Source of the DNA: Steroidobacteraceae bacterium
Lineage (GTDB): Bacteria > Pseudomonadota > Gammaproteobacteria > Steroidobacterales > Steroidobacteraceae
Direction of reading: 5' to 3'
Assembly (NCBI GenBank): GCA_036786925.1
Contig: DAIQQI010000002.1
Span: 1 to 34,576 of the forward strand
Length of the DNA: 34,576 nt
In this document: piece after piece, positions 1 through 34,576 of the stretch
Layout of the letters: every line of letters begins with the position of its first letter
Numbering within the stretch: the first letter of the stretch is position 1
Program-made: the position numbers and the translations under genes
Notes under the pieces: generated by a model
What the model saw: only the letters and a program-made list of their open reading frames with translations
Database searches by the model: none
Told to the model about the DNA's origin: nothing

Positions 1-94
1 TGCGGTGGAAGGGTCTGCCGATCGGCAAGCGCGATTACACGGGTCGGTTGCGCCTCAAGACTTGAGCGCGCGTTCCAGCGTGCGCCCGAAGATC

Positions 95-1096
95 ATGATG
101 ACCACGCCACCCGCTGCGGCAATGGCGGCAGCCGTTTTTCTCTTGCTGCTGCTCGGCATGACGCGAGCCGTTCCGGCCGCCGGCTATCAGCCGCTAAAGG
201 TGCCCGCGTCAAAGGGAGATTCGGAGATAAGCGCAATTGTCTGGAGTCCGTGCGCCGGCGCGGGGGCCACCGTGCCGCTTGGCCCTTACGTGATACAGGG
301 AACAAGGAACTGCGCCATTGCAGGCAACTCGCTGCCGCTTATCGTCATTTCGCATGGACAAGGCGGTTCGTATCTCGGCCACCACGATACTGCTTCGGCG
401 TTGGCCAATGCGGGCTTCGTGGTTGTTTCCCTGAATCATCCTGGAGATTCCTTCGATGATGACGGCGCGGCGCAGCAGTTGCGAATTTTTGAGTCGCGGC
501 CTCGCGACGTTAGCAGGGTGATTTCATTCATGCTGTCGAACTGGCCGCACCGCCAACAGCTCGACCCAGGAGCGATCGGTGTATTCGGCTTCTCTAGAGG
601 TGGCTATACAGCACTCGCTTTGGCGGGCGCCACGCCAAGCGCCTCGGCGAGCGCCTCGCGATTCTGCCAACCGTGGTGGTCATTTGTGCTTTCGTTGTGC
701 CGTCAACTGGATGCAGACGACGTTCGAATCAGACCCCAAGCCGACCCGCGTGTACGTGCAGTCGTCGTCGTTGATCCTCTTGACCTGTTCGACACGGCGG
801 GCGTACGCAAGGTGCGGGTTCCCGTGCAACTGTGGGCATCAGAATTGGGCGGCGACGGTGTCGCACTCGACCATGTCGAGGCCGTTCGAGCGGCGCTTCC
901 GCGGCCGCCGGAGTACCGCATCGCCAAGGGGGCCGGTCACTTCGCCTATCTGGCACCGTGCTCGCTGGAATTCAAAAAGTCGGAGCCGAAACTCTGCAAA
1001 GATCCCGACGGCTTCAATCGCGAGCTTTGGCACCAGACATTGAATGCCGCTGTCGTCTCATTCTTCAAACGCCAACTGCAGCCAACACCGCGATGA
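95..1096 (+). CDS. Secreted alpha/beta hydrolase (dienelactone hydrolase / PAF-acetylhydrolase-like)
   Basis: ORF 5..1096. The likely start is ATG 95, which gives a signal-peptide-like N-terminus (MMTTPPAAAMAAAVFLLLLLGMTRA). It has an HGQGG motif and a GFSRGG nucleophile elbow (GxSxG). Confidence 0.7.
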   Translation: MMTTPPAAAMAAAVFLLLLLGMTRAVPAAGYQPLKVPASKGDSEISAIVWSPCAGAGATVPLGPYVIQGTRNCAIAGNSLPLIVISHGQGGSYLGHHDTASALANAGFVVVSLNHPGDSFDDDGAAQQLRIFESRPRDVSRVISFMLSNWPHRQQLDPGAIGVFGFSRGGYTALALAGATPSASASASRFCQPWWSFVLSLCRQLDADDVRIRPQADPRVRAVVVVDPLDLFDTAGVRKVRVPVQLWASELGGDGVALDHVEAVRAALPRPPEYRIAKGAGHFAYLAPCSLEFKKSEPKLCKDPDGFNRELWHQTLNAAVVSFFKRQLQPTPR

Positions 1097-1117
1097 GCCG
1101 CTCGTGTGACGGCGCAA

Positions 1118-1366
1118 CTAGGTCTTTATCTCCCGCGCCAGAACCACGCTGACCGACTCCGTGTCTGGATCAAAAACGATGTACGCTTCGCGACGGCGCA
1201 GCTGAGCTAACACCTGGGTAACCTTGTCGTCGAGTGAACTTTCATGCAGGCCATAGTCCGTGCCTTCGCGCAGGATGAAGGACTCAATGACCGCGCGCAG
1301 CGTTGCCGGCGCTAGATCATCGAGCGCCACGCGGATGGGTGCCTGGTCTTCAGTCTGGTCTGGCAT
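1118..1366 (-). CDS. yheU: YheU family protein (UPF0270)
   Basis: 82-aa ORF. The IESFILREGTDYG...KV..V..QL..GEA-type core closely resembles E. coli YheU. Confidence 0.7.
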   Translation of the reverse strand: MPDQTEDQAPIRVALDDLAPATLRAVIESFILREGTDYGLHESSLDDKVTQVLAQLRRREAYIVFDPDTESVSVVLAREIKT

Positions 1367-1443
1367 GATTGTCAGACTATAATCACCTTATGTGTGGGAC
1401 CGGGCAACAAGCGCGTTTCTTTGCAAGCGCTTACGCTTAGACG

Positions 1444-1863
1444 ATGAACGCGACACGACCAGCGGGATACTCAGGCACTCCACTCGCCAAAAAGCTCGGA
1501 TATCGCGACGGTAATCGCGTGTTTCTGCTGACCGCGCCAAGGAATTACCGCGCACTCGTGGACCCTTTGCCGGCAGGTATTCTGTTCGAAAAATCGCTCG
1601 GCGCGACGACCGATCTGGTCCACGCGTTCCTCACGGATAAAGCCGAGCTTGGTAAGTTTCTGAAATCAGCTCGCCAAACGCTGAAGCCCGACGCGAGCGT
1701 CTGGGTATCCTGGCCGAAGAAGTCATCGAAAGTGCCGACGACGATCACCGAAGACACGATTCGCGAGCTGGCGTTGCCGTTAGGTATGGTCGACATCAAG
1801 GTTTGCGCGGTCGATGACACCTGGTCCGGTCTGAAGCTGGTCATACGCAAGGCGCTGCGTTGA
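1444..1863 (+). CDS. DUF3052 domain protein
   Basis: 139-aa ORF starting at ATG 1444. The N-terminal GYSGTPLAKKLG motif and the overall length are typical of DUF3052 (recalled, not searched). Confidence 0.55.
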   Translation: MNATRPAGYSGTPLAKKLGYRDGNRVFLLTAPRNYRALVDPLPAGILFEKSLGATTDLVHAFLTDKAELGKFLKSARQTLKPDASVWVSWPKKSSKVPTTITEDTIRELALPLGMVDIKVCAVDDTWSGLKLVIRKALR

Positions 1864-1868
1864 GCTCC

Positions 1869-2819
1869 ATGCTCAAACGGCCGCCGGTCTGGATCGCGTT
1901 AGCGCTTGTTGCGGCGCTGGTGTGGGTAGCGGCCGAGTATCGCGCGGACATGAATCGCGCCTATGCGCGCGTGCGCGCCAGCGGCACGGTCATCGCATCG
2001 CCTTACGGCGACATCGAATACACCTCGGGCGGTTCCGGCCCTCCTGTGCTGGTGATTCATGGCAGCGGCGGCGGCTACGACCAGGGCGAACTGATGGTGC
2101 GTGCGGTGCTCGGCGAGCAATTCCACTGGATTGCGCCGTCGCGCTTTGGGTACTTGCGCTCGACGTTCCGTGCCGGCGCTACGTTTGACGACCAGGCGCA
2201 TGCGTATGCGTATCTTCTCGATAAGCTGGGCATCAGGAAGGTCGCGGTCGTCACTTTGTCCCACGGCGGACCGTCGGCCTTGCTGTTCGCCGCCCTGCAT
2301 CCTGAGCGCGTGTCGTCACTGACGCTCATTTCCACAGGCGTAGCGGCATCGACCGACCCGAATCAATCACAGGCGAATCAGAAGGGCGACATGCTGAAGA
2401 CAATTTTTCAGCATGACTTTTTGTACTGGACAATCTCCCGCGTATTCAAAACGCAGTTGATGGAACTGATGGGAGCTAACAAACAAGTGATCGCGAGCCT
2501 GACGCCGCTGCAGCGCGACCTCGTTGTCCAGATCATCGATTTCATGAATCCGGTCGCGCCGCGCTCAGCCGGTACCGTTTTCGACAACCAGGCGGCCATG
2601 CCCAACGAACGGATCGCCGCGATCCGCGCCCGGACCTTGATCTTCCATGCCGCCGACGATGGGCTGCAGCTCTACCGCAATGCCGAGTACGCCGAGGCCC
2701 ATATCCCGGGCGCAAAACTGGTTCGCTTCGAGCGCGGAGGACATCTGGTCATTTGCATCGAGCAGCGGGTCATCCGCGCGATGACGCAAAAACACATTGC
2801 CGATACGACGGGCGAGTGA
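1869..2819 (+). CDS. Alpha/beta hydrolase, membrane-anchored
   Basis: ORF 1860..2819. ATG 1869 is preferred because the TTG at 1860 overlaps the upstream stop. It has an N-terminal TM helix, an HGSGGG oxyanion motif and an LSHGG nucleophile elbow. Confidence 0.75.
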   Translation: MLKRPPVWIALALVAALVWVAAEYRADMNRAYARVRASGTVIASPYGDIEYTSGGSGPPVLVIHGSGGGYDQGELMVRAVLGEQFHWIAPSRFGYLRSTFRAGATFDDQAHAYAYLLDKLGIRKVAVVTLSHGGPSALLFAALHPERVSSLTLISTGVAASTDPNQSQANQKGDMLKTIFQHDFLYWTISRVFKTQLMELMGANKQVIASLTPLQRDLVVQIIDFMNPVAPRSAGTVFDNQAAMPNERIAAIRARTLIFHAADDGLQLYRNAEYAEAHIPGAKLVRFERGGHLVICIEQRVIRAMTQKHIADTTGE

Positions 2820-2971
2820 CAGACGGCTGCAGCGACGCTGATCGAGCGCTGGGACGCGCCCGGAAAAGACCCCGTAGCAGGTGTGGCCTGCGGTGTCGCG
2901 GATCAACCAGTTGTACGTGACCGGCGGTTGGCTTAGGCTGGCGCTCCCCAACAACAAGAAGGATGCTGACC

Positions 2972-3244
2972 ATGCCCAGATACGTCATTGAACGAGAGAT
3001 CCCGGGTGCCGGAAAGCTAACAGCCGCTGAGCTGCAGGGCATCTCCCAGAAATCCTGTGGAGTGTTGCAGGGAATGGGGCCGAAGATCCAATGGGTCGAG
3101 AGCTTTGTCACGGACGACAAGGTCTACTGCGTCTACATCGCGCCCAACGAAGCGGCGGTGCGTGAGCATGCACAGAAGGGCGGATTCCCGGCGAACAAGG
3201 TTTCCCAGGTTCGCAACGTCATCAGCCCGACTACCGCAGAGTAG
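2972..3244 (+). CDS. DUF4242 domain protein
   Basis: ORF 2963..3244. ATG 2972 gives the MPRYVIEREIPG N-terminus typical of the family, with AAGGA 7-8 nt upstream. Confidence 0.6.
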   Translation: MPRYVIEREIPGAGKLTAAELQGISQKSCGVLQGMGPKIQWVESFVTDDKVYCVYIAPNEAAVREHAQKGGFPANKVSQVRNVISPTTAE

Positions 3245-3253
3245 ACCGAAACT

Positions 3254-3281
3254 CCCTGTGGCTCAGCAATGAGCCGCAGGG
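3254..3281 (+). terminator. Stem-loop immediately after the DUF4242 stop (possible intrinsic terminator without a U-tract)
   Basis: CCCTGTGGCTCA-GCAA-TGAGCCGCAGGG forms a 12-bp stem (one G-U pair) with a GNRA-type tetraloop, 10 nt after the TAG at 3242-3244. No T-run follows. Confidence 0.35.
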
Positions 3282-3358
3282 ACCTACTGGAATTCATCCT
3301 TGGTTCGTTGCCGCGCCCTCGAGGGCGCAGTCAATGTCGGTAACGCGTGAGGTGTGCC

Positions 3359-3844
3359 ATGAAGATTCCCAACTTGCGAATATTCGCGATACGAGTTCTG
3401 CTGGCAATTGCCGCAATCACCGGCGCCTCCGGCGCCGCGGCCGAGAATTTGGTTCCCGCGGGTTTCCAGGGGAAGTGGGTGCCCGCCAAGGCGGCCTGTA
3501 CGTCGCCAGTTGCCGTATTGATCACCGCTGATCGGTTAACGCTGGTCAATGGCAACGACCGCGAAGCGCTCGGTGGCATCGAAATGGCCGGCCCCGGATA
3601 CTTCGCCCCCGACTACAGCGGCATCATGGCCGTGCTGATCACCGAATTCACCGGCCAGCAGCCATTGACTGCAACCTTCAATGTCGGGGAAAAGAAGGGC
3701 GTTGCCCAAGTCGATTTCGCGCCCGTCATGCCGGGCGCATCTAACGCACAGCTCAGGGCGTACAACGCCCGCATTTCGAAACTCAACCTCGCGAAGCGGT
3801 ATCCGTTGAATGCGGTGCCGCTCAAGAGGTGCCCGCGCGGATAG
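3359..3844 (+). CDS. Hypothetical secreted protein
   Basis: ORF 3347..3844. ATG 3359 is preceded by GAGG. The signal peptide is MKIPNLRIFAIRVLLAIAAITGASGAAA. I recognise no family. Confidence 0.5.
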   Translation: MKIPNLRIFAIRVLLAIAAITGASGAAAENLVPAGFQGKWVPAKAACTSPVAVLITADRLTLVNGNDREALGGIEMAGPGYFAPDYSGIMAVLITEFTGQQPLTATFNVGEKKGVAQVDFAPVMPGASNAQLRAYNARISKLNLAKRYPLNAVPLKRCPRG

Positions 3845-3869
3845 GGTGCCGTTAGGATCTGGAGGACTC

Positions 3870-4175
3870 GTGCATTTCCTGTTGTTCTATGATTACGCGC
3901 CGAATTACCTGCAGGATCGCGCGCAATACCGCCCGGAACATATCAAGTTGGCGTGGGCCGCCAAGGAACGCGGTGAGCTGGTCCTGGCGGGCGCGCTGGC
4001 TGATCCGGCGGATGGCGCGGTGCTGCTGTTCCAGGGACCGACTGACGCCGCGGCCCGTGCCTTTGCGCAGGCGGATCCGTATGTCAGGGCCGGTCTTGTT
4101 ACGCGCTGGCACGTGCGCGCATGGACGACGGTCGTCGGCGACGCAGCGACGACTCCTGTAAAATCCGTTACATAA
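3870..4175 (+). CDS. YciI family protein
   Basis: ORF 3810..4175. GTG 3870 is preceded by GGAGGA (3861-3866). The sequence VHFLLFYDY...RPEH...G.LVLAGA...DPY..AGL is typical of YciI-like proteins. Confidence 0.6.
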   Translation: MHFLLFYDYAPNYLQDRAQYRPEHIKLAWAAKERGELVLAGALADPADGAVLLFQGPTDAAARAFAQADPYVRAGLVTRWHVRAWTTVVGDAATTPVKSVT

Positions 4176-4200
4176 CAGTTTTTTCGAAGAGAGAATCATC

Positions 4201-5151
4201 ATGGTCGACAAGAAAATCATCGCAGTCGTAGGCGCCACGGGGGCGCAGGGCGGCGGGCTGGTGCGCGCAATCCTGGCCGATCCGAACGGCGGGTTCATAG
4301 CGCGCGCCATTACCAGAAACGCCAGTTCTGAAAAGGCCCAGGCACTTGCCAGGGCGGGCGCTGAGGTCGTCGCTGCTGACATCGACGACCAGGCAAGCCT
4401 GGCGGCGGCGCTGAAGGGCGCCTACGGCGCCTACTTCGTAACGTTTTTTTGGGAGCATTTTTCGCCCGAGAAAGAGCAGGCGGAAATTCGCACCATGGCT
4501 GCCGCGGCGAAGGCCGCGGGCCTCAAGCATGTCATCTGGTCGACACTCGAAGACTCGCGCCAGTGGATCCCGCTGTCGGACAACCGCATGCCGACGTTGA
4601 TGGGCAAGTACAAGGTTCCGCACTTCGACGCCAAAGGCGAATCTAACAAATTCTTCACCGAGATGGGCGTACCCACGACGTTCCTGTACACGTCGTTCTA
4701 CTGGGACAACCTGATCGGCTTCGGCATGGGGCCGAAGAAGGGCCCGGACGGCAAGCTTGCCTTCACATTGCCGATGGGCGACAAGAAATTGCCGGGCATG
4801 GCTGCTGAGGACATTGGCCGGTGTGCATACGGCATCTTCAGGAAGGGTTCGGAGTACATCGGCAAGAGCGTCGGCATCGCCGGCGAGCACCTGACCGGCA
4901 ACCAGATGGCCGATGCCCTGTCCCAGGCGTTAGGGCAGGACGTGCACTACAACGCGGTGACTCCGGAGATGTATCGAAGCTTCGGCTTTCCGGGCGCCGA
5001 TGACCTCGGCAACATGTTCCAGTTCAATCGCGATTTCGCGGAGATGTTTTGCAGTGCGCGCAGCGTGGACCTTTCCCGCGCGCTGAATCCGTCGCTGCAG
5101 ACCTTCAGGAAATGGCTGGCGGAGAACAAGTCTCGCATCCCGCTGGAGTAG
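4201..5151 (+). CDS. NmrA family NAD(P)-binding protein
   Basis: 316 aa. It has an N-terminal Rossmann motif (IAVVGATGAQGGGLV) and NmrA-like length and layout. Confidence 0.8.
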   Translation: MVDKKIIAVVGATGAQGGGLVRAILADPNGGFIARAITRNASSEKAQALARAGAEVVAADIDDQASLAAALKGAYGAYFVTFFWEHFSPEKEQAEIRTMAAAAKAAGLKHVIWSTLEDSRQWIPLSDNRMPTLMGKYKVPHFDAKGESNKFFTEMGVPTTFLYTSFYWDNLIGFGMGPKKGPDGKLAFTLPMGDKKLPGMAAEDIGRCAYGIFRKGSEYIGKSVGIAGEHLTGNQMADALSQALGQDVHYNAVTPEMYRSFGFPGADDLGNMFQFNRDFAEMFCSARSVDLSRALNPSLQTFRKWLAENKSRIPLE

Positions 5152-5163
5152 AGGAGCAATACG

Positions 5164-5682
5164 ATGAACTGGCATACGAAACGTGCTGCGTCTGGCATGG
5201 TGCTGGCGATGTTAGTGGTTGCACAAGCTTCCGCCTCGGAGGCGGACGAGGCCGCGATTCGGGCGCTGCAAGCGCGACAGGCGGCCGCCTGGAACGCGCA
5301 TGACGCGACAGCGTACGCAAACCTGTTCGCGCCGGACGGCGATGTCGTCAACGTGCTGGGCTGGTGGTGGCGGGGGCGTGCGGAGATTCAAAGCAAGCTC
5401 TCCGACGCGTTCGCGTGGGTGTTCCGCGACAGCAAGCTCACGATCACCGACGTGCACTCGCGTTTTCCCGATCGGACGACGGCCATCGTGCATGTGCGCT
5501 GGACGATGGATGGAGCCAAGGTGCCGCCCGGAGCGCCGACGCCGCCGCGCGAGGGTATCCAGTTGCAGGTGCTGCGCAAAGCTAACGGTCAATGGCTGAT
5601 CGCGAGCTTCCAGAACACGAACAGCATTCCCGAGACGCCATTTCCGAAAGGTCCGCCGCCGGCACCAGGCGCCACGCGATAA
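5164..5682 (+). CDS. SgcJ/EcaC family (NTF2-like, DUF4440) protein with signal peptide
   Basis: 172 aa with a signal peptide. The AWNAHDA.AYA.LF..DGD.V...G core is typical of SgcJ/EcaC. Confidence 0.6.
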   Translation: MNWHTKRAASGMVLAMLVVAQASASEADEAAIRALQARQAAAWNAHDATAYANLFAPDGDVVNVLGWWWRGRAEIQSKLSDAFAWVFRDSKLTITDVHSRFPDRTTAIVHVRWTMDGAKVPPGAPTPPREGIQLQVLRKANGQWLIASFQNTNSIPETPFPKGPPPAPGATR

Positions 5683-5696
5683 GAGATCCACTTGCC

Positions 5697-7235
5697 ATGG
5701 TGACAACACTCGCAGAAATTCTGCCGCAAGCCGCGCGCAAGCATAAAGACCGCGTTGCGTTGATCGTCGAAGAACGGCAGTTCTCGTTTCGCGAACTGGA
5801 TGCGATGTCCAACCGCGTTGCCAACGGCCTGGCCGCCACGGGCATTCAGCCGGGCGACCGCGTGAGCCTGTTCGGTGCTAACAGCTGGGAGTGGCTTGTC
5901 AGCTACTACGGCATTGTGAAAGCCGGCGCGGTCGTGAACCCGCTTAACACCATGCTCACGGCGGATGAAGTGCGATTTACGGTGACCGACGCGGGTTCCC
6001 GCGCGGTGCTGGCCGCGGCGGACAAAGCCGAGACCCTGCTGCCCCTGAAGGGCGTCGGCAACCTGACAGACCTGGTGTTCTGGGGCGAAGCGCCGGTCGC
6101 GGGGGCCAGGATGTTGAATGACTGGCTGCAGGGCGCCAGCGCGGAATTTACCGCGCCGCGGCGCCAGCCCGCGGACCTCGCCGCCATTTGTTATACGTCG
6201 GGCACGACCGGACGCCCGAAAGGCGCCATGCAGAGTCAGCGATCCGTGATCGGGGCAGCCGTAGGCACTGCGCTGATGTCGGTGCGTACCTCGGAGGATC
6301 GGCTCATCAACGCGCTGCCACTGCCGCATGTGTATGGCAGCTGTGTGTTCAATGCCGCGATGATGGTTGGCTCGATGCTGATCGTTGTTCCGCGCTTCAA
6401 CGAAATCGCCGTCCTCAGTGCCATCCAGCGGCATCGTGTCACGATCATGGACGGCGTACCGACGGCCTACTACTACCTGCTCGCACATCCGGACTTCGAC
6501 AAGTACGATCTTTCGAGCCTGTCCCGCTGCTGGGGAGGCGGTCAAACCTTGCCGGCGGCCAAGGCGCAGGAATTCACGGCGCGCACCGGTTGTGCGGTCT
6601 ACGAAGTCTGGGGCATGACCGAGCTGGCCGGTGCCGCGACGGCGAATCCAGCGTATGGACCTAACAAGTCTGGAACCATCGGCATTCCGTATCCCGGCAA
6701 CGCGTTCCGTATTGTGGACGTGGATGACGCCAACAGGGAAATGCCGCTGGGCGAACGCGGCGAGCTGATGTTTCGCGGCCCGATGGTGATGCAGGGCTAC
6801 TACAACAATCCGAAAGGCACGGCCGAGACCATCCGGCCCGATGGCTGGTTGCACACGGGCGACATTGCAACGATGGACGAAGATGGCTATGCGACGATCG
6901 TCGATCGCAAGAAGGACATGATCATCACGGCCGGATTCAACGTCTATCCCGCTGAAATTGAACGCGTGCTGTGCATGCACCCGGCGGTGGCGCTCGCGGC
7001 GGTCGGCAGCGTGCCGGACGAAGCGAAGGGTGAACTGGCCAAGGCCTACGTAATCCTGAAGCCGGGCGCCGAGGTGTCACGAGCCGACCTCGTGGCCCAT
7101 TGCCGCGCGCAACTGGCGGCCTACAAGGTCCCGCGCGCGCTGCAGTTTGTCTCGTCGGTGCCCACGACATCTTCGGGCAAGATCATGCGGCGGATGTTGA
7201 AAGACGTCGACGACGGAACGCTGACGGTCAATTGA
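5697..7235 (+). CDS. AMP-dependent acyl-CoA synthetase/ligase
   Basis: ORF 5592..7235. ATG 5697 is preferred (MVTTLAEILPQAARKH). It has the AMP-binding motif YTSGTTGRPKGA, GWLHTGD, and a C-terminal SSGKIMRR. Confidence 0.85.
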   Translation: MVTTLAEILPQAARKHKDRVALIVEERQFSFRELDAMSNRVANGLAATGIQPGDRVSLFGANSWEWLVSYYGIVKAGAVVNPLNTMLTADEVRFTVTDAGSRAVLAAADKAETLLPLKGVGNLTDLVFWGEAPVAGARMLNDWLQGASAEFTAPRRQPADLAAICYTSGTTGRPKGAMQSQRSVIGAAVGTALMSVRTSEDRLINALPLPHVYGSCVFNAAMMVGSMLIVVPRFNEIAVLSAIQRHRVTIMDGVPTAYYYLLAHPDFDKYDLSSLSRCWGGGQTLPAAKAQEFTARTGCAVYEVWGMTELAGAATANPAYGPNKSGTIGIPYPGNAFRIVDVDDANREMPLGERGELMFRGPMVMQGYYNNPKGTAETIRPDGWLHTGDIATMDEDGYATIVDRKKDMIITAGFNVYPAEIERVLCMHPAVALAAVGSVPDEAKGELAKAYVILKPGAEVSRADLVAHCRAQLAAYKVPRALQFVSSVPTTSSGKIMRRMLKDVDDGTLTVN

Positions 7236-7800
7236 GCTGCTGAGCCGTGTCGCGACCCAGTTTTTCCGCGAGGCGCATCGCGACCTGGCGATTCGGTTCG
7301 CCGCTATCCGTCTCTTCGTTAGGCCGGAAAATCCAGAACGAACGCGTGCTGATCACACGGGCTCCGGACTTGCGCAGCGCCTCATCGAGCAGCCTTTGCG
7401 AGCGCCCGGTGGAGCCGGCTCCGCCGATGATGCCGAGCGCCGCTATGCCATCCAATCGAGTTCGCGCCAGGTACCGCAGCGTCGGACGATCCGGCGTCCA
7501 CCAGTAGGTGTTGCTGACGACCGCGACCAGCTTGTAGTTGCTGAGCGCATCCGGTGTGGCGCCGGTCAGCGTGGCGCGTTCCACCGCCAAGCCGGCACTG
7601 ACCAGACCCCTGGCGAGCGCCAGAGACAACTCATCGCTGAAATGTGCATCGCGGCTCGGGTGATACAGGATCAGGGCCCTGGCGGGACCAGCGCCGCCGA
7701 GTACTTCATATTTGTAGTCGCCCTCGCTTTCGACGACCGCCGTCACGATTGCCGCGGTGGCCAGCAACAGGAAACCGATAACAAGCAGAACCGGCTTCAT
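7228..7800 (-). CDS. Membrane-anchored flavodoxin-fold protein
   Basis: 190 aa with an N-terminal TM helix. ALILYHPSRD...VVSNTYWW resembles flavodoxin-like domain proteins. It overlaps the acyl-CoA ligase 3' end by 8 nt, convergently. Confidence 0.45.
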   Translation of the reverse strand: MKPVLLVIGFLLLATAAIVTAVVESEGDYKYEVLGGAGPARALILYHPSRDAHFSDELSLALARGLVSAGLAVERATLTGATPDALSNYKLVAVVSNTYWWTPDRPTLRYLARTRLDGIAALGIIGGAGSTGRSQRLLDEALRKSGARVISTRSFWIFRPNEETDSGEPNRQVAMRLAEKLGRDTAQQLN

Positions 7801-7836
7801 ATTATTTCCGCCGTGCGCCGTCTGCGGCGCTGTGAA

Positions 7837-8202
7837 TCAGTTCAAATCGACGTGCGTGACGACCGCATGCTCATCACCCTTGAGTGGCCTTGCGGGCGTC
7901 ACGCTCAGCAGGCGGGCGGAGAAGTCGTGGCATTCCCGCGGCTCCACGATCAGCGACTGGCCGTCGAAATTCACTTTCGCCGCAACCGCGCTAGCTTCGG
8001 ACTTGACGCAAACCCGGATGCGTTCGAGGTTTTCACTGGTGTGCAATGGGATGACCTTGTCGTCGGTCAGCACCACGCGTCCGGGCGTCAGCGCCGCGCC
8101 GACCTGATCGACGGCCGATGGTGTGTTAGTCACGAAGAAACTGACGGCTAACCCCACCACCAGGAGAACCGCGACAACACCCAGGATTTTGGATCCAGAC
8201 AT
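7837..8202 (-). CDS. Hypothetical membrane-anchored protein
   Basis: 121-aa ORF with an N-terminal TM helix. I recognise no family. It lies directly upstream of the flavodoxin-fold gene on the same strand. Confidence 0.45.
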   Translation of the reverse strand: MSGSKILGVVAVLLVVGLAVSFFVTNTPSAVDQVGAALTPGRVVLTDDKVIPLHTSENLERIRVCVKSEASAVAAKVNFDGQSLIVEPRECHDFSARLLSVTPARPLKGDEHAVVTHVDLN

Positions 8203-8209
8203 ACCCGGC

Positions 8210-8641
8210 CTATTTGACCAGGGTCACTGGAATACTCGCGTGATGGATGACCTTATTGGCGACCGAGCCGAGCGCGAGCCCGCCGAAACGGCACATGCCG
8301 CGCACGCCCATGATGATCTCGGTGCAGCCGGTCTTGATCGCGCGCTCGATGATCATCTCCGCAGCGTCGCCTTCCGCTGCTTCCGTGGTAAAAACAACAT
8401 TACGTTTGTGCAGTTTTTCGACTGCGGGATCGAGGATCTTGCGGTCATGCTGCGCAACGACCTGCGCGGCCTTATCGTCATTAACATACATGCGCACTTC
8501 ACCGTACACATGTACTGGTGGATGCACCGTCAACAGCAGTACCGCAGCGGTGGGCTCGGTCGACAACCGGTCGACCGCATAGTCCAGCGCCCGCATCGCG
8601 GTCTCGGATCCATCGACAGGAATCAGGATTTTCTTCGCCAT
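8210..8641 (-). CDS. Universal stress protein (UspA family)
   Basis: ORF 8210..8866. The real start is probably ATG 8641 (MAKKILIPVDGSE). It has the C-terminal G.RG......GSV motif. Confidence 0.8.
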   Translation of the reverse strand: MAKKILIPVDGSETAMRALDYAVDRLSTEPTAAVLLLTVHPPVHVYGEVRMYVNDDKAAQVVAQHDRKILDPAVEKLHKRNVVFTTEAAEGDAAEMIIERAIKTGCTEIIMGVRGMCRFGGLALGSVANKVIHHASIPVTLVK

Positions 8642-8764
8642 TCGTGCGGTCACTATCTCAACGTTCTGAAAACCTAATCGTCCGGGAGGCATCCGGCAAT
8701 CGTGGAAACTACGGTATCGACCCGGGAACGCGCAATGTGAATGCGTCGCGCATAATAAGGTTAA

Positions 8765-10348
8765 ATGAATGACATGAAGGTCAACCTGCCAACGCAACTG
8801 GCCGGTCTCCTGGATGCCGAGACCTACCCGCACCCGACATCGGCAATCCGCGTCATCGAGACCCATATTTCCTGGGTCATCCTGACGGGCGAGTATGCGT
8901 ACAAGATAAAACGCCCCGTGAAGTTTTCATTCCTGGACTTCACGACGCTGGCGCAACGCGAGTTCTTTTGCCGCGAGGAGCTGCGGCTCAACCAGCGCTT
9001 TGCTCCGCAGCTGTATATCGATGTCTGTCCGATCGTCCGTCGCGGAACCAAGCTGCAGATGAATGGCGCCGGTGAGGCGCTGGAATTTGCGGTTCGCATG
9101 CGTCAGTTCGACCCGACCTGTGAGCTTGGCATCCTGCTGGAAAACGGCCACGTGACGATCGAGGAGATCGTGGCTTTTGGCAATTCTCTGGCGGCAAGCC
9201 ATGCCTCGCTGCCACGCATGCCGAGCAATCTTGAGCCCGGCAGGACCCGGGGCATTCTGCTGGACAACGCCCGCGAGTGCCTGGAGGCGACACAGGATAA
9301 TGCAGGCCGCGAATCTGTCAGGCAGTGCGCCTGGTGGCTGCGTGACGAACTACAACGTCTGCAGGAGCTCCTGGTCACTCGCGATGAACGGGGTTTTGTC
9401 CGCGAGTGCCATGGCGATCTGCATGCGAGCAACGTAGCGCGCATCGACGGCCGGTTGCTGGCGTTTGATTGCCTGGAGTTCAACGAGGAATTCCGCCGCA
9501 TCGATATCGCCCAGGAAGTCGCCTTTCTGACGATGGATCTCTGTGCCTACGGGCGTGCCACGCTCGCCAGCGCGTTCGTCAACGCCTGGCTCATGGCTAC
9601 CGGAGACTACCAGGCCTGCGAATGCCTGAATCTCTACGAAGCCCACTACGCACTGGTGCGCGCCAAGGTCGGTGCACTGGCCGCCGCACGCGCAGACGGT
9701 CGCGGGAGAAATGCGGCCATGAACCGGCAACATGTTTTTGTCGCTATTGCCGCCGCGCGATTGCAGCGAAAGCGGCCGCTTCTCATCCTGATGCACGGAC
9801 TGTCCGGTTCGGGCAAAAGCTGGCTGGCCGAGCGCCTGGCGCGTGAACTGCCTGCGATCCATATTCGCTCGGACGTGGAGCGCAAACGTCTTGTGGGCCT
9901 GCAGAAACTCGAGCCCAGCCACTCCGGCATCGCGAGCGAGCTCTATGCCGCCGACCAGACCGAACGTGTCTACCAGCGGCTCGATCAGTGCGCCCGCCAC
10001 GCATTGAATGGCGCACGCATGGCTATCGTCGACGCAAGTTTCCTGCAGCGTTCCGCGCGGCAACAATTTGTTAGATTAGCGTCCGAACTGGGGGTTCGGA
10101 TCGTCACCGTTGCCTGCCAGGCGCCGGGAGCGATGCTGAAGGCGCGAATTGAGACGCGAGCATCAATGGGCCTTGATCCTTCCGAGGCGAATGTCGAGGT
10201 GCTGGATTGGCAACGGCAGCAGATGGAACCCGTCGTCGAGGATGAGCACCTGGCGGTCATTGATGCGCACACCGAGCGGGCCTCGGTGCTGCATGACGTT
10301 TTAACGCAACTGCAGGCTCATATCGCGGATTGCGGCATATCCGGATAG
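8765..10348 (+). CDS. Bifunctional aminoglycoside-phosphotransferase-like kinase / P-loop ATP-binding protein
   Basis: 527 aa. The N-terminal half has an APH/kinase-like HGDLH.SN motif. The C-terminal half has a Walker A motif (HGLSGSGKSW). Confidence 0.75.
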   Translation: MNDMKVNLPTQLAGLLDAETYPHPTSAIRVIETHISWVILTGEYAYKIKRPVKFSFLDFTTLAQREFFCREELRLNQRFAPQLYIDVCPIVRRGTKLQMNGAGEALEFAVRMRQFDPTCELGILLENGHVTIEEIVAFGNSLAASHASLPRMPSNLEPGRTRGILLDNARECLEATQDNAGRESVRQCAWWLRDELQRLQELLVTRDERGFVRECHGDLHASNVARIDGRLLAFDCLEFNEEFRRIDIAQEVAFLTMDLCAYGRATLASAFVNAWLMATGDYQACECLNLYEAHYALVRAKVGALAAARADGRGRNAAMNRQHVFVAIAAARLQRKRPLLILMHGLSGSGKSWLAERLARELPAIHIRSDVERKRLVGLQKLEPSHSGIASELYAADQTERVYQRLDQCARHALNGARMAIVDASFLQRSARQQFVRLASELGVRIVTVACQAPGAMLKARIETRASMGLDPSEANVEVLDWQRQQMEPVVEDEHLAVIDAHTERASVLHDVLTQLQAHIADCGISG

Positions 10349-10403
10349 GCGCGCGTACTCCACGTCGTTAGCCTTTGAATGCAGGGACTGAGGAGTGAGG
10401 GAC

Positions 10404-10874
10404 ATGTTCAGTTATATCGTAGTCGCTGATGGAGGTCAGGCCAGGCTGCTGCGCGTCAGTGGTCCGGCGAGGGCCAGGCATGTGGTCGAGACGGAGGCTG
10501 TGGAGCGACCGTCGCTGCATGCTGTGGCAACAGAGCACGGCGAAGGGGCGGACAACAAACCTCATAATCCGCCACGTGGCCGTGCGGGCCAGAGTGAGCT
10601 AACAGCTACCACGCCGCACGACACCGGCAGTGACTACGATCCTCATGCCGGCGAAGTCATGCGTTTTGCCAGGTTCCTGTCGCGCCGGCTCGATCACTTG
10701 CGCCAGACGGGTGGTGTCAATGACTTCATCCTGCTGGCCGAGCCGCATTTTCTGGGCCTGCTGCGACACCAGCTGACCGAGCAGACTCGTCACATGGTGA
10801 GCCGGGAATTACCGCGCGACTTGGTGCACGCCGACTCCGAGAAAATCCTGGAAGCCGCCTTTCCCGCGGTCTGA
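10404..10874 (+). CDS. Host attachment protein family
   Basis: ORF 10395..10874. ATG 10404 has AGGAG 8 nt upstream. The family call is from memory of MxxxIVVADGGxARLL-type N-termini. Confidence 0.5.
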   Translation: MFSYIVVADGGQARLLRVSGPARARHVVETEAVERPSLHAVATEHGEGADNKPHNPPRGRAGQSELTATTPHDTGSDYDPHAGEVMRFARFLSRRLDHLRQTGGVNDFILLAEPHFLGLLRHQLTEQTRHMVSRELPRDLVHADSEKILEAAFPAV

Positions 10875-10893
10875 CGCCACGCGGGTGCGCTGG

Positions 10894-11880
10894 TTATTGC
10901 GGCCGTAATACGGCGGCGCCGGTCACGGCGCCACTGCGCAACGCGGCAAGCGCCTCGTTCGCTTGTTCCAGCCGATGTTCGTGCACCATCGTAAAGATGG
11001 TCATTTGTGCCGCCAGTTTCATGAACTCGGCGCCGTCGTTGCGTGTCAGGTTGGCGACTGAGCGCAGGACCCGTTCGCCCCACAGGAGCTGATACGGAAA
11101 ACTGGGCACGTCGCTCATGTGTATGCCGGCGCAGACTACGCCGCCGCCCTTGCGCACCGCGCGCAGCGCCAGCGGAATGAGTTCGCCAACAGGTGCAAAG
11201 ATGATTGCGGCGTCGAGCGGTTCCGGGCAGAAGGTCGTGGAATCGCCCGCCCAGACAGCGCCGCATTGGCGCGCCAGCGCCTGCGCCGCGTGGTCCAGTG
11301 GCCGTGTGAACGCGAAGACATCGCGGCCTTCATATTTCGCCACTTGAGTCACGATATGGCCGGCTGCCCCAAGCCCATAGATTCCCAGCCGGCGTGGATC
11401 GCCAGACATACGCAGTGCCCGGTAGCCGATGATCCCTGCGCACAGCAGCGGCGCGGCGTTAGCATCGGAGTAACTGTCCGGAATCTGCACGCAGAAATCC
11501 GGATCGGCCAGCACCATGTCGGCGTAACCGCCATCGATGTCGTAACCTGTGTAGCGCGCCTGCTCACACAGGTTTTCCTGGCCAGTGCGGCAGAACGAGC
11601 AATGGCCGCAAACCGCAGCCAGCCACGGCACGCCAACACGCGTGCCGACCGGCCAGCGGTCCGCTGATTTGCCCCGCTCTATGATGGTGCCAACGATCTC
11701 GTGACCCGGCACGATCGGCCTGGTTCCGCCGATCAATTCGCCATCGACAATGTGCAGGTCCGTGCGGCAGACACCGCAGACATGCACCTTGATCAGAACC
11801 TGGTGGTCGGCCGGCTGCGGATCGGGCCGGGTGCAGGACTGCAGCGCAAGTCCCGGCCGCGTTAGCACCATCGCGCGCAT
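10894..11880 (-). CDS. Zinc-dependent alcohol dehydrogenase family protein
   Basis: 328 aa. It has GVCRTDLH and GHE.VG catalytic-Zn motifs, a CGHCSFC structural-Zn cluster, and a GLGAAGH Rossmann motif. Confidence 0.85.
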   Translation of the reverse strand: MRAMVLTRPGLALQSCTRPDPQPADHQVLIKVHVCGVCRTDLHIVDGELIGGTRPIVPGHEIVGTIIERGKSADRWPVGTRVGVPWLAAVCGHCSFCRTGQENLCEQARYTGYDIDGGYADMVLADPDFCVQIPDSYSDANAAPLLCAGIIGYRALRMSGDPRRLGIYGLGAAGHIVTQVAKYEGRDVFAFTRPLDHAAQALARQCGAVWAGDSTTFCPEPLDAAIIFAPVGELIPLALRAVRKGGGVVCAGIHMSDVPSFPYQLLWGERVLRSVANLTRNDGAEFMKLAAQMTIFTMVHEHRLEQANEALAALRSGAVTGAAVLRPQ

Positions 11881-12115
11881 GTCAGCGCAGCGGCTTTTCC
11901 AGGTCTGACACCGGATCGCTCTGTTCCCAGAACAGGTCGGTAGCAGGACTGCCTGCCTGAGCGGCGCTGACGATCATCAAAAGGCCCAGCAGCTGTGCCG
12001 CAGGGCGGACTTGCGGAAGATATTGAGGTATGCGCATGCGCATCAGCATAGCGCGATTCAATCAATGGGCGCACCGGCTGTTCTGGCCTACAATCGCCGG
12101 GGAGGTAGCTACCGT

Positions 12116-12541
12116 ATGAAACCAATACTCATTTTCTGGCCGATGATCGTCATGGCCGGGCTGACCCTGGTCGTCGCAATTCGCATGTATACGACGCGTG
12201 TCGCGGAGATGCGGGAACGACGTGTGCGCCCGCAACTGCTCGCAACGCGGCAGGAAGCGGAAAAGCAGCTGCACAACACCCAGGGTTCCGACAACTTCCG
12301 CAACCTGTTCGAAATCCCGGTGCTTTTTTATGCGATCTGCCCGGTCCTGTTCCTGACCGGCAACGTCACGACGCTGCAGTTATCGCTCGCCTGGCTCTTT
12401 GTGCTAACAAGAGTGATCCACAGTTTCATCCATGTCACCTACAACAAGGTCATGCACCGCTTCAATGCCTTCGTACTCGGCATGGCTGCGCTGTTCGCGA
12501 TGTGGATCACGCTGGCCGTGCAGCTCGCGCGCGCCAGCTGA
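12116..12541 (+). CDS. MAPEG family membrane protein
   Basis: ORF 12011..12541. ATG 12116 has GGGGAGG upstream. It has about 4 TM helices and the F.NLFE.PVLFY motif. Confidence 0.6.
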   Translation: MKPILIFWPMIVMAGLTLVVAIRMYTTRVAEMRERRVRPQLLATRQEAEKQLHNTQGSDNFRNLFEIPVLFYAICPVLFLTGNVTTLQLSLAWLFVLTRVIHSFIHVTYNKVMHRFNAFVLGMAALFAMWITLAVQLARAS

Positions 12542-12560
12542 TGGCAATCCGCGCAAGGAC

Positions 12561-12893
12561 ATGAGCAGCCGGGAGTTTCTGGATTTTGTGCTCGAGCAGA
12601 TGTCGCAGCTGCGTGGCCTGCGCAGCAATCGGATGTTCGGCGGCTTCGGCATCTATCAGCATGAACTGTTCTTCGCGCTGATTGCCGACGATCGCCTGTA
12701 TCTCAAGGCCGATGCCGAAAGCCGCGCGGATTTCCTGGCGCGCAACCTGGCTCCATTTACCTATCCCCGGCGCGGTGTTACGGCATCGCTCAACTATTAC
12801 GAAGCGCCGCCCGAGGTGTTTGACGATGCCGACAGCATGAAAGCCTGGGCCGAAAAGGCTATCGGTGCCGCGCGCCGCGCCGCCGCTGCCTAG
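12561..12893 (+). CDS. TfoX/Sxy N-terminal domain protein
   Basis: ORF 12432..12893. ATG 12561 gives MSSREFLDFVLEQM...MFGGFGIY...LYLK, which is typical of the TfoX N-terminal domain. Confidence 0.65.
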   Translation: MSSREFLDFVLEQMSQLRGLRSNRMFGGFGIYQHELFFALIADDRLYLKADAESRADFLARNLAPFTYPRRGVTASLNYYEAPPEVFDDADSMKAWAEKAIGAARRAAAA

Positions 12894-14911
12894 CGTTGCG
12901 CGATGGAAATCGCGCTGCCGACCGGCGTAAGTCCACGCTGGCCGCCGCCCATGATCCGCAGCCGGTCGGCGTTCACGATATAGAGCACCACGCCGGTGCC
13001 GCCGTAGTAGTCGATGTTCGTCTGGCCTGCACCGCGCCCGGTCGCTGTGTCGAACGAGTAGCTGCCGGTTACCGGTCCGGAAAGCAGCCCGCCATTCAGG
13101 GTCAGCGCCGGTGCTAACAAAAGTGTCGCGGTGCGATTGCCGAACTGCGTCGAGGATACAAACGTGCCGTTCTGCAACGCCTGGTAGGGGCCGGCCGCCT
13201 GGGCTTCCAGCAGACCGAACTTGGCGACGCCGGTGGTCTCGGCGACGTAGCCGTTGGCCACACCATCGAAATAGATTACGAAGCGGCGCGACGCATCGGT
13301 CGACGTCACCACCGCGCGACCGTCGGCCTCGACGCTGGCGGTCATGTTGGAGTAGGTGTCGGTGCGCGGCGCGTCGCCTTTGCGCGCAGTGTCCAGCACG
13401 AGATTCACGGTGCTGGCACCGGCGAGCGCCATGCGTCCCAGCGCGGTGATCTGCTCAGCGCCGAGGGGCGCGCCCCAGGCACTCAGTATCCCGGCCTGTG
13501 CAAACGCCGCGCTCGTGGTTGCGCCGACGCCAGTCTGGCGCGTCACAAATCCTGCCAGGCGCGGCGCGTTAGCTGCCGCGGACAGCGCATAGAAGCGATT
13601 GGCACTGACCGGGTAGTAATAGACCGTCAGCGTGCGCCCGGCGAAGGTCAGCGTTGCGGTGCCGCGATTGCCGGTGCCGGGTGCGGCGAAATTACCGGTG
13701 AGCGCCGCCGCGGTTTGCGCGCCCGGGCCCGCGACGTCGACGCGGCCGGCGGTGATATTGCCACTGGCATCGAGCGCGGCGCGGCCCACGACCGCGAGTC
13801 CGGCGCCGGTGGTATCGGCGCCATAGAGGCCAAACGCGAACGAGCCGCTGGGCGCCGCGGCGAGTGGCGCGGCGACGCTTGTTAGCTCGCCCGAGCCGCG
13901 TGCACTGCTGTTGTCCGACTCGTGGAAGAAGGCGGTGGTCAGGTTATTGACGGCCGCGTAGGCATAACTGGCGTTGCCCGCGGTGCTGGCGACTTCGTTG
14001 ACGCCATAGTTCTGCGAGGTGGTCCTGCAGGTTCCGGCGCTCAGGCTGCCCGCGAGCGTCGTCGCGGCGACGTCGGCAAAGTCCTCGGTGCCGGTGATCT
14101 TGCCGTCAGTCCCGAAACTGAAATTGCCGCCGCGCGCGATGAAGTCAGCGCCGCGAAAGCCGGCGAAGACAAACGCATAGTTGCCCTCGAGCAGGCAGGC
14201 GGTCTGTTCGCGCACGCGCAGCGTGATATTGGCGCTGACAACCCGCCCGAGGCTGTCGGTGGCGGTGAGGGTGAAGGTCGACGAACCCTGCGCAGTCGGC
14301 GTGCCGGTGATGGTGTTGTTGTTGACGGTGCTGGTGCCGAGCGCGAGTCCGGTCGGCAGGGATCCGGAAGCTATCGCCCAGGTGAACGGCGCTGTGCCGC
14401 CCGCCACCACGAACTGCGCGCCGTAGGCGACATTCTGGTTCAGGGGATAGACCGTTGGCGTCAGCAGTTGCGGTGTGCCGTTGACGACGATCAGGCTGTT
14501 GGCGCCGGCCGTGGCGTCGGCTATGGATTGGGCAGTGACCGCAATGGTCTCGCTGCCCGGGAAGCTGCCCGGGGCCACATAGGTCACCGAGGTGGTGGTC
14601 GCATTGGTCAGTGACCCCGAGCCGGTGAGTGACCAGGTGACGCCGGACGCGGCGCCAGGGCCGGTGAGGGCGGCTGTGACCGTGGTGGTCGCACCCGCAT
14701 TCACTGACGTGGCGCCTGCCGTCAGGGTGACAACGGTGGGCGTGGTGGTGGTTCCGCCACCGCTACCACTGCCGCTGGTATCGGAGCCACTGCCTCCACA
14801 GGCCGCTAAAGCCAAAGCCAGCAACAAGGCGGCGCCGCGCGGCGCCTGACGGGCGAAATCTGCGAAATACAAGCCTGAATCTCCCACGTGACGGCGCTCC
14901 AGGGAGGGCAT
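12890..14911 (-). CDS. Large secreted lipoprotein with Ig-like repeats
   Basis: 673 aa. It has a lipobox (LALAACGG) and a Gly/Ser/Thr linker, followed by repeats of the Ig-like type (TVTA..TGPG...VTWSL.GSGSL; GG..PFTW...GSLP.GL.L....G.I.GTPT). The C-terminal 400 aa are unassigned. Confidence 0.55.
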   Translation of the reverse strand: MPSLERRHVGDSGLYFADFARQAPRGAALLLALALAACGGSGSDTSGSGSGGGTTTTPTVVTLTAGATSVNAGATTTVTAALTGPGAASGVTWSLTGSGSLTNATTTSVTYVAPGSFPGSETIAVTAQSIADATAGANSLIVVNGTPQLLTPTVYPLNQNVAYGAQFVVAGGTAPFTWAIASGSLPTGLALGTSTVNNNTITGTPTAQGSSTFTLTATDSLGRVVSANITLRVREQTACLLEGNYAFVFAGFRGADFIARGGNFSFGTDGKITGTEDFADVAATTLAGSLSAGTCRTTSQNYGVNEVASTAGNASYAYAAVNNLTTAFFHESDNSSARGSGELTSVAAPLAAAPSGSFAFGLYGADTTGAGLAVVGRAALDASGNITAGRVDVAGPGAQTAAALTGNFAAPGTGNRGTATLTFAGRTLTVYYYPVSANRFYALSAAANAPRLAGFVTRQTGVGATTSAAFAQAGILSAWGAPLGAEQITALGRMALAGASTVNLVLDTARKGDAPRTDTYSNMTASVEADGRAVVTSTDASRRFVIYFDGVANGYVAETTGVAKFGLLEAQAAGPYQALQNGTFVSSTQFGNRTATLLLAPALTLNGGLLSGPVTGSYSFDTATGRGAGQTNIDYYGGTGVVLYIVNADRLRIMGGGQRGLTPVGSAISIAQR

Positions 14912-14938
14912 GCGCCGCAGATGACAGGATGGACCGTT

Positions 14939-15964
14939 TTACCGGCTATTTAGTTCGCAGGATACACCAATGCCCCGGGCCCGGTCTTCGGTCCGGATGC
15001 GCCGTGCTAACGGGGGTGCGTCGGCGGTGATGGTCGCGACCCCGTTGTTGTCATCGGGCACGCGGATGCTGAGGCGCAGCCGGTCATCCAGGCCATATCG
15101 GTCCGCGGCCGGGTAGTCGGCGCGCAGCAGCCGGATCTGCAGCTTGCTGCCGTCCCGCGCGGCTACATCGGCGAAGAATCCGCGGTCATAGGCCGCCAGT
15201 CTGCGGCTGCCGGCAGCGTCCCTGACACTGCAGGTGTAATCCCGGCTGCGATACAACCTAACATGCGTGTGGTCCTCGCGGCCGATGAAGATGCGGCCGC
15301 CCATGGTGTTGATGTCGTACAGCCACAGCACTTCGGGTGTTAGCACCCATTCGGCATCGGCGAAAAATTCCTTGCCGGTGCGGTCCGAAATGTAGCTGCA
15401 GGTACCGGGACCGTATTTGCGCGACTCCGCGACCTTGCCATCTAACACACCGGCGAGCTGCCCGCCGTCGCGGCGCCAGAGGAAATCGCAGCGCACCCCA
15501 TCGGGATTGCGCATTTTCACCTGGCCCCACAGCTCCGGATGCTTGTGCAAATCGACGTATTTTTCCGGCTCGGCGGGGCCCTGGCCGTTGATGACCACGG
15601 CGCTGCGCGTCTCGTCGATCCACGCGCGATACAGCACCTGCGACCCGGGCACGAGGGCGCCGTCGCGACCGCCGATGTTGATCTGGCCGTAGAACACGAC
15701 CTCGCCGACCTGCGGCGCCTTGATCAGCGCAAAAGTGCGATGCCAGTGCTCGTGCTCGCCTTCCTCGGGCATCTTCACGCTGCGCTCCAACTCGATCTGC
15801 GGAAAGGAATTCCACTCGCCCGGCAGCCAGGCCTTCAGGTCCTTCATTACGGATTCGAGTTCCATGCGGGTCAACTGATAACTGGGCGCGGCCGCGGCGA
15901 AATTCGGCAGCAACAGGAGTGCCCCCAGCAACAGCGCGGCGCGGCAAGAGTTGGTTCGCAGCAT
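14939..15964 (-). CDS. Secreted protein, possibly CpcT/CpeT-like beta-barrel fold (uncertain)
   Basis: 341 aa with a signal peptide. The WLPGEWNSFPQ, VFYGQ...LYRAW and LWLYD.....G patterns recall the CpcT/CpeT (DUF1001) family. The resemblance is judged by eye only. Confidence 0.4.
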   Translation of the reverse strand: MLRTNSCRAALLLGALLLLPNFAAAAPSYQLTRMELESVMKDLKAWLPGEWNSFPQIELERSVKMPEEGEHEHWHRTFALIKAPQVGEVVFYGQINIGGRDGALVPGSQVLYRAWIDETRSAVVINGQGPAEPEKYVDLHKHPELWGQVKMRNPDGVRCDFLWRRDGGQLAGVLDGKVAESRKYGPGTCSYISDRTGKEFFADAEWVLTPEVLWLYDINTMGGRIFIGREDHTHVRLYRSRDYTCSVRDAAGSRRLAAYDRGFFADVAARDGSKLQIRLLRADYPAADRYGLDDRLRLSIRVPDDNNGVATITADAPPLARRIRTEDRARGIGVSCELNSR

Positions 15965-16031
15965 AGAATTGCCTTGAGTATCGAGGGTCGGGACCGGCAG
16001 AATAGCGCCTTCTTTTCAGGAGCCAAGCAAC

Positions 16032-16154
16032 ATGGGTAAGGGTGACCATCGCAGCCGTCGCGGCAAGATTTATCAGGGTTCTTTCGGCAAGTCCCGGCCG
16101 AAGGATCCCGCCAAGGCCGCGAAAAAGGCCAAGGCCAAATCCAAAACCAAGTAA
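16032..16154 (+). CDS. 30S ribosomal protein bTHX
   Basis: This 40-codon ORF is too short to appear in the ORF track: MGKGDHRSRRGKIYQGSFGKSRPKDPAKAAKKAKAKSKTK. It matches the [20 protein letters not shown] pattern of Thermus Thx. AGGAG lies 10 nt upstream, and a strong terminator follows. Confidence 0.8.
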   Translation: MGKGDHRSRRGKIYQGSFGKSRPKDPAKAAKKAKAKSKTK

Positions 16155-16174
16155 TTAGAGAGCACAGGTCGGCC

Positions 16175-16205
16175 AATGGCCCGCTTCGGCGGGCCATTTG
16201 CTTTC
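16175..16205. terminator. Bidirectional intrinsic terminator between the bTHX gene and the KAS III gene
   Basis: AATGGCCCGC-TTCG-GCGGGCCATT forms a 10-bp stem (16175-16198), followed by TGCTTTC. It sits between convergent stop codons at 16152-16154 and 16204-16206. Confidence 0.7.
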
Positions 16206-17292
16206 AGGGGGCGGCCTGCGGCAATGGCGGCTTCAGGGCCCGGTAACGATTGACGATGGTCAGCGCCGACTCGGTCGCCGGCGGCAACTCCACATCGCTT
16301 TGTGCGATCGGCTGGATCCGCGAACCCCAGCGCAGCAGATGCGCGCAGAAGGTCAGCCCGCCGCCGAAAGCCGGCATCAGCAGCAGCGAGCCGGGCTTGA
16401 TGCGGCCTTGCTCGAGCGCCTCGCACAGCGCGACCGGCACCGTCGCCGCGGACATGTTGCCGTAGCGCTGCACGTTGATGAACATCTTCTCCGGCGGCAT
16501 GTGCGTGCGCTTCGCTACTGCGTCGATGATGCGCAGATTGGCCTGGTGCGGAATCACGATGTCCACTTGCTCGGGAGCCGTGCCAGTAGTCTCGAGTACA
16601 TGCGCGCAGGCGGCACTCATGCCGCCCACGGCTTTCTTGAATATCTCCTGGCCTTCAAACTGCCATTCCGTGCGGCCTAACACCCAACCCTTGTTGGCGT
16701 AATTGCCGCCCATCCCGTGGATGCGCAGGATCTCGCGCGAGTCGCCGTAACAGCCGAGCTTCTCGGCTAACAAACCGGCGTCCTCGTCGGTACGCTCCAG
16801 GACCACGGCGGCTGCGCCATCGCCGAACAGCACCGCGACGTTGCGGTCATGCCAGTTCATGAAAGGAGAGATCAGCTCGGCGCCCACCACCAGCGCGTTG
16901 CGAACCACGCCGGTGCGGATCAGCGCGTTGGCGGTGGACAGGCCATAGAGAAAGCTGGTGCAGGCGGTGTTGACGTCCATGGCGCCGCAGCCCTCGGCGC
17001 CGATGCGATGCTGCAGGCCCGAAGCCATGTTCGGCACCTGGTCGTCGTAGCTGCAGCTGCCAAAGACGATCATGTCGATGTCCGAGCCCTTGAGCCCGGC
17101 GGCCGCCAGGGCGCGCATCGACGCGACATAGGTCAATTCACCGAGATTCACATGCGACACCCGGCGCTCGGATATGCCGGTGCGAGTCTTGATCCACTCA
17201 TCGTCGGTGGGCAGGAAGGTTGCGAGGTCCGCGTTGCTGAGCACCGCGGGCGGCAGGCACTTCCCCCAGCCGGTAATCATGGCGTTGTGCAT
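16204..17292 (-). CDS. Beta-ketoacyl-ACP synthase III (KAS III / FabH-like)
   Basis: ORF 16204..17352. The start is ATG 17292 or 17280 (MITGWGKCLP). The Cys-His-Asn triad contexts are NTACTSF, PHQAN and YGNMSAAT. A C-terminal tail of about 40 aa extends beyond the usual FabH end. Confidence 0.8.
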   Translation of the reverse strand: MHNAMITGWGKCLPPAVLSNADLATFLPTDDEWIKTRTGISERRVSHVNLGELTYVASMRALAAAGLKGSDIDMIVFGSCSYDDQVPNMASGLQHRIGAEGCGAMDVNTACTSFLYGLSTANALIRTGVVRNALVVGAELISPFMNWHDRNVAVLFGDGAAAVVLERTDEDAGLLAEKLGCYGDSREILRIHGMGGNYANKGWVLGRTEWQFEGQEIFKKAVGGMSAACAHVLETTGTAPEQVDIVIPHQANLRIIDAVAKRTHMPPEKMFINVQRYGNMSAATVPVALCEALEQGRIKPGSLLLMPAFGGGLTFCAHLLRWGSRIQPIAQSDVELPPATESALTIVNRYRALKPPLPQAAP

Positions 17293-17342
17293 CAACGCAG
17301 AATACCGGCAAAATGCCGCCCTCGGAACAAGGGAGCCTCTGA

Positions 17343-17909
17343 ATGTCCGCATGGATGCCGCAAATCGACCCCAGTTGGCAGGGTGTCACCGCCTTTTACG
17401 AGCTGATCTTTGGCACCTGGATCGCCTACGCGCTCCTGATCTGGATCTGGCAAGGCTGGCTCAAGACGCCGCTGCGCGAATGGCGCTACGCGATGATCAT
17501 CTTTCTCGCGGCGGGCGCGTTCTGGGTCAACCATTATTTTTCGGGCACCGCGCCCGCGGGTTCACCGCCCTCGCCGGGGCCTTTGTTGATCAGGCTCTAT
17601 GCGGTTTTCTTTTTGTTCTGCTACTGGCGCCTCGCGATCGGGCCGCAGCCCGGCAAGTCCCTGGTCTGGAAACTGTTCGCGCTGGCCACTGGTGTTGTGC
17701 TAACAGTTGGCTTCATTGCCGTCGAGCAGCTCGCGCGCTACGGCGTCGCGAACTGGGGCATGCACGAGTTCTGCTGGATGAGCATCGCCTTCCTCGGCTT
17801 TGTCTGGCTGATCCGCTGGCGCGGCAAGGCGCCCGTGCAACCCGAGCTCGGCAAGCTGGAGCCCTACCAGACCTACAAGTGGCACGGTCTCGGGTCGCCG
17901 CACGACTAG
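17343..17909 (+). CDS. Hypothetical multi-pass membrane protein
   Basis: 188 aa with about 5 hydrophobic helices. I recognise no family. It is divergent from the KAS III gene. Confidence 0.45.
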   Translation: MSAWMPQIDPSWQGVTAFYELIFGTWIAYALLIWIWQGWLKTPLREWRYAMIIFLAAGAFWVNHYFSGTAPAGSPPSPGPLLIRLYAVFFLFCYWRLAIGPQPGKSLVWKLFALATGVVLTVGFIAVEQLARYGVANWGMHEFCWMSIAFLGFVWLIRWRGKAPVQPELGKLEPYQTYKWHGLGSPHD

Positions 17910-17988
17910 GCTGCCCAGGTCTGTTAGCTGAAACTCCACTGCCAGGGTCTCGGCTGCATCCAGGAGTTTTTGAGAGCGGAGCAGATTG

Positions 17989-18528
17989 ATGGCGGCTGCG
18001 ATTCGGATTCGACGAGCAGAGGAAGATGACGCGCTGGAGCTTTCGGTGCTCGCCGAAAGTACCTTCAGGGCTGCATTTTCAAAGTTGAATACCACCGCAA
18101 ACATGCGGCTGCATTGCGCGGCGCACTACAGCCAAGCGCGGCAACTCGCAGAGATTCGTGACTCCGGTCGCGAGACTTGGATCGCCGAAGCCGACGGCAG
18201 AATGGTCGCGTACGTGCAGCTGCGGCACGATGCAACATCGCCGATGATCTCCGGCGAGCGACCGCTCGAGATCCAGAGGTTCTACGTGGATGCCTCGTAC
18301 CATGGGTCCGGCCTGGCTCAGCAACTCATGGCGCAGGTTCTTGCCCGGGCCGAGGCCGCCGGAGCGGCGTCGCTATGGCTCGGCGTGTGGGAACGAAACC
18401 CAAGGGCCGTGGCCTTCTATCGAAAATGGGAGTTCGACGTCGTGGGCGAGCACATCTTCAGGCTGGGTGAAGATCCCCAACGTGACCTGGTCATGCGTCG
18501 CGAAGTACAACAGACGGTGTTAGCGTGA
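17989..18528 (+). CDS. GNAT family N-acetyltransferase
   Basis: ORF 17986..18528 (TTG 17986 or ATG 17989). It has an acetyl-CoA binding motif of the Q/RxxGxG/A type (YHGSGLAQQLM) and the tail NPRAVAFYRKWEF. Confidence 0.8.
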   Translation: MAAAIRIRRAEEDDALELSVLAESTFRAAFSKLNTTANMRLHCAAHYSQARQLAEIRDSGRETWIAEADGRMVAYVQLRHDATSPMISGERPLEIQRFYVDASYHGSGLAQQLMAQVLARAEAAGAASLWLGVWERNPRAVAFYRKWEFDVVGEHIFRLGEDPQRDLVMRREVQQTVLA

Positions 18529-18564
18529 GTCGCGGTCCGCGGCTAGCGCAATGAATGGCGTCAG

Positions 18565-19092
18565 CTACCAATGTCCCGTTTGTGGTCCGCCTTTGACGGG
18601 ACCGACAATTTCATCCGTGACCCAGCCGCCGTAAAAACCACCCGGTTGAGGTCGCACACGTTCACCGTCGACGGTACATTCAACCAGCGCCGGGTAAAAA
18701 GAAAGCGCGCCGGCTAACATCGCAAACTCCGGCAGAGGCTTTTCATAGCTCCAACCCACCGCGCGGCGCGACTTGTCGCCAGCGAGCGCCCAGTAACCGG
18801 CCAGTCCCTTCCATTCGCACACCGAGGCGCCTGCGACGCGAACGAGCCTGGCCAGGTCGACATCAGCGACTGGAATATAGAACGTCGGCGCACTCGCAGT
18901 TTCCAGAACTCTGAATGCTGCAACGGTACTGGCAATCCGCACGTCGCCCGACCGCACCTCGACATGGCGTGAGTCCGGCACGATACGCGGCGGCCGGGGA
19001 TAGTCCCAGACCGACTCCTGCCCGGGCCCGGGCGCAATGGCAAAGTCCGGCCGCTTCTGGCCGTGGTGTTCCCATAAGGATTGGATATTCAT
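18565..19092 (-). CDS. DUF427 domain protein
   Basis: ORF 18565..19278. ATG 19092 is preferred. ESVWDYPRPP....S.R.V.V...G..IA.T......LET..AP.FYIP is typical of DUF427. Confidence 0.7.
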   Translation of the reverse strand: MNIQSLWEHHGQKRPDFAIAPGPGQESVWDYPRPPRIVPDSRHVEVRSGDVRIASTVAAFRVLETASAPTFYIPVADVDLARLVRVAGASVCEWKGLAGYWALAGDKSRRAVGWSYEKPLPEFAMLAGALSFYPALVECTVDGERVRPQPGGFYGGWVTDEIVGPVKGGPQTGHW

Positions 19093-19162
19093 CGAGCAGA
19101 CTCCATTTGCGGGACAACTACTATGTTGCAGATTCCGGGAGCGCGATAGTAACTTGGGCAGG

Positions 19163-19768
19163 ATGATGAAGTCCTTACCGCCGCCAGCTCCGCGCCGCCC
19201 GAAACGCCGGGATCCACCGGCATCCACCGACTCGCGTTCGCTCCGTGAGTTGTTGACTGGCGGCGATCGCCGTTCCATTGCCCGGTCAAACGCCGCACTG
19301 AAATTGCTGCGAGCGGACCGCAGTCGTGTCGCGGAACTCGTGAAGCTCGTCGGCGATCGCGACTGGCTCGTGGTGATGCGTGCCGCGGACTTGCTGGAAA
19401 AGCTGGCGCATGAGCGCCCGGCGTGGATACAGCGTTATCGGAGGCTGTTTATCGGGCCGCTGGCCGATCATGAATCCCGGGAGATTCGGCTGCAGATTGC
19501 GAGAACGCTGCCACTGCTGCGGTGGACTCCCGACGAGCGTCCGCAAGTGCTGCGGATCCTGCGTCGATACATCAACGATCCGCAGCTCTTCGTCAAGGCG
19601 TGGTCGCTGGACAGCCTGGCGCGCTTCGCCGAAAACGATCCTGGCATGACGTTAGTTGTCAGGCGCCTGCTGAGGAATTTCAAGCAGTCCGACCGGCCGG
19701 CACTGAGATCCCGCGCCGCCCGGATCCACGCGCGCCTGCGCAGCGCCGGGTCGAAGCGTCAAGGCTGA
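19163..19768 (+). CDS. Hypothetical protein with HEAT/ARM-like helical repeats
   Basis: ORF 19037..19768. ATG 19163 is preferred. It has a basic N-terminus followed by repeated amphipathic helices. The family is not recognised. Confidence 0.4.
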   Translation: MMKSLPPPAPRRPKRRDPPASTDSRSLRELLTGGDRRSIARSNAALKLLRADRSRVAELVKLVGDRDWLVVMRAADLLEKLAHERPAWIQRYRRLFIGPLADHESREIRLQIARTLPLLRWTPDERPQVLRILRRYINDPQLFVKAWSLDSLARFAENDPGMTLVVRRLLRNFKQSDRPALRSRAARIHARLRSAGSKRQG

Positions 19769-19796
19769 CGCCATTGCCTGGCCGCTTGCTGCCAGG

Positions 19797-21323
19797 TCAG
19801 GCGAGTTTTTCGAGTACCTCGAGCGAGACGCGCTCGGCGGACTCGAGCGCGCCTTCCATGCCGCGGCTGCCGATCGAGGTGTGCTCGCCGCAAAAATAAA
19901 GCTGCTTGTGCGGCTTGGCCATTTCATGCACGAAGGCAGTGACCTGGCCAGGTTGGAAAATCGCCCAGTCGCCGAGCGAGAAAGGATCGGCGCCCCAGGA
20001 CTGCACCGCCATCACGTCTAACAAACCTTTGGCTGCGGGCCGCATCTTCTCGAATTCCGCGACGATCTTCTTCTTGCCGCCCTCGAGACCGAGCTTGTCG
20101 ATGTCGATGGCTGCCTGGCCGCGACACCAGACAGCAAGGCTGGTGATTTCGTCGACTTCACCGAAGCGTTGCGCAAGGCACATGCCCATCGGGCCGTCGG
20201 TCCACATCGAGGCGCTGAGACCGTCGTCCTTCCAGAAGGGCTTCTTCGCGACGATATGAAACTGCGTGATCGGAATCGTACCTAACGTTGCGATCGCGGT
20301 TTTCTGGGCCGACGGCGGCGCAGGGTTGATGCGCACCTTGCGCAGCGTCGTATACGGCATTGACGACACCACGGCCTTGGCGCGCAGGCGCTTGCCGTCG
20401 GCGATTTGCACGACGGCGCCATCACCCGAGACATCGATGCCGGTCACACGCGTGCCCATCATCAGGCGTCCGGAAAGCTTGTTAGCCATCGCAATCGTCA
20501 GATTCTGATTGCCACCCTTGAACATGCCGACCACCAGTGGCGGCGGACCGCTCGGCGGTGCCGGAGGGCCTGCCGGCGGAGCGCCGGGCGCGCTCGGTCC
20601 GCCCGCGCTGCGCGAGAATGCCGACAGCGCGCCGCGATTCACCTGCTGCCAGTACTCGGCGAACATCACTGTCAGCAGCGAAACATCGCGCGAGGTGATG
20701 CCGTAGGCGATGTTAGCGTCGTAGCCGAGCTTGATCTGCGCGTCGCTCGCGCCCTGGCGCTTCAGGAAGTCATAAACCGAAATGTCCCACTCGGCATGTT
20801 TCGGGTCGGTCCAGTTCTCGATGTCCTTGAACGGGAAATTCTTGCGCAGCACGGCATCGCCCCAGGCCCAGGGCGGTAGTGCACGCTGTGCCTCGGCGAA
20901 CGGATTGTTCGGGTGACTGGGCCAGTCCTTGAGTGGCACGTGCTTGCCGTCGATATAGAGGCCCTGGGTCTCGCGATTGCTGAACAGGCGCTCAGTGAGG
21001 TTCACGACTTCAACGCCGTATTTCTGCCCGGCTGCGATCATGCGGCCATAGGCCGCGGCAATCGTGTTGCCGCCGGCTTCCGGGTGTCCGGGGATCTGCT
21101 TCAGCGTGTAGACGCGCCCGCCGACCCGCTGCCGGCCTTCGATGACGATGACCTTGAGGCCGTTTTCCTCGAGCGTCAGCGCGGTTTCAAGGCCCGAGAG
21201 ACCTGCGCCGATGACGATGACATCGGCATCCAGCGCGGACGCCGCACGGCCCACGCCGGGCAGGCTGCCGGCGGCGGCCAGGGCCGCGGACGAGGCGACA
21301 AATTTTCGGCGGGAGACGGTCAT
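19797..21323 (-). CDS. TAT-exported flavin-containing amine oxidase family protein
   Basis: ORF 19797..21380. ATG 21323 gives a twin-arginine signal (MTVSRRKFVASSAALAAAGSL). It has the FAD dinucleotide motif VIGAGLSGL...E.R.R.GGR and the C-terminal FCGEHTS. Confidence 0.8.
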   Translation of the reverse strand: MTVSRRKFVASSAALAAAGSLPGVGRAASALDADVIVIGAGLSGLETALTLEENGLKVIVIEGRQRVGGRVYTLKQIPGHPEAGGNTIAAAYGRMIAAGQKYGVEVVNLTERLFSNRETQGLYIDGKHVPLKDWPSHPNNPFAEAQRALPPWAWGDAVLRKNFPFKDIENWTDPKHAEWDISVYDFLKRQGASDAQIKLGYDANIAYGITSRDVSLLTVMFAEYWQQVNRGALSAFSRSAGGPSAPGAPPAGPPAPPSGPPPLVVGMFKGGNQNLTIAMANKLSGRLMMGTRVTGIDVSGDGAVVQIADGKRLRAKAVVSSMPYTTLRKVRINPAPPSAQKTAIATLGTIPITQFHIVAKKPFWKDDGLSASMWTDGPMGMCLAQRFGEVDEITSLAVWCRGQAAIDIDKLGLEGGKKKIVAEFEKMRPAAKGLLDVMAVQSWGADPFSLGDWAIFQPGQVTAFVHEMAKPHKQLYFCGEHTSIGSRGMEGALESAERVSLEVLEKLA

Positions 21324-21422
21324 GCGTGCGCTCCAGGTGGGTGTACTGCCGACGCTAGCGCGCCCGCCCGGCGGCTGCAACGTTTGTGGTGAGCAACGGG
21401 CGTCAGATGGCCAGCGGATGCA

Positions 21423-22418
21423 TCAACCAAACCTGCGGCCACCCTGCAGCAGCCGGCCTAACAACCAGACCAGCCCGGCGAGAATCGGCAGCGCGACAAA
21501 GTAGCCGCCCAGGATCCGAAACGGCAGGACGATGTCCCGAATTCCCCAGTTCGCATAAAACGCCACCAGCCCCACGGCGTAGGCCGCGACCAGCAACCAG
21601 TTGGTGCGGCGCCTGAGACCGAGACCCCAGGCCTGCGTCACCACAAAGATCCCCGCCAGGCCGAAGCCGAACAGATGCCACATGCCGTCAGTGTTCATCA
21701 TGGCGACGACGACGCCATGGATCATGACCAGCACCTCGAGGCTGACGGTCCACCAGCGGTTGGTATGCGCGCGGGTATACATGAGGCTGCCCTGCGCAAA
21801 CAGCAGGAACATGTACAGGAAACCTAACAAGTGCCCGGGCGTCGAGACCATCGGGTGGTACCAGAAAGTGTAGATGGTCGCCCAGGCGAAGTAATAGCCG
21901 TGGTAGCGCCGCGCGACATCGCCGGCTTCGAGCACGTAGCCGCCCCAGCGCTGACCTAGCAGAATGCCGCGGCGGCGGTTCTCGATCAGCAGCACGACCA
22001 GCAGCAGCACGATCACCGACCATTGCGCCGACCACTCCGACACGTCCTGTGCGAGGCCGTCGTAGAACAGGTGGGTCTGGACGAAATGCAGCAGGATGCC
22101 GCCGGCGGTGACCGCGAACGCCAGGTAGTTGAGCGGCTTGAGCCCGCTGGTGAAGCGCGTGCCCTGCGACTGCGCGCGCCAGATCAACCACCAGAAAGCG
22201 CATTGGTGCAGCAGGTAGCCGCCCCAGGCCGTGTAACGCGCCCAGTCGCTGGGTGTCGCCAGCATCCAGGGGTAGATGTGCGGCATGCCGGGCTGCTGCA
22301 TCTCGCGCACGAAATGCGCGAGCCTGTGATCCAGCAGCCAGATGGCGGCCGTGAACGCCAGGCTGGCGGCTAACAGGCCGAACAGCGCTTTGTTAGAGGA
22401 AATCGGTTCCGTGGTCAT
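21423..22418 (-). CDS. Hypothetical multi-pass membrane protein
   Basis: 331 aa with about 8 hydrophobic helices, rich in Trp and Tyr. I recognise no family. Confidence 0.5.
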   Translation of the reverse strand: MTTEPISSNKALFGLLAASLAFTAAIWLLDHRLAHFVREMQQPGMPHIYPWMLATPSDWARYTAWGGYLLHQCAFWWLIWRAQSQGTRFTSGLKPLNYLAFAVTAGGILLHFVQTHLFYDGLAQDVSEWSAQWSVIVLLLVVLLIENRRRGILLGQRWGGYVLEAGDVARRYHGYYFAWATIYTFWYHPMVSTPGHLLGFLYMFLLFAQGSLMYTRAHTNRWWTVSLEVLVMIHGVVVAMMNTDGMWHLFGFGLAGIFVVTQAWGLGLRRRTNWLLVAAYAVGLVAFYANWGIRDIVLPFRILGGYFVALPILAGLVWLLGRLLQGGRRFG

Positions 22419-22422
22419 GCGT

Positions 22423-23502
22423 CTAGGGCAGGCGGCAGCGCAGCAACTTGCGATCGGTGATCGAACCCATCAGCAGGGATTGATTGTAAACCGCGCCGAC
22501 CGCGGCGCCGGAAATCGCTGCGCCCATGTTCAGGTACACCTGCGCCAGGCGTGCAGCGCCGGTCGCGGCCGGGTCAAAGCGCAGGATCTGGCTTGGTGCA
22601 AGGTTATTTTCACTGATGAAATTGCGGACCAGCGCCAGCGACCGGGCATGCGCCGCGATCCAGACGCGGCCCCGTTCATCGACGTTGAGATTATCGGGCG
22701 CACTGCCGACCTCCAGCAGTTCCTCCAGGCTGAGATCGCCGCTCGCGGCGTTGCGCGAATAGATGCGAACGCGCTTGCCGGTCGTTTCGCTGACGTAGAT
22801 GCGCGTGCCATCGGGACTGGCGGCAATGCCCGCGGCTGACTGGAGCCCGGTGTCAGCCGCGCGCATCCGCGTGCCGTCAAAATAGGCGAGCGTCGAGAGG
22901 CCGCGGCGGAACGCCATTTCCTGCAAGCGCTGCCAGCCGTTGTCAGCGCCGGAATCGTTGGCGAGATAAAACTGATCCATCCCGACCGCGACAATGGCGT
23001 TAGGTTTCTTGATCAGCGGATCGCGCACCGTGCGTACCAGCGAAAATGCCCCGGTGGCCGACTGTTCAAAGATATGCACTTCCTGGCGCACGCTGCCACC
23101 GATTACCGGCGAGTGGCTGATTACAAACAGGCGCATCGTGCCGTCACCAGCGCGGTACAGCGACATGCCATGCGGACGGAAATCGGGCGGGTCGGCCATC
23201 AGCGCGGGGCGCGGGCGCGGCTCCGGTGCGTTCAGGTCGATAAGCATGACGGTGCCGAGCACCGGCTTGCCCTGGATCTGGCTGCGGCGGTCCAGGTACG
23301 AGAGGTAGGCGACGCTGTGCGCCCGGTCGATCTGGATGTCCTCGGCACTGGCTTGCATGGCCAGCGTCCGGCACTCGGGCAACGTGGTTACTGTTAGCTC
23401 ATGGAACTGGCCGCCATGGCGCAGCTGGTCGAATACGAAAATGCCAACAAGGGCAATCAGACCGAGTACAGTCCAGCCGAGTCGTTTAAGCCAGATTTTC
23501 AT
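22423..23502 (-). CDS. Paraoxonase/arylesterase (PON)-like six-bladed beta-propeller, membrane-anchored
   Basis: ORF 22423..23550. ATG 23502 gives an N-terminal TM anchor. By eye, blocks align with mammalian PON1: FRPHGMSLY / FNPHGISTF, LFVISH / LLVVNH, NAIVAVGMDQFYLAND / NDIVAVGPEHFYGTND, ASPDGTRIYVSE / ISPDGKYVYIAE, and the C-terminal LLMGS / LLIGT. Confidence 0.65.
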   Translation of the reverse strand: MKIWLKRLGWTVLGLIALVGIFVFDQLRHGGQFHELTVTTLPECRTLAMQASAEDIQIDRAHSVAYLSYLDRRSQIQGKPVLGTVMLIDLNAPEPRPRPALMADPPDFRPHGMSLYRAGDGTMRLFVISHSPVIGGSVRQEVHIFEQSATGAFSLVRTVRDPLIKKPNAIVAVGMDQFYLANDSGADNGWQRLQEMAFRRGLSTLAYFDGTRMRAADTGLQSAAGIAASPDGTRIYVSETTGKRVRIYSRNAASGDLSLEELLEVGSAPDNLNVDERGRVWIAAHARSLALVRNFISENNLAPSQILRFDPAATGAARLAQVYLNMGAAISGAAVGAVYNQSLLMGSITDRKLLRCRLP

Positions 23503-23615
23503 CGCGATCAGGTCCTTGTCTGCATTGCGGTGCCGCGGGGCGGCGCACATTGTAGCCCGCCGCGCGCAGTCGTTATTCTGCAGACTTACCGGTTGTCCTT
23601 TTGGCGGAGCAGCTT

Positions 23616-24548
23616 ATGTCGGATTCAATTTCGCGTCGCGGGGTGATAGTCGGTTCTGCCGCGGCAGGCCTGGCGGCGGCCGCAGCTTCAGCCGGCGCCA
23701 AGATACAACGCGGCACGCGTGTGCCGCTCGATCTCAGCAAACCCGCCGACAACGTCACCGCCTACCTCAAGATGCGCGCCAGCACCGTGACCCAGGACGT
23801 GTTCTTCTGGTTCACCGGGCGCCTCGATATTGCCGTGCCGGGTGAACCGGTGCGGCCCCTGATCAATGTCGAGAGCTGCATTTTACGCCGCACCGAGCTG
23901 GTCAGTCCCCTGCAATGGAATGTCATCGACTGGGAAGTGGCGCTGTACCGCAGTGCCGAGACCGGCGAGTATCTAACAGATGGCGATGAGATCCTGAATC
24001 CGCACACCGGCCGCAAGGTCAAGCCCCTTGCCTATCGCGAAGGCCCGGTCCGGTTTCGTTTCAGCGAGCAGGAGCCGCGCATCATCGGTTCTCGCGACGT
24101 GATGCCTAACACCGGCAAGCCCTTCAATTACCCCTGGCGCATCGTTGGCGATGACATCTGGATGACCAAGTCGAGCTACATCAAGGCGCCGAACTGGCTG
24201 GATCCGCGCGAGTGGCCGCTCGAATCATCCGGCAGAGATCTGATCGTCGCGACCCAGTCAACGCTGCGTTCGAAGTTGTCGGACATCGAAAACACCGCGG
24301 TCGCGAGCGCGCCCTGCGATTTCGCCTACACCGCCACCAGTTCCTGGCTTCCCTGGATGCAGATGGGGCCGACGCCGGGCTTCCTGGTGTGGGCGGAAGC
24401 GGGCAAGAAATTGTTTACGCTCGAACAAATAGCGCCCGCGCATCTGGCGCAGTTGCGCAAGGTGCATCCGTTGTGGTTCAACCGGCCCGAACCGTGGCCG
24501 GAATTCACCAACATGTACCTGCAGTACAAAGCGCGCAACGCGCGCTGA
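23616..24548 (+). CDS. DUF1838 family protein with TAT signal
   Basis: ORF 23601..24548. ATG 23616 has GGCGGAG upstream. It has a twin-arginine signal (SISRRGVIVGSAAAGLAAAAASAGA). The family call is from memory. Confidence 0.55.
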   Translation: MSDSISRRGVIVGSAAAGLAAAAASAGAKIQRGTRVPLDLSKPADNVTAYLKMRASTVTQDVFFWFTGRLDIAVPGEPVRPLINVESCILRRTELVSPLQWNVIDWEVALYRSAETGEYLTDGDEILNPHTGRKVKPLAYREGPVRFRFSEQEPRIIGSRDVMPNTGKPFNYPWRIVGDDIWMTKSSYIKAPNWLDPREWPLESSGRDLIVATQSTLRSKLSDIENTAVASAPCDFAYTATSSWLPWMQMGPTPGFLVWAEAGKKLFTLEQIAPAHLAQLRKVHPLWFNRPEPWPEFTNMYLQYKARNAR

Positions 24549-24554
24549 CGAACG

Positions 24555-25820
24555 TTACCTGGCGCGTGCGCCCGAGTCTTTCATGGATTCGAGACGCGCA
24601 AGGTCAACGCCATCGACGACGCCTTTGATTTGCTCGAAGCTGGCAGCGTCGCCCTCCGCCTTGACGATGAAGCGGTCGGCGACAAAGACCTCATACTCGC
24701 CACGCTTGTTGGCGCTGTCCCATTTCTCATGGAACCAGCGGTTGCCCGCGCGCTTGGTTCTCTCGAAGCCCTTGTCCGTTTCCGATTCCTGTTCACCCAT
24801 CGTGACCGCCGCGCCGGCTAACGCCAGGAAGCCGGACGCGCCGCCGGTGTCGACCACCGACAGCTCGATGCGGTTGCCGTCACCGGCATCGTAGCTTGCC
24901 TCGCCCTTGCCGATCTGCATGCCCATCGTCTCGTTGCGATTAACGGACATTGTGGTGCGCTTCATGCCGCCAATGCTCTCCGGCAGGAACGACTTGAGGT
25001 CGTCGGTCGGCAGCGCATCGTGAGGCACCGTGCCGGCCTTGCTGGCCAGCGCACCTAACGCCGCACTGACAGCAGCGGTGCCCACTGCGGCGGCGGCGGC
25101 GCCGGCGCGCGCCGCATCGGCGCTGGAGCCACCCGCGTTTGCGGCTGCTTCCGCTGCTTCAGTGGCACGTTCGGCCGCTGCAGTTGCCGCTTCAGCGGCC
25201 GCCTCGACCTGCGCGGATGCCCGGCCCGCCAGTGAGCGACCGGCGATCATCCCCGCGAGCGACGACGTGATTGAGCTGATGATGAACATCAGGACAATGG
25301 TCAGGATGATGACGACGGCGGTAAAGCCCGCGGCCTTGTCGGCCGGTATCTTCAGCGTGTGCTGGCAGCCGAGATAGAAGAGATAGACGGCGTAAACCAC
25401 GCCGGCAATCGCGATCAGCCAGCCGATGACCGGCACGATCGCCGCGATGGACGCGACCCAGGACGCGGTCCATGAATAGGCAACCGTCTTCAGTGCCTGC
25501 AGCGAATCCTTGCTGCCGCCAAAATTAGGCGCGAGCGTGGCGGCGAGCCAGGCACTGACGAACACCGCGGCGAACGTCAGGACAAAACTCAGGACCGCGG
25601 ACACCAGAAAGAAATTTGATCCGAAGCCAAAAGCGTTTGAAATCGAACCAAGAAATGCCCAGGCCAGCCAGCCGGCGAGCGCCGAGACGGCGGCTAACAA
25701 CAGCACGTGTCCCTGGTAGATGCTCGCCGCCGGCGCCGGGTCCGCAGCGATCGCAGGCCATTCGACCTTGGGCGTCAGCAGGATGTTCTTGATGCGCTCA
25801 ACGATTTTCGCGATATTCAT
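24555..25820 (-). CDS. Yip1-domain membrane protein with Ala-rich linker and C-terminal soluble domain
   Basis: ORF 24555..25907. ATG 25820 has AGGGGA upstream. It has an N-terminal Yip1/DUF1282-like region with about 5 TM helices, then a low-complexity Ala/Glu segment of about 60 aa, then an unassigned domain of about 170 aa. It is the last gene of the minus-strand operon. Confidence 0.6.
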   Translation of the reverse strand: MNIAKIVERIKNILLTPKVEWPAIAADPAPAASIYQGHVLLLAAVSALAGWLAWAFLGSISNAFGFGSNFFLVSAVLSFVLTFAAVFVSAWLAATLAPNFGGSKDSLQALKTVAYSWTASWVASIAAIVPVIGWLIAIAGVVYAVYLFYLGCQHTLKIPADKAAGFTAVVIILTIVLMFIISSITSSLAGMIAGRSLAGRASAQVEAAAEAATAAAERATEAAEAAANAGGSSADAARAGAAAAAVGTAAVSAALGALASKAGTVPHDALPTDDLKSFLPESIGGMKRTTMSVNRNETMGMQIGKGEASYDAGDGNRIELSVVDTGGASGFLALAGAAVTMGEQESETDKGFERTKRAGNRWFHEKWDSANKRGEYEVFVADRFIVKAEGDAASFEQIKGVVDGVDLARLESMKDSGARAR

Positions 25821-25845
25821 GAGAATCCCCTGTTTGTTATTTATT

Positions 25846-26907
25846 TCAGCGGCTGGCCGCCAGCCTGGCAGTTTCTTCCTGTATACGCTGTTCGAGCAGC
25901 TTTGCAAACGCGGGGTGCTCGGAAACCCCCTTTTCCTGGAACCGGTACTTGAGACCTAACAAATCTTGCTTGAGCTTGGCCTGCAGGCCGAAACTCGCGA
26001 TCACCGCAGGCACGACCAGGACATCGTAACCGCGTGCCTGGGCGTCGGTGATCATCTTGCGCAGCTTGCGGACATTGGCTGCGCGGATCGGCTTGAACGC
26101 GTCATCCTGCAGGTTGATCGCCTGCACCTCGGCAAAGCCGCCCTGGGCTTTCACTTTCACTGCGTGCGCATTGAGAAAGGCGAGATCGGGCACGTTGTCT
26201 TCGTAGTCCTCGGGACCATGCGCAACGATCATCACCGCTTCGCGTGCCGGATTTTTCGACAGCTCCCGCGCGTGATCCAGCAGCATCTGCGTAAACAGCG
26301 GGCTGTCATCAAACGTATGCGCCATGACCAGCTTGAGCTTGGTCCTGACCTTGGGCACCGACAGATACTCCGCCGCGGTGGGCCAGCCGAAGATGTACTC
26401 CCACTGGCGATAAATCGTGTTGTATTTCGAGACCAGCGGCGGCACGAGAATGATGGTCTTCGCGCCGGCCTTGGTCAGGTCGTCGACCGCCGACTGCAGC
26501 GGCTCCGAATGCGTCATCGCCATGCCGATACCGATGCTGGTCGGATACTTCGCGCCGATGGGCTCTACGGCGCGCTTGAAGATGCGGTCGCCGGTTTCGC
26601 CAACGCCGTGGGTCAGCACCAGCACGCCGACATTGCCGCGCAGTTGCGGGGCGCTGACGTTCCACTGGTAGTCCGGCCCCATGCCGCCCATGCTCATGTG
26701 AATTTCCATGTCGGTCATGGCGCGGTACTGAGGAATTGCCTTCTTGAGCGCGGCGATCAGTTCCGGCGTCATGTCGGCGTGGCTGTGCGCCATGATCATC
26801 TTGCGGCCGTCAGGCGTGCTGCCGCCGGCCGGCGGCGCGGGTGCGGCGCCTGCGGTTGCGGTCATCAACAGCACGATAGCTAACAAAAAAATCGTTACAG
26901 TCTTCAC
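25846..26907 (-). CDS. Signal-peptide-bearing double CbiX/CbiK-like (class II chelatase fold) protein
   Basis: 353 aa with a GTG start at 26907, overlapping the ATPase stop (GTGA). The signal peptide is MKTVTIFLLAIVLLMTATAGA. It has two chelatase-like halves, each with a beta-strand-HG motif (VLVLTHGVGE and VMIVAHGPED). Confidence 0.5.
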   Translation of the reverse strand: MKTVTIFLLAIVLLMTATAGAAPAPPAGGSTPDGRKMIMAHSHADMTPELIAALKKAIPQYRAMTDMEIHMSMGGMGPDYQWNVSAPQLRGNVGVLVLTHGVGETGDRIFKRAVEPIGAKYPTSIGIGMAMTHSEPLQSAVDDLTKAGAKTIILVPPLVSKYNTIYRQWEYIFGWPTAAEYLSVPKVRTKLKLVMAHTFDDSPLFTQMLLDHARELSKNPAREAVMIVAHGPEDYEDNVPDLAFLNAHAVKVKAQGGFAEVQAINLQDDAFKPIRAANVRKLRKMITDAQARGYDVLVVPAVIASFGLQAKLKQDLLGLKYRFQEKGVSEHPAFAKLLEQRIQEETARLAASR

Positions 26908-27590
26908 GTGGGCGCTCCTTCACTGACAACCCGGCCATCGACCAGCTTCACGACCCGGTCCACGACCGACACCATGCTGGCGTCATGCGTCACCATCACC
27001 GTGGCGACCTTGTGCGCGTGGCACTGCTGCGCCAGCAGCTCGACGATTTCGCGGCCGCGCCCCTGGTCCAGCATCGAGGTGGGCTCGTCCACCAGCAGCA
27101 GCGCCGGGTTGCCCATCAGCGCGCGGGCAATGCCGACACGCTGGCGCTCGCCACCCGACAGCTGTGCCGGCTTGCGAGTGGCGCGGTTCTCCATGCCAAC
27201 CTCGGCTAACAGACGCAGCGCCTCAGTGCGCGCCTTGCCGTGCGTGCCTTCGCCGTTCAGGTGCGCTACCAGCAGCAGCTGGTCGAGCGCGGTCAGCGAC
27301 GGCACGAGGTTCGACTGCTGAAACACGAAGCCGATGCGTTGCCGGCGGATCCGCGCCAGCTCGGAGTCGCTCAGATCGCCGAGGTTCACGCCACCCACGG
27401 TGACGCTGCCACTGCTGGCGCGCCGCAACCCGCCGCAGATCGCCAGCAGGCTCGACTTGCCGGCGCCGGACGGCCCCATGATCGCGACCATTTCGCCGGC
27501 CGAGACGTGGATATTCACGTTGTTGAGTATCGTCGCCTGTGCCTCGCCGTCGCCTAACAACAGCGAGATGTTCTGCGCCGCGAGCGTCAT
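26904..27590 (-). CDS. ABC transporter ATP-binding protein (MacB/LolD/FtsE type)
   Basis: ORF 26904..28172, but the real start is ATG 27590, which overlaps the permease stop (ATGA). It has Walker A (GPSGAGKSS), the signature LSGGERQR, and Walker B (LLLVDEPT). Confidence 0.9.
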   Translation of the reverse strand: MTLAAQNISLLLGDGEAQATILNNVNIHVSAGEMVAIMGPSGAGKSSLLAICGGLRRASSGSVTVGGVNLGDLSDSELARIRRQRIGFVFQQSNLVPSLTALDQLLLVAHLNGEGTHGKARTEALRLLAEVGMENRATRKPAQLSGGERQRVGIARALMGNPALLLVDEPTSMLDQGRGREIVELLAQQCHAHKVATVMVTHDASMVSVVDRVVKLVDGRVVSEGAPT

Positions 27591-28723
27591 CGGTCTCTCC
27601 CGAGCGCGATGATCGGCTCGATCTTGACGATGCGCCGCAGCGCGAACATCGCGCCGGCCAGGCCGGCGCCGATCAGCAGCAGCGAGCTGCCGACGACATT
27701 GCCGGTCGTGAGCTCGAACACCGAGCCGCGCGCCTCGAATGCGCTGGTGGTCCCGAAGGCCGCGAGCACGCCGATCCCGGTTGCGAACACCAGCACCAGC
27801 AGGACCTGGCTGAGCGCATCCCTGACCAGGTAGCCGTTGTCGGCGCCGAGCGCCTTGACCAGCCCGATCTCGGCGGTGCGCTGGATGGTCCAGATGGAAA
27901 AGAACGCACCTAACACGACTACGCAGGTCGCGATCAGGAAGAATTGCATCAGCCGCACGGTGAAGATTTCCGCGCTGTAGCCCGAGGTGCCGTCGTAGGA
28001 CTGCTCCTTGGTCATGGTCTTCGTGCCGATCTCCCGGTCGTGCGCCTTGATATCGACGCTGGCGTCCGGGTCGATCGCCAGCGCAATCGTGGTGGCGGCG
28101 GTGAAGATCGCCTCCGGCAGCGTATCGCCCGGCGGCGCGCCACCGGGGGGGCCGTAATTGGCCTCCTGCCATTTGCGCAACGGGACATAGGCGACGGGCG
28201 CGTGGCTGACCGCGACAGCCTCGGTGATGCCCACGACCTTGAACTCTGTCAGCACGCGATCGATCGTGATCGTGTCGCCGATCTTGACGTGCTTGTCCAG
28301 CGCGATCTTGCGTGAGATGACCATCGCGTTGGGCGCGGCCGAGAGGCCCTGGCCTTCAACAACCCTGGGTTCCGCAAATGAGCCTGGCACGACCCCCCAG
28401 AACGCGATATCGACCGGCGCGCCCTGCGCATCACGCGCATTCGCCAGCGAGTGGCCGATCGGCGTTGCCTTGACGCCGGGCACACCCGCCCATTTTTCCC
28501 AGGTCTCCTTGTCCAGCATGCTGTTCTGGTAGTCGGGCCGCGTGGAGTTCTCGAACGCCATGTGGGTCGCGGGCAGCTGCTGCAGCGCGGACACGCAGTC
28601 CTTGATGAGGCCGAATATCAGGCCGCCTAACACGACCACCAGGAACGCCACCAGTGTGACCACCAGGGCCATCAGGCCGAAGCGGCCCTTGGCATGCAGC
28701 ATGTCGCGCCACGCAAGGAACAT
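27587..28723 (-). CDS. ABC transporter permease, FtsX/MacB-like
   Basis: 378 aa. It has TM1, a periplasmic domain of about 200 aa, and three C-terminal TM helices (the FtsX domain layout). Its start overlaps the upstream stop by 1 nt (TGATG). Confidence 0.85.
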   Translation of the reverse strand: MFLAWRDMLHAKGRFGLMALVVTLVAFLVVVLGGLIFGLIKDCVSALQQLPATHMAFENSTRPDYQNSMLDKETWEKWAGVPGVKATPIGHSLANARDAQGAPVDIAFWGVVPGSFAEPRVVEGQGLSAAPNAMVISRKIALDKHVKIGDTITIDRVLTEFKVVGITEAVAVSHAPVAYVPLRKWQEANYGPPGGAPPGDTLPEAIFTAATTIALAIDPDASVDIKAHDREIGTKTMTKEQSYDGTSGYSAEIFTVRLMQFFLIATCVVVLGAFFSIWTIQRTAEIGLVKALGADNGYLVRDALSQVLLVLVFATGIGVLAAFGTTSAFEARGSVFELTTGNVVGSSLLLIGAGLAGAMFALRRIVKIEPIIALGRDR

Positions 28724-29466
28724 CAGAATTTCTCCAGCACAGAGCCGCAGCCCTGGATCTTGTCCGGGATTCCTGAGCGCCGCAAGGCGTCCCAGTAGGT
28801 AATGGCATTGATAGCTAACACCGGTTTGCCGAACCAGAGTTCGGCCTCTGCGGCGAGCCGTATTGCAGCGAGGTTGGTGCCCACCTGGACCAGCGCGTCG
28901 ACATCATCGCCGTTCAGCGCGCGCAGCGCGTCGATGACCTGCTGCTCGGTGGTATGCGCGATCAGCGTTGGCGAGGCGCACTTGAGGCCGGTCAGGCGCT
29001 TGACCGCGAATCCCGCTTCTTCGAAGTAGGTGCGCACCTGTTCATCGCCGCGCGGCTGGTGCGGCGTCAGCACCGCGATGCGCGTGGCGCCCAGCAGCTT
29101 GAGCGCCGCGCGCGTCGCAGTGGAACCCATGGAGATGCCGACGCCGGCGCGTTCTGTCAGCTCCTTCTGCAATTCGTCGGCGGCCTTGGCGCCGCCCCAG
29201 AACGCCTCGAGCGCCACGCCCATGATCACGTGCGTGGGCTGACAGGTCACGATCTGGTCGATGCCTGCGCGCATGCCATCGCGCATCAGCTGCACATGTT
29301 CCATGAAAGCCTGCTCGGTGGTGAGCGGACGTTCCCTGATGGTGATGCGCCCGGTGTGATTGGTGACGCCCCGGGGGCGCAGCATTTCGCATTCCGGCTG
29401 GCACGAGGTGTTGGTCGACGGCACGACGATGGCGATGCGAGCGCGATATCCGAGTTGATCAGTCAT
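28723..29466 (-). CDS. Asp/Glu/hydantoin racemase superfamily protein (maleate isomerase / arylmalonate decarboxylase-like)
   Basis: 247 aa. It has the N-terminal IAIVVPSTNT block and VAVLTP-type and DALV....N blocks typical of the family. By hand alignment, both positions that hold the catalytic Cys in maleate isomerase are non-Cys here. Its start overlaps the SDR stop (ATGA). Confidence 0.65.
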   Translation of the reverse strand: MTDQLGYRARIAIVVPSTNTSCQPECEMLRPRGVTNHTGRITIRERPLTTEQAFMEHVQLMRDGMRAGIDQIVTCQPTHVIMGVALEAFWGGAKAADELQKELTERAGVGISMGSTATRAALKLLGATRIAVLTPHQPRGDEQVRTYFEEAGFAVKRLTGLKCASPTLIAHTTEQQVIDALRALNGDDVDALVQVGTNLAAIRLAAEAELWFGKPVLAINAITYWDALRRSGIPDKIQGCGSVLEKF

Positions 29467-30251
29467 GGCGTCTTGACGCTGCCTCCGTCCAGTGTGATCG
29501 AGGTGCCGGTGGTGTGGCCGGCGAGTTCCGATGCCAGGAACAACACCTGCGCCGCCACCTGTTCGGCGCTGCCCAGTTTGCGCAGCGCAGATTTCGCGAG
29601 AAACGGCGCCTCGACATCAGCCACGGTACGCTTCTCCTGCGCAGCGATGTCAGCCATCTGCTGGTCCCAGCGGCTCGAGCGGACCGGTCCGGGGTTCACG
29701 GCGTTGATGCAAATCCCCTGCGGCCCCACTTCCTCCGCCAGTCCACGCACGATGGCTAACAAGGCCGAATTCGCCGCCGCCCCCGGCAGCATCCTGGGCT
29801 CCGGCAATTTCGCCGAGTTGCCGACGATCACCACAATGCGCCCGGCGCGACGCGCCTGCATGCCGGGCAGCGCAGCCCGCAGCAGCCGAATCGTTCCGAA
29901 CAACTTCAATTCGAGATTACGCTTCCAGTCGGCGTCGGATAAGTCCGTAAAAATACCGCCCTGTGCATTGCCGGCTGCGCACACCAGCACATCGATGGGT
30001 CCGCCTTGTCGCACGGCGCCGGCAATCGCCGCATCGGTGCTGGCCGCGTCGGTCAGGTCAGATTGAATGCCGTCGACGACCTGGCCGCCGGCGCTGGTCA
30101 GTTCGCGCACCAGCGCCGCGAGTTTTTCCAGCGACCGGCCTAACAAACTGAGGCGCGCGCCTTCGGTCGCGAACGCGCGGGCGCAGGCTGCGCCCAGGCC
30201 GCCGGTCGCGCCGGCGATCAGCACATGCCGGTCGCGTAATTTAAGATCCAT
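29463..30251 (-). CDS. SDR family oxidoreductase
   Basis: ORF 29463..30353. ATG 30251 has AAGGAG upstream. It has the cofactor motif GATGGLG, an NAG motif, and a classical SDR length of 262 aa. Confidence 0.85.
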   Translation of the reverse strand: MDLKLRDRHVLIAGATGGLGAACARAFATEGARLSLLGRSLEKLAALVRELTSAGGQVVDGIQSDLTDAASTDAAIAGAVRQGGPIDVLVCAAGNAQGGIFTDLSDADWKRNLELKLFGTIRLLRAALPGMQARRAGRIVVIVGNSAKLPEPRMLPGAAANSALLAIVRGLAEEVGPQGICINAVNPGPVRSSRWDQQMADIAAQEKRTVADVEAPFLAKSALRKLGSAEQVAAQVLFLASELAGHTTGTSITLDGGSVKTP

Positions 30252-30265
30252 GCTCAGGGGCTCCT

Positions 30266-31279
30266 TCAGCGGCTGCGGGCGAGGGCGGCGCCGGCGCCTA
30301 ACGCGCGCAGCTTGGCGCGCGCCAGGTCGGCGGGCAGCGGCGCCATGCCGCAATTGGTACAGGGTACAAGTCTTTCACGATCCACGTGTTTGAGCGCGGC
30401 GCCGATATTGGCCGCAACCTCGGCCGCGGTTTCCAGCTTTCCCGGCAGGACTTCGACCGCGCCGACCAGCAGCTCCTTGTCTTTCAGCAGCCGCAGCACC
30501 TCATGCGGCACTTTGGAGCCGGCGAACTCGACCGATACCGCCTGCACGCTGCTCGCGTTGATCCAGGGAAAAATGGCCTCGTATTGCCGCCAGCTGTCGC
30601 CCAGGGTGCTCTTCCACTTGATGTTAGCTTCGATGCCGTAGCCGTAGCAGATATGCACGACCGTCTTCGCCTTCAGGCCGCGCATCGCGCGCTCCAGCGC
30701 CGGCAGGCCCCAGTCGCGCACCTCGTCGATGAAAACGTTGAAGGCCGGTTCGTCGAACTGGATCACGTCCGCGCCCGCGGCCTCGATCTGCAGCGCTTCC
30801 TGGTTGAGCAGCTCCGCAAACTTCATGGCCATGTCGGCGCGCGAGCTGTAGTAACTGTTAGCAATCGTGTCGCAGATCGTCATCGGGCCGGGCAGGGTGA
30901 TCTTCAGTTGCCGCGCTGTCTGTGCCCGCATATAGGCGGCATCGGCGACGTGCACCGGCGACGGGCGTGCCAGCGCGGCAACCACCGTGGGCACTTCCGC
31001 CTCGTAACGGTTGTTGCGAATGCCCATGCGCGTCTTGCGGTTCCAGTCGATGCCCTGGATGTTCTCGAGGAAACCGTGCACGAAGTGCACGCGAAACTGC
31101 TCGCCATCGCCCACGATGTCGATCCCGGCGGCTTCCTGTTCGCGCAGCCACTCGAGTGCGGCTCGTTGCTTGCCCTGCTGCAACGCGTCGCCGGCGAGAC
31201 GCCAGGGCGCCCAGATCTTTTCGGGCTCGGCCAGCCAGTCCGGTTTTGGAAGGCTGCCGACGGTGGTGGTTTTGAGCAC
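30266..31279 (-). CDS. Single-barrel cobalamin-independent methionine synthase family protein ('core' MetE-like)
   Basis: 337 aa with a GTG start at 31279. TTTVGSLPKP, GDGEQ.R, DEPA, HICYG and NCGM are blocks of the MetE C-terminal barrel type, including the Zn-ligand contexts. It is the first gene of the operon. Confidence 0.75.
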   Translation of the reverse strand: MLKTTTVGSLPKPDWLAEPEKIWAPWRLAGDALQQGKQRAALEWLREQEAAGIDIVGDGEQFRVHFVHGFLENIQGIDWNRKTRMGIRNNRYEAEVPTVVAALARPSPVHVADAAYMRAQTARQLKITLPGPMTICDTIANSYYSSRADMAMKFAELLNQEALQIEAAGADVIQFDEPAFNVFIDEVRDWGLPALERAMRGLKAKTVVHICYGYGIEANIKWKSTLGDSWRQYEAIFPWINASSVQAVSVEFAGSKVPHEVLRLLKDKELLVGAVEVLPGKLETAAEVAANIGAALKHVDRERLVPCTNCGMAPLPADLARAKLRALGAGAALARSR

Positions 31280-31431
31280 GCAATACGATCCGGTGAGCGA
31301 CGCGAACAGCGAACGCGAATCGTAAACGACTGGGGCGGAGGTACCCGACCGCAGCTTGGTTGGCAGAGAGAGGATTGGTTGGGCGCCGCCCGGGAGTCCG
31401 TTCCCGAAGTCAGCGCGTCATCAGGCCATCC

Positions 31432-31458
31432 GTGGCCAAGTGGCCGGTCCTTGGCCAC
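31432..31458. promoter_or_regulatory. Perfect 9-bp inverted repeat GTGGCCAAG-N9-CTTGGCCAC at the start of the operon leader
   Basis: Read directly from the sequence. It lies just downstream of the predicted operon promoter. It could be a 5' RNA stem-loop or a protein operator. Confidence 0.4.
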
Positions 31459-31468
31459 CTGTGGGTGA

Positions 31469-31497
31469 ATATTTAGCCAGCCGACTTGCATTGTCAA
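31469..31497 (-). promoter_or_regulatory. Candidate sigma70-type promoter of the metE-like operon
   Basis: On the minus strand there is a perfect TTGACA (31497-31492), then 16-17 nt, then the A/T-rich TAAATAT (31475-31469). This implies a leader of about 180 nt before GTG 31279. Confidence 0.4.
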
Positions 31498-31515
31498 GCT
31501 TTTGTACAGTATAAA
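31486..31515 (+). promoter_or_regulatory. Candidate promoter of the carH-like gene
   Basis: TTGCAT (31486-31491), 18 nt, TATAAA (31510-31515). It lies in the only strongly AT-rich stretch of the intergenic region. Confidence 0.3.
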
Positions 31516-31535
31516 ACTAAATATAAGGTGTACAA
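31502..31535. promoter_or_regulatory. Inverted repeat TTGTACA-N20-TGTACAA (candidate operator)
   Basis: Two perfect 7-bp arms at 31502-31508 and 31529-31535. They overlap the carH-like promoter and RBS, immediately upstream of the operon -35. Confidence 0.35.
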
Positions 31536-31536
31536 C

Positions 31537-32436
31537 ATGGCTGAATTTTCGATAAAGGCCACCGCCAAGGCGACTGGCCTGACCGTCGAGACCCTCAGGG
31601 CCTGGGAACGGCGTTACGAGGCCGTACTGCCCAGTCGTGATGTCGCGGGCAGGCGCGGCTACTCGTCTGCTGACATCGCGCGCCTGCGGTTGCTGCGGTC
31701 CGCAACCGAGTTGGGGCACCCCATTTCGAAGGTCGCAAAGATGCCGCCGGATGAATTGGCGAAGCTGGTCAGCGATGCCGGAGGTTTGGCGCGGATTACC
31801 GCGCGCGGTCAGAGCTTCGTGCAACGCGCGCTCGATGCCGCGGAGCACTCGGATTCGATCGGCGTCGAAGAGACACTGATGTCGGCGATGGCAGTGCTGC
31901 CGCCGCACGAAGTAGCGGGCAGCGTGATCACTCCGCTGCTGATCGAAGTTGGCGATCGCTGGCACCGCGGCCAGTTGCGTATCTCCCAGGAACACATGGT
32001 CACCGACATCGTACGGCGCCTGGTGACCAATGCGTCGCGCAGCTATTTCATCGCGGAAAACGCGCCTTGCCTGATGCTGACGACCTTGAGCGGCGAGCGT
32101 CACGAGCTGGGGCTCATGCTGTGCCTGTGGCTTGCTGCAGCGCGCCGCTGCCGTACCCATTACCTCGGCCCGGACACCCCCGTGCCTGACATCGTGGAGT
32201 ACGCGCGTGACGTCGAGGCGGACGCGGTTCTGCTGTCGATGGTCATGTCCGAGATGGACGTCCCGGCCAGGACGCAGCTCGGCCTGCTGGCCGCGCAATT
32301 GCAGCCGAATACCGAGATCTGGGTTGGCGGTCGGGCCGCGCAGACCATGCGCGAAGACCAGGTGCCGCTGGGCGTGGTCTTGCTGCCGTCGCTAACAGAC
32401 TACGAGCAGCGGCTCGACACGCTTATGGTTAAGTAG
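31537..32436 (+). CDS. CarH/LitR-type MerR family regulator with cobalamin-binding domain
   Basis: ORF 31486..32436. ATG 31537 has AAGGTG upstream. It has an N-terminal MerR HTH (ATAKATGLTVETLRAWERRY). The helical cap carries Wx9EH (W-HRGQLRISQ-EH). The Rossmann B12 domain has GERHELG (ExHxxG), LLSMV (SxL) and VGG. Confidence 0.75.
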   Translation: MAEFSIKATAKATGLTVETLRAWERRYEAVLPSRDVAGRRGYSSADIARLRLLRSATELGHPISKVAKMPPDELAKLVSDAGGLARITARGQSFVQRALDAAEHSDSIGVEETLMSAMAVLPPHEVAGSVITPLLIEVGDRWHRGQLRISQEHMVTDIVRRLVTNASRSYFIAENAPCLMLTTLSGERHELGLMLCLWLAAARRCRTHYLGPDTPVPDIVEYARDVEADAVLLSMVMSEMDVPARTQLGLLAAQLQPNTEIWVGGRAAQTMREDQVPLGVVLLPSLTDYEQRLDTLMVK

Positions 32437-32512
32437 CGCGCGTCAACCGACAACGCGCTCGCGCGTTTCCCTGATAGCGGTAGAATCGGGCTGCCGCTCA
32501 GGGAGGCGACCT

Positions 32513-34210
32513 ATGGCACGCAGCAGCAAGATTGCGCAACTCGCAATAGCCGGATTTTTGGCCTTGGTCGCCGGTTGTGGCGGCGGTGGCGGCGCGAGTT
32601 CGCCACCACCCCCGGTACCGCCGCCGCCGATCAGCAAGATCGAGGCGTATCGTTTTCTCAATCAGGCCACTTTCGGCGCAACCGAAGCCGAGGCCCAGCG
32701 CCTGATCGCGTTAGGTGACAGCACCAACAGCTACTCGCGCTGGCTGGACGAACAATTCGCCAAGGCGCCTTCGACCCAGTTGCCGACCGTAGCCGCAGCG
32801 GTACCCAACCCGATTCCGGTCGGCTTCAATATCGGCTCGCTGCAGGCGCAACGGGTCGAGGCCTGGTTCCAGAATTCCCTGAATGGCGACGACCAGTTGC
32901 GCCAGCGCGTGGCCTTCGCGCTGTCCGAGATCATGGTTGTGTCGCAGGTCGGTGCGCTGGCGAATTTCCCGTTGTCGCTGGCTGATTATTACGACATGTT
33001 AGCGCGCGACGCCTTCGGCGATTATCGCAAGCTGCTCGAAGACGTGACGCTGCACGTGTCGATGGGCATTTATCTGTCGATGCTGGGCAACCAGAAGCCG
33101 AATCCGACGCTCAATATCCGGCCCGACGAAAACTACGCGCGCGAACTGATGCAGCTGTTCAGTATCGGCCTGGTCGAACTCAACACCGACGGCACGCCGC
33201 GCCTCGTGAACAGCCAGGCGGTTTCAACCTATGACCAGTCGATCATCGAAGGCTTTGCTAACGTGTACACGGGCTGGCGCTACGCCGGTGGCACATCGTT
33301 CGCCAATGCGGGGCGCGCCACGTTGACCAACCAGGTGCAGCCGATGCAGGCCTACGCGGAGCAGCACTCCACCGGTACCAAGAAGCTGTTGAGTTACGCC
33401 GGCGCCGCGGTGACGACAATTCCTGCGGGGCAGACGCCGGCCCAGGATCTGGCCAATGCGCTCGACAACATCTTCAATCACCCCAATGTCGGGCCGTTCA
33501 TCTCGAAACAGCTGATCCAGAAACTGGTGACCAGCAATCCAAGCCCGGCGTACGTCGCACGCGTTGCCGCCGTCGTCAACAGCGACAGCCAGGGCCGCCG
33601 CGGCAACCTGCAATCGGTCATCCGCGCCATTTTGCTGGATAGCGACGCGCGCTCGGCGCCAACTGCGCAGACCGCGGGTAAGATCAAGGAGCCGCTGCTG
33701 CGGCTGACCCAGCTGTGGCGCGCCTACGGCGCGCGCGCCGCGAGCGGCAAATATACGGCTGCGGCGACCGGCGGTCCGTCGGCGACGTTCGCGCAGGGGC
33801 CGCTGCAATCCGGCTCCGTGTTCAATTTCTTCAGTCCGTTTTATGCGCCCACCGGCGAGATTGCCAACCAGAACCTGGTCGCGCCCGAGATGCAGCTGGC
33901 GACTGAGTACAACAACACGCAGTTCATCAATTTCTTCTGGGTGCAGGCTATCGCCCGCACCACGGCGCAGACCGGCCTGGGAGCGGATGTGGTGGTCATC
34001 GACACCACGCAGGAACAGGCGGTCGCCAATGATTCCGAAGCCCTGGTGAACCGGGTCGCGGAAAAATTGTTAGGCGGGCAGATATCCGCTGAACTGAAAG
34101 CAAGCGTCAAGACCCAGGTCGATCGGACCGCGACCACCGTGCCTAACACCCGGGTGGCCGACGCGATATACCTGATCTCTACAGCGCCTGAATTCGTGCT
34201 GCAGCGCTAA
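32513..34210 (+). CDS. DUF1800 domain lipoprotein
   Basis: 565 aa. GGAGG lies upstream. It has a lipobox (LVAGCGG) and a Pro-rich linker. The FLNQATFG and NENYARELMELFT-like (NYARELMQLFSIG) blocks are typical of DUF1800. Confidence 0.8.
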   Translation: MARSSKIAQLAIAGFLALVAGCGGGGGASSPPPPVPPPPISKIEAYRFLNQATFGATEAEAQRLIALGDSTNSYSRWLDEQFAKAPSTQLPTVAAAVPNPIPVGFNIGSLQAQRVEAWFQNSLNGDDQLRQRVAFALSEIMVVSQVGALANFPLSLADYYDMLARDAFGDYRKLLEDVTLHVSMGIYLSMLGNQKPNPTLNIRPDENYARELMQLFSIGLVELNTDGTPRLVNSQAVSTYDQSIIEGFANVYTGWRYAGGTSFANAGRATLTNQVQPMQAYAEQHSTGTKKLLSYAGAAVTTIPAGQTPAQDLANALDNIFNHPNVGPFISKQLIQKLVTSNPSPAYVARVAAVVNSDSQGRRGNLQSVIRAILLDSDARSAPTAQTAGKIKEPLLRLTQLWRAYGARAASGKYTAAATGGPSATFAQGPLQSGSVFNFFSPFYAPTGEIANQNLVAPEMQLATEYNNTQFINFFWVQAIARTTAQTGLGADVVVIDTTQEQAVANDSEALVNRVAEKLLGGQISAELKASVKTQVDRTATTVPNTRVADAIYLISTAPEFVLQR

Positions 34211-34226
34211 AGGACGGAGAACAGTC

Positions 34227-34576
34227 ATGAACTACAATCGACGCAAGTTTCTCCGCAGGGTTTCCGCCGGCGGCCTGGCCTACGCGCTGTCGCGCACACC
34301 GGGTACCGTTTGGGGCCAGATGGCCGGCGCCGGCGGCTTCGGCGAGTATCGCGCCCTGGTCTGCGTATTCATGTTCGGCGGCAACGATTCCTGGAACATG
34401 GTCGTGCCGCGCACCACGGCCGAGTACAACGCCTACAACAGCGCGCGCGGCGGTGACCAGGGCGTCGGCGCCGGGCTGGCGGTGCCGTTAGCTTCGCTTC
34501 TGCCGATCGACCCGATCGGCACTACCGGCGCGCCTTTCGGATTTCATCCGAGCATGACCGGCGTGCAGCAGCTGTT
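34227..34576 (+). CDS. DUF1501 domain protein (5' partial, runs off the window)
   Basis: ATG 34227 has GGAG upstream. It has a TAT signal (NRRKFLRRVSAGGLA) and the FGGNDS.N block typical of DUF1501. This is the usual partner of DUF1800. Confidence 0.75.
   Translation, partial: MNYNRRKFLRRVSAGGLAYALSRTPGTVWGQMAGAGGFGEYRALVCVFMFGGNDSWNMVVPRTTAEYNAYNSARGGDQGVGAGLAVPLASLLPIDPIGTTGAPFGFHPSMTGVQQL

Follow-up and report, generated by a model that had tools for sequence, protein, structure and literature searches.

A compact double-stranded DNA word, (R)(S)CTAACR in its full form, reaches extreme abundance throughout the DNA sampled from one uncultured Steroidobacteraceae-like clade, non-syntenic flanks included, and is actively maintained there; we infer that it is a site recognized by a DNA-handling machine with sequence specificity and serves as a dense 'self' tag. 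In this group of soil and sediment bacteria, the word occurs about every 300-500 bases, at roughly 100 times its frequency in related bacteria. The clade consists of Steroidobacteraceae-like gammaproteobacteria with FabH proteins 76-96% identical, represented by independent assemblies from NCBI, JGI, ENA and Logan (L014, L081, L101, L103-L107, L111-L112 and L115-L118) with 0.6-3.9 copies per kb, whereas background levels prevail in other 75% relatives, in L108-L110 and in about 100 further loci. For CTAACA, the densities are 1.53/kb in the ingroup versus 0.013/kb in GC-matched outgroup DNA.

The window, that is, the entire stretch of 34,576 nucleotides analyzed here (63.0% G+C, rather than the approximately 65% estimated in the initial annotation), contains 71 copies of CTAAC/GTTAG, 42 on the plus strand and 29 on the minus strand. 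This machine recount is identical to the earlier hand count, so inflation of the latter is excluded, and it exactly reproduces the tally of the base 3' of CTAAC (A in 48 copies, G in 22, C in one, at 8148, and T in none), so that the rarity of CTAACY compared to CTAACR, one C and no T versus 70 R, holds as well. Among the sister words, the reported numbers of CTAAA (6), CTAAT (4), CTAAG (2) and GTAAC (23, given as about two dozen) stand, but TTAAC is found 8 times, not about 6. Gaps between copies range from 21-22 bp to as much as 1.9 kb, and the pair of longest tracts lacking the motif (8153-10069 and 30862-32391) agrees with the initial annotation. By contrast, the count of only 3 intergenic copies was too low, 6-9 lying outside confidently called genes, depending on the gene calls (1207, 3851, 8148, 10367, 17923, 18714 and some near gene ends). 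The copies are listed below with coordinates, strand and word, followed by the location, the strand of the gene and the frame; 4/4 denotes presence in four of four ingroup genomes.

508..513, minus, CTAACG: a/b-hydrolase gene (+), Y-GTT-AGN
1207..1212, plus, CTAACA: intergenic
1778..1783, minus, CTAACG: DUF3052 gene (+), NYG-TTA-G
1897..1902, minus, CTAACG: a/b-hydrolase gene (+), NYG-TTA-G
2476..2481, plus, CTAACA: a/b-hydrolase gene (+), NCT-AAC-R
3017..3022, plus, CTAACA: intergenic or small ORF 2921-3244
3741..3746, plus, CTAACG: ORF165 (+), NCT-AAC-R
3850..3855, minus, CTAACG: intergenic
4643..4648, plus, CTAACA: NmrA gene (+), NCT-AAC-R
4928..4933, minus, CTAACG: NmrA gene (+), NYG-TTA-G
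5210..5215, minus, CTAACA: SnoaL/DUF4440 gene (+), NYG-TTA-G
5582..5587, plus, CTAACG: SnoaL/DUF4440 gene (+), NCT-AAC-R
5878..5883, plus, CTAACA: AMP-ligase gene (+), NCT-AAC-R
6661..6666, plus, CTAACA: AMP-ligase gene (+), NCT-AAC-R; conserved in L014
7317..7322, minus, CTAACG: intergenic or in the 5' portion of the ORF that ends at 8151
8124..8129, minus, CTAACA: ORF251 (+), Y-GTT-AGN; conserved in L014
8148..8153, plus, CTAACC, the sole non-R copy: its TAA serves as stop codon for ORF 7396-8151
10069..10074, minus, CTAACA: AAA_33 kinase-like gene (+), Y-GTT-AGN; conserved in L014
10366..10371, minus, CTAACG: intergenic; conserved in L014
10599..10604, plus, CTAACA: Host_attach/baeRF gene (+), CTA-ACR; CTGACG in L014
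11457..11462, minus, CTAACG: Zn-ADH gene (-), NCT-AAC-R
11860..11865, minus, CTAACG: Zn-ADH gene (-), CTA-ACR
12404..12409, plus, CTAACA: MAPEG gene (+), CTA-ACR; conserved in L014
13114..13119, plus, CTAACA: He_PIG gene (-), NYG-TTA-G; shared with L103
13567..13572, minus, CTAACG: He_PIG gene (-), NCT-AAC-R; private to the window lineage
13880..13885, minus, CTAACA: He_PIG gene (-), CTA-ACR; 4/4
15007..15012, plus, CTAACG: ORF341 (-), NYG-TTA-G; 4/4
15258..15263, plus, CTAACA: ORF341 (-), Y-GTT-AGN; 4/4
15338..15343, minus, CTAACA: ORF341 (-), CTA-ACR; 4/4
15442..15447, plus, CTAACA: ORF341 (-), NYG-TTA-G; window lineage only
16677..16682, plus, CTAACA: FabH gene (-), NYG-TTA-G; shared with L106
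16767..16772, plus, CTAACA: FabH gene (-), NYG-TTA-G; 4/4; CTG/CTC in outgroup
17700..17705, plus, CTAACA: ORF188 (+), CTA-ACR; shared with L105
17922..17927, minus, CTAACA: intergenic
18518..18523, minus, CTAACA: ORF180 (+), NYG-TTA-G
18714..18719, plus, CTAACA: intergenic
19650..19655, minus, CTAACG: ORF243 (+), NYG-TTA-G
20018..20023, plus, CTAACA: amine oxidase gene (-), NYG-TTA-G; private
20282..20287, plus, CTAACG: amine oxidase gene (-), NYG-TTA-G; private
20480..20485, minus, CTAACA: amine oxidase gene (-), NCT-AAC-R; 4/4
20711..20716, minus, CTAACA: amine oxidase gene (-), NCT-AAC-R; private
21458..21463, plus, CTAACA: ORF331 (-), NYG-TTA-G; 4/4
21824..21829, plus, CTAACA: ORF331 (-), NYG-TTA-G; shared with L105 and L106
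22370..22375, plus, CTAACA: ORF331 (-), NYG-TTA-G; shared with L103
22391..22396, minus, CTAACA: ORF331 (-), NCT-AAC-R; shared with L103 and L105
22998..23003, minus, CTAACG: lactonase-like gene (-), NCT-AAC-R; shared with L105 and L106
23392..23397, minus, CTAACA: lactonase-like gene (-), CTA-ACR; shared with L105 and L106
23973..23978, plus, CTAACA: DUF1838 gene (+), CTA-ACR; private
24106..24111, plus, CTAACA: DUF1838 gene (+), NCT-AAC-R; shared with L105; CCG-AAC in outgroup
24818..24823, plus, CTAACG: Yip1 gene (-), NYG-TTA-G
25055..25060, plus, CTAACG: Yip1 gene (-), NYG-TTA-G
25694..25699, plus, CTAACA: Yip1 gene (-), NYG-TTA-G
25956..25961, plus, CTAACA: ORF353 (-), NYG-TTA-G; shared with L106
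26880..26885, plus, CTAACA: ORF353 (-), NYG-TTA-G
27206..27211, plus, CTAACA: ABC ATPase gene (-), NYG-TTA-G; shared with L106
27554..27559, plus, CTAACA: ABC ATPase gene (-), NYG-TTA-G; shared with L106
27910..27915, plus, CTAACA: FtsX permease gene (-), NYG-TTA-G; shared with L106
28627..28632, plus, CTAACA: FtsX permease gene (-), NYG-TTA-G; shared with L106
28815..28820, plus, CTAACA: Amdase-like gene (-), NYG-TTA-G; private
29756..29761, plus, CTAACA: SDR gene (-), NYG-TTA-G; shared with L105
30140..30145, plus, CTAACA: SDR gene (-), NYG-TTA-G; private
30298..30303, plus, CTAACG: overlap of SDR and MetE-like ORFs (-)
30622..30627, minus, CTAACA: MetE-like gene (-), NCT-AAC-R; shared with L105
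30856..30861, minus, CTAACA: MetE-like gene (-), NCT-AAC-R; private
32392..32397, plus, CTAACA: CarH-like gene (+), CTA-ACR; private
32709..32714, minus, CTAACG: DUF1800 gene (+), NYG-TTA-G
32997..33002, minus, CTAACA: DUF1800 gene (+), NYG-TTA-G
33258..33263, plus, CTAACG: DUF1800 gene (+), NCT-AAC-R
34068..34073, minus, CTAACA: DUF1800 gene (+), NYG-TTA-G
34143..34148, plus, CTAACA: DUF1800 gene (+), NCT-AAC-R
34486..34491, minus, CTAACG: ORF truncated by the end of the contig (+), NYG-TTA-G

Among the 5-mers of the window, CTAAC deviates most from expectation, and among the 6-mers it is CTAACA that does so, with 48 copies observed versus 4.4, 3.4 and 11.0 expected under Markov models of order 1, 2 and 3, respectively. 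Nor does codon usage yield comparable counts: when synonymous codons were shuffled within each gene, a procedure that keeps the protein and the already inflated TTA/CTA usage of the gene, the 63 copies in coding sequence dropped to 9.4±2.9 (z=18.5), with a maximum of 20 across 300 shuffles. The copies occur in each of the four reading frames that avoid a stop codon (NYG-TTA-G, 31-33 copies; NCT-AAC, 17; CTA-ACR, 9-10; Y-GTT-AGN, 5-8), the density is 2.26/kb in coding versus 2.95/kb in intergenic DNA, and adjacent copies show direct and inverted arrangements in random proportion (111:121). In a repeat search of the window, the word was not part of any repeat family, and flank conservation in the pooled logo did not extend beyond -2/-1; the initial annotation was thus correct in ruling out a tandem repeat, a REP/MITE element or a CRISPR array and in describing an asymmetric word at the DNA level. 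A feature at the level of codons, peptides, RNA or repeat elements is excluded. The word overrides codon preference: it occupies 7-26% of the codon-compatible sites in the ingroup versus 0-1.3% in the outgroup, and 83 of the 128 TTA codons lie inside it, TTA accounting for one of 1295 Leu codons in the outgroup.

The spacing of the copies is more even than random (coefficient of variation of the gaps 0.72, P=0.002; pooled test, P≈0.0008; dispersion index 0.53-0.70). At synonymous positions where the amino acids are identical, the word is retained in 57-89% of the cases versus 26-35% for control hexamers. Among the ingroup genomes, lineage-private sites are mixed with ancestral shared ones: 19, 9, 2 and 7 sites are present in one, two, three and four ingroup genomes, respectively, and each lineage still gains private copies, often via 2-3 substitutions, e.g., CTG to TTA plus an adjacent change. 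None of the one-mismatch precursor words is depleted. Even spacing, synonymous-site constraint, undepleted precursors and restriction to the clade together show that the word is actively maintained and, with the private gains, argue for selection or molecular drive apparently acting on a recognition site.

Of the explanations offered initially, a watermark or deliberate recoding is rejected because independent assemblies from NCBI, JGI, ENA and Logan, diverged to 72-78% nucleotide identity, carry the word at both ancestral and lineage-private sites; an artefact or plain mutation bias is likewise rejected or unlikely. A recognition site for binding, uptake or segregation and a target of DNA modification are both viable, and the new evidence favors the former, without deciding between uptake and modification. 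The main rival is a methylation-linked word similar to HIP1. Any strongly selected recognition site would yield the same statistics, as HIP1 does; a Chi-like role is possible as well. The best-fitting putative role, which we propose tentatively, is that of an uptake-sequence-like self tag. Under the uptake scenario, a competence receptor, recognizing either the bare sequence or its methylated form, would favor DNA fragments bearing the word, so that word-creating mutations would be over-transmitted via transformation and homologous recombination (molecular drive), and copies would accumulate where proteins tolerate them, until nearly each ~0.5-kb fragment has one. The window also contains a gene with a TfoX_N domain, syntenic in the ingroup, which encodes a short protein consisting of the N-domain only.

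The uptake sequences USS and DUS are described as occurring in excess and in both orientations, being distributed more evenly than random, showing a frame bias, and spreading through mutation and recombination (PMC2817400). Some points speak against an uptake role: these sequences are 9-12 bp long, whereas CTAACR is shorter, with an information content of only about 12 bits (6-7 bp); about half of their copies reside in terminators or inverted pairs, where CTAACR is not concentrated; and, in further differences, CTAACR is barely under-represented in coding DNA and no dialects of it were observed. Moreover, the uptake sequences known so far come from only two families, both host-associated. The apparent 'self' tag CTAACR nevertheless resembles the uptake sequences of Haemophilus and Neisseria in its excess, its occurrence in both orientations, its more-than-random evenness and its frame bias.

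A machine recount of the window gave 71 copies of CTAAC, taken together with its complement GTTAG, which is identical to the number reached by hand in the initial annotation; the following base is A in 48 copies, G in 22, C in a single one (at 8148) and T in none, and 41-42 copies lie on the plus strand and 29 on the minus strand. The sister words, which had been described as rare, are indeed so (6 copies of CTAAA, 4 of CTAAT, 2 of CTAAG, 8 of TTAAC and 23 of GTAAC, in DNA with a G+C content of 63.0%), and 71 of the 83 CTAA tetramers are followed by C. When the k-mer counts of the window were compared with Markov models, CTAAC emerged as the top outlier among the 5-mers and CTAACA as the top outlier among the 6-mers, the latter with 48 observed copies versus 4.4, 3.4 and 11.0 expected under the first-, second- and third-order models, respectively; under the maximal-order model, no longer word stands out, so the core comprises 5-6 bases. 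Shuffling of synonymous codons within each gene, a check proposed in the initial annotation that changes neither the proteins nor a codon usage that is already distorted, yielded 9.4±2.9 copies (maximum 20 in 300 shuffles) versus the 63 observed in coding sequences (z=18.5), and shuffling of the codon order yielded 8.4±2.8 coding copies. All three doubts that the initial annotation had attached to its own claim, namely, that shuffled genes might give similar counts, that the hand count might be inflated, and that CTAACY and other sister words might be equally frequent, were thereby dispelled.

The range of gaps between copies and the two longest empty stretches were also described correctly. 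Nothing in the size of these gaps (1.9 and 1.5 kb) points to foreign islands, as a Poisson process would readily give a maximum gap of this length (P=0.76). The longer of them, at 8153-10069, covers usp-like and AAA_33/APH kinase-like genes and has a G+C content of 0.599 versus 0.630; the counterpart of this stretch in L014, a syntenic locus from a gammaproteobacterial MAG, likewise lacks the word. This segment may be a more recent acquisition, the size of the gap alone not being significant.

The window is ordinary bacterial DNA that encodes, among others, an AMP-ligase, FabH, an amine oxidase, an ABC/FtsX transporter, an SDR, a CarH-like MerR-B12 regulator and a DUF1800 protein, and the word occurs in every reading frame in which it creates no stop: 31-33 copies are placed relative to the codons as NYG-TTA-G, 17 as NCT-AAC-R, 9-10 as CTA-ACR and 5-8 as Y-GTT-AGN, and 6-9 further copies fall outside the confidently called genes. 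Pooled over four word-rich genomes (the window and the loci L103, L105 and L106), the density is 2.26 copies/kb in coding and 2.95 copies/kb in intergenic DNA. Relative to transcription, 75 copies are sense and 102 antisense, a ratio that tracks the number of codon-compatible sites per frame, and the orientation of successive copies is random (direct:inverted, 111:121). The local strand counts are 41:29 in the window, 17:21 in L103, 21:24 in L105 and 22:30 in L106. A sequence logo of 205 copies contains information only at positions -2 (R), -1 (S, in 179 of the 205 copies; P=2e-16), the CTAAC core and +6 (R, with an A:G ratio of ~2:1); neither an extended motif nor helically phased A/T flanks of the kind seen in USS are apparent in it.

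Several conceivable carriers of the word were considered and rejected. A repeat search found no family built on the word, the flanks of which are unrelated, in agreement with the exclusion of a tandem repeat, a REP/MITE element and a CRISPR array in the initial annotation. An RNA element is contradicted by the absence of Rfam matches in the window and by the presence of both orientations relative to transcription, and the branch point of eukaryotic introns (CTAAC, in a G+C-rich fungus) by long intact open reading frames, bacterial Pfam domains, operons and in-frame copies.

In some places, the TAA within the word serves as a stop codon: the sole CTAACC copy of the window (8148-8153) terminates the open reading frame 7396-8151, and the amine oxidase gene ends at the TAA of a word copy in both L103 (3561-3566) and L105 (9256-9261). 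The region of ~500 bp between convergent genes in L103 (3565-4069) harbors 5 copies (~10/kb), several times the coding density, which suggests that further copies accumulate where protein constraint is absent. Spurious long open reading frames on the plus strand overlie the minus-strand operon at 24555-31417, and many of them end at the TAA of the word, e.g. at 26883, 27209, 27557 and 27913. Within the same span, the 422-aa ABC ATPase reading frame at 26904-28172 (-) is over-extended: its L106 ortholog consists of 228 aa, so the true gene is at ~26904-27590. The CarH-like MerR/B12-binding regulator and a MetE-like (Meth_synt_2) operon are divergently oriented (30266-32436), and neither a cobalamin riboswitch nor any other Rfam family reached the threshold anywhere in the window. 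A gene for ribosomal protein Thx (37-60 aa), below the length cut-offs used for open reading frames, lies between FabH and ORF341 in all relatives, and in the window is placed at ~16050-16180 (+) by synteny with positions 2021-2143 of the word-rich locus L111.

Contigs nearly identical to the window, which is itself an entire contig, are present in the JGI samples 3300027831 and 3300004778/79/82. In L014, which shares ~90% nucleotide identity with the window, CTAAC is present at 1.66 copies/kb and is followed by R only. By contrast, the word is at background level in ~100 loci of other bacteria, many of them with 60-70% G+C and some encoding homologs of a lineage-restricted protein at 50-59% identity; the background loci above 60% G+C mostly contain 0-0.2 copies/kb, the highest value being 0.56. 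Homologs of the AMP-ligase, mostly distant and from unrelated phyla, served as controls, and loci were then chosen by FabH homologs of graded identity, with source names of Steroidobacteraceae and gammaproteobacterial MAGs.

Density of CTAAC in loci ordered by the identity of their FabH to that of the window
FabH 85-86% identical (L103-L107): 2.3-3.5 copies/kb
FabH 83% identical (L115 and L116): 1.1 and 0.6 copies/kb, respectively
FabH 78% identical (L117): 3.9 copies/kb
FabH 76% identical (L118): 0.94 copies/kb
FabH 75% identical (L108-L110, including a 4.39-Mb genome): 0.14-0.15 copies/kb

In nearly all positive loci, CTAACA ranks first among the hexamers, alone or tied; in L117, it comes second, just behind CCTAAC. 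All positive loci use CTAACR, and nothing comparable that could represent a dialect in a sister lineage was found among the top k-mers of the outgroup. In the pooled ingroup, CTAACA reaches 1.53 copies/kb versus 0.013 in the G+C-matched outgroup (122-fold), and CTAACG 0.83 versus 0.071 (12-fold). The evidence as a whole was drawn from ~170 kb of ingroup DNA around one syntenic region plus flanks. The non-syntenic flanks of L103 and L105 contain the word at the same density as the syntenic parts. A literature search for CTAACR/YGTTAG (CTAACA, TGTTAG) as a bacterial recognition or hyper-abundant word retrieved no description.

When the four ingroup genomes were compared with the pooled outgroup, the most depleted words were purine-rich, Shine-Dalgarno-like hexamers (AGAGGG, 1 vs 32 copies; AGGAGG, 7 vs 76; AAGAGG, 5 vs 60; ingroup/outgroup ratio for GGAGGA, 0.30), the ingroup DNA amounting to ~1/3 of that of the outgroup. 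This depletion may reflect plain phylogeny, the outgroup set being taxonomically mixed.

The word occupies a substantial fraction of the sites at which the encoded amino acids permit it.

Occupancy of codon-compatible sites by the word
YG-TTA-G, in L/V/M/P/S/A/T-Leu-(G-initial codon): ingroup 14.8%, outgroup 0%
NCT-AAC-R: ingroup 26%, outgroup 1.3%
CTA-ACR, in Leu-Thr: ingroup 16%, outgroup 0%
Y-GTT-AGN: ingroup 7%, outgroup 0%

In the ingroup, 83 of the 128 TTA codons sit within the word, and TTA accounts for 1 of the 1295 leucine codons of the outgroup; CTAACR overrides codon preference. The copies are also spaced more evenly than expected: the coefficient of variation of the gaps in the window is 0.72 versus 0.99±0.12 under random placement (P=0.002), the values for L105, L106 and L103 are 0.71, 0.77 and 0.96 (pooled P, 0.0008), and the counts in 1-kb bins are under-dispersed (index 0.53-0.70), with too few very short and too few very long gaps.

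Codon alignments of 16 ortholog families, taken from two outgroups and from the four ingroup genomes (which share 72-79% nucleotide identity), revealed both shared sites and private gains that arose from ordinary synonymous codons, which was the comparison recommended in the initial annotation. Across these families, 52-57% of the window copies are kept versus 16-24% of phase-matched control hexamers, and where only identical amino acids are considered, the word is kept in 57-89% of the cases versus 26-35% for the controls (P<0.03 in 12 of 12 ordered genome pairs), the amino acid identity at the motif sites being close to the alignment baseline. The word is present in one ingroup genome at 19 sites, in two at 9, in three at 2 and in all four at 7. 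At the word sites, the outgroups use G+C-rich codons, namely, CTG/CTC for TTA, CCG-AAC for CCT-AAC and CTG-ACG for CTA-ACA; because these are ordinary codons, many gains must have required two or three substitutions. None of the one-mismatch neighbors of the word is depleted in the ingroup compared to the outgroup (CCAACR, 0.9-1.4x; CTGACR, 1.1-2.3x). CTAACR is thus conserved, and new copies are still being gained.

Conceivably, a context-specific mutator or a very-short-patch-like mismatch repair could convert near-matches into CTAACR without any function being involved, and both the similarity of the coding and intergenic densities and the differences in L014 at non-shared sites, mostly single transitions (CTGACG, CCAACA, GCTAG), are compatible with such a neutral bias. 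However, many gains need two or three coordinated changes, and given that the precursors are not depleted, that the spacing is under-dispersed although heterogeneous mutational input predicts a Poisson or over-dispersed pattern, and that the sites are kept 2-3 times more often than matched synonymous hexamers, we consider a neutral bias very improbable. Furthermore, with an occupancy of only 7-26% combined with this excess retention, convergent regain cannot explain the shared sites. A cause at the level of translation, be it the TTA-G codon context, a special tRNA-Leu or hidden off-frame stops (TAA and TAG on opposite strands), would account for the prevalence of NYG-TTA-G among the 71 copies and for the stop codon that each copy puts in one off-frame per strand; but the word is just as dense in intergenic DNA and uses four frames in both orientations, the sister words that contain stops (CTAAT, CTAAG, CTAAA, TTAAC) and CTAACY are not enriched, and the frame distribution follows the numbers of compatible sites, with the top occupancy at NCT-AAC rather than TTA. 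The intergenic density and the flank specificity refute a translational cause, which we give hardly any credence. Least credible of all is an assembly artefact or an engineered watermark, the latter an option of the initial annotation that we reject: only the oddity of the word speaks for either, and it is found on at least 15 contigs, which stem from independent studies and assemblers and have diverged to 72-90% nucleotide identity, with shared and private sites following the relatedness of the genomes. The occurrence of the word in independent assemblies from NCBI, ENA, JGI and Logan excludes both options.

The failure of the mutator, repair, codon and hidden-stop accounts leaves a force that acts on the whole word at each site, either as selection for a recognition site or through biased transmission (molecular drive). 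Any selection for a single copy among thousands would be expected to be very weak; if DNA uptake were biased and followed by recombination, each mutation that creates the word would be favored directly. Biased uptake with recombination is the accepted account of the accumulation of the uptake sequences USS and DUS, which are characterized by a large excess, both orientations, a more even spacing than random, a frame bias, origin by point mutation and spread by recombination (PMC2817400). Because these properties match those of CTAACR, we rank first, by analogy and tentatively, as a plausible reading that falls somewhat short of being probable, that the word is an uptake-sequence-like self tag. 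The fuller proposition, which we advance with slightly more reserve, is that CTAACR would represent a third, independently evolved family of uptake or self-recognition sequences. At 6-7 bp, it would be shorter than any known one, and no earlier family would come from free-living, uncultured Gammaproteobacteria of soil and sediment. Possibly the word is read in methylated form, in which case it would mechanistically link USS/DUS with HIP1. A literature search for new uptake sequences yielded nothing relevant. The window contains a gene with a TfoX_N domain (12432-12893, plus strand; Pfam E=4e-29), arranged tail-to-tail with a He_PIG gene and syntenic in five word-rich loci (L103, L105, L106, L111 and L112); the protein, of 110-153 aa, comprises the N-domain only. 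TfoX/Sxy proteins regulate competence in other Gammaproteobacteria, and the short protein is a weak lead towards competence here.

The main rival to the self tag, rather unlikely in our judgment, is an epigenetic word comparable to HIP1: CTAACR/YGTTAG would be methylated on a single strand by an N6-adenine methyltransferase particular to the lineage (an orphan enzyme, Type III Mod, Type IIL or BREX PglX-like), and the dense, even methyl marks would be selected for a function at the level of the chromosome, e.g. self marking in defense, the efficiency of recombination or transformation, repair or nucleoid organization. We know of no restriction-modification, BREX or Type III targets that are enriched in host genomes; moreover, no methyltransferase or defense gene was found in the window or in any fetched locus or flank, selection for each mark among thousands would be extremely weak so that an extra driving force would be needed, and HIP1 is palindromic, unlike CTAACR. 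What recommends an epigenetic word is the precedent of HIP1, with which CTAACR has conservation and evenness in common, and a shape that fits PglX-type targets, although as a resemblance only: GCTA-A-C and YGTT-A-G both have A at position 5, and PglX methylates the fifth base of non-palindromic 6-bp motifs, e.g. GATCAG and GCTAAT, to N6mA (PMC11341690). HIP1 itself, the only other word known to exceed 1 copy/kb in coding and non-coding DNA, is 15-300-fold over-represented and conserved, which has been taken as evidence of selection, its function being unresolved (PMC5861425); it has been tied to methyltransferases, and a 2024 preprint describes methylation-dependent transformation efficiency. 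A distinctly less likely explanation invokes a site for recombination, repair or chromosome maintenance, either a Chi-like regulator of RecBCD/AddAB or a word bound by a segregation or organization protein, over-represented so that a copy is soon encountered on any segment that is broken or being replicated. CTAACR has what self markers of the Chi type are expected to have, namely, an asymmetric sequence, over-representation, conservation in core genes and an even spacing, and within the syntenic region ~59% of its genic copies share a strand. This local skew of ~59:41 is nevertheless weak and confounded with gene orientation and frame availability; KOPS-type words need a much stronger one, polar words of the Chi/KOPS kind being strongly co-oriented with replication (leading strand). 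The GC skew on these contigs is ~0. In addition, the word is A+T-rich whereas all Chi sequences known to us are G-rich, and its 2-4 copies/kb exceed the known density of Chi and KOPS ten-fold or more.

To our knowledge, genome-wide hyper-abundant short words are of few kinds, namely, USS/DUS, HIP1 and Chi/KOPS, and each of them revealed a DNA-handling machine that distinguishes self from non-self or marks the direction of the chromosome. CTAACR is a very strong new case, ~100-fold above its level in relatives and occupying up to a quarter of the compatible codon sites despite requiring the rarest codons, that is unlike all known ones in length, composition and placement, in a host clade that is uncultured and environmental. 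The sharp phylogenetic on/off boundary should make the responsible gene findable by phylogenetic profiling. If the word were an uptake tag, sequence-biased transformation would not be confined to two host-associated families. In practical terms, the word is a cheap marker by which contigs can be binned to this clade and foreign DNA recognized in them.

From its sequence features, CTAACR appears to be a genome-wide hyper-abundant short recognition word that can be set apart from USS/DUS, HIP1 and Chi, each of which has one or more defining features that CTAACR lacks or that are not established for it. With Chi/KOPS, it shares asymmetry, over-representation and conservation in core DNA, but it shows no strong strand polarity at the local scale and is at least ten-fold denser, and the G-rich Chi and KOPS words are unlike it in composition. 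With USS and DUS, it shares a short, non-palindromic form, vast over-representation in one clade, locally similar counts in the two orientations, a more even spacing than random, copies within genes that take several frames and favor tolerable codons or peptides, and an origin in point mutations instead of transposition, with turnover among related genomes. At 2-4 copies/kb, it is denser than USS/DUS, which occur at ~1 per kb. The USS of Pasteurellaceae (AAGTGCGGT / ACAAGCGGT) and the DUS of Neisseriaceae (GCCGTCTGAA and its dialects) have a core of 9-12 bp with an extended flanking consensus, whereas CTAACR has 6-7 bp and ~12 bits, is an A+T-rich word in a genome with 63% G+C, is hardly under-represented in coding DNA (2.26 vs 2.95 copies/kb) and shows no dialects among the surveyed loci. 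Neither does it cluster in terminators or in inverted pairs (of the 232 pairs of neighbors, only 9 are close and inverted, with a single clear terminator-like case, at L105 9256-9276), unlike USS/DUS, of which about half the copies are in terminators (preprint 10.1101/2025.10.24.684340). In L105, three overlapping copies at 9256-9281 (GGCTAACACTCCCAGTGTTAGGCTAACAA) fold, between two convergent genes, into a hairpin (-10.7 kcal/mol), a form typical of DUS/USS. USS/DUS are defined by the preference of competent cells for DNA with the word, which is mediated by a specific receptor such as ComP. Uptake sequences are so far known from Neisseriaceae and Pasteurellaceae only, which are host-associated families, whereas the hosts of CTAACR are free-living Gammaproteobacteria of soil, sediment and wetland. 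Like the cyanobacterial HIP1 (GCGATCGC), CTAACR is present at about 1 or more copies/kb in coding and non-coding DNA and is conserved between genomes beyond the neutral expectation, which argues for selection and against neutral replenishment; unlike HIP1, a G+C-rich palindrome of 8 bp with known methyltransferase targets inside, it is asymmetric, A+T-rich and 6-7 bp long, and the hosts belong to different phyla. Finally, no host enrichment like that of CTAACR is known for the motifs of BREX, Type IIL and Type III systems, and the fetched DNA encodes no such system; the motifs of BREX PglX, Type IIL and Type III are likewise non-palindromic and of 6 bp, and the word has an A at position 5 on either strand (GCTAAC, YGTTAG), and the BREX motif of E. 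fergusonii, GCTAAT, is one base from GCTAAC (PMC11341690).

Follow-up and report, generated by a model that had tools for sequence, protein, structure and literature searches.

A hexamer, YGTTAG, iterated through the genes of a Steroidobacteraceae contig: a possible lineage-specific 'self' tag

Background

Why does a single short word, YGTTAG(C/G), recur at about 2 copies per kb in nearly every gene of this contig, where rare codons and tolerable residue substitutions make room for it, and is it read as codons or as DNA? The host group comprises uncultured GC-rich freshwater Gammaproteobacteria. No description of the motif was found in the literature searched, and the YGTTAG(C/G) tag appears to be undescribed. 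Here we analyze its abundance, codon contexts, conservation, and distribution, taking as "the window" the whole stretch of 34,576 nucleotides under study.

Abundance and form of the word

The window holds 71 copies of GTTAG on both strands, 68 of which are in coding sequence, as reported in a first-pass annotation, whereas dinucleotide shuffles yield 20.0±4.5 copies (maximum 31). The preceding base is C or T in 70 of the 71 copies (70 YGTTAG vs 1 RGTTAG), the sole exception being GGTTAGC at 8148, and single-base neighbours of YGTTAG display no comparable Y-specific excess or depletion in window counts. A 70 to 1 ratio points to a reader with a stringency resembling that of restriction-modification systems. 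Within coding sequence, 67 copies of YGTTAG were observed vs 9.8±2.9 (maximum 22) under synonymous-codon shuffling, a procedure that retained the inflated TTA, CTA, and NCT usage of these genes. Motif density in the window is 2.0/kb, compared to 0.057/kb in unrelated GC-rich contigs (26 contigs totalling 314 kb, each with a G+C content of 57% or more).

Placement of the copies in reading frames

Using gene calls that were largely checked against Pfam, copies were assigned to the same four coding classes, in exactly the same numbers, as had been proposed from the sequence: 36 NNG-TTA-GNN, 19 NCT-AAC, 10 CTA-ACR, and 3 GTT-AGN, with 3 further copies being non-coding. Coordinates of the copies are given below, with those of the corresponding gene in brackets.

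Copies of the G-TTA-G class on the plus strand, in plus-strand genes, are located at 1779-1783 (1444-1863), 1898-1902 (1860-2819), 4929-4933 (4201-5151), 5211-5215 (5164-5682), 18519-18523 (17986-18528), 19651-19655 (19037-19768), 32710-32714, 32998-33002, and 34069-34073 (32513-34210), and 34487-34491 (partial gene 34227-34574). Those on the minus strand, in minus-strand genes, are at 1207-1211 (1118-1366), 8148-8152 (7837-8202), 13114-13118 (12890-14911), 15007-15011 and 15442-15446 (14939-15964), 16677-16681 and 16767-16771 (16204-17352), 18714-18718 (DUF427 gene, 18565-19278), 20018-20022 and 20282-20286 (amine oxidase gene, 19797-21380), 21458-21462, 21824-21828, and 22370-22374 (21423-22418), 24818-24822, 25055-25059, and 25694-25698 (24555-25907), 25956-25960 and 26880-26884 (25846-26907), 27206-27210 and 27554-27558 (ABC ATPase gene, 26904-27590), 27910-27914 and 28627-28631 (FtsX permease gene, 27587-28723), 28815-28819 (28723-29466), 29756-29760 and 30140-30144 (29463-30353), and 30298-30302 (30266-31279).

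The NCT-AAC copies lie antisense to their genes. On the minus strand, in plus-strand genes, these are 2476-2480 (1860-2819), 3741-3745 (3347-3844), 4643-4647 (4201-5151), 5582-5586 (5164-5682), 5878-5882 and 6661-6665 (acyl-CoA ligase gene, 5592-7235), 24106-24110 (23601-24548), and 33258-33262 and 34143-34147 (32513-34210); the copy at 5878 falls within the peptide FGANSWEW, which was found in the ligase as previously noted. On the plus strand, in minus-strand genes, they are 7318-7322 (7228-7800), 8125-8129 (7837-8202), 11458-11462 (10894-11880), 13568-13572 (12890-14911), 20481-20485 and 20712-20716 (amine oxidase gene, 19797-21380), 22392-22396 (21423-22418), 22999-23003 (22423-23550), and 30623-30627 and 30857-30861 (30266-31279). 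The CTA-ACR copies, likewise antisense, are found on the minus strand at 3017-3021 (2963-3244), 10599-10603 (10395-10874), 12404-12408 (12011-12541), 17700-17704 (17343-17909), 23973-23977 (23601-24548), and 32392-32396 (31486-32436), all in plus-strand genes, and on the plus strand at 11861-11865 (10894-11880), 13881-13885 (12890-14911), 15339-15343 (14939-15964), and 23393-23397 (22423-23550), all in minus-strand genes.

The GTT-AGN class consists of 509-513 (5-1096) and 10070-10074 (8765-10348), with copy and gene on the plus strand, and 15258-15262 (14939-15964), a GTT-AGG with both on the minus strand. Both stacks of rare codons described earlier were recovered, namely GTT-AGA-TTA at 10070 and CTA-ACA-AGA at 12404. 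Non-coding copies, all on the plus strand, are 3851-3855, 10367-10371, and 17923-17927, of which the first would belong to the G-TTA-G class if the YCII gene started at 3810 and not at 3870.

A DNA-level constraint rather than a codon-level device

The view that the motif reflects a DNA-level constraint, and not a bldA-like rare-codon mechanism, was supported by every test run, which favours YGTTAG(S) being read as double-stranded DNA. The word is held in all four stop-free frames across both strands, and the sense frame as well as both antisense frames are enriched for it; estimates from codon frequencies and opportunity counts predict fewer than 1 CTA-ACR and about 3 NCT-AAC copies, vs the 10 and 19 observed, respectively. 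The pyrimidine at position -1 of GTTAG is strict in both orientations, while C or G is preferred at position +1. In agreement with the first-pass annotation, a pyrimidine is present two bases upstream in 35 of the 36 TTA cases, and sites following a residue capable of NYG are used in 35 of 229 instances vs 1 of 126 following a residue restricted to NRG. A corresponding dependence is seen for the NCT-AAC class, in which 19 of the 62 sites followed by an R-initial codon carry the word, vs 0 of the 38 followed by a Y-initial one. Control of the bldA type was rejected given that a TTA codon occurs in 30 of 39 genes, which cannot be reconciled with a rare tRNA gating a regulon.

It is important to note that TTA codons are less exclusive to the motif than first thought: while only two in-frame TTA codons had been reported outside of GTTAG, we counted 12, the remaining 36 of the 48 in the window being in the G_G context. 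The contrast is still strong, with this context holding 75% of TTA codons vs 18% of CTG codons. When leucine occurs in the xYG-Leu-GSx context, it is encoded by TTA in 33.5% of cases in motif-rich loci vs 0% in motif-free relatives. Motif-free relatives of similar G+C contain 1-9 TTA codons per 4,350-6,656 codons, with 0 in the motif context, and numbers this low indicate that such codons are avoided elsewhere in the group.

The expectation that the changes are synonymous was borne out for most of the Leu-TTA class: at these sites, orthologues lacking the motif mostly have Leu CTC or CTG. It was not borne out for the majority of NCT-AAC and CTA-ACR copies, at which orthologues lacking the motif carry other residues. 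These antisense-class copies mostly fall where an amino acid has been replaced at a variable, poorly conserved position, as has likewise been reported for uptake sequences (PMC2817400). That antisense copies are often bought with an amino-acid change makes a DNA-level reading stronger, not weaker.

Conservation, turnover, and spacing

Orthologous copies are conserved above phase-matched expectation, with 18 of 35 kept in L004 (7.8 expected; 76% nucleotide identity), 24 of 27 in L001 (14.4 expected), and 36 of 39 in L005 (26.1 expected). The copies at 21458, 22392, 23393, 24106, and 25055 are kept in 6 of 6 genomes; that at 20481 is common to L004 and missing in four closer relatives, and that at 32710 is also found in L010, a distant motif-rich lineage. 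Once divergence passes about 73% nucleotide identity, sites are conserved no more than at the neutral level, which counts against the reading as a tag. Across the six genomes compared, motif density remains constant while single sites turn over.

Copies are spaced more evenly than chance, the coefficient of variation (CV) of spacing in the window being 0.69 vs 0.96 when copies are drawn at random from the synonymous opportunities (P=0.0014), and all of the motif-rich or intermediate loci that were measured gave CVs of 0.69-0.83. Variable cassettes display normal motif density, so the usual test, that foreign DNA lacks the tag, gave no contrast.

Distribution among relatives

The motif has a patchy but lineage-wide distribution. 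Five independent related metagenome-assembled genomes contain 2.3-2.4 copies/kb, more distant lineages contain 3.7, 3.1, 1.7, 1.3, 0.6, and 0.4 copies/kb, and other relatives contain about 0-0.2 copies/kb. In a single-gene tree, motif-rich and motif-free lineages are intermingled. Flanking preference differs between lineages in a dialect-like manner.

Possible role of the word

Taken as a whole, we tentatively read YGTTAG as a highly iterated 'self' tag that is specific to the lineage and akin to USS, DUS, and HIP1; it would be read by a protein and may be adenine-methylated, and we place the probability of this reading at roughly 0.4. The word would arise by point substitution wherever the reading frame can accommodate YGTTAG, the usable contexts being Leu-TTA before Ala or Gly, Leu-Thr, and Ala/Pro/Ser/Thr-Asn. 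Copies may then be maintained by purifying selection or biased conversion, which would hold density at approximately 1 evenly spaced copy per 400-500 bp with slow turnover of individual sites. The putative reader would be a stringent DNA-recognition protein, the most likely role would be to favour uptake and/or recombination of conspecific DNA, and a possible read-out is methylation of the adenine at hexamer position 5.

Two observations speak against such a tag. AT-rich DNA carries 0.6-0.9 YGTTAG/kb, so motif-rich loci (2-3.7/kb) are only 3-6 times denser, and a word of 6-7 bp would therefore discriminate poorly against low-GC foreign DNA unless methylated. Furthermore, the ~35 kb window and roughly 200 kb of related loci revealed no gene for a methyltransferase, a pilin, ComEA, or any other reader.

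YGTTAG differs from DUS/USS, which form inverted pairs in terminators and are enriched in intergenic regions: no inverted pairs of YGTTAG were seen in terminators, and intergenic enrichment is absent, with about 3-4 of 70 copies in the roughly 7% of sequence that is non-coding. As a conserved, evenly spaced genome tag, YGTTAG nonetheless resembles both DNA-uptake sequences and the cyanobacterial repeat HIP1, itself a conserved, quasi-periodic word that is linked to methylases and enhances transformation.

Abundance and specificity of the word

Both strands of the 34,576-bp window together hold 71 copies of the core GTTAG (30 plus, 41 minus), versus 20.0±4.5 copies, with a maximum of 31, in dinucleotide-preserving shuffles. 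The base preceding the core (-1) is C or T in 70 of the 71 copies and the base following it (+1) is C or G in 61, giving the word 5'-YGTTAG(S)-3'. One-base neighbours at the last position of the core number 8 (GTTAA), 23 (GTTAC), and 13 (GTTAT), and those at the first position 4 (ATTAG), 2 (CTTAG), and 6 (TTTAG). YGTTAG outnumbers RGTTAG by 70:1, and no single-base neighbour in the window displays a comparable Y/R contrast (e.g. 29 YGTTGG versus 28 RGTTGG, and 58 YGTCAG versus 40 in R context). Recognition of the word is near all-or-none in its specificity. Information is limited to positions -1 to +1 around GTTAG, wider flanks being near background, so that there is no extended motif of 9-12 bp; YGTTAGS is an asymmetric word of 6-7 bp and not a palindromic octamer.

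At 2.0 copies per kb, YGTTAG is approximately 35-fold enriched in the window relative to GC-matched controls (0.057 per kb in 26 unrelated contigs of ≥57% G+C), while AT-rich contigs carry 0.6-0.9 per kb. These control contigs are unrelated loci from a metagenome scan keyed on a generic FAD-binding peptide, and serve as composition controls only. The literature searched held no relevant description of GTTAG, YGTTAG, CTAACR, or GTTAGC as a bacterial genomic motif.

Action at the DNA level

The window is ordinary chromosomal DNA (63% G+C) encoding hydrolases, an acyl-CoA ligase, dehydrogenases, a FabH-like enzyme, an amine oxidase, an ABC/FtsX transporter, a MetE-like protein, and DUF1800/DUF1501 proteins. 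On a gene list with Pfam support for most ORFs, the copies fall into exactly the classes counted by the first-pass annotation, namely 36 NNG-TTA-GNN (a sense leucine TTA), 19 NCT-AAC and 10 CTA-ACR (both antisense), 3 GTT-AGN, and 3 non-coding. The upstream pyrimidine that it described in 35 of the 36 TTA-class copies, the stacked rare codons at 10070 and 12404, and the peptide FGANSWEW are all real; its statement that only two in-frame TTA codons lie outside the motif is wrong, given that 48 were counted, 36 within the motif and 12 outside.

When synonymous codons were permuted among identical amino acids, a procedure that retains the inflated TTA, CTA, and NCT usage, YGTTAG occurred 9.8±2.9 times in coding sequence versus the 67 copies observed. 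The window offers about 462 synonymous opportunities for these 67 copies, and occupancy is 15% for xYG-TTA-Gxx, 14% for CTA-ACR, 27% for xCT-AAC-Rxx, and 3% for xxY-GTT-AGx. TTA is used at 35 of 229 sites that follow an NYG-capable residue versus 1 of 126 that follow an NRG-only residue, and NCT-AAC at 19 of 62 sites before an R-initial codon versus none of 38 before a Y-initial codon. The preference for C or G at +1 is seen in the use of 31 of 126 Leu-Ala and Leu-Gly sites versus 4 of 103 Leu-Val, Leu-Asp, and Leu-Glu sites. The word acts at the DNA level and independently of orientation. A DNA-level constraint, rather than a bldA-like rare-codon device, had been proposed from the window alone, and this proposal is borne out by the synonymous permutation, by a flank rule that holds in both orientations, and by the presence of TTA in 30 of the 39 genes, which excludes a bldA-type regulon. 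The motif itself is present in 36 of the 39 genes.

Several other accounts of the codon pattern were considered and rejected. The under-use of GTT-AGN (3 of 91 'opportunities') could seem at odds with a purely DNA-level pull; accessibility accounts for it, because only 28 Val codons precede AGN and the change from TCN to AGY is not a synonymous path. Selection for off-frame stops ('ambush') fails since TAG, which the word places on one strand, and TAA, which it places on the other, fall in different relative frames across the four classes and the strict Y is left unexplained. A promoter-like or extended -10 reading of TGTTAG finds no enrichment of T at the required downstream position. Promoter and terminator scans gave background levels.

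Spacing, orientation, and placement

The coefficient of variation (CV) of the spacing between copies is 0.69, versus 0.96±0.11 for random choice among synonymous opportunities (P=0.0014), and lies between 0.69 and 0.83 in every related locus measured. Consecutive 2-kb bins of the window hold 4, 4, 5, 2, 1, 5, 4, 4, 4, 3, 6, 5, 5, 4, 3, 4, and 4 copies (index of dispersion 0.36). An even density of about one copy per 0.3-0.5 kb is maintained. A single pair lies within 25 bp, versus about 3.5 by chance as estimated from the mean spacing. Neither inverted pairs placed as terminators, of the DUS/USS kind, nor an intergenic excess was seen in the window, and its non-coding DNA is not enriched (3-4 of 70 copies in about 7% of the sequence).

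Orientation tracks gene strand weakly, with sense copies making up 48% of those in plus-strand genes and 65% of those in minus-strand genes of the window. Coding copies in L010, the locus of a more distant homologue, are divided into 30 sense and 28 antisense, and into 26 plus and 32 minus. The window has a minus-strand excess between 12 and 31 kb (32 versus 17 copies). No replication-type strand skew beyond gene orientation was seen in the window or L010, both of them stretches of at most 35 kb.

Two placement rules were examined and dismissed. A per-gene rule ('every gene must carry one') gave P=0.0008 relative to uniform placement, but 0.06 once even spacing was allowed for, and did not replicate in L010, L014, or L017 (all loci of more distant homologues). 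Depletion in accessory DNA was dismissed given that lineage-specific cassettes carry the word at normal density (1.3-2.4 per kb); no methylase or mobile-element genes were found in these cassettes.

The longest motif-free stretch of the window (8153-10069, 1.9 kb) spans a Usp gene and the N-terminal two-thirds of an APH/AAA_33 kinase gene, and the 2-kb bin around it has the lowest G+C of the window (0.60); the loci of the relatives do not reach this region. We estimate that about 1.4 gaps of this size would arise under exponential spacing, which places it within chance.

Conservation, amino-acid cost, and turnover

Motif 6-mers in syntenic alignments with the five close relatives (loci L001-L005) were compared to a baseline of codon-phase-matched 6-mers. 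At 90-94% nucleotide identity, L005 retains 36 of 39 motif 6-mers versus 26.1 expected (P 2e-4), and L002, at 93-97%, retains 28 of 31 versus 20.9 (P 3e-3). L003 (89-90% identity) keeps 20 of 23 versus 12.7 (P 1e-3), L001 (89%) 24 of 27 versus 14.4 (P 1e-4), and L004 (76-79%) 18 of 35 versus 7.8 (P 1.5e-4). Orthologous copies are conserved above neutral expectation. At about 72-73% identity, in comparisons of L007 and L010 (both distant homologues) with the window, site sharing equals the neutral expectation.

The six genomes can all be aligned over 6.1 kb, a stretch with 21 union sites, of which 5 are common to all six and 5 to the five closest; the remainder are lineage-specific gains or losses, homoplasies included. 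Replacement alleles are ordinary codons that usually differ from the word at 2-3 bases. Taken together, site conservation and turnover indicate that density is maintained while positions drift slowly. One TGTTAG copy (20480-20485) is common to the window and L004, the most distant member of the clade, and the four closer relatives carry TGCCCG, TGCCTG, or TGCTCG at this position, with 2-3 bases different; the copy reflects either a parallel gain or a recombination event.

The cost of the word at the protein level differs between classes. Substitutions had been presumed synonymous in the first-pass annotation, and this holds for the TTA class, where motif-free orthologues encode Leu as CTC or CTG in 13 of 18 comparisons by our own tally. 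It does not hold for the antisense classes, in which the dipeptide is identical to that of motif-free orthologues in only 3 of 21 comparisons, again by our tally. Examples include Ala-Asn in the window versus Ala-Lys or Thr-Asn in orthologues, and Leu-Thr versus Leu-Glu, Leu-Lys, or Leu-Ala. Given that antisense dipeptides are so rarely matched, the word often costs amino-acid changes at variable positions. Coding copies of uptake sequences are likewise placed at poorly conserved amino acids (PMC2817400). Substitution is the route by which the YGTTAG word accumulates, in conflict with codon preference and, in part, with protein sequence.

Distribution among relatives

The close relatives are five Gammaproteobacteria MAGs from glacier-fed-stream-type samples, which a single scan of species-representative genomes recovered. 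In protein sequence, their amine oxidases share 88-97% identity with that of the window, and all five carry YGTTAG at 2.3-2.4 copies per kb with the same Y rule; the word is therefore neither an artefact of assembly nor peculiar to a single genome. More distant homologues of the amine oxidase were placed on their contigs and YGTTAG density was counted. L007, at 74% protein identity to the window, has 3.7 copies per kb, and L010 and L011, at 64%, have 3.1. Density is 1.7 per kb in L014 (62% identity), 1.3 in L017 (60%), 0.6 in L012 (61%), 0.4 in L016 (61%), 0.2 in L015 (63%), 0.05 in L013 (60%), and 0 in L008 (65%). Source names on some of the homologous proteins place the group near Steroidobacteraceae, and a single-gene tree shows motif-rich lineages at three or more positions, with motif-free ones interleaved between them. 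Among 4,350-6,656 codons, motif-free relatives of comparable G+C use TTA 1-9 times, never in the G_G context. In the context xYG-Leu-GSx, TTA accounts for 33.5% of Leu where loci are motif-rich, 9.8% where they are intermediate, and 0% where they are motif-free. The distribution of the word is patchy, its density is graded, and its flanks differ slightly among related lineages.

In a second group of loci (L012, L014, L016, and L017), the core GTTAG is enriched at lower density. The -2 flank favours T in this group (13 of 17 copies in L012, 18 of 32 in L014), and the -1 position is less strictly a pyrimidine, at a Y:R ratio of about 2-3:1 versus 70:1 in the window. This difference in flanks may represent a dialect of the word.

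Comparison with known iterated words and codon devices

The uptake sequences of Pasteurellaceae (USS) and Neisseriaceae (DUS) resemble YGTTAG in that one short word occurs about 1-2 times per kb, in both orientations and mostly within genes, is common to related species with dialect-like variation of its flanks, and is spaced more evenly than random, as shown here for YGTTAG. Even spacing is a feature of USS as well. The likeness extends to spread by substitution and to sites at poorly conserved amino acids (PMC2817400). Unlike these sequences, which are 9-12 bp in length, YGTTAG is 6-7 bp, is forced through the rarest codons rather than preferred ones, lacks inverted terminator pairs and an intergenic excess, contrasts much more weakly with random DNA, and belongs to a host lineage, uncultured Steroidobacteraceae-like Gammaproteobacteria, without known uptake specificity. 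Judged from sequence, the word is not a classical USS/DUS, being too short and having no terminator pairs.

HIP1 (GCGATCGC) and the other highly iterated palindromes of cyanobacteria are also abundant short words found in coding and non-coding DNA that propagate by substitution under purifying selection, are quasi-periodic and polyphyletic or patchy, and have long been obscure in function. HIP1 is described as conserved, quasi-periodic, and tied to methylases, and a recent report credits it with a methylation-dependent enhancement of transformation. HIP1 is, however, an 8-bp palindrome with known methylase sites (DmtA, DmtC), whereas YGTTAG(S) is an asymmetric, AT-rich word set in a GC-rich genome, and a cognate methylase was not found in the sequence examined. 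The word is not a HIP, as it is not palindromic. It would nevertheless work like members of the USS/DUS/HIP1 class, without the defining features of those two families.

Further parallels are more limited. In Campylobacter, RAATTY and the methylase CtsM form a methylation-marked transformation tag. Such tags, methylated HIP1 among them, illustrate that a site of 6-8 bp is usable as a self-mark if methylated; RAATTY, however, is not known to be over-represented beyond composition, while YGTTAG is enriched ~35-fold. Chi sites (RecBCD/AddAB) are short, over-represented, conserved, and largely in genes, but are polar to replication, G-rich, and built from frequent codons, whereas YGTTAG needs rare codons, and no replication-like skew was seen for it in stretches of 20-35 kb. 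As in the bldA/TTA regulation of Streptomyces, TTA is here the least used of the Leu codons in a genome of high G+C. In Streptomyces, TTA is confined to a small minority of genes and acts in frame; in the window it occurs in 30 of 39 genes, and 29 copies of the word are antisense and 3 non-coding.

Possible readers of the word

The combination of traits (action at the DNA level, conservation, even spacing, and patchy distribution) matches the known class of highly iterated genomic words. By this analogy, our tentative reading, to which we assign a probability of roughly 0.4, is that YGTTAG(S) may serve as a self-DNA tag of the class that includes uptake sequences and HIP1. The proposed reader would be a stringent DNA-recognition protein. 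The main weakness of an uptake reading is that a short word discriminates poorly, a 6-7-bp word at 2-4 copies per kb being only few-fold denser than in AT-rich foreign DNA. Adenine methylation of the word, which is plausible given the A at position 5 of an asymmetric hexamer, would remove this weakness. Neither a methyltransferase gene nor pilin, ComP, or ComEA genes were found in the window or the related loci examined. A small ORF (12432-12893, plus strand) encodes a TfoX N-terminal domain (PF04993, E=4e-29), and its region aligns at least partly in L005. TfoX/Sxy proteins regulate competence in several Gammaproteobacteria and stand-alone TfoX_N proteins are widespread; the gene is only a hint of competence. 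A more far-reaching version of the self-tag reading, which we regard as rather unlikely, would see in the word an uncharted genome-wide self-marking system of environmental Gammaproteobacteria, in which a stringent and probably methylation-coupled reader would require a tag every few hundred bp, this requirement would prevail over codon preference and over protein sequence as well, and its determinant would have moved between lineages; such a word would fit neither the classical uptake sequences nor the targets of restriction-modification.

It is possible, if doubtful, that the word is instead recognised by an adenine methyltransferase, either orphan or of an RM/BREX/Type III-like kind, and that methylated sites have a density-dependent housekeeping role with no link to uptake, for example in telling strands apart during repair, in the timing of replication, or in organising the chromosome. 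An asymmetric hexamer with a degenerate Y and A at position 5 is the usual shape of Type III, MmeI-like, and BREX PglX targets, and all-or-none specificity, even spacing, conserved sites, and the patchy distribution expected of a mobile methylase gene agree with this view. Apart from the lack of a methyltransferase gene in the window and related loci examined, it is weakened by the fact that restriction-modification targets are usually avoided or neutral, not ~35-fold enriched. Under-dispersed spacing in all motif-rich loci, together with the occurrence of both orientations with no sign of replication-linked skew, would also suit a lineage-specific nucleoid-associated or chromosome-structuring protein whose regularly spaced binding sites are selected for DNA architecture, as has been proposed for HIP1. 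We consider this quite improbable, since such proteins usually tolerate near-cognate sites and one-base neighbours are not enriched here; there is also no known candidate protein. Similarly low odds are given to a functionless by-product of context-specific mutation or repair bias, for instance a very-short-patch-like ratchet that turns near-cognates into YGTTAG. A similar ratchet has been proposed for HIP1, and densities graded among lineages (0.4 to 3.7 per kb) and turnover of individual sites favour it. The single-base neighbours, however, lack Y-specific depletion (29 versus 28 for YGTTGG, 58 versus 40 for YGTCAG), replacement alleles usually differ by 2-3 bases, and spacing is more even than random choice, which a blind mutational process should not yield. 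The scarcity of TTG followed by G was rejected as a sign of a consumed ratchet intermediate, being generic, equally low in motif-free relatives, and thus a codon-pair bias.

If RecBCD/AddAB or FtsK read the word on one strand, as a Chi-like recombination hotspot or some other polar signal of chromosome architecture, this would explain why it is short, over-represented, conserved, and located mostly in coding sequence, and the local minus-strand excess at 12-31 kb (32 versus 17) could be cited in favour of this reading. Given that the strand excess tracks gene orientation, that L010 is balanced, and that the Chi and KOPS words known so far are rich in G and use frequent codons, we find it very improbable. 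Scarcely credible is a translational device, whether bldA-like use of a rare TTA or a codon-pair preference tied to tRNA-Leu(UAA), despite TTA being in frame at 36 of the 68 coding copies and otherwise rare. It is opposed by the 29 antisense copies, which by our own estimate are enriched 6-20-fold, by a -1 pyrimidine rule that also holds on the antisense strand, by the spread of TTA over 30 of 39 genes, and by the three non-coding copies; Pfam support counters the objection that antisense classes are gene-calling errors. No tRNA genes were found in the window or L001-L005; a tRNA-Leu(UAA) is nevertheless to be expected in the full genomes, given the use of TTA by 30 of 39 genes.

Significance

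To our knowledge, only Pasteurellaceae, Neisseriaceae, and cyanobacteria have words that are iterated across the genome and for which a role in DNA exchange has been demonstrated or suspected. YGTTAG would be a fourth such case, in uncultured GC-rich stream bacteria and with features absent from the other three, being an asymmetric word of 6-7 bp that runs against codon preference and sometimes against protein sequence. A recent survey treats uptake-enhancing sequences in Pasteurellaceae and Neisseriaceae only. Relatives offer natural contrasts from 0 to 3.7 copies per kb, and with this density gradient one can test directly what reads such words. The word can serve as a practical barcode for binning contigs of the lineage. 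It is also a warning for codon-usage and horizontal gene transfer (HGT) analyses, as the elevated use of TTA, CTA, and NCT does not have a translational cause.

Additional observations

G-ending codons seldom precede a G-initial codon in all genes of the window and also in L008, L013, and L015. The next codon is G-initial after 11-21% of TTG and 25-34% of CTG codons, versus 56-73% of CTC codons; this G-then-G codon-pair bias is common to motif-free relatives and unrelated to the motif.

A variable spot in the window (17930-19796) corresponds to L002:11564-19326, L003:6479-11907, and L005:11615-14523, with a different cassette in each relative. The cassette encodes Amidohydro_2, AHSA1/polyketide-cyclase-like, and 3-dmu-9_3-mt proteins in L002, and a PpoB2 copper chaperone and bPH_4 in L003. 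The spot has a reduced G+C (0.55-0.60), and motif density is still 1.3-2.4 per kb.

L002, L004, and L005 share the segment 25881-28667 with the window, and L001 and L003 lack it; the segment encodes a 353-aa unknown protein, an ABC ATPase, and the FtsX permease. Its motif density is normal (2.15 per kb), and the contrast reads as a deletion in L001 and L003, not a recent insertion in the window. The mechanically called 422-aa ORF of the ABC ATPase (26904-28172, minus strand) overlaps the permease gene by about 590 bp. Given that its ABC_tran domain begins at residue 216, the true start is probably near 27590, in which case the overlap with the stop of the permease gene is 4 bp.

Follow-up and report, generated by a model that had tools for sequence, protein, structure and literature searches.

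A packed seven-gene operon beside a CarH-like gene in a Steroidobacteraceae bacterium probably joins three independently conserved parts

The window analysed here, a 34,576-nt stretch of DNA from a Steroidobacteraceae bacterium (contig DAIQQI010000002.1), carries seven minus-strand open reading frames between positions 24555 and 31279, all of which lie where a sequence-only reading had called them. They encode a MesD-like core (single-barrel) methionine synthase homologue (g1, 30266-31279), a short-chain dehydrogenase/reductase (SDR; g2, 29463-30251), an Asp/Glu-racemase / maleate-isomerase-fold protein (g3, 28723-29466), an HrtB-like type VII (MacB-fold) ABC permease (g4, 27587-28723), an HrtA-like ABC ATPase (g5, 26904-27590), a two-domain class II chelatase-fold protein that is exported (g6, 25846-26907) and a Yip1-domain membrane protein (g7, 24555-25820). 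A gene for a CarH-like MerR-family regulator diverges from g1 on the plus strand (31537-32436). The junctions, when measured, agreed with the earlier reading: a gap of 14 nt separates g1 from g2, followed by a 4-nt overlap between g2 and g3 (ATGA), a 1-nt overlap between g3 and g4 (TGATG), 4-nt overlaps at g4-g5 (ATGA) and g5-g6 (GTGA), and a gap of 25 nt before g7. For g2, g5 and g7, internal starts that give frames shorter than the maximal ones had been chosen, and these match both Pfam coverage and the gene calls of a related locus, L087 (262, 228 and 421 amino acids, respectively), with full-length homologue alignments also fitting the choice for g7. The start of the carH-like gene, previously placed at 31534, is in fact an ATG at 31537.

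When the region from 23400 to 32600 was scanned, the sole sigma-70-like promoter match was the one upstream of g1, and terminator-like matches were not above the shuffle expectation (9 vs 6.9 +/- 2.7); a single transcript therefore fits the sequence. Moreover, the same packed junctions are present in three diverged lineages, represented by the window, L087 and L001. The seven genes probably constitute one tightly packed, co-transcribed unit, although an internal promoter may lie within g3 or g4.

The promoter/operator of the operon (31468-31534, minus strand) abuts the start codon of the carH-like gene. It comprises a -35 box (TTGACA, 31497-31492), an 18-nt spacer and a -10 box (AATATT, 31473-31468), scoring 10/12 in the promoter scan, with TnnACA-type repeats (TGTACA ... 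TGTACA) preceding the -35 box. The composite pattern TGTACA-N20-TGTACA-N5-TTGACA occurs once in the window, where none is expected by chance, and the repeats and TTGACA box are kept in seven loci. In agreement with the proposal that the divergent regulator is a B12 sensor, a Pfam scan identified MerR (MerR_1), B12-binding_2 and B12-binding domains in the protein, which also carries the motifs Wx9EH (as W-HRGQLRISQ-EH) and ExHxxG (as ERHELG) as defined in PMC9304148. Its homologues adjoin those of g1 in loci L001, L087, L088, L090, L091 and L092. In its domains and motifs, the regulator resembles the AdoCbl-dependent photoreceptor repressors CarH and LitR, which combine a MerR helix-turn-helix, a four-helix bundle with Wx9EH and a Rossmann B12 domain with ExHxxG, and here too the promoter that is the target has its -35 overlapped by TnnACA repeats. 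It departs from them in three respects: its score against its best NCBIfam model, CarH, lies far under the equivalog cutoff (122.8 bits against 400), the target operon is not a carotenoid one, and the repeats, with their 11-15-11 spacing, are not strictly tandem.

The first protein of the operon, g1, contains a Meth_synt_2 domain, passes the NCBIfam equivalog model NF006589 ‘methionine synthase’ (494 bits; cutoff 392) and has as its best PDB match MesD of Shewanella (3RPD, E 1.4e-119), to which it is 53% identical (380 bits by BLASTP). MesD belongs to a core synthase family shown to be independent of cobalamin, and MesD/MesX is a methionine synthase that depends on oxygen but on neither folate nor B12 (PMC7857596; PDB 3RPD). 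Like MesD, g1 is a single-barrel protein, and an alignment based on the residues described in PMC7857596 showed that it retains the homocysteine ligands Ser, Glu and Asp, the Tyr specific to MesD and all Zn ligands. The idea that this MetE-like protein takes its methyl group from methylcobalamin is weakened by its placement with MesD, and the association of a B12 sensor with g1 is likelier to reflect B12-sparing regulation. MesD required MesX in the organisms tested (PMC7857596), and DUF1852 (MesX) was found neither in the window ORFs scanned nor, in relatives, within 8 kb. By itself, then, g1 may have no methionine synthase activity, or it may act on another substrate.

Where MesD/MesX has DUF1852, the next genes here encode an SDR and then an isomerase-fold protein without the catalytic Cys residues. 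The SDR, g2, matches adh_short and adh_short_C2, with no NCBIfam model above its cutoff, and in relatives its homologue always lies between those of g1 and g3. The g3 protein matches Amdase (PF17645, 56.9 bits) and is closest in the PDB to maleate isomerase (2XED/2XEC), alignment to which revealed the loss of both catalytic cysteines (Cys76 to Val and Cys194 to Gly); each of the 120 best homologue clusters listed for g3 is at least 79% identical. In Steroidobacteraceae-like MAGs, g1-g3 (module A) are conserved together with the CarH-like gene and an operator in which the TnnACA repeats overlap the -35 box, and an FAD monooxygenase gene, another difference from MesD/MesX, comes after g3. The g1/g3 relatives at 78-83% identity have the order CarH-like, (fasciclin), MesD-like, SDR, Amdase-like, FAD_binding_3, arylesterase and amine oxidase, and pump genes, g6 and g7 are absent from them. 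Of the flanking genes, those for arylesterase, amine oxidase and KASIII are retained in the window, whereas the relatives' monooxygenase and fasciclin genes are not in it. This conserved neighbourhood of oxidoreductase and hydrolase genes, the altered catalytic site of g3, the missing MesX and a g1 score just under the 390-bit / 55% MesD criterion (PMC7857596) would all suit a different role for module A: together with the FAD monooxygenase, arylesterase and amine oxidase of relatives, it would belong to a catabolic or protective pathway induced by light, the MesD-like protein (de)alkylating another thiol. We consider this possible but rather doubtful, given that g1 keeps every homocysteine/methionine-contacting residue, the MesD-specific Tyr included, and passes the equivalog model.

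The next two genes had been described as a MacB-type pump. The MacB_PCD and FtsX domains of g4 bear this out, and the similarity is more specifically to HrtB/HrtA. HrtB was the only PDB sequence match of g4 (7W78_B, full length, E 5.6e-31), the search returning no match to MacB, LolC/E, FtsX or BceB, while g5, an ABC_tran protein, is closest to HrtA (7W7A/7W78 chain A, 186.6 bits) and then to MJ0796, LolD and MacB. The structure of HrtBA points to extraction from the membrane, with Glu219 as the axial haem ligand and His163 stacking (PMC9271180). In the alignment, these residues correspond to E252 and H174 of g4, and Leu35 and Leu39 of TM1 are identical; furthermore, both the Glu that is the haem ligand and the His of the ECD are invariant in all 65 of the 65 g6-linked permeases, while HrtB Pro301 is missing from the g4 of the window. 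The pair thus resembles HrtBA of C. diphtheriae (7W78-7W7D) and HrtAB of S. aureus as a permease and ATPase gene pair of the MacB/type VII fold, similar in both subunits over the full length. Unlike these Gram-positive systems, it resides in a Gram-negative gammaproteobacterium, is paired with an exported chelatase-fold protein of which HrtBA has no counterpart, and is not accompanied by an HssRS/ChrSA/HrtR-type haem sensor: no haem-responsive regulator is present at the locus, which has the CarH-like gene, and relatives have an unrelated TetR without specific similarity to HrtR.

This partner, g6, has an N-terminus resembling a signal peptide and no Pfam match, CbiX/CbiK included. Its AlphaFold (AF2) model (pLDDT 92.4) gave as top Foldseek matches the class II chelatases SirB, DR2241, periplasmic CbiK(P), CbiK and HemH, and the earlier call of an exported, double CbiX/CbiK-like protein therefore holds at the level of the predicted fold. 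Within the two HG motifs, H100-G101 and G231 are invariant and H230 nearly so; of the canonical N-domain His pair only one residue is kept, and the protein may be non-catalytic. Extracytoplasmic, metalloporphyrin-binding class II chelatases are known, namely CbiK(P) of D. vulgaris and FetB of P. gingivalis, the latter putting Co/Mn into porphyrin (PMC13065792). In 97 of 109 members of the g6 family, the stretch behind the signal peptide contains at least 3 His. Although g6 shares export and the two-domain fold with CbiK(P) (2XVX/2XVZ) and FetB/IhtB, it is 10-17% identical to them, has a single canonical His of the N-domain pair and is longer at its N-terminus by a helical extension of ~60 residues. 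Its partner also differs, being an HrtBA-like exporter rather than the TonB/FecCDE-type importer of the Iht system.

Homologues of g6 were surveyed at 80 MAG loci. In 64 of these, the genes immediately upstream, in the same orientation, are those for FtsX and ABC proteins, and the pump is linked to g6 in 67 when two loci cut by contig ends and one reordered locus are included. At L055, FtsX-ABC-g6 stands alone as a unit with 4-nt overlaps, and a TetR gene sits between the ABC gene and g6 in 41 of the 80. Module B (g4-g6) is thus conserved separately, as an undescribed transporter resembling haem pumps, together with its chelatase-fold partner in the periplasm. Mechanotransmission to periplasmic partners is the mode of action of type VII ABC systems such as FtsEX, and module B might likewise be a MacB/BceAB/FtsEX-type system for efflux or sensing of drugs or toxic compounds, not haem, with g6 as a Cu/Ni/Co binder or a pump-regulated periplasmic enzyme. 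Drug efflux operons typically have a TetR regulator; most g6 homologues have His-rich and MDHSxMD-like tails, and these tails and the invariant Met residues would also fit Cu/Ni/Co binding; and g6 paralogues occur without a pump, beside esterase, UbiD or DUF1838 genes. We nevertheless judge this reading unlikely, in view of a PDB match to HrtB alone, the invariant Glu and His, and a g6 fold shared with tetrapyrrole chelatases, haem-binding CbiK(P) among them. The same three observations, with the HrtA likeness of g5, uphold the proposed tetrapyrrole link for the pump and g6.

The last protein, g7, consists of a Yip1 domain (residues 12-180), an Ala-rich linker and a C-terminal domain of ~155 amino acids without a Pfam match. 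Its family is widespread, with 278 representatives aligned over the full length at E<=1e-30. In 79 metagenome loci, g7 homologues never adjoin FtsX, ABC or g6 genes, nor are they linked to any other member of the set; their neighbours include LPS-core-type genes, YceI and GlnE. From its distribution, g7 would seem to be an unrelated, lineage-specific passenger ending the operon.

The sequence-only reading had speculatively taken the seven genes for one module under light or B12 control. As a single pathway, this would mean that the cytoplasmic enzymes g1-g3 produce or alter a small molecule or a tetrapyrrole, and that g4/g5 export it to g6 and g7. In favour of such a pathway are the tight, overlapping junctions, that of g3 and g4 included, the single upstream promoter/operator, and the retention of the arrangement in three lineages that have diverged to 69-91% protein identity. 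The persistence of the fused arrangement across lineages roughly 80-95% identical could reflect selection for co-expression and hence a functional link. The neighbourhood check proposed beforehand went against it: g1, g2, g3, g7 and the CarH-like gene accompany g6 at one of the 80 loci, that of the 81%-identical relative, the complete set of seven is confined to close relatives, in which g6 is at least 81% identical, and every part is conserved alone in other contexts. In addition, HrtBA-type pumps draw their substrate from the membrane's outer leaflet, not from the cytoplasm (PMC9271180), and the full set of homocysteine/methionine-binding residues in g1 points to methionine rather than tetrapyrrole chemistry. 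A single pathway is thus quite improbable.

Taken together, the data favour, with moderate confidence, a model in which three parts that are each conserved independently, namely g1-g3 with the CarH-like gene, g4-g6, and g7, were recently juxtaposed in this clade alone, in what is probably a co-transcribed unit. On this juxtaposition model, module A, the divergent CarH-like gene and the operator would be the ancestral content of the locus, with g1 acting as a MesD-like, cobalamin-independent core methionine synthase accompanied by the SDR and the catalytically altered g3. Transcription would start at the promoter whose -35 box lies inside the CarH-type repeats: in the dark with B12 available, the AdoCbl-loaded repressor would turn the operon off, and light or lack of B12 would switch it on. 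Module B would have been inserted 3' of g3, replacing the FAD-monooxygenase gene, and in this clade would have lost its TetR gene and come under the CarH-controlled promoter. Via the conserved Glu/His site, the g4/g5 pump would pull haem, or a metalloporphyrin related to it, out of the inner membrane's outer leaflet. It would pass this substrate to periplasmic g6, whose role would be that of an acceptor, a chaperone or a (de)metalating enzyme, with g7 at the operon end by chance. In light of these comparisons, module A most likely serves B12-repressed or light-derepressed methionine synthesis, and module B most likely the extrusion of haem or metalloporphyrin to a periplasmic acceptor. CarH-type control of the g1 operon would then be the counterpart of the B12 riboswitch on metE, and the joining of module A, module B and g7 would have been made in one clade of uncultured gammaproteobacteria.

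The seven open reading frames that the sequence-only reading had placed on the minus strand, from 31279 (the start of g1) down to 24555 (the end of g7), were all present, and domain searches backed the gene calls: Meth_synt_2 in g1, an SDR in g2, an Amdase/Asp-Glu racemase fold in g3, MacB_PCD and FtsX domains in g4, an ABC ATPase in g5 and a Yip1 domain in g7 (residues 12-180). Successive junctions from g1 to g7 measure +14, -4 (ATGA), -1 (TGATG), -4 (ATGA), -4 (GTGA) and +25 nt. Between 23400 and 32600 a single sigma-70-like match was found, on the minus strand (TTGACA at 31497, an 18-nt spacer and AATATT at 31468), about 190 nt from the GTG start of g1, and terminator-like matches in the same interval showed no excess over shuffle expectation. 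Judged from the sequence, a single transcript covering g1 to g7 is plausible. The leader of about 190 nt that separates the predicted promoter from g1 (31280-31467, minus strand) lies where relatives carry a fasciclin gene, and a tblastn search of the window for remnants of the fasciclin gene, or of a FAD-monooxygenase gene, gave no match. A riboswitch upstream of g1 was rejected, as Rfam returned no match at gathering score in the entire window and only one of chance level (E 9.5) on 31150-31650, while the 188-nt leader folded no better than its shuffles (z -0.14).

Upstream of g1 and divergent from it, a gene starting at the ATG at 31537 encodes MerR, B12-binding_2 and B12-binding domains, in agreement with the earlier assignment of a B12-type regulator. 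Two motifs, Wx9EH of the four-helix bundle and D/ExHxxG of the Rossmann domain, define adenosylcobalamin (AdoCbl)-binding CarH (PMC9304148); the protein has both, as W-HRGQLRISQ-EH and ERHELG, and scores 122.8 against the NCBIfam CarH equivalog, below the cutoff of 400. The predicted operator adjoins the regulator's start codon and consists of TnnACA motifs in 11-15-11 spacing, reading TGTACA, a degenerate TATTTA, TGTACA and TTGACA, the last being the -35 element. CarH operators consist of TnnACA direct repeats of 11 bp that extend over the -35, and here too the repeats overlap it. This arrangement occurs once in the window, with none expected by chance, and was kept in all seven loci examined. 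We infer that in the dark the AdoCbl-loaded repressor would keep the B12-independent methionine-synthase-like operon off, and that lack of B12, or light, would turn it on. The literature searched gave no earlier case of a methionine synthase controlled by CarH/LitR; if true, CarH-type control of such an operon would be a protein counterpart of the metE B12 riboswitch. On the other side, the carH-like gene is in every case followed by a same-strand DUF1800 gene (32513-34210, plus strand, in the window), which is accompanied in relatives by a DUF1501 partner and may be co-transcribed with the carH-like gene. In a 95% relative (L087) this DUF1800 gene appears as three ORFs, indicating frameshifts or assembly errors.

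The sequence-only reading tentatively took g1 to g7 for one novel corrinoid or tetrapyrrole module. This was not supported, since the genes do not co-occur across diverged genomes, and co-conservation of the seven genes with the carH-like gene is confined to close relatives. A search for homologues of g6, the exported protein, gave 114 clusters, every one from metagenomes or metagenome-assembled genomes (MAGs), and a scan at one genome per species gave 141 relatives, of which the best 80 loci, all in MAGs, were analysed for their neighbours by tblastn. These MAGs are mostly labelled Gammaproteobacteria or Chromatiales, and some Rhodospirillaceae or Alphaproteobacteria. At 64 of the 80 loci the g6 homologue is immediately preceded, on its own strand, by genes for an FtsX permease and an ABC ATPase; a further two pump-linked loci are cut by contig ends and one has a different gene order. 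At 41/80 a TetR gene stands between the ABC gene and the g6 homologue. At one locus (L055) the FtsX-ABC-g6 trio stands alone, joined by 4-nt overlaps, with unrelated neighbours on either side. Homologues of g1, g2, g3 and g7 together with a CarH-like gene were found at just one of the 80 (L007, 81% identity), which has the gene order and identities of the ENA locus L001. The complete seven-gene set was seen only at loci with at least 81% g6 identity (L001/L007 and L087), the other parts being absent from 79 of the 80 g6 loci, from four distinct g1/g3 contexts and from 79 g7 loci.

Identity is at least 78% throughout the best 120 clusters of g1 homologues and the best 120 of g3 homologues, all from MAGs named as Steroidobacteraceae, Nevskiaceae or Gammaproteobacteria; NCBI names the g1 relatives 'methionine synthase'. 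While L087 has the identical seven-gene set, relatives at 78-83% identity (L088/L089, L090, L091 and L092) have DUF1501, DUF1800 and CarH-like genes and then a divergent unit of fasciclin, MesD-like (g1), SDR, Amdase-like and FAD_binding_3 monooxygenase genes, and the pump genes, g6 and g7 are absent from all of them. Arylesterase/SGL and amine oxidase genes come directly after that unit in L091 and L092 and after other genes in L088, and were not seen in L090. Genes for arylesterase, amine oxidase and KASIII still flank the operon in the window, which is without the monooxygenase and fasciclin genes; comparison of the place of the monooxygenase in the relatives shows that in this clade g4 to g7 and a convergent DUF1838 gene occupy it. 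In the window itself, the interval 19797-23550 (minus strand) holds genes for arylesterase/SGL, for a 331-aa multi-pass membrane protein with no Pfam match and for a flavin amine oxidase with a Tat signal. This stretch is syntenic with what stands after the MesD-like operon in the relatives, where these genes may be part of one CarH-controlled unit with that operon.

The seven-gene operon is real, but is a clade-specific fusion. An ancestral CarH-controlled MesD-like operon would have gained, immediately after g3, an HrtBA-like module lacking the TetR gene, together with the Yip1 gene. The same junctions are found in three lineages, between which protein identity has fallen to 69-95%, and because these junctions have been kept, co-expression may be useful.

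Within the older part of this fusion, the closest structure to g1 is 3RPD (E 1.4e-119), which is the MesD of Shewanella according to Price et al. (PMC7857596). The protein passes NCBIfam NF006589 (494, cutoff 392), and a BLASTP comparison with 3RPD gave 53% identity and 380 bits, slightly short of the published MesD cut of 390 bits or about 55% identity, which was defined against another reference, ACIAD3523 (PMC7857596). It keeps the homocysteine/methionine ligands named in the same study, Ser (GSLP), Glu (DGEQ) and Asp (QFDEP), as well as the MesD-specific Tyr226 (ICYGYG) and the Zn ligands (VHIC, CTNCG). MesD requires MesX (DUF1852) and oxygen, and requires neither folate nor cobalamin (PMC7857596). 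The suggestion that g1 uses methylcobalamin is thus unlikely, since its closest family works without cobalamin. No DUF1852 protein turned up in the scanned ORFs of the window, nor in the relatives L087-L092 at a distance of up to 8 kb. The flavin monooxygenase of the relatives, whose gene is missing from the window, could replace the oxygen-dependent MesX step. The Amdase match of g3 in Pfam is at the level of the fold (56.9 bits); the protein is similar to maleate isomerase, and in place of the catalytic Cys76 and Cys194 of the maleate isomerase of N. farcinica it has Val and Gly.

The tetrapyrrole idea stands for g4 to g6, with an HrtBA-like haem site and a chelatase fold, and does not extend to the remaining genes. 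HrtBA is, to our knowledge, known from Gram-positives only, where extruded haem simply leaves the cell. The only PDB sequence match of g4 was 7W78_B, the HrtB of C. diphtheriae HrtBA (residues 1-376 against 1-342, E 5.6e-31), and the best PDB match of g5 was HrtA (186.6 bits). In HrtB, Glu219 is the axial ligand of haem and the extracellular domain contributes His163, which stacks on the porphyrin; haem is taken up laterally from the outer leaflet and released upon ATP binding (PMC9271180). In g4, E252 corresponds to Glu219 and H174 to His163, Leu35 and Leu39 are retained as L35 and L39, and V256 stands at the position of Leu223; the Glu and His of the haem site are invariant in all 65 g6-linked permeases. 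In an alignment of 66 sequences, Leu39 was found in 63, Leu35 in 55 and Pro301 in 56, this last residue of HrtB being missing from the window's g4. The locus also differs from HrtBA in its control. HrtBA is under a haem sensor (HssRS, ChrSA, HrtR/FhtR); here there is no adjacent two-component system, and the sole visible promoter bears the CarH-type operator. The TetR protein of the relatives was considered as an HrtR-like haem sensor and rejected, as a PDB search matched it to generic TetR proteins (Mce3R, KstR and others) and not to HrtR.

The partner protein g6 begins with a signal-peptide-like sequence. Pfam gave no match to it at E<=0.01, CbiX/CbiK included, PF01903 was found in one of 114 homologues, and the family profile reached the PDB only marginally (E 0.13 to CbiX(S)). 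Its AF2 model (pLDDT 92.4, from an alignment of 109 sequences) retrieved class II chelatases first in Foldseek, led by SirB (E 2e-7, target-normalised TM 0.68-0.70) and followed by DR2241, the periplasmic CbiK(P) of D. vulgaris, CbiK, HemH and CpfC. As modelled, g6 consists of two Rossmann-like alpha/beta domains that form a cleft, as in class II chelatases. H100 aligns with the His of the GHGS motif of CbiX(S), and the second canonical His (HGIH) is replaced by non-His residues. Across the family, H100-G101, M129, M131, G231, D268, D269, R275 and N278 are invariant, and M132, H230 and P232 nearly so; H230-G231-P232 is a conserved motif of the C-domain. Just after the signal peptide, 97 of 109 family members have at least three His, with MDHSxMD repeats in some. 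In most homologues this His-rich stretch reads AQ-E/D-HxHxH; the window's clade has lost it and retains HSH only. Comparison with some CbiX proteins suggests that it could serve as a metal-capturing tail. Metalloporphyrin-binding class II chelatases outside the cytoplasm include CbiK(P) and FetB, the P. gingivalis protein that inserts Co/Mn (PMC13065792). The g6 family also has pump-independent paralogues: at four loci of the same MAGs (L071, L081, L082 and L086, around 10000), a second copy of g6 without a pump follows an esterase gene of the alpha/beta-hydrolase type and, in L086, a UbiD-like gene as well.

Neither g7 nor the DUF1838 gene could be tied to the pump. The g7 family counts 278 representatives with full-length matches at E<=1e-30, and a scan with an alignment of eight sequences gave 79 metagenome loci at 37-43% identity. 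Genes for FtsX, ABC or g6 homologues never stood beside g7 homologues at these 79 loci, and a part for g7 in the pump module was rejected; its recurrent neighbours there were Wzy_C, glycosyltransferases, YceI, an ELM1-like protein and GlnE. The C-terminal ~190 residues of g7 (24555-25130, minus strand) hold a globular domain after an Ala-rich linker, without a Pfam match; the domain is conserved in hundreds of family members, with P280, D324 and E365 invariant in the alignment. The gene for a Tat-signal DUF1838 protein (23601-24548, plus strand) is convergent to g7, 6 nt separating the two stop codons, and DUF1838 was also observed at 8883-9875 in L080 and 16086-17905 in L055. DUF1838 genes lie within 10 kb of g6 homologues at about 17 of 80 loci, at variable distance and with unrelated Mur ligase, peptidase S46, GPP34, DUF2891 and UbiD genes in between; only in L080 is one directly adjacent, upstream of a pump-less g6 paralogue. 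Given this loose linkage and variable spacing, DUF1838 was rejected as a component of the module.

For g4 to g6, we infer that the pump would move haem or a metalloporphyrin out to the periplasm and that g6 would accept it there. No description of a Gram-negative HrtB with a chelatase partner was found in the literature searched. A fuller reading, which we regard as improbable when taken whole, would join two systems: a Gram-negative system of HrtBA type, in which g6 receives, and perhaps metalates or demetalates, porphyrin pulled from the inner membrane, and a MesX-independent MesD-type synthase under an AdoCbl photoreceptor. With the pump placed under CarH in this clade, light would cause photosensitising porphyrins or haem to be cleared from the membrane; that this is the benefit of co-expression is speculation.

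At least 141 genome stretches of uncultured Gammaproteobacteria and some Alphaproteobacteria-labelled MAGs encode a g6 relative; at 67 of the best 80 loci its gene is linked to those of an HrtBA-like pump with the Glu and His of the haem site preserved. The MesD-like synthase without MesX bears on where MesD obtains its methyl group; its gene is conserved together with those for an SDR and for a Cys-less isomerase-fold protein, and in relatives also for a flavin monooxygenase, under a CarH-type B12 sensor. If the proposed role of g6 is true, a dedicated periplasmic acceptor would tell how a diderm handles extruded haem, and an extracytoplasmic chelatase fold would gain a defined partner.

What the first reader, a model, noticed from the sequence alone, without database searches (positions are those of the whole stretch)
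31537..32436. CarH/LitR-type light- and AdoCbl-sensing regulator, not linked to carotenoid or photolyase genes
The protein combines three parts:
- a MerR-type HTH
- a helical cap carrying an exact Wx9EH motif (W-HRGQLRISQ-EH)
- a Rossmann B12-binding domain with ExHxxG (GERHELG), SxL and GG

These are the residues that define photoreceptor-competent CarH/LitR class proteins, in which the His is the lower axial ligand and the W/E/H residues contact the 5'-deoxyadenosyl group.

Known CarH/LitR regulons are typically carotenoid, photolyase or related photoprotection genes. Here the only adjacent divergent target is an operon headed by a cobalamin-related methyltransferase-fold gene.
Basis: partly seen in the sequence, partly recalled or inferred. 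Interest (0 to 1): 0.7.

Follow-up and report, generated by a model that had tools for sequence, protein, structure and literature searches.

The report
B12-and-light repressor beside B12-independent methionine synthase
This gene encodes an ordinary member of the widespread CarH family of vitamin-B12-based light sensors, and its one unusual feature is that it sits head-to-head with a B12-independent methionine synthase operon instead of pigment genes.

Summary
ORF 31537-32436 (+), 299 aa, from a Steroidobacteraceae (Gammaproteobacteria) genome, has three domains: MerR_1, B12-binding_2 and B12-binding. All three score above Pfam cut-offs.

All CarH signature motifs are present. They align residue for residue with Thermus CarH, and an AlphaFold model finds CarH as its top 50 PDB matches.

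The family is large: 931 clusters (50% identity) match at E<=1e-30. This is a new member of a known kind.

The new information concerns context:
- **Divergent gene:** 30266-31279 (-) is not "cobalamin-related". It is a MesD-type core methionine synthase, independent of B12 and folate, 55% identical to canonical MesD. Its obligate partner MesX is missing, and an SDR and an arylmalonate-decarboxylase-fold gene follow instead.
- **Synteny:** the arrangement is conserved in 47 of 56 informative related loci.
- **Intergenic region:** it holds a phylogenetically conserved array of TnnACA hexamers, the CarH operator unit. The array overlaps a TTGACA -35 box that points toward the synthase operon.

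Best reading: AdoCbl-CarH represses this operon and itself in the dark. Light or B12 shortage derepresses both. This would be a protein analogue of the cobalamin riboswitch that controls mesX-mesD in Agrobacterium. Binding and regulation are inferred, not shown.

The parts
31537..32436 (+). carH-like gene (299 aa): MerR HTH + four-helix bundle + Rossmann B12-binding domain
   Evidence: Pfam; phmmer to TtCarH 5c8d/3whp E 1e-28; AF2 model plus Foldseek, top 50 matches all TtCarH; 100% identical database protein P0001
31546..31743 (+). MerR-type winged-helix DNA-binding domain (residues 4-69), with the recognition-helix motif RAWERRY (residues 21-27)
   Evidence: Pfam MerR_1, 52.5 bits; motif located; RxWERRY is described as the conserved CarH/CarA recognition motif in PMC9304148
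31960..31995 (+). Wx9EH motif (W142...E152 H153) in the four-helix bundle. In TtCarH it caps the 5'-deoxyadenosyl group
   Evidence: Exact alignment to TtCarH WHRGEIGVAEEH; invariant in 25 homologues
32095..32331 (+). Classic B12-binding motif E187xH189xxG192-x41-S234xV236-x27-G264G265. H189 is the predicted lower axial ligand
   Evidence: Regular-expression match; GERHELG aligns to TtCarH GERHEIG; Pfam B12-binding, residues 180-279
31492..31534 (.). Predicted CarH operator, an array of TnnACA-type hexamers: TTGACA on the - strand (31492-31497), TGTACA (31503-31508), pseudo-repeat TAAATA (31518-31523) and TGTACA (31529-31534)
   Evidence: Positions +0, +11, +26 and +37 carry TnnACA in 95-98% of 55 unique upstream regions of the 55-70% identity clade, while the flanks are unconserved. 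TGTCAA-N5-TGTACA is unique in the window, 0.05 expected. CarH operators are tandem 11-bp repeats nnnnTnnACAn overlapping -35 (PMC9304148)
31468..31497 (-). Sigma-70-like promoter pointing at the MesD-like operon: -35 TTGACA (31497-31492), 18-nt spacer, -10 AATATT (31473-31468). The -35 box lies inside the operator array
   Evidence: Promoter scan, 10 of 12 matches, the only hit in 31200-32600; TTGACA conserved in 95% of related loci
31486..31515 (+). Candidate promoter of carH itself: TTGCAT-18 nt-TATAAA. It overlaps the operator, so autoregulation is expected
   Evidence: Read from the sequence and conserved in L001, L003 and L004. It did not pass the scan's criteria, so this is weak
31280..31462 (-). 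About 180-nt leader of the MesD-like gene. It has three hairpins with GGA in the loop and a fourth GGA at the ribosome-binding site. No riboswitch was found
   Evidence: Rfam: nothing at gathering score or at E<10 except a 13-bit chance hit; RNAalifold on 5 relatives keeps the three hairpins, 3 compensatory pairs
30266..31279 (-). MesD-type core methionine synthase (337 aa; B12- and folate-independent family), first gene of the divergent operon
   Evidence: Pfam Meth_synt_2; NCBIfam NF006589 'methionine synthase', 494 bits against a cut-off of 392; PDB 3RPD (MesD of Shewanella), E 1.4e-119 over the full length; 55% identity and 394-395 bits to MesX-linked MesD of Vibrio and Acidovorax
29463..30251 (-). 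Short-chain dehydrogenase/reductase. It starts 15 nt after the MesD-like stop codon
   Evidence: Pfam adh_short / adh_short_C2; synteny in 46 loci
28723..29466 (-). Arylmalonate-decarboxylase / Asp-Glu-racemase-fold protein. Its start overlaps the SDR stop codon
   Evidence: Pfam Amdase, 56.9 bits; NCBIfam EutA and arylmalonate decarboxylase hits below cut-off; synteny
24555..28723 (-). Tightly packed downstream genes found only in the window's own clade: FtsX/MacB permease (27587-28723), ABC ATPase (26904-27590), secreted class II chelatase-fold protein (25846-26907) and a Yip1 membrane protein (24555-25820/25907)
   Evidence: Pfam; present in L001, L004 and L009 only; the FtsX-ABC-chelatase-fold trio is a separate module with its own TetR gene in a Chromatiales MAG; AF2 plus Foldseek to SirB, CbiK and DR2241
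32513..34210 (+). DUF1800 gene 77 nt downstream of carH. It is a conserved neighbour; co-transcription is uncertain
   Evidence: Pfam DUF1800, E 1.5e-80; downstream of carH in 48 of 61 loci of the >=55% clade; separated from carH by a riboswitch-TonB receptor insertion in L023 and L027

Best explanation
The gene encodes a genuine CarH / class I LitR-type repressor that uses adenosylcobalamin (AdoCbl) as its chromophore.

Proposed mechanism:
1. In the dark, with AdoCbl bound (His189 below the cobalt, Trp142/Glu152/His153 capping the adenosyl group), the protein oligomerises.
2. Its MerR-type heads occupy the array of TnnACA hexamers at 31492-31534.
3. That array covers the TTGACA -35 box of the leftward promoter (31497-31468) and the protein's own promoter. 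The divergent operon and carH itself are therefore both repressed. The operon comprises the MesD-type B12-independent methionine synthase, the SDR and the decarboxylase-fold protein. In this clade an ABC transporter, a chelatase-fold protein and Yip1 follow as well.
4. Light breaks the Co-C bond, or B12 is simply absent. The oligomer then falls apart and both promoters fire.

The most economical physiological reading is B12 sparing. The cell makes a B12-independent methionine synthase when usable coenzyme B12 is missing or is being photolysed. This is the logic that cobalamin riboswitches impose on metE and on mesX-mesD elsewhere.

What is shown: domain architecture, motifs, fold, conserved synteny, and the conserved operator-like and promoter-like DNA.
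What is inferred: AdoCbl binding, light response, oligomeric state, which promoters are controlled, and the physiological purpose.
For: Protein:
- Three Pfam domains score above cut-off.
- Residue-exact alignment of Wx9EH and ExHxxG with TtCarH.
- Full classic B12 motif with correct spacing, plus RxWERRY and GxxW/EH/GxxH/GxxxP.
- The motifs are invariant in homologues.
- AF2 pLDDT 86.9, and all top 50 Foldseek matches are TtCarH.

DNA:
- TnnACA hexamers at +11, +26, +37 (and +48) on the + strand, and at 0 and +11 on the - strand, occur in 95-98% of 55 unique related upstream regions, with unconserved flanks.
- The same TGTCAA-N5-TGTACA core persists upstream of homologues only 41-48% identical.
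- The motif is unique in the window.
- The TTGACA is also the -35 box of the only promoter-like site found there, and it faces the MesD-like gene. TtCarH and MxCarH operators likewise include the -35 box (PMC9304148).

Synteny:
- MesD-like, SDR and Amdase-fold genes lie divergent from carH in 47 of 56 informative loci of the >=55% clade.
- The window clade has no fasciclin gene (present in 52 other loci), yet it keeps the promoter-operator block. That block now abuts the MesD-like gene.

B12 logic:
- Canonical mesX-mesD in Agrobacterium sits behind a cobalamin riboswitch of 135.6 bits.
- B12 represses the MesX gene 300-fold in A. baumannii (PMC12892962).
- Two related loci carry a cobalamin riboswitch plus a TonB receptor directly after carH, so these bacteria import B12.
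Against: - No experiment supports any step.
- The operator is not a canonical run of three or four contiguous 11-bp repeats. The hexamers come in pairs offset by 15 bp. In the window itself only two perfect TGTACA, one pseudo-repeat and the opposite-strand TTGACA are present. A search for three tandem TnnACA repeats with one mismatch finds nothing.
- TtCarH tetramer-interface glycines G160 and G192 align with Tyr170 and Arg204 (alignment), so the oligomeric state may differ.
- The protein scores 122.7 bits against a cut-off of 400 for NCBIfam's CarH equivalog model.
- In most relatives the first gene after the divergent promoter is a fasciclin-domain gene, not the synthase. Nine informative loci have no MesD-like gene next to carH. 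The synthase may therefore be a passenger.
- The MesD-like protein lacks its required partner MesX, so its being a methionine synthase is itself unproven.
- Whether the genome has MetH is unknown.
Confidence: 0.6

Rival explanations
1. The molecular mechanism is the same (AdoCbl-CarH repressor released by light), but the output is a light or photo-oxidative-stress or surface-behaviour response, not B12 sparing. The primary target would be the secreted fasciclin-domain protein found in most relatives. The MesD-like, SDR and decarboxylase-fold genes would be co-transcribed passengers, or would serve to replace or repair oxidation-sensitive functions.
For: - The fasciclin gene is the immediate divergent neighbour of carH in 52 of 80 loci, including loci that lack the MesD-like gene (L005, L058-L061).
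- All characterised CarH/LitR regulons are light-protective (PMC9304148, PMC9758184).
- Related MAGs come from lakes and glacier-fed streams, which are sunlit habitats (record titles).
Against: - The window's own clade has no fasciclin gene yet keeps carH, the operator and the promoter in front of the MesD-like operon.
- No photolyase, carotenoid, cfa or folE genes occur in the window.
- No known role of fasciclin proteins in light protection (own knowledge).
Confidence: 0.2
2. The protein is autoregulatory only, or controls distant genes. The divergent MesD-like operon has its own independent control, and its adjacency to carH reflects vertical inheritance of gene order within one family, not co-regulation.
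For: - Homologues at 41-48% identity keep the TGTCAA-N5-TGTACA element but are monocistronic, lying between a GGDEF-EAL gene and a convergent Mla-type transporter.
- All 47 syntenic loci come from one family (Steroidobacteraceae and relatives), so they are not independent events.
- The leader of the MesD-like gene carries its own putative post-transcriptional control elements, the GGA hairpins.
- L002 has a 76-bp deletion that removes the predicted -10 box.
Against: - The operator array includes the -35 TTGACA that faces the operon, and this box is 95% conserved.
- No other promoter-like site was found between it and the MesD-like start codon.
- Divergent target plus autoregulated carH is the architecture described for Thermus (own knowledge, and PMC9304148 for divergent crt-carH pairs).
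Confidence: 0.12
3. The protein is a B12-independent CarA-like repressor, or a corrinoid sensor that uses a form other than AdoCbl, so that light is irrelevant.
For: - Tetramer-interface glycines are not conserved.
- The NCBIfam CarH score is far below cut-off.
- Only 88 of 148 full-length family representatives keep both motifs, so loss of function is common in the family.
Against: - CarA lacks the Trp of Wx9EH (PMC9304148). Here Wx9EH, the following His, the axial His and all four 'light-responsive' signature elements are intact. They are invariant across the clade.
- Any protein-bound AdoCbl is intrinsically photolabile (established B12 chemistry; PMC8156234).
Confidence: 0.06

Closest known systems
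Thermus thermophilus CarH (LitR), PDB 5C8D/5C8E/5C8A
   Same: - Same three-part architecture.
- WH-x8-EH and GERHExG align exactly; about 28% identity over the full length.
- RxWERRY recognition helix.
- Salt-bridge pair Arg(ExRH)/Asp(GPDTP) present (read from the alignment).
- Operator built from TnnACA hexamers that include a TTGACA -35 box.
- carH is divergent from its target.
   Different: - Target genes: Thermus has crtB and a photoprotection cluster; here a MesD-type synthase operon.
- The hexamers are arranged as pairs offset by 15 bp and in both orientations, not as three contiguous 11-bp repeats.
- Interface residues G160 and G192 are Tyr and Arg here.
- The host is a gammaproteobacterium.
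Myxococcus/Cystobacter CarH and Bacillus megaterium CarH
   Same: AdoCbl-dependent repressors defined by Wx9EH plus the classic B12 motif. Their operators mix true repeats (DR) and pseudo-repeats (dr) that overlap -35 or -10 (PMC9304148). The window's TAAATA pseudo-repeat fits that pattern.
   Different: They regulate carotenoid operons. Cystobacter CarH is a dimer that binds as two dimers, which may be the better model for the 2+2 hexamer layout here. That is untested.
Cobalamin riboswitch upstream of metE or of mesX-mesD
   Same: Same proposed input-output logic: coenzyme B12 present means the B12-independent methionine synthase is off. Shown here for Agrobacterium tumefaciens pAspH13-3a, where RF00174 (135.6 bits) lies directly upstream of the DUF1852 and MesD genes.
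   Different: RNA versus protein sensor. A riboswitch is not released by light once transcription has occurred, whereas CarH adds a light input. No riboswitch is present in the window.
MesD/MesX folate- and B12-independent methionine synthase (Price et al. 2021, PMC7857596; PDB 3RPD)
   Same: The neighbour gene is 55-58% identical over its full length to MesD. It retains the HxC...C zinc-site residues and the MesD-type region around ICYGYG.
   Different: No MesX (DUF1852) occurs in the window or in any of 80 related loci. An SDR and an arylmalonate-decarboxylase-fold protein follow instead.
PhrR of Halomonas and other Proteobacteria (Romine et al., PNAS 2017), recalled from memory because the paper is not in the held library
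   Same: A MerR plus B12-binding light-dependent regulator in Gammaproteobacteria whose predicted regulon is not carotenoid-centred (photolyase, folate and ubiquinone genes, as I recall).
   Different: As far as I recall, a methionine synthase gene is not in the PhrR regulon. I could not verify this, nor compare sequences or binding motifs.

Membership tests
CarH / class I LitR (AdoCbl-based photoreceptor repressors) | N-terminal MerR-type winged-helix DNA-binding domain with the RxWERRY recognition helix | tested here: met
   Pfam MerR_1, 52.5 bits; RAWERRY at residues 21-27; invariant in 25 homologues
CarH / class I LitR (AdoCbl-based photoreceptor repressors) | Four-helix bundle carrying an intact Wx9EH motif | tested here: met
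   Pfam B12-binding_2, 40 bits; W142-x9-E152-H153 aligns with TtCarH W131/E141/H142; invariant
CarH / class I LitR (AdoCbl-based photoreceptor repressors) | Rossmann module with D/ExHxxG-x41-SxT/V-x22-27-GG | tested here: met
   ERHELG-x41-SMV-x27-GG from residue 187; Pfam B12-binding, 40.1 bits
CarH / class I LitR (AdoCbl-based photoreceptor repressors) | Fold superposes on solved CarH | tested here: met
   AF2 pLDDT 86.9; Foldseek top 50 matches all TtCarH; cobalamin-binding domain rmsd about 2.9 A, TM(target) about 0.8. The full-length rmsd of 10-14 A reflects the flexible placement of the DNA-binding domain.
CarH / class I LitR (AdoCbl-based photoreceptor repressors) | Binds AdoCbl; oligomer and DNA binding are lost on illumination | not testable with these tools
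   Needs purified protein: UV-visible spectra, SEC-MALS, and EMSA in dark versus light
CarH / class I LitR (AdoCbl-based photoreceptor repressors) | Operator of tandem 11-bp direct repeats nnnnTnnACAn overlapping a promoter element | tested here: inconclusive
   TnnACA hexamers are conserved at 11-bp spacing and overlap the TTGACA -35 box. However, they come as pairs offset by 15 bp, and no run of three tandem repeats exists in the window.
CarH / class I LitR (AdoCbl-based photoreceptor repressors) | Reaches NCBIfam's CarH equivalog cut-off (NF052513) | tested here: not met
   122.7 bits against a cut-off of 400, although it is the best-scoring family and covers residues 5-286. This is a naming threshold, not a mechanistic feature.
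CarA (B12-independent CarH paralogue) | Lacks the Trp and flanking residues of Wx9EH | tested here: not met
   Trp142 and the whole motif are present, so it is not filed as CarA
Class II LitR (Pseudomonas type) | Keeps only the four-helix bundle; no Rossmann B12 domain | tested here: not met
   The Rossmann B12-binding domain is present; class definitions come from PMC9758184
MesD core methionine synthase (the divergent neighbour) | Catalytic Meth_synt_2 domain only, at least about 55% identity / about 390 bits to MesD | tested here: met
   394-395 bits and 55% identity to MesX-linked MesD of Vibrio and Acidovorax; 3RPD E 1.4e-119. Price et al. set their threshold against ACIAD3523, which I could not test.
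MesD core methionine synthase (the divergent neighbour) | Encoded next to MesX (DUF1852), which it requires | tested here: not met
   tblastn with two MesX proteins finds nothing in the window or in 80 related loci. I therefore call it 'MesD-type', not a proven MesD/MesX system.
Cobalamin riboswitch control of the operon | RF00174 aptamer in the leader | tested here: not met
   No Rfam hit at gathering score in the window, nor at E<10 in 31150-31650

The most novel reading that the evidence does not exclude
In Steroidobacteraceae a CarH photoreceptor may have been recruited as a protein-based coenzyme-B12 sensor for methionine synthesis. It would switch on a MesX-less, MesD-type B12-independent methionine synthase module when AdoCbl is lacking or is being destroyed by sunlight. 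This would be a light-gated protein counterpart of the cobalamin riboswitch-metE circuit. As a corollary, the SDR and the arylmalonate-decarboxylase-fold enzyme would replace MesX as the still-unknown source of the methyl group.
Probability: 0.25. Interest if true: 0.65.

Novelty: new member of a known kind. Interest (0 to 1): 0.4.

Why it matters
The protein itself adds little, because CarH-type B12 photoreceptors are a large, well-described family.

If the proposed wiring is right, it would be the first case I know of in which a B12 photoreceptor controls a B12-independent isoenzyme. It would link light-driven loss of coenzyme B12 in sunlit fresh waters to the choice of methionine synthase. 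That is relevant to B12 economy in lake and stream communities.

It would also give a handle on the unsolved question of where MesD-type synthases get their methyl group. This clade couples MesD to an SDR and a decarboxylase-fold enzyme instead of MesX.

For tool builders, the family offers a gammaproteobacterial CarH-operator pair with a different repeat geometry.

Tried and rejected
1. **Cobalamin or other riboswitch in the 257-bp intergenic region.** None was found at the Rfam gathering score or at E<10.
2. **Hidden carotenoid or photolyase genes in the window.** All large ORFs were scanned. The Amino_oxidase protein at 19797-21380 looked like a possible CrtI, but it matches CrtI/CrtD/HpnE models only over the N-terminal FAD motif.
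3. **MesX (DUF1852) nearby.** Absent from the window and from 80 related loci.
4. **Clues to the operon's chemistry from homologues of the decarboxylase-fold protein on plasmids.** These are at most 50% identical and sit in unrelated catabolic contexts, so they are uninformative.
5. **The secreted 353-aa protein as a direct corrinoid link.** It has a class II chelatase fold (SirB/CbiK/DR2241). However, with the FtsX and ABC genes it forms a module that has its own TetR regulator in another order, and it is present only in the window's own clade. It is therefore not evidence about the CarH regulon.
6. **Riboswitch upstream of mesX-mesD in general.** Absent in the Acidovorax, Vibrio and A. baumannii plasmid loci and present in Agrobacterium. 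The B12 logic is real but not universal.
7. **Literature on PhrR (Romine et al. 2017).** The paper is not held, so the comparison rests on memory.
8. **A search for three tandem TnnACA repeats in the window.** No hit, so the operator cannot be called canonical.
9. **Whether the window's leader is the remnant of the fasciclin-MesD spacer of relatives.** The DNA alignment is too poor to decide.
Full report
**1. The observation**

The window has about 63% G+C. The ORF listing reports an ORF at 31486-32436 on the + strand, starting from a TTG.

The ATG at 31537 gives a 299-aa product. It is 100% identical to a database protein, P0001, and it aligns from its first residues with 24 homologues.

Pfam finds three domains, all above the curated cut-offs:
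- MerR_1 (residues 4-69, 52.5 bits)
- B12-binding_2 (residues 96-163, 40.0 bits)
- B12-binding (residues 180-279, 40.1 bits)

A regular-expression check locates these motifs:
- W142-HRGQLRISQ-E152-H153
- E187-R-H189-E-L-G192, then 41 residues, S234-M-V236, then 27 residues, G264-G265
- RAWERRY at residues 21-27
- the GxxW, GxxH and GxxxP elements that PMC11796333 lists as signatures of light-responsive cobalamin domains

The spacing matches the classic motif D/ExHx2G-x41-SxT/V-x22-27-GG as quoted in PMC9304148.

Wx9EH and ExHxxG are invariant columns in 25 homologues down to 57% identity. Both occur in 119 of 120 close homologues.

**2. What the protein is**

*Sequence.* phmmer against PDB sequences gives Thermus thermophilus CarH/LitR as the best hits (3whp and 5c8d, E about 1e-28). 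The printed alignment puts WHRGQLRISQEH on WHRGEIGVAEEH and GERHELG on GERHEIG.

*Structure.* An AlphaFold2 model built on the 25-sequence alignment is confident (mean pLDDT 86.9). Its 50 best Foldseek matches in the PDB are all T. thermophilus CarH entries. The cobalamin-binding domain superposes at about 2.9 A, with a target-normalised TM-score of about 0.8.

[quoted passage not shown] By that criterion this is a CarH homologue, or a class I LitR in the scheme summarised in PMC9758184. It is not CarA, which lacks the Trp. It is not a class II LitR, which lacks the Rossmann domain.

*Family size.* An exhaustive HMMER search of 1.84 billion cluster representatives finds 931 clusters at E<=1e-30 and 5263 at E<=1e-10.

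Two points argue for caution:
- NCBIfam's CarH equivalog model scores 122.7 bits against a cut-off of 400.
- The two glycines at the TtCarH dimer-dimer interface (G160, G192) correspond, by counting along the alignment, to Tyr170 and Arg204. The oligomer need not be a Thermus-like tetramer. PMC9304148 describes a Cystobacter CarH that is an AdoCbl-dependent dimer binding as two dimers.

**3. The organism**

Homologues and related loci come almost entirely from Steroidobacteraceae, Acidibacter and Nevskiaceae-labelled MAGs of lakes, rivers and glacier-fed streams.

**4. The neighbourhood**

*The operon in the window.* On the minus strand, seven tightly packed genes run from 31279 to 24555. Start and stop codons overlap or lie at most 26 nt apart, as read.

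| Coordinates | Assignment |
|---|---|
| 30266-31279 | Meth_synt_2 protein |
| 29463-30251 | SDR |
| 28723-29466 | arylmalonate-decarboxylase-fold protein |
| 27587-28723 | FtsX/MacB permease |
| 26904-27590 | ABC ATPase |
| 25846-26907 | secreted 353-aa protein without a Pfam match |
| 24555-25907 | Yip1 protein |

*The first gene is not a cobalamin enzyme.*
- It reaches NCBIfam NF006589 'methionine synthase' (494 bits, cut-off 392).
- It matches PDB 3RPD at E 1.4e-119 over its whole length. Price et al. (PMC7857596) identify 3RPD as MesD of Shewanella.
- It is 55% identical (394-395 bits) to MesD proteins of Vibrio and Acidovorax that are annotated next to DUF1852.

*MesD without MesX.* MesD is the folate- and B12-independent 'core' methionine synthase of aerobic bacteria, and it needs MesX (DUF1852) and oxygen (PMC7857596). 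Here no MesX homologue exists in the window or in any of 80 related loci. The SDR and the decarboxylase-fold gene follow instead.

*Synteny across 80 genome loci retrieved with the CarH alignment.*
- 61 loci are at least 55% identical to the window protein.
- 47 of these carry MesD-like, SDR and decarboxylase-fold genes divergent from carH.
- Five are cut too short upstream to tell.
- Nine lack the MesD-like gene.
- 48 of the 61 have DUF1800 downstream.

*An extra gene in most relatives.* A 162-aa secreted fasciclin-domain protein lies between carH and the MesD-like gene. It is the immediate divergent neighbour in 52 loci, including some without the MesD-like gene. The window's own clade (window, L001-L004, L009) has no fasciclin gene, so the MesD-like gene directly follows the shared control region.

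*Other arrangements.*
- Three loci have an amine oxidase, a FabH-like gene and an MFS gene on the divergent side.
- Homologues at 41-48% identity are monocistronic, between a GGDEF-EAL gene and a convergent Mla-type transporter.

**5. The control region**

*Riboswitch.* None is present.

*Promoter.* The promoter scan finds one sigma-70-like site in 31200-32600, and it lies on the minus strand: TTGACA (31497-31492), 18 nt, AATATT (31473-31468).

*Conserved block.* I aligned the upstream regions of all loci on the TGTCAA. This shows one sharply conserved block in otherwise divergent sequence.

In 55 unique sequences of the 55-70% clade, taking the T of TGTCAA as offset 0:

| Strand | Offset | Loci with TnnACA |
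|---|---|---|
| + | +11 | 96% |
| + | +26 | 96% |
| + | +37 | 95% |
| + | +48 | 62% |
| - | 0 (the TTGACA) | 95% |
| - | +11 (palindromic TGTACA) | 98% |

*In the window.* The elements are TTGACA (31492-97, - strand), TGTACA (31503-08), a degenerate TAAATA (31518-23) and TGTACA (31529-34). The last ends two bases before the carH start codon. TGTCAA-N5-TGTACA occurs once in the window, against 0.05 expected. The same core survives upstream of the 41-48% homologues.

*Comparison with known operators.* CarH operators are tandem 11-bp direct repeats nnnnTnnACAn. There are three in Thermus and four in B. megaterium, with pseudo-repeats tolerated, and they overlap the -35 or -10 element. In M. xanthus the -35 TTGACA lies within a repeat (PMC9304148).

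The hexamer, the 11-bp register and the overlap with a TTGACA -35 box therefore fit. The 15-bp step in the middle and the mixed orientation do not. No run of three tandem repeats is found in the window, even allowing one mismatch. I treat the operator as probable but non-canonical.

*carH's own promoter.* It is probably TTGCAT-18-TATAAA (31486-31515), inside the array. It did not pass the scan's rules, so this is weak.

**6. Mechanism and physiological reading**

*Steps shown:* architecture, motifs, fold, synteny, and a conserved operator-like array overlapping a conserved promoter that faces the MesD-like operon.

*Steps inferred from the CarH paradigm (PMC8156234, PMC9304148):*
- AdoCbl binding
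- dark-state oligomer on the array
- repression of both divergent promoters
- release by light, or in the absence of B12

*The B12-sparing reading.* It rests on four observations:
- The first regulated gene in this clade belongs to a B12-independent methionine synthase family.
- Elsewhere the same family is shut off by B12. I found a cobalamin riboswitch (RF00174, 135.6 bits) directly upstream of DUF1852-MesD on an Agrobacterium plasmid.
- B12 lowers the A. baumannii DUF1852 transcript by log2 8.3 (PMC12892962).
- Two related loci (L023, L027) carry a cobalamin riboswitch plus a TonB-dependent receptor immediately after carH, so these bacteria take up B12.

*Against it:*
- The fasciclin gene, not the synthase, is the most conserved partner.
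- The enzyme lacks MesX.
- The riboswitch is absent from three other mesX-mesD loci I checked.
- I do not know whether the genome has MetH.

**7. Comparison with what is known, and novelty**

The protein is a new member of a known, very large kind. I found no paper in the held library that links CarH/LitR to a methionine synthase gene.

From memory, PhrR of Halomonas is a B12-binding, light-dependent MerR regulator with a non-carotenoid regulon. A carotenoid-free context is therefore not unprecedented. I could not obtain that paper.

Two things would be new if confirmed: a CarH regulon centred on a MesD-type synthase, and a MesD subfamily that works without MesX.

**8. Verdict**

| Item | Result |
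|---|---|
| Observation | confirmed |
| Family assignment | supported |
| Regulatory link to the divergent operon | likely (about 0.6) |
| B12-sparing purpose | plausible (about 0.25-0.3) |
| Interest | 0.4 |

The sensor is an ordinary example. The wiring is a suggestive, testable hypothesis that rests on synteny within one bacterial family.

Noticed in passing
window 31370-31462 (- strand), and 31283-31300: The leader of the MesD-like gene folds into three hairpins, each with GGA in the loop: GGCC-AAGGACC-GGCC, GGCC-ACGGAU-GGCC and CGGGA-ACGGAC-UCCCG. A fourth GGA sits at the ribosome-binding site. All three hairpins are kept in 5 relatives, with 3 compensatory pairs. This resembles CsrA/RsmA binding sites (own knowledge). 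No Rfam family matches. Similar CCGGACAUGGAUGUCCGG hairpins lie between the fasciclin and MesD-like genes in the 60% clade.
   Followed up: partly
window 30266-31279 with 29463-30251 and 28723-29466 (- strand): This is a MesD-type methionine synthase (55% identical to MesX-linked MesD) with no MesX anywhere nearby. In 46-47 loci it is followed by an SDR and an arylmalonate-decarboxylase-fold protein. It may be a MesX-independent variant of the MesD system, whose methyl donor is unknown.
   Followed up: partly
window 25846-26907 (- strand): A secreted 353-aa protein has no Pfam match. Its confident AF2 model (pLDDT 89.8) matches class II tetrapyrrole chelatases: SirB, periplasmic CbiK, DR2241 and HemH. 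With the FtsX and ABC genes upstream it forms a module that has its own TetR gene in a Chromatiales MAG. It may be a periplasmic tetrapyrrole-binding partner of a MacB-type transporter.
   Followed up: partly
L011 5344-5832 (- strand) and 51 other loci; absent from the window: A fasciclin-domain secreted protein gene is the gene most often divergent from carH (52 of 80 loci). It is missing from the window's own clade, which keeps the promoter-operator block.
   Followed up: partly
L023 6949-9189 and L027 3888-4132: In two relatives, a cobalamin riboswitch (80.5 and 97.8 bits) followed by a 615-aa TonB-dependent receptor and a 182-aa membrane protein lies between carH and DUF1800.
   Followed up: partly
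L002 2336-2516: One close relative (87% identical CarH) has a 76-bp deletion in the intergenic region. It removes the predicted -10 box and the first two GGA hairpins but keeps TTGACA and the hexamers. Either the real promoter lies elsewhere or this strain has lost control of the operon.
   Followed up: no
Upstream regions of L007, L011, L012, L020 and others (about 90-120 nt before carH): A conserved palindromic hairpin, GCGTAC-N11-GTACGC, lies in the 5' UTR of the fasciclin gene, just before its ribosome-binding site. Its function is unknown.
   Followed up: no
L046, L054 and L061, about 1200-5900 (- strand); window 19797-21380 and 16204-17352: In three relatives the divergent side of carH carries a Tat-signal amine oxidase, a FabH-like ketosynthase and an MFS transporter. 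Proteins of the same two enzyme families are encoded 10-15 kb away in the window (direct homology was not tested).
   Followed up: no
L062-L075 (for example L063 5998-6885): A sister clade of CarH homologues (41-48% identity) is monocistronic. It lies after a GGDEF-EAL gene and faces a convergent MlaE/MlaF/MlaD/lipoprotein cluster. It still carries TGTCAA-N5-TGTACA upstream, preceded by a terminator-like hairpin.
   Followed up: no
55-70% clade, offsets +37 to +53 from TGTCAA (for example L011 about 5950-5975): The last two TGAACA hexamers both read ATGAACA. One is the carH start codon. The other opens a 4-codon mini-ORF (ATG AAC AAA TCA TGA) that overlaps it. This may be operator sequence doubling as a start region, or a tiny upstream ORF.
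   Followed up: no
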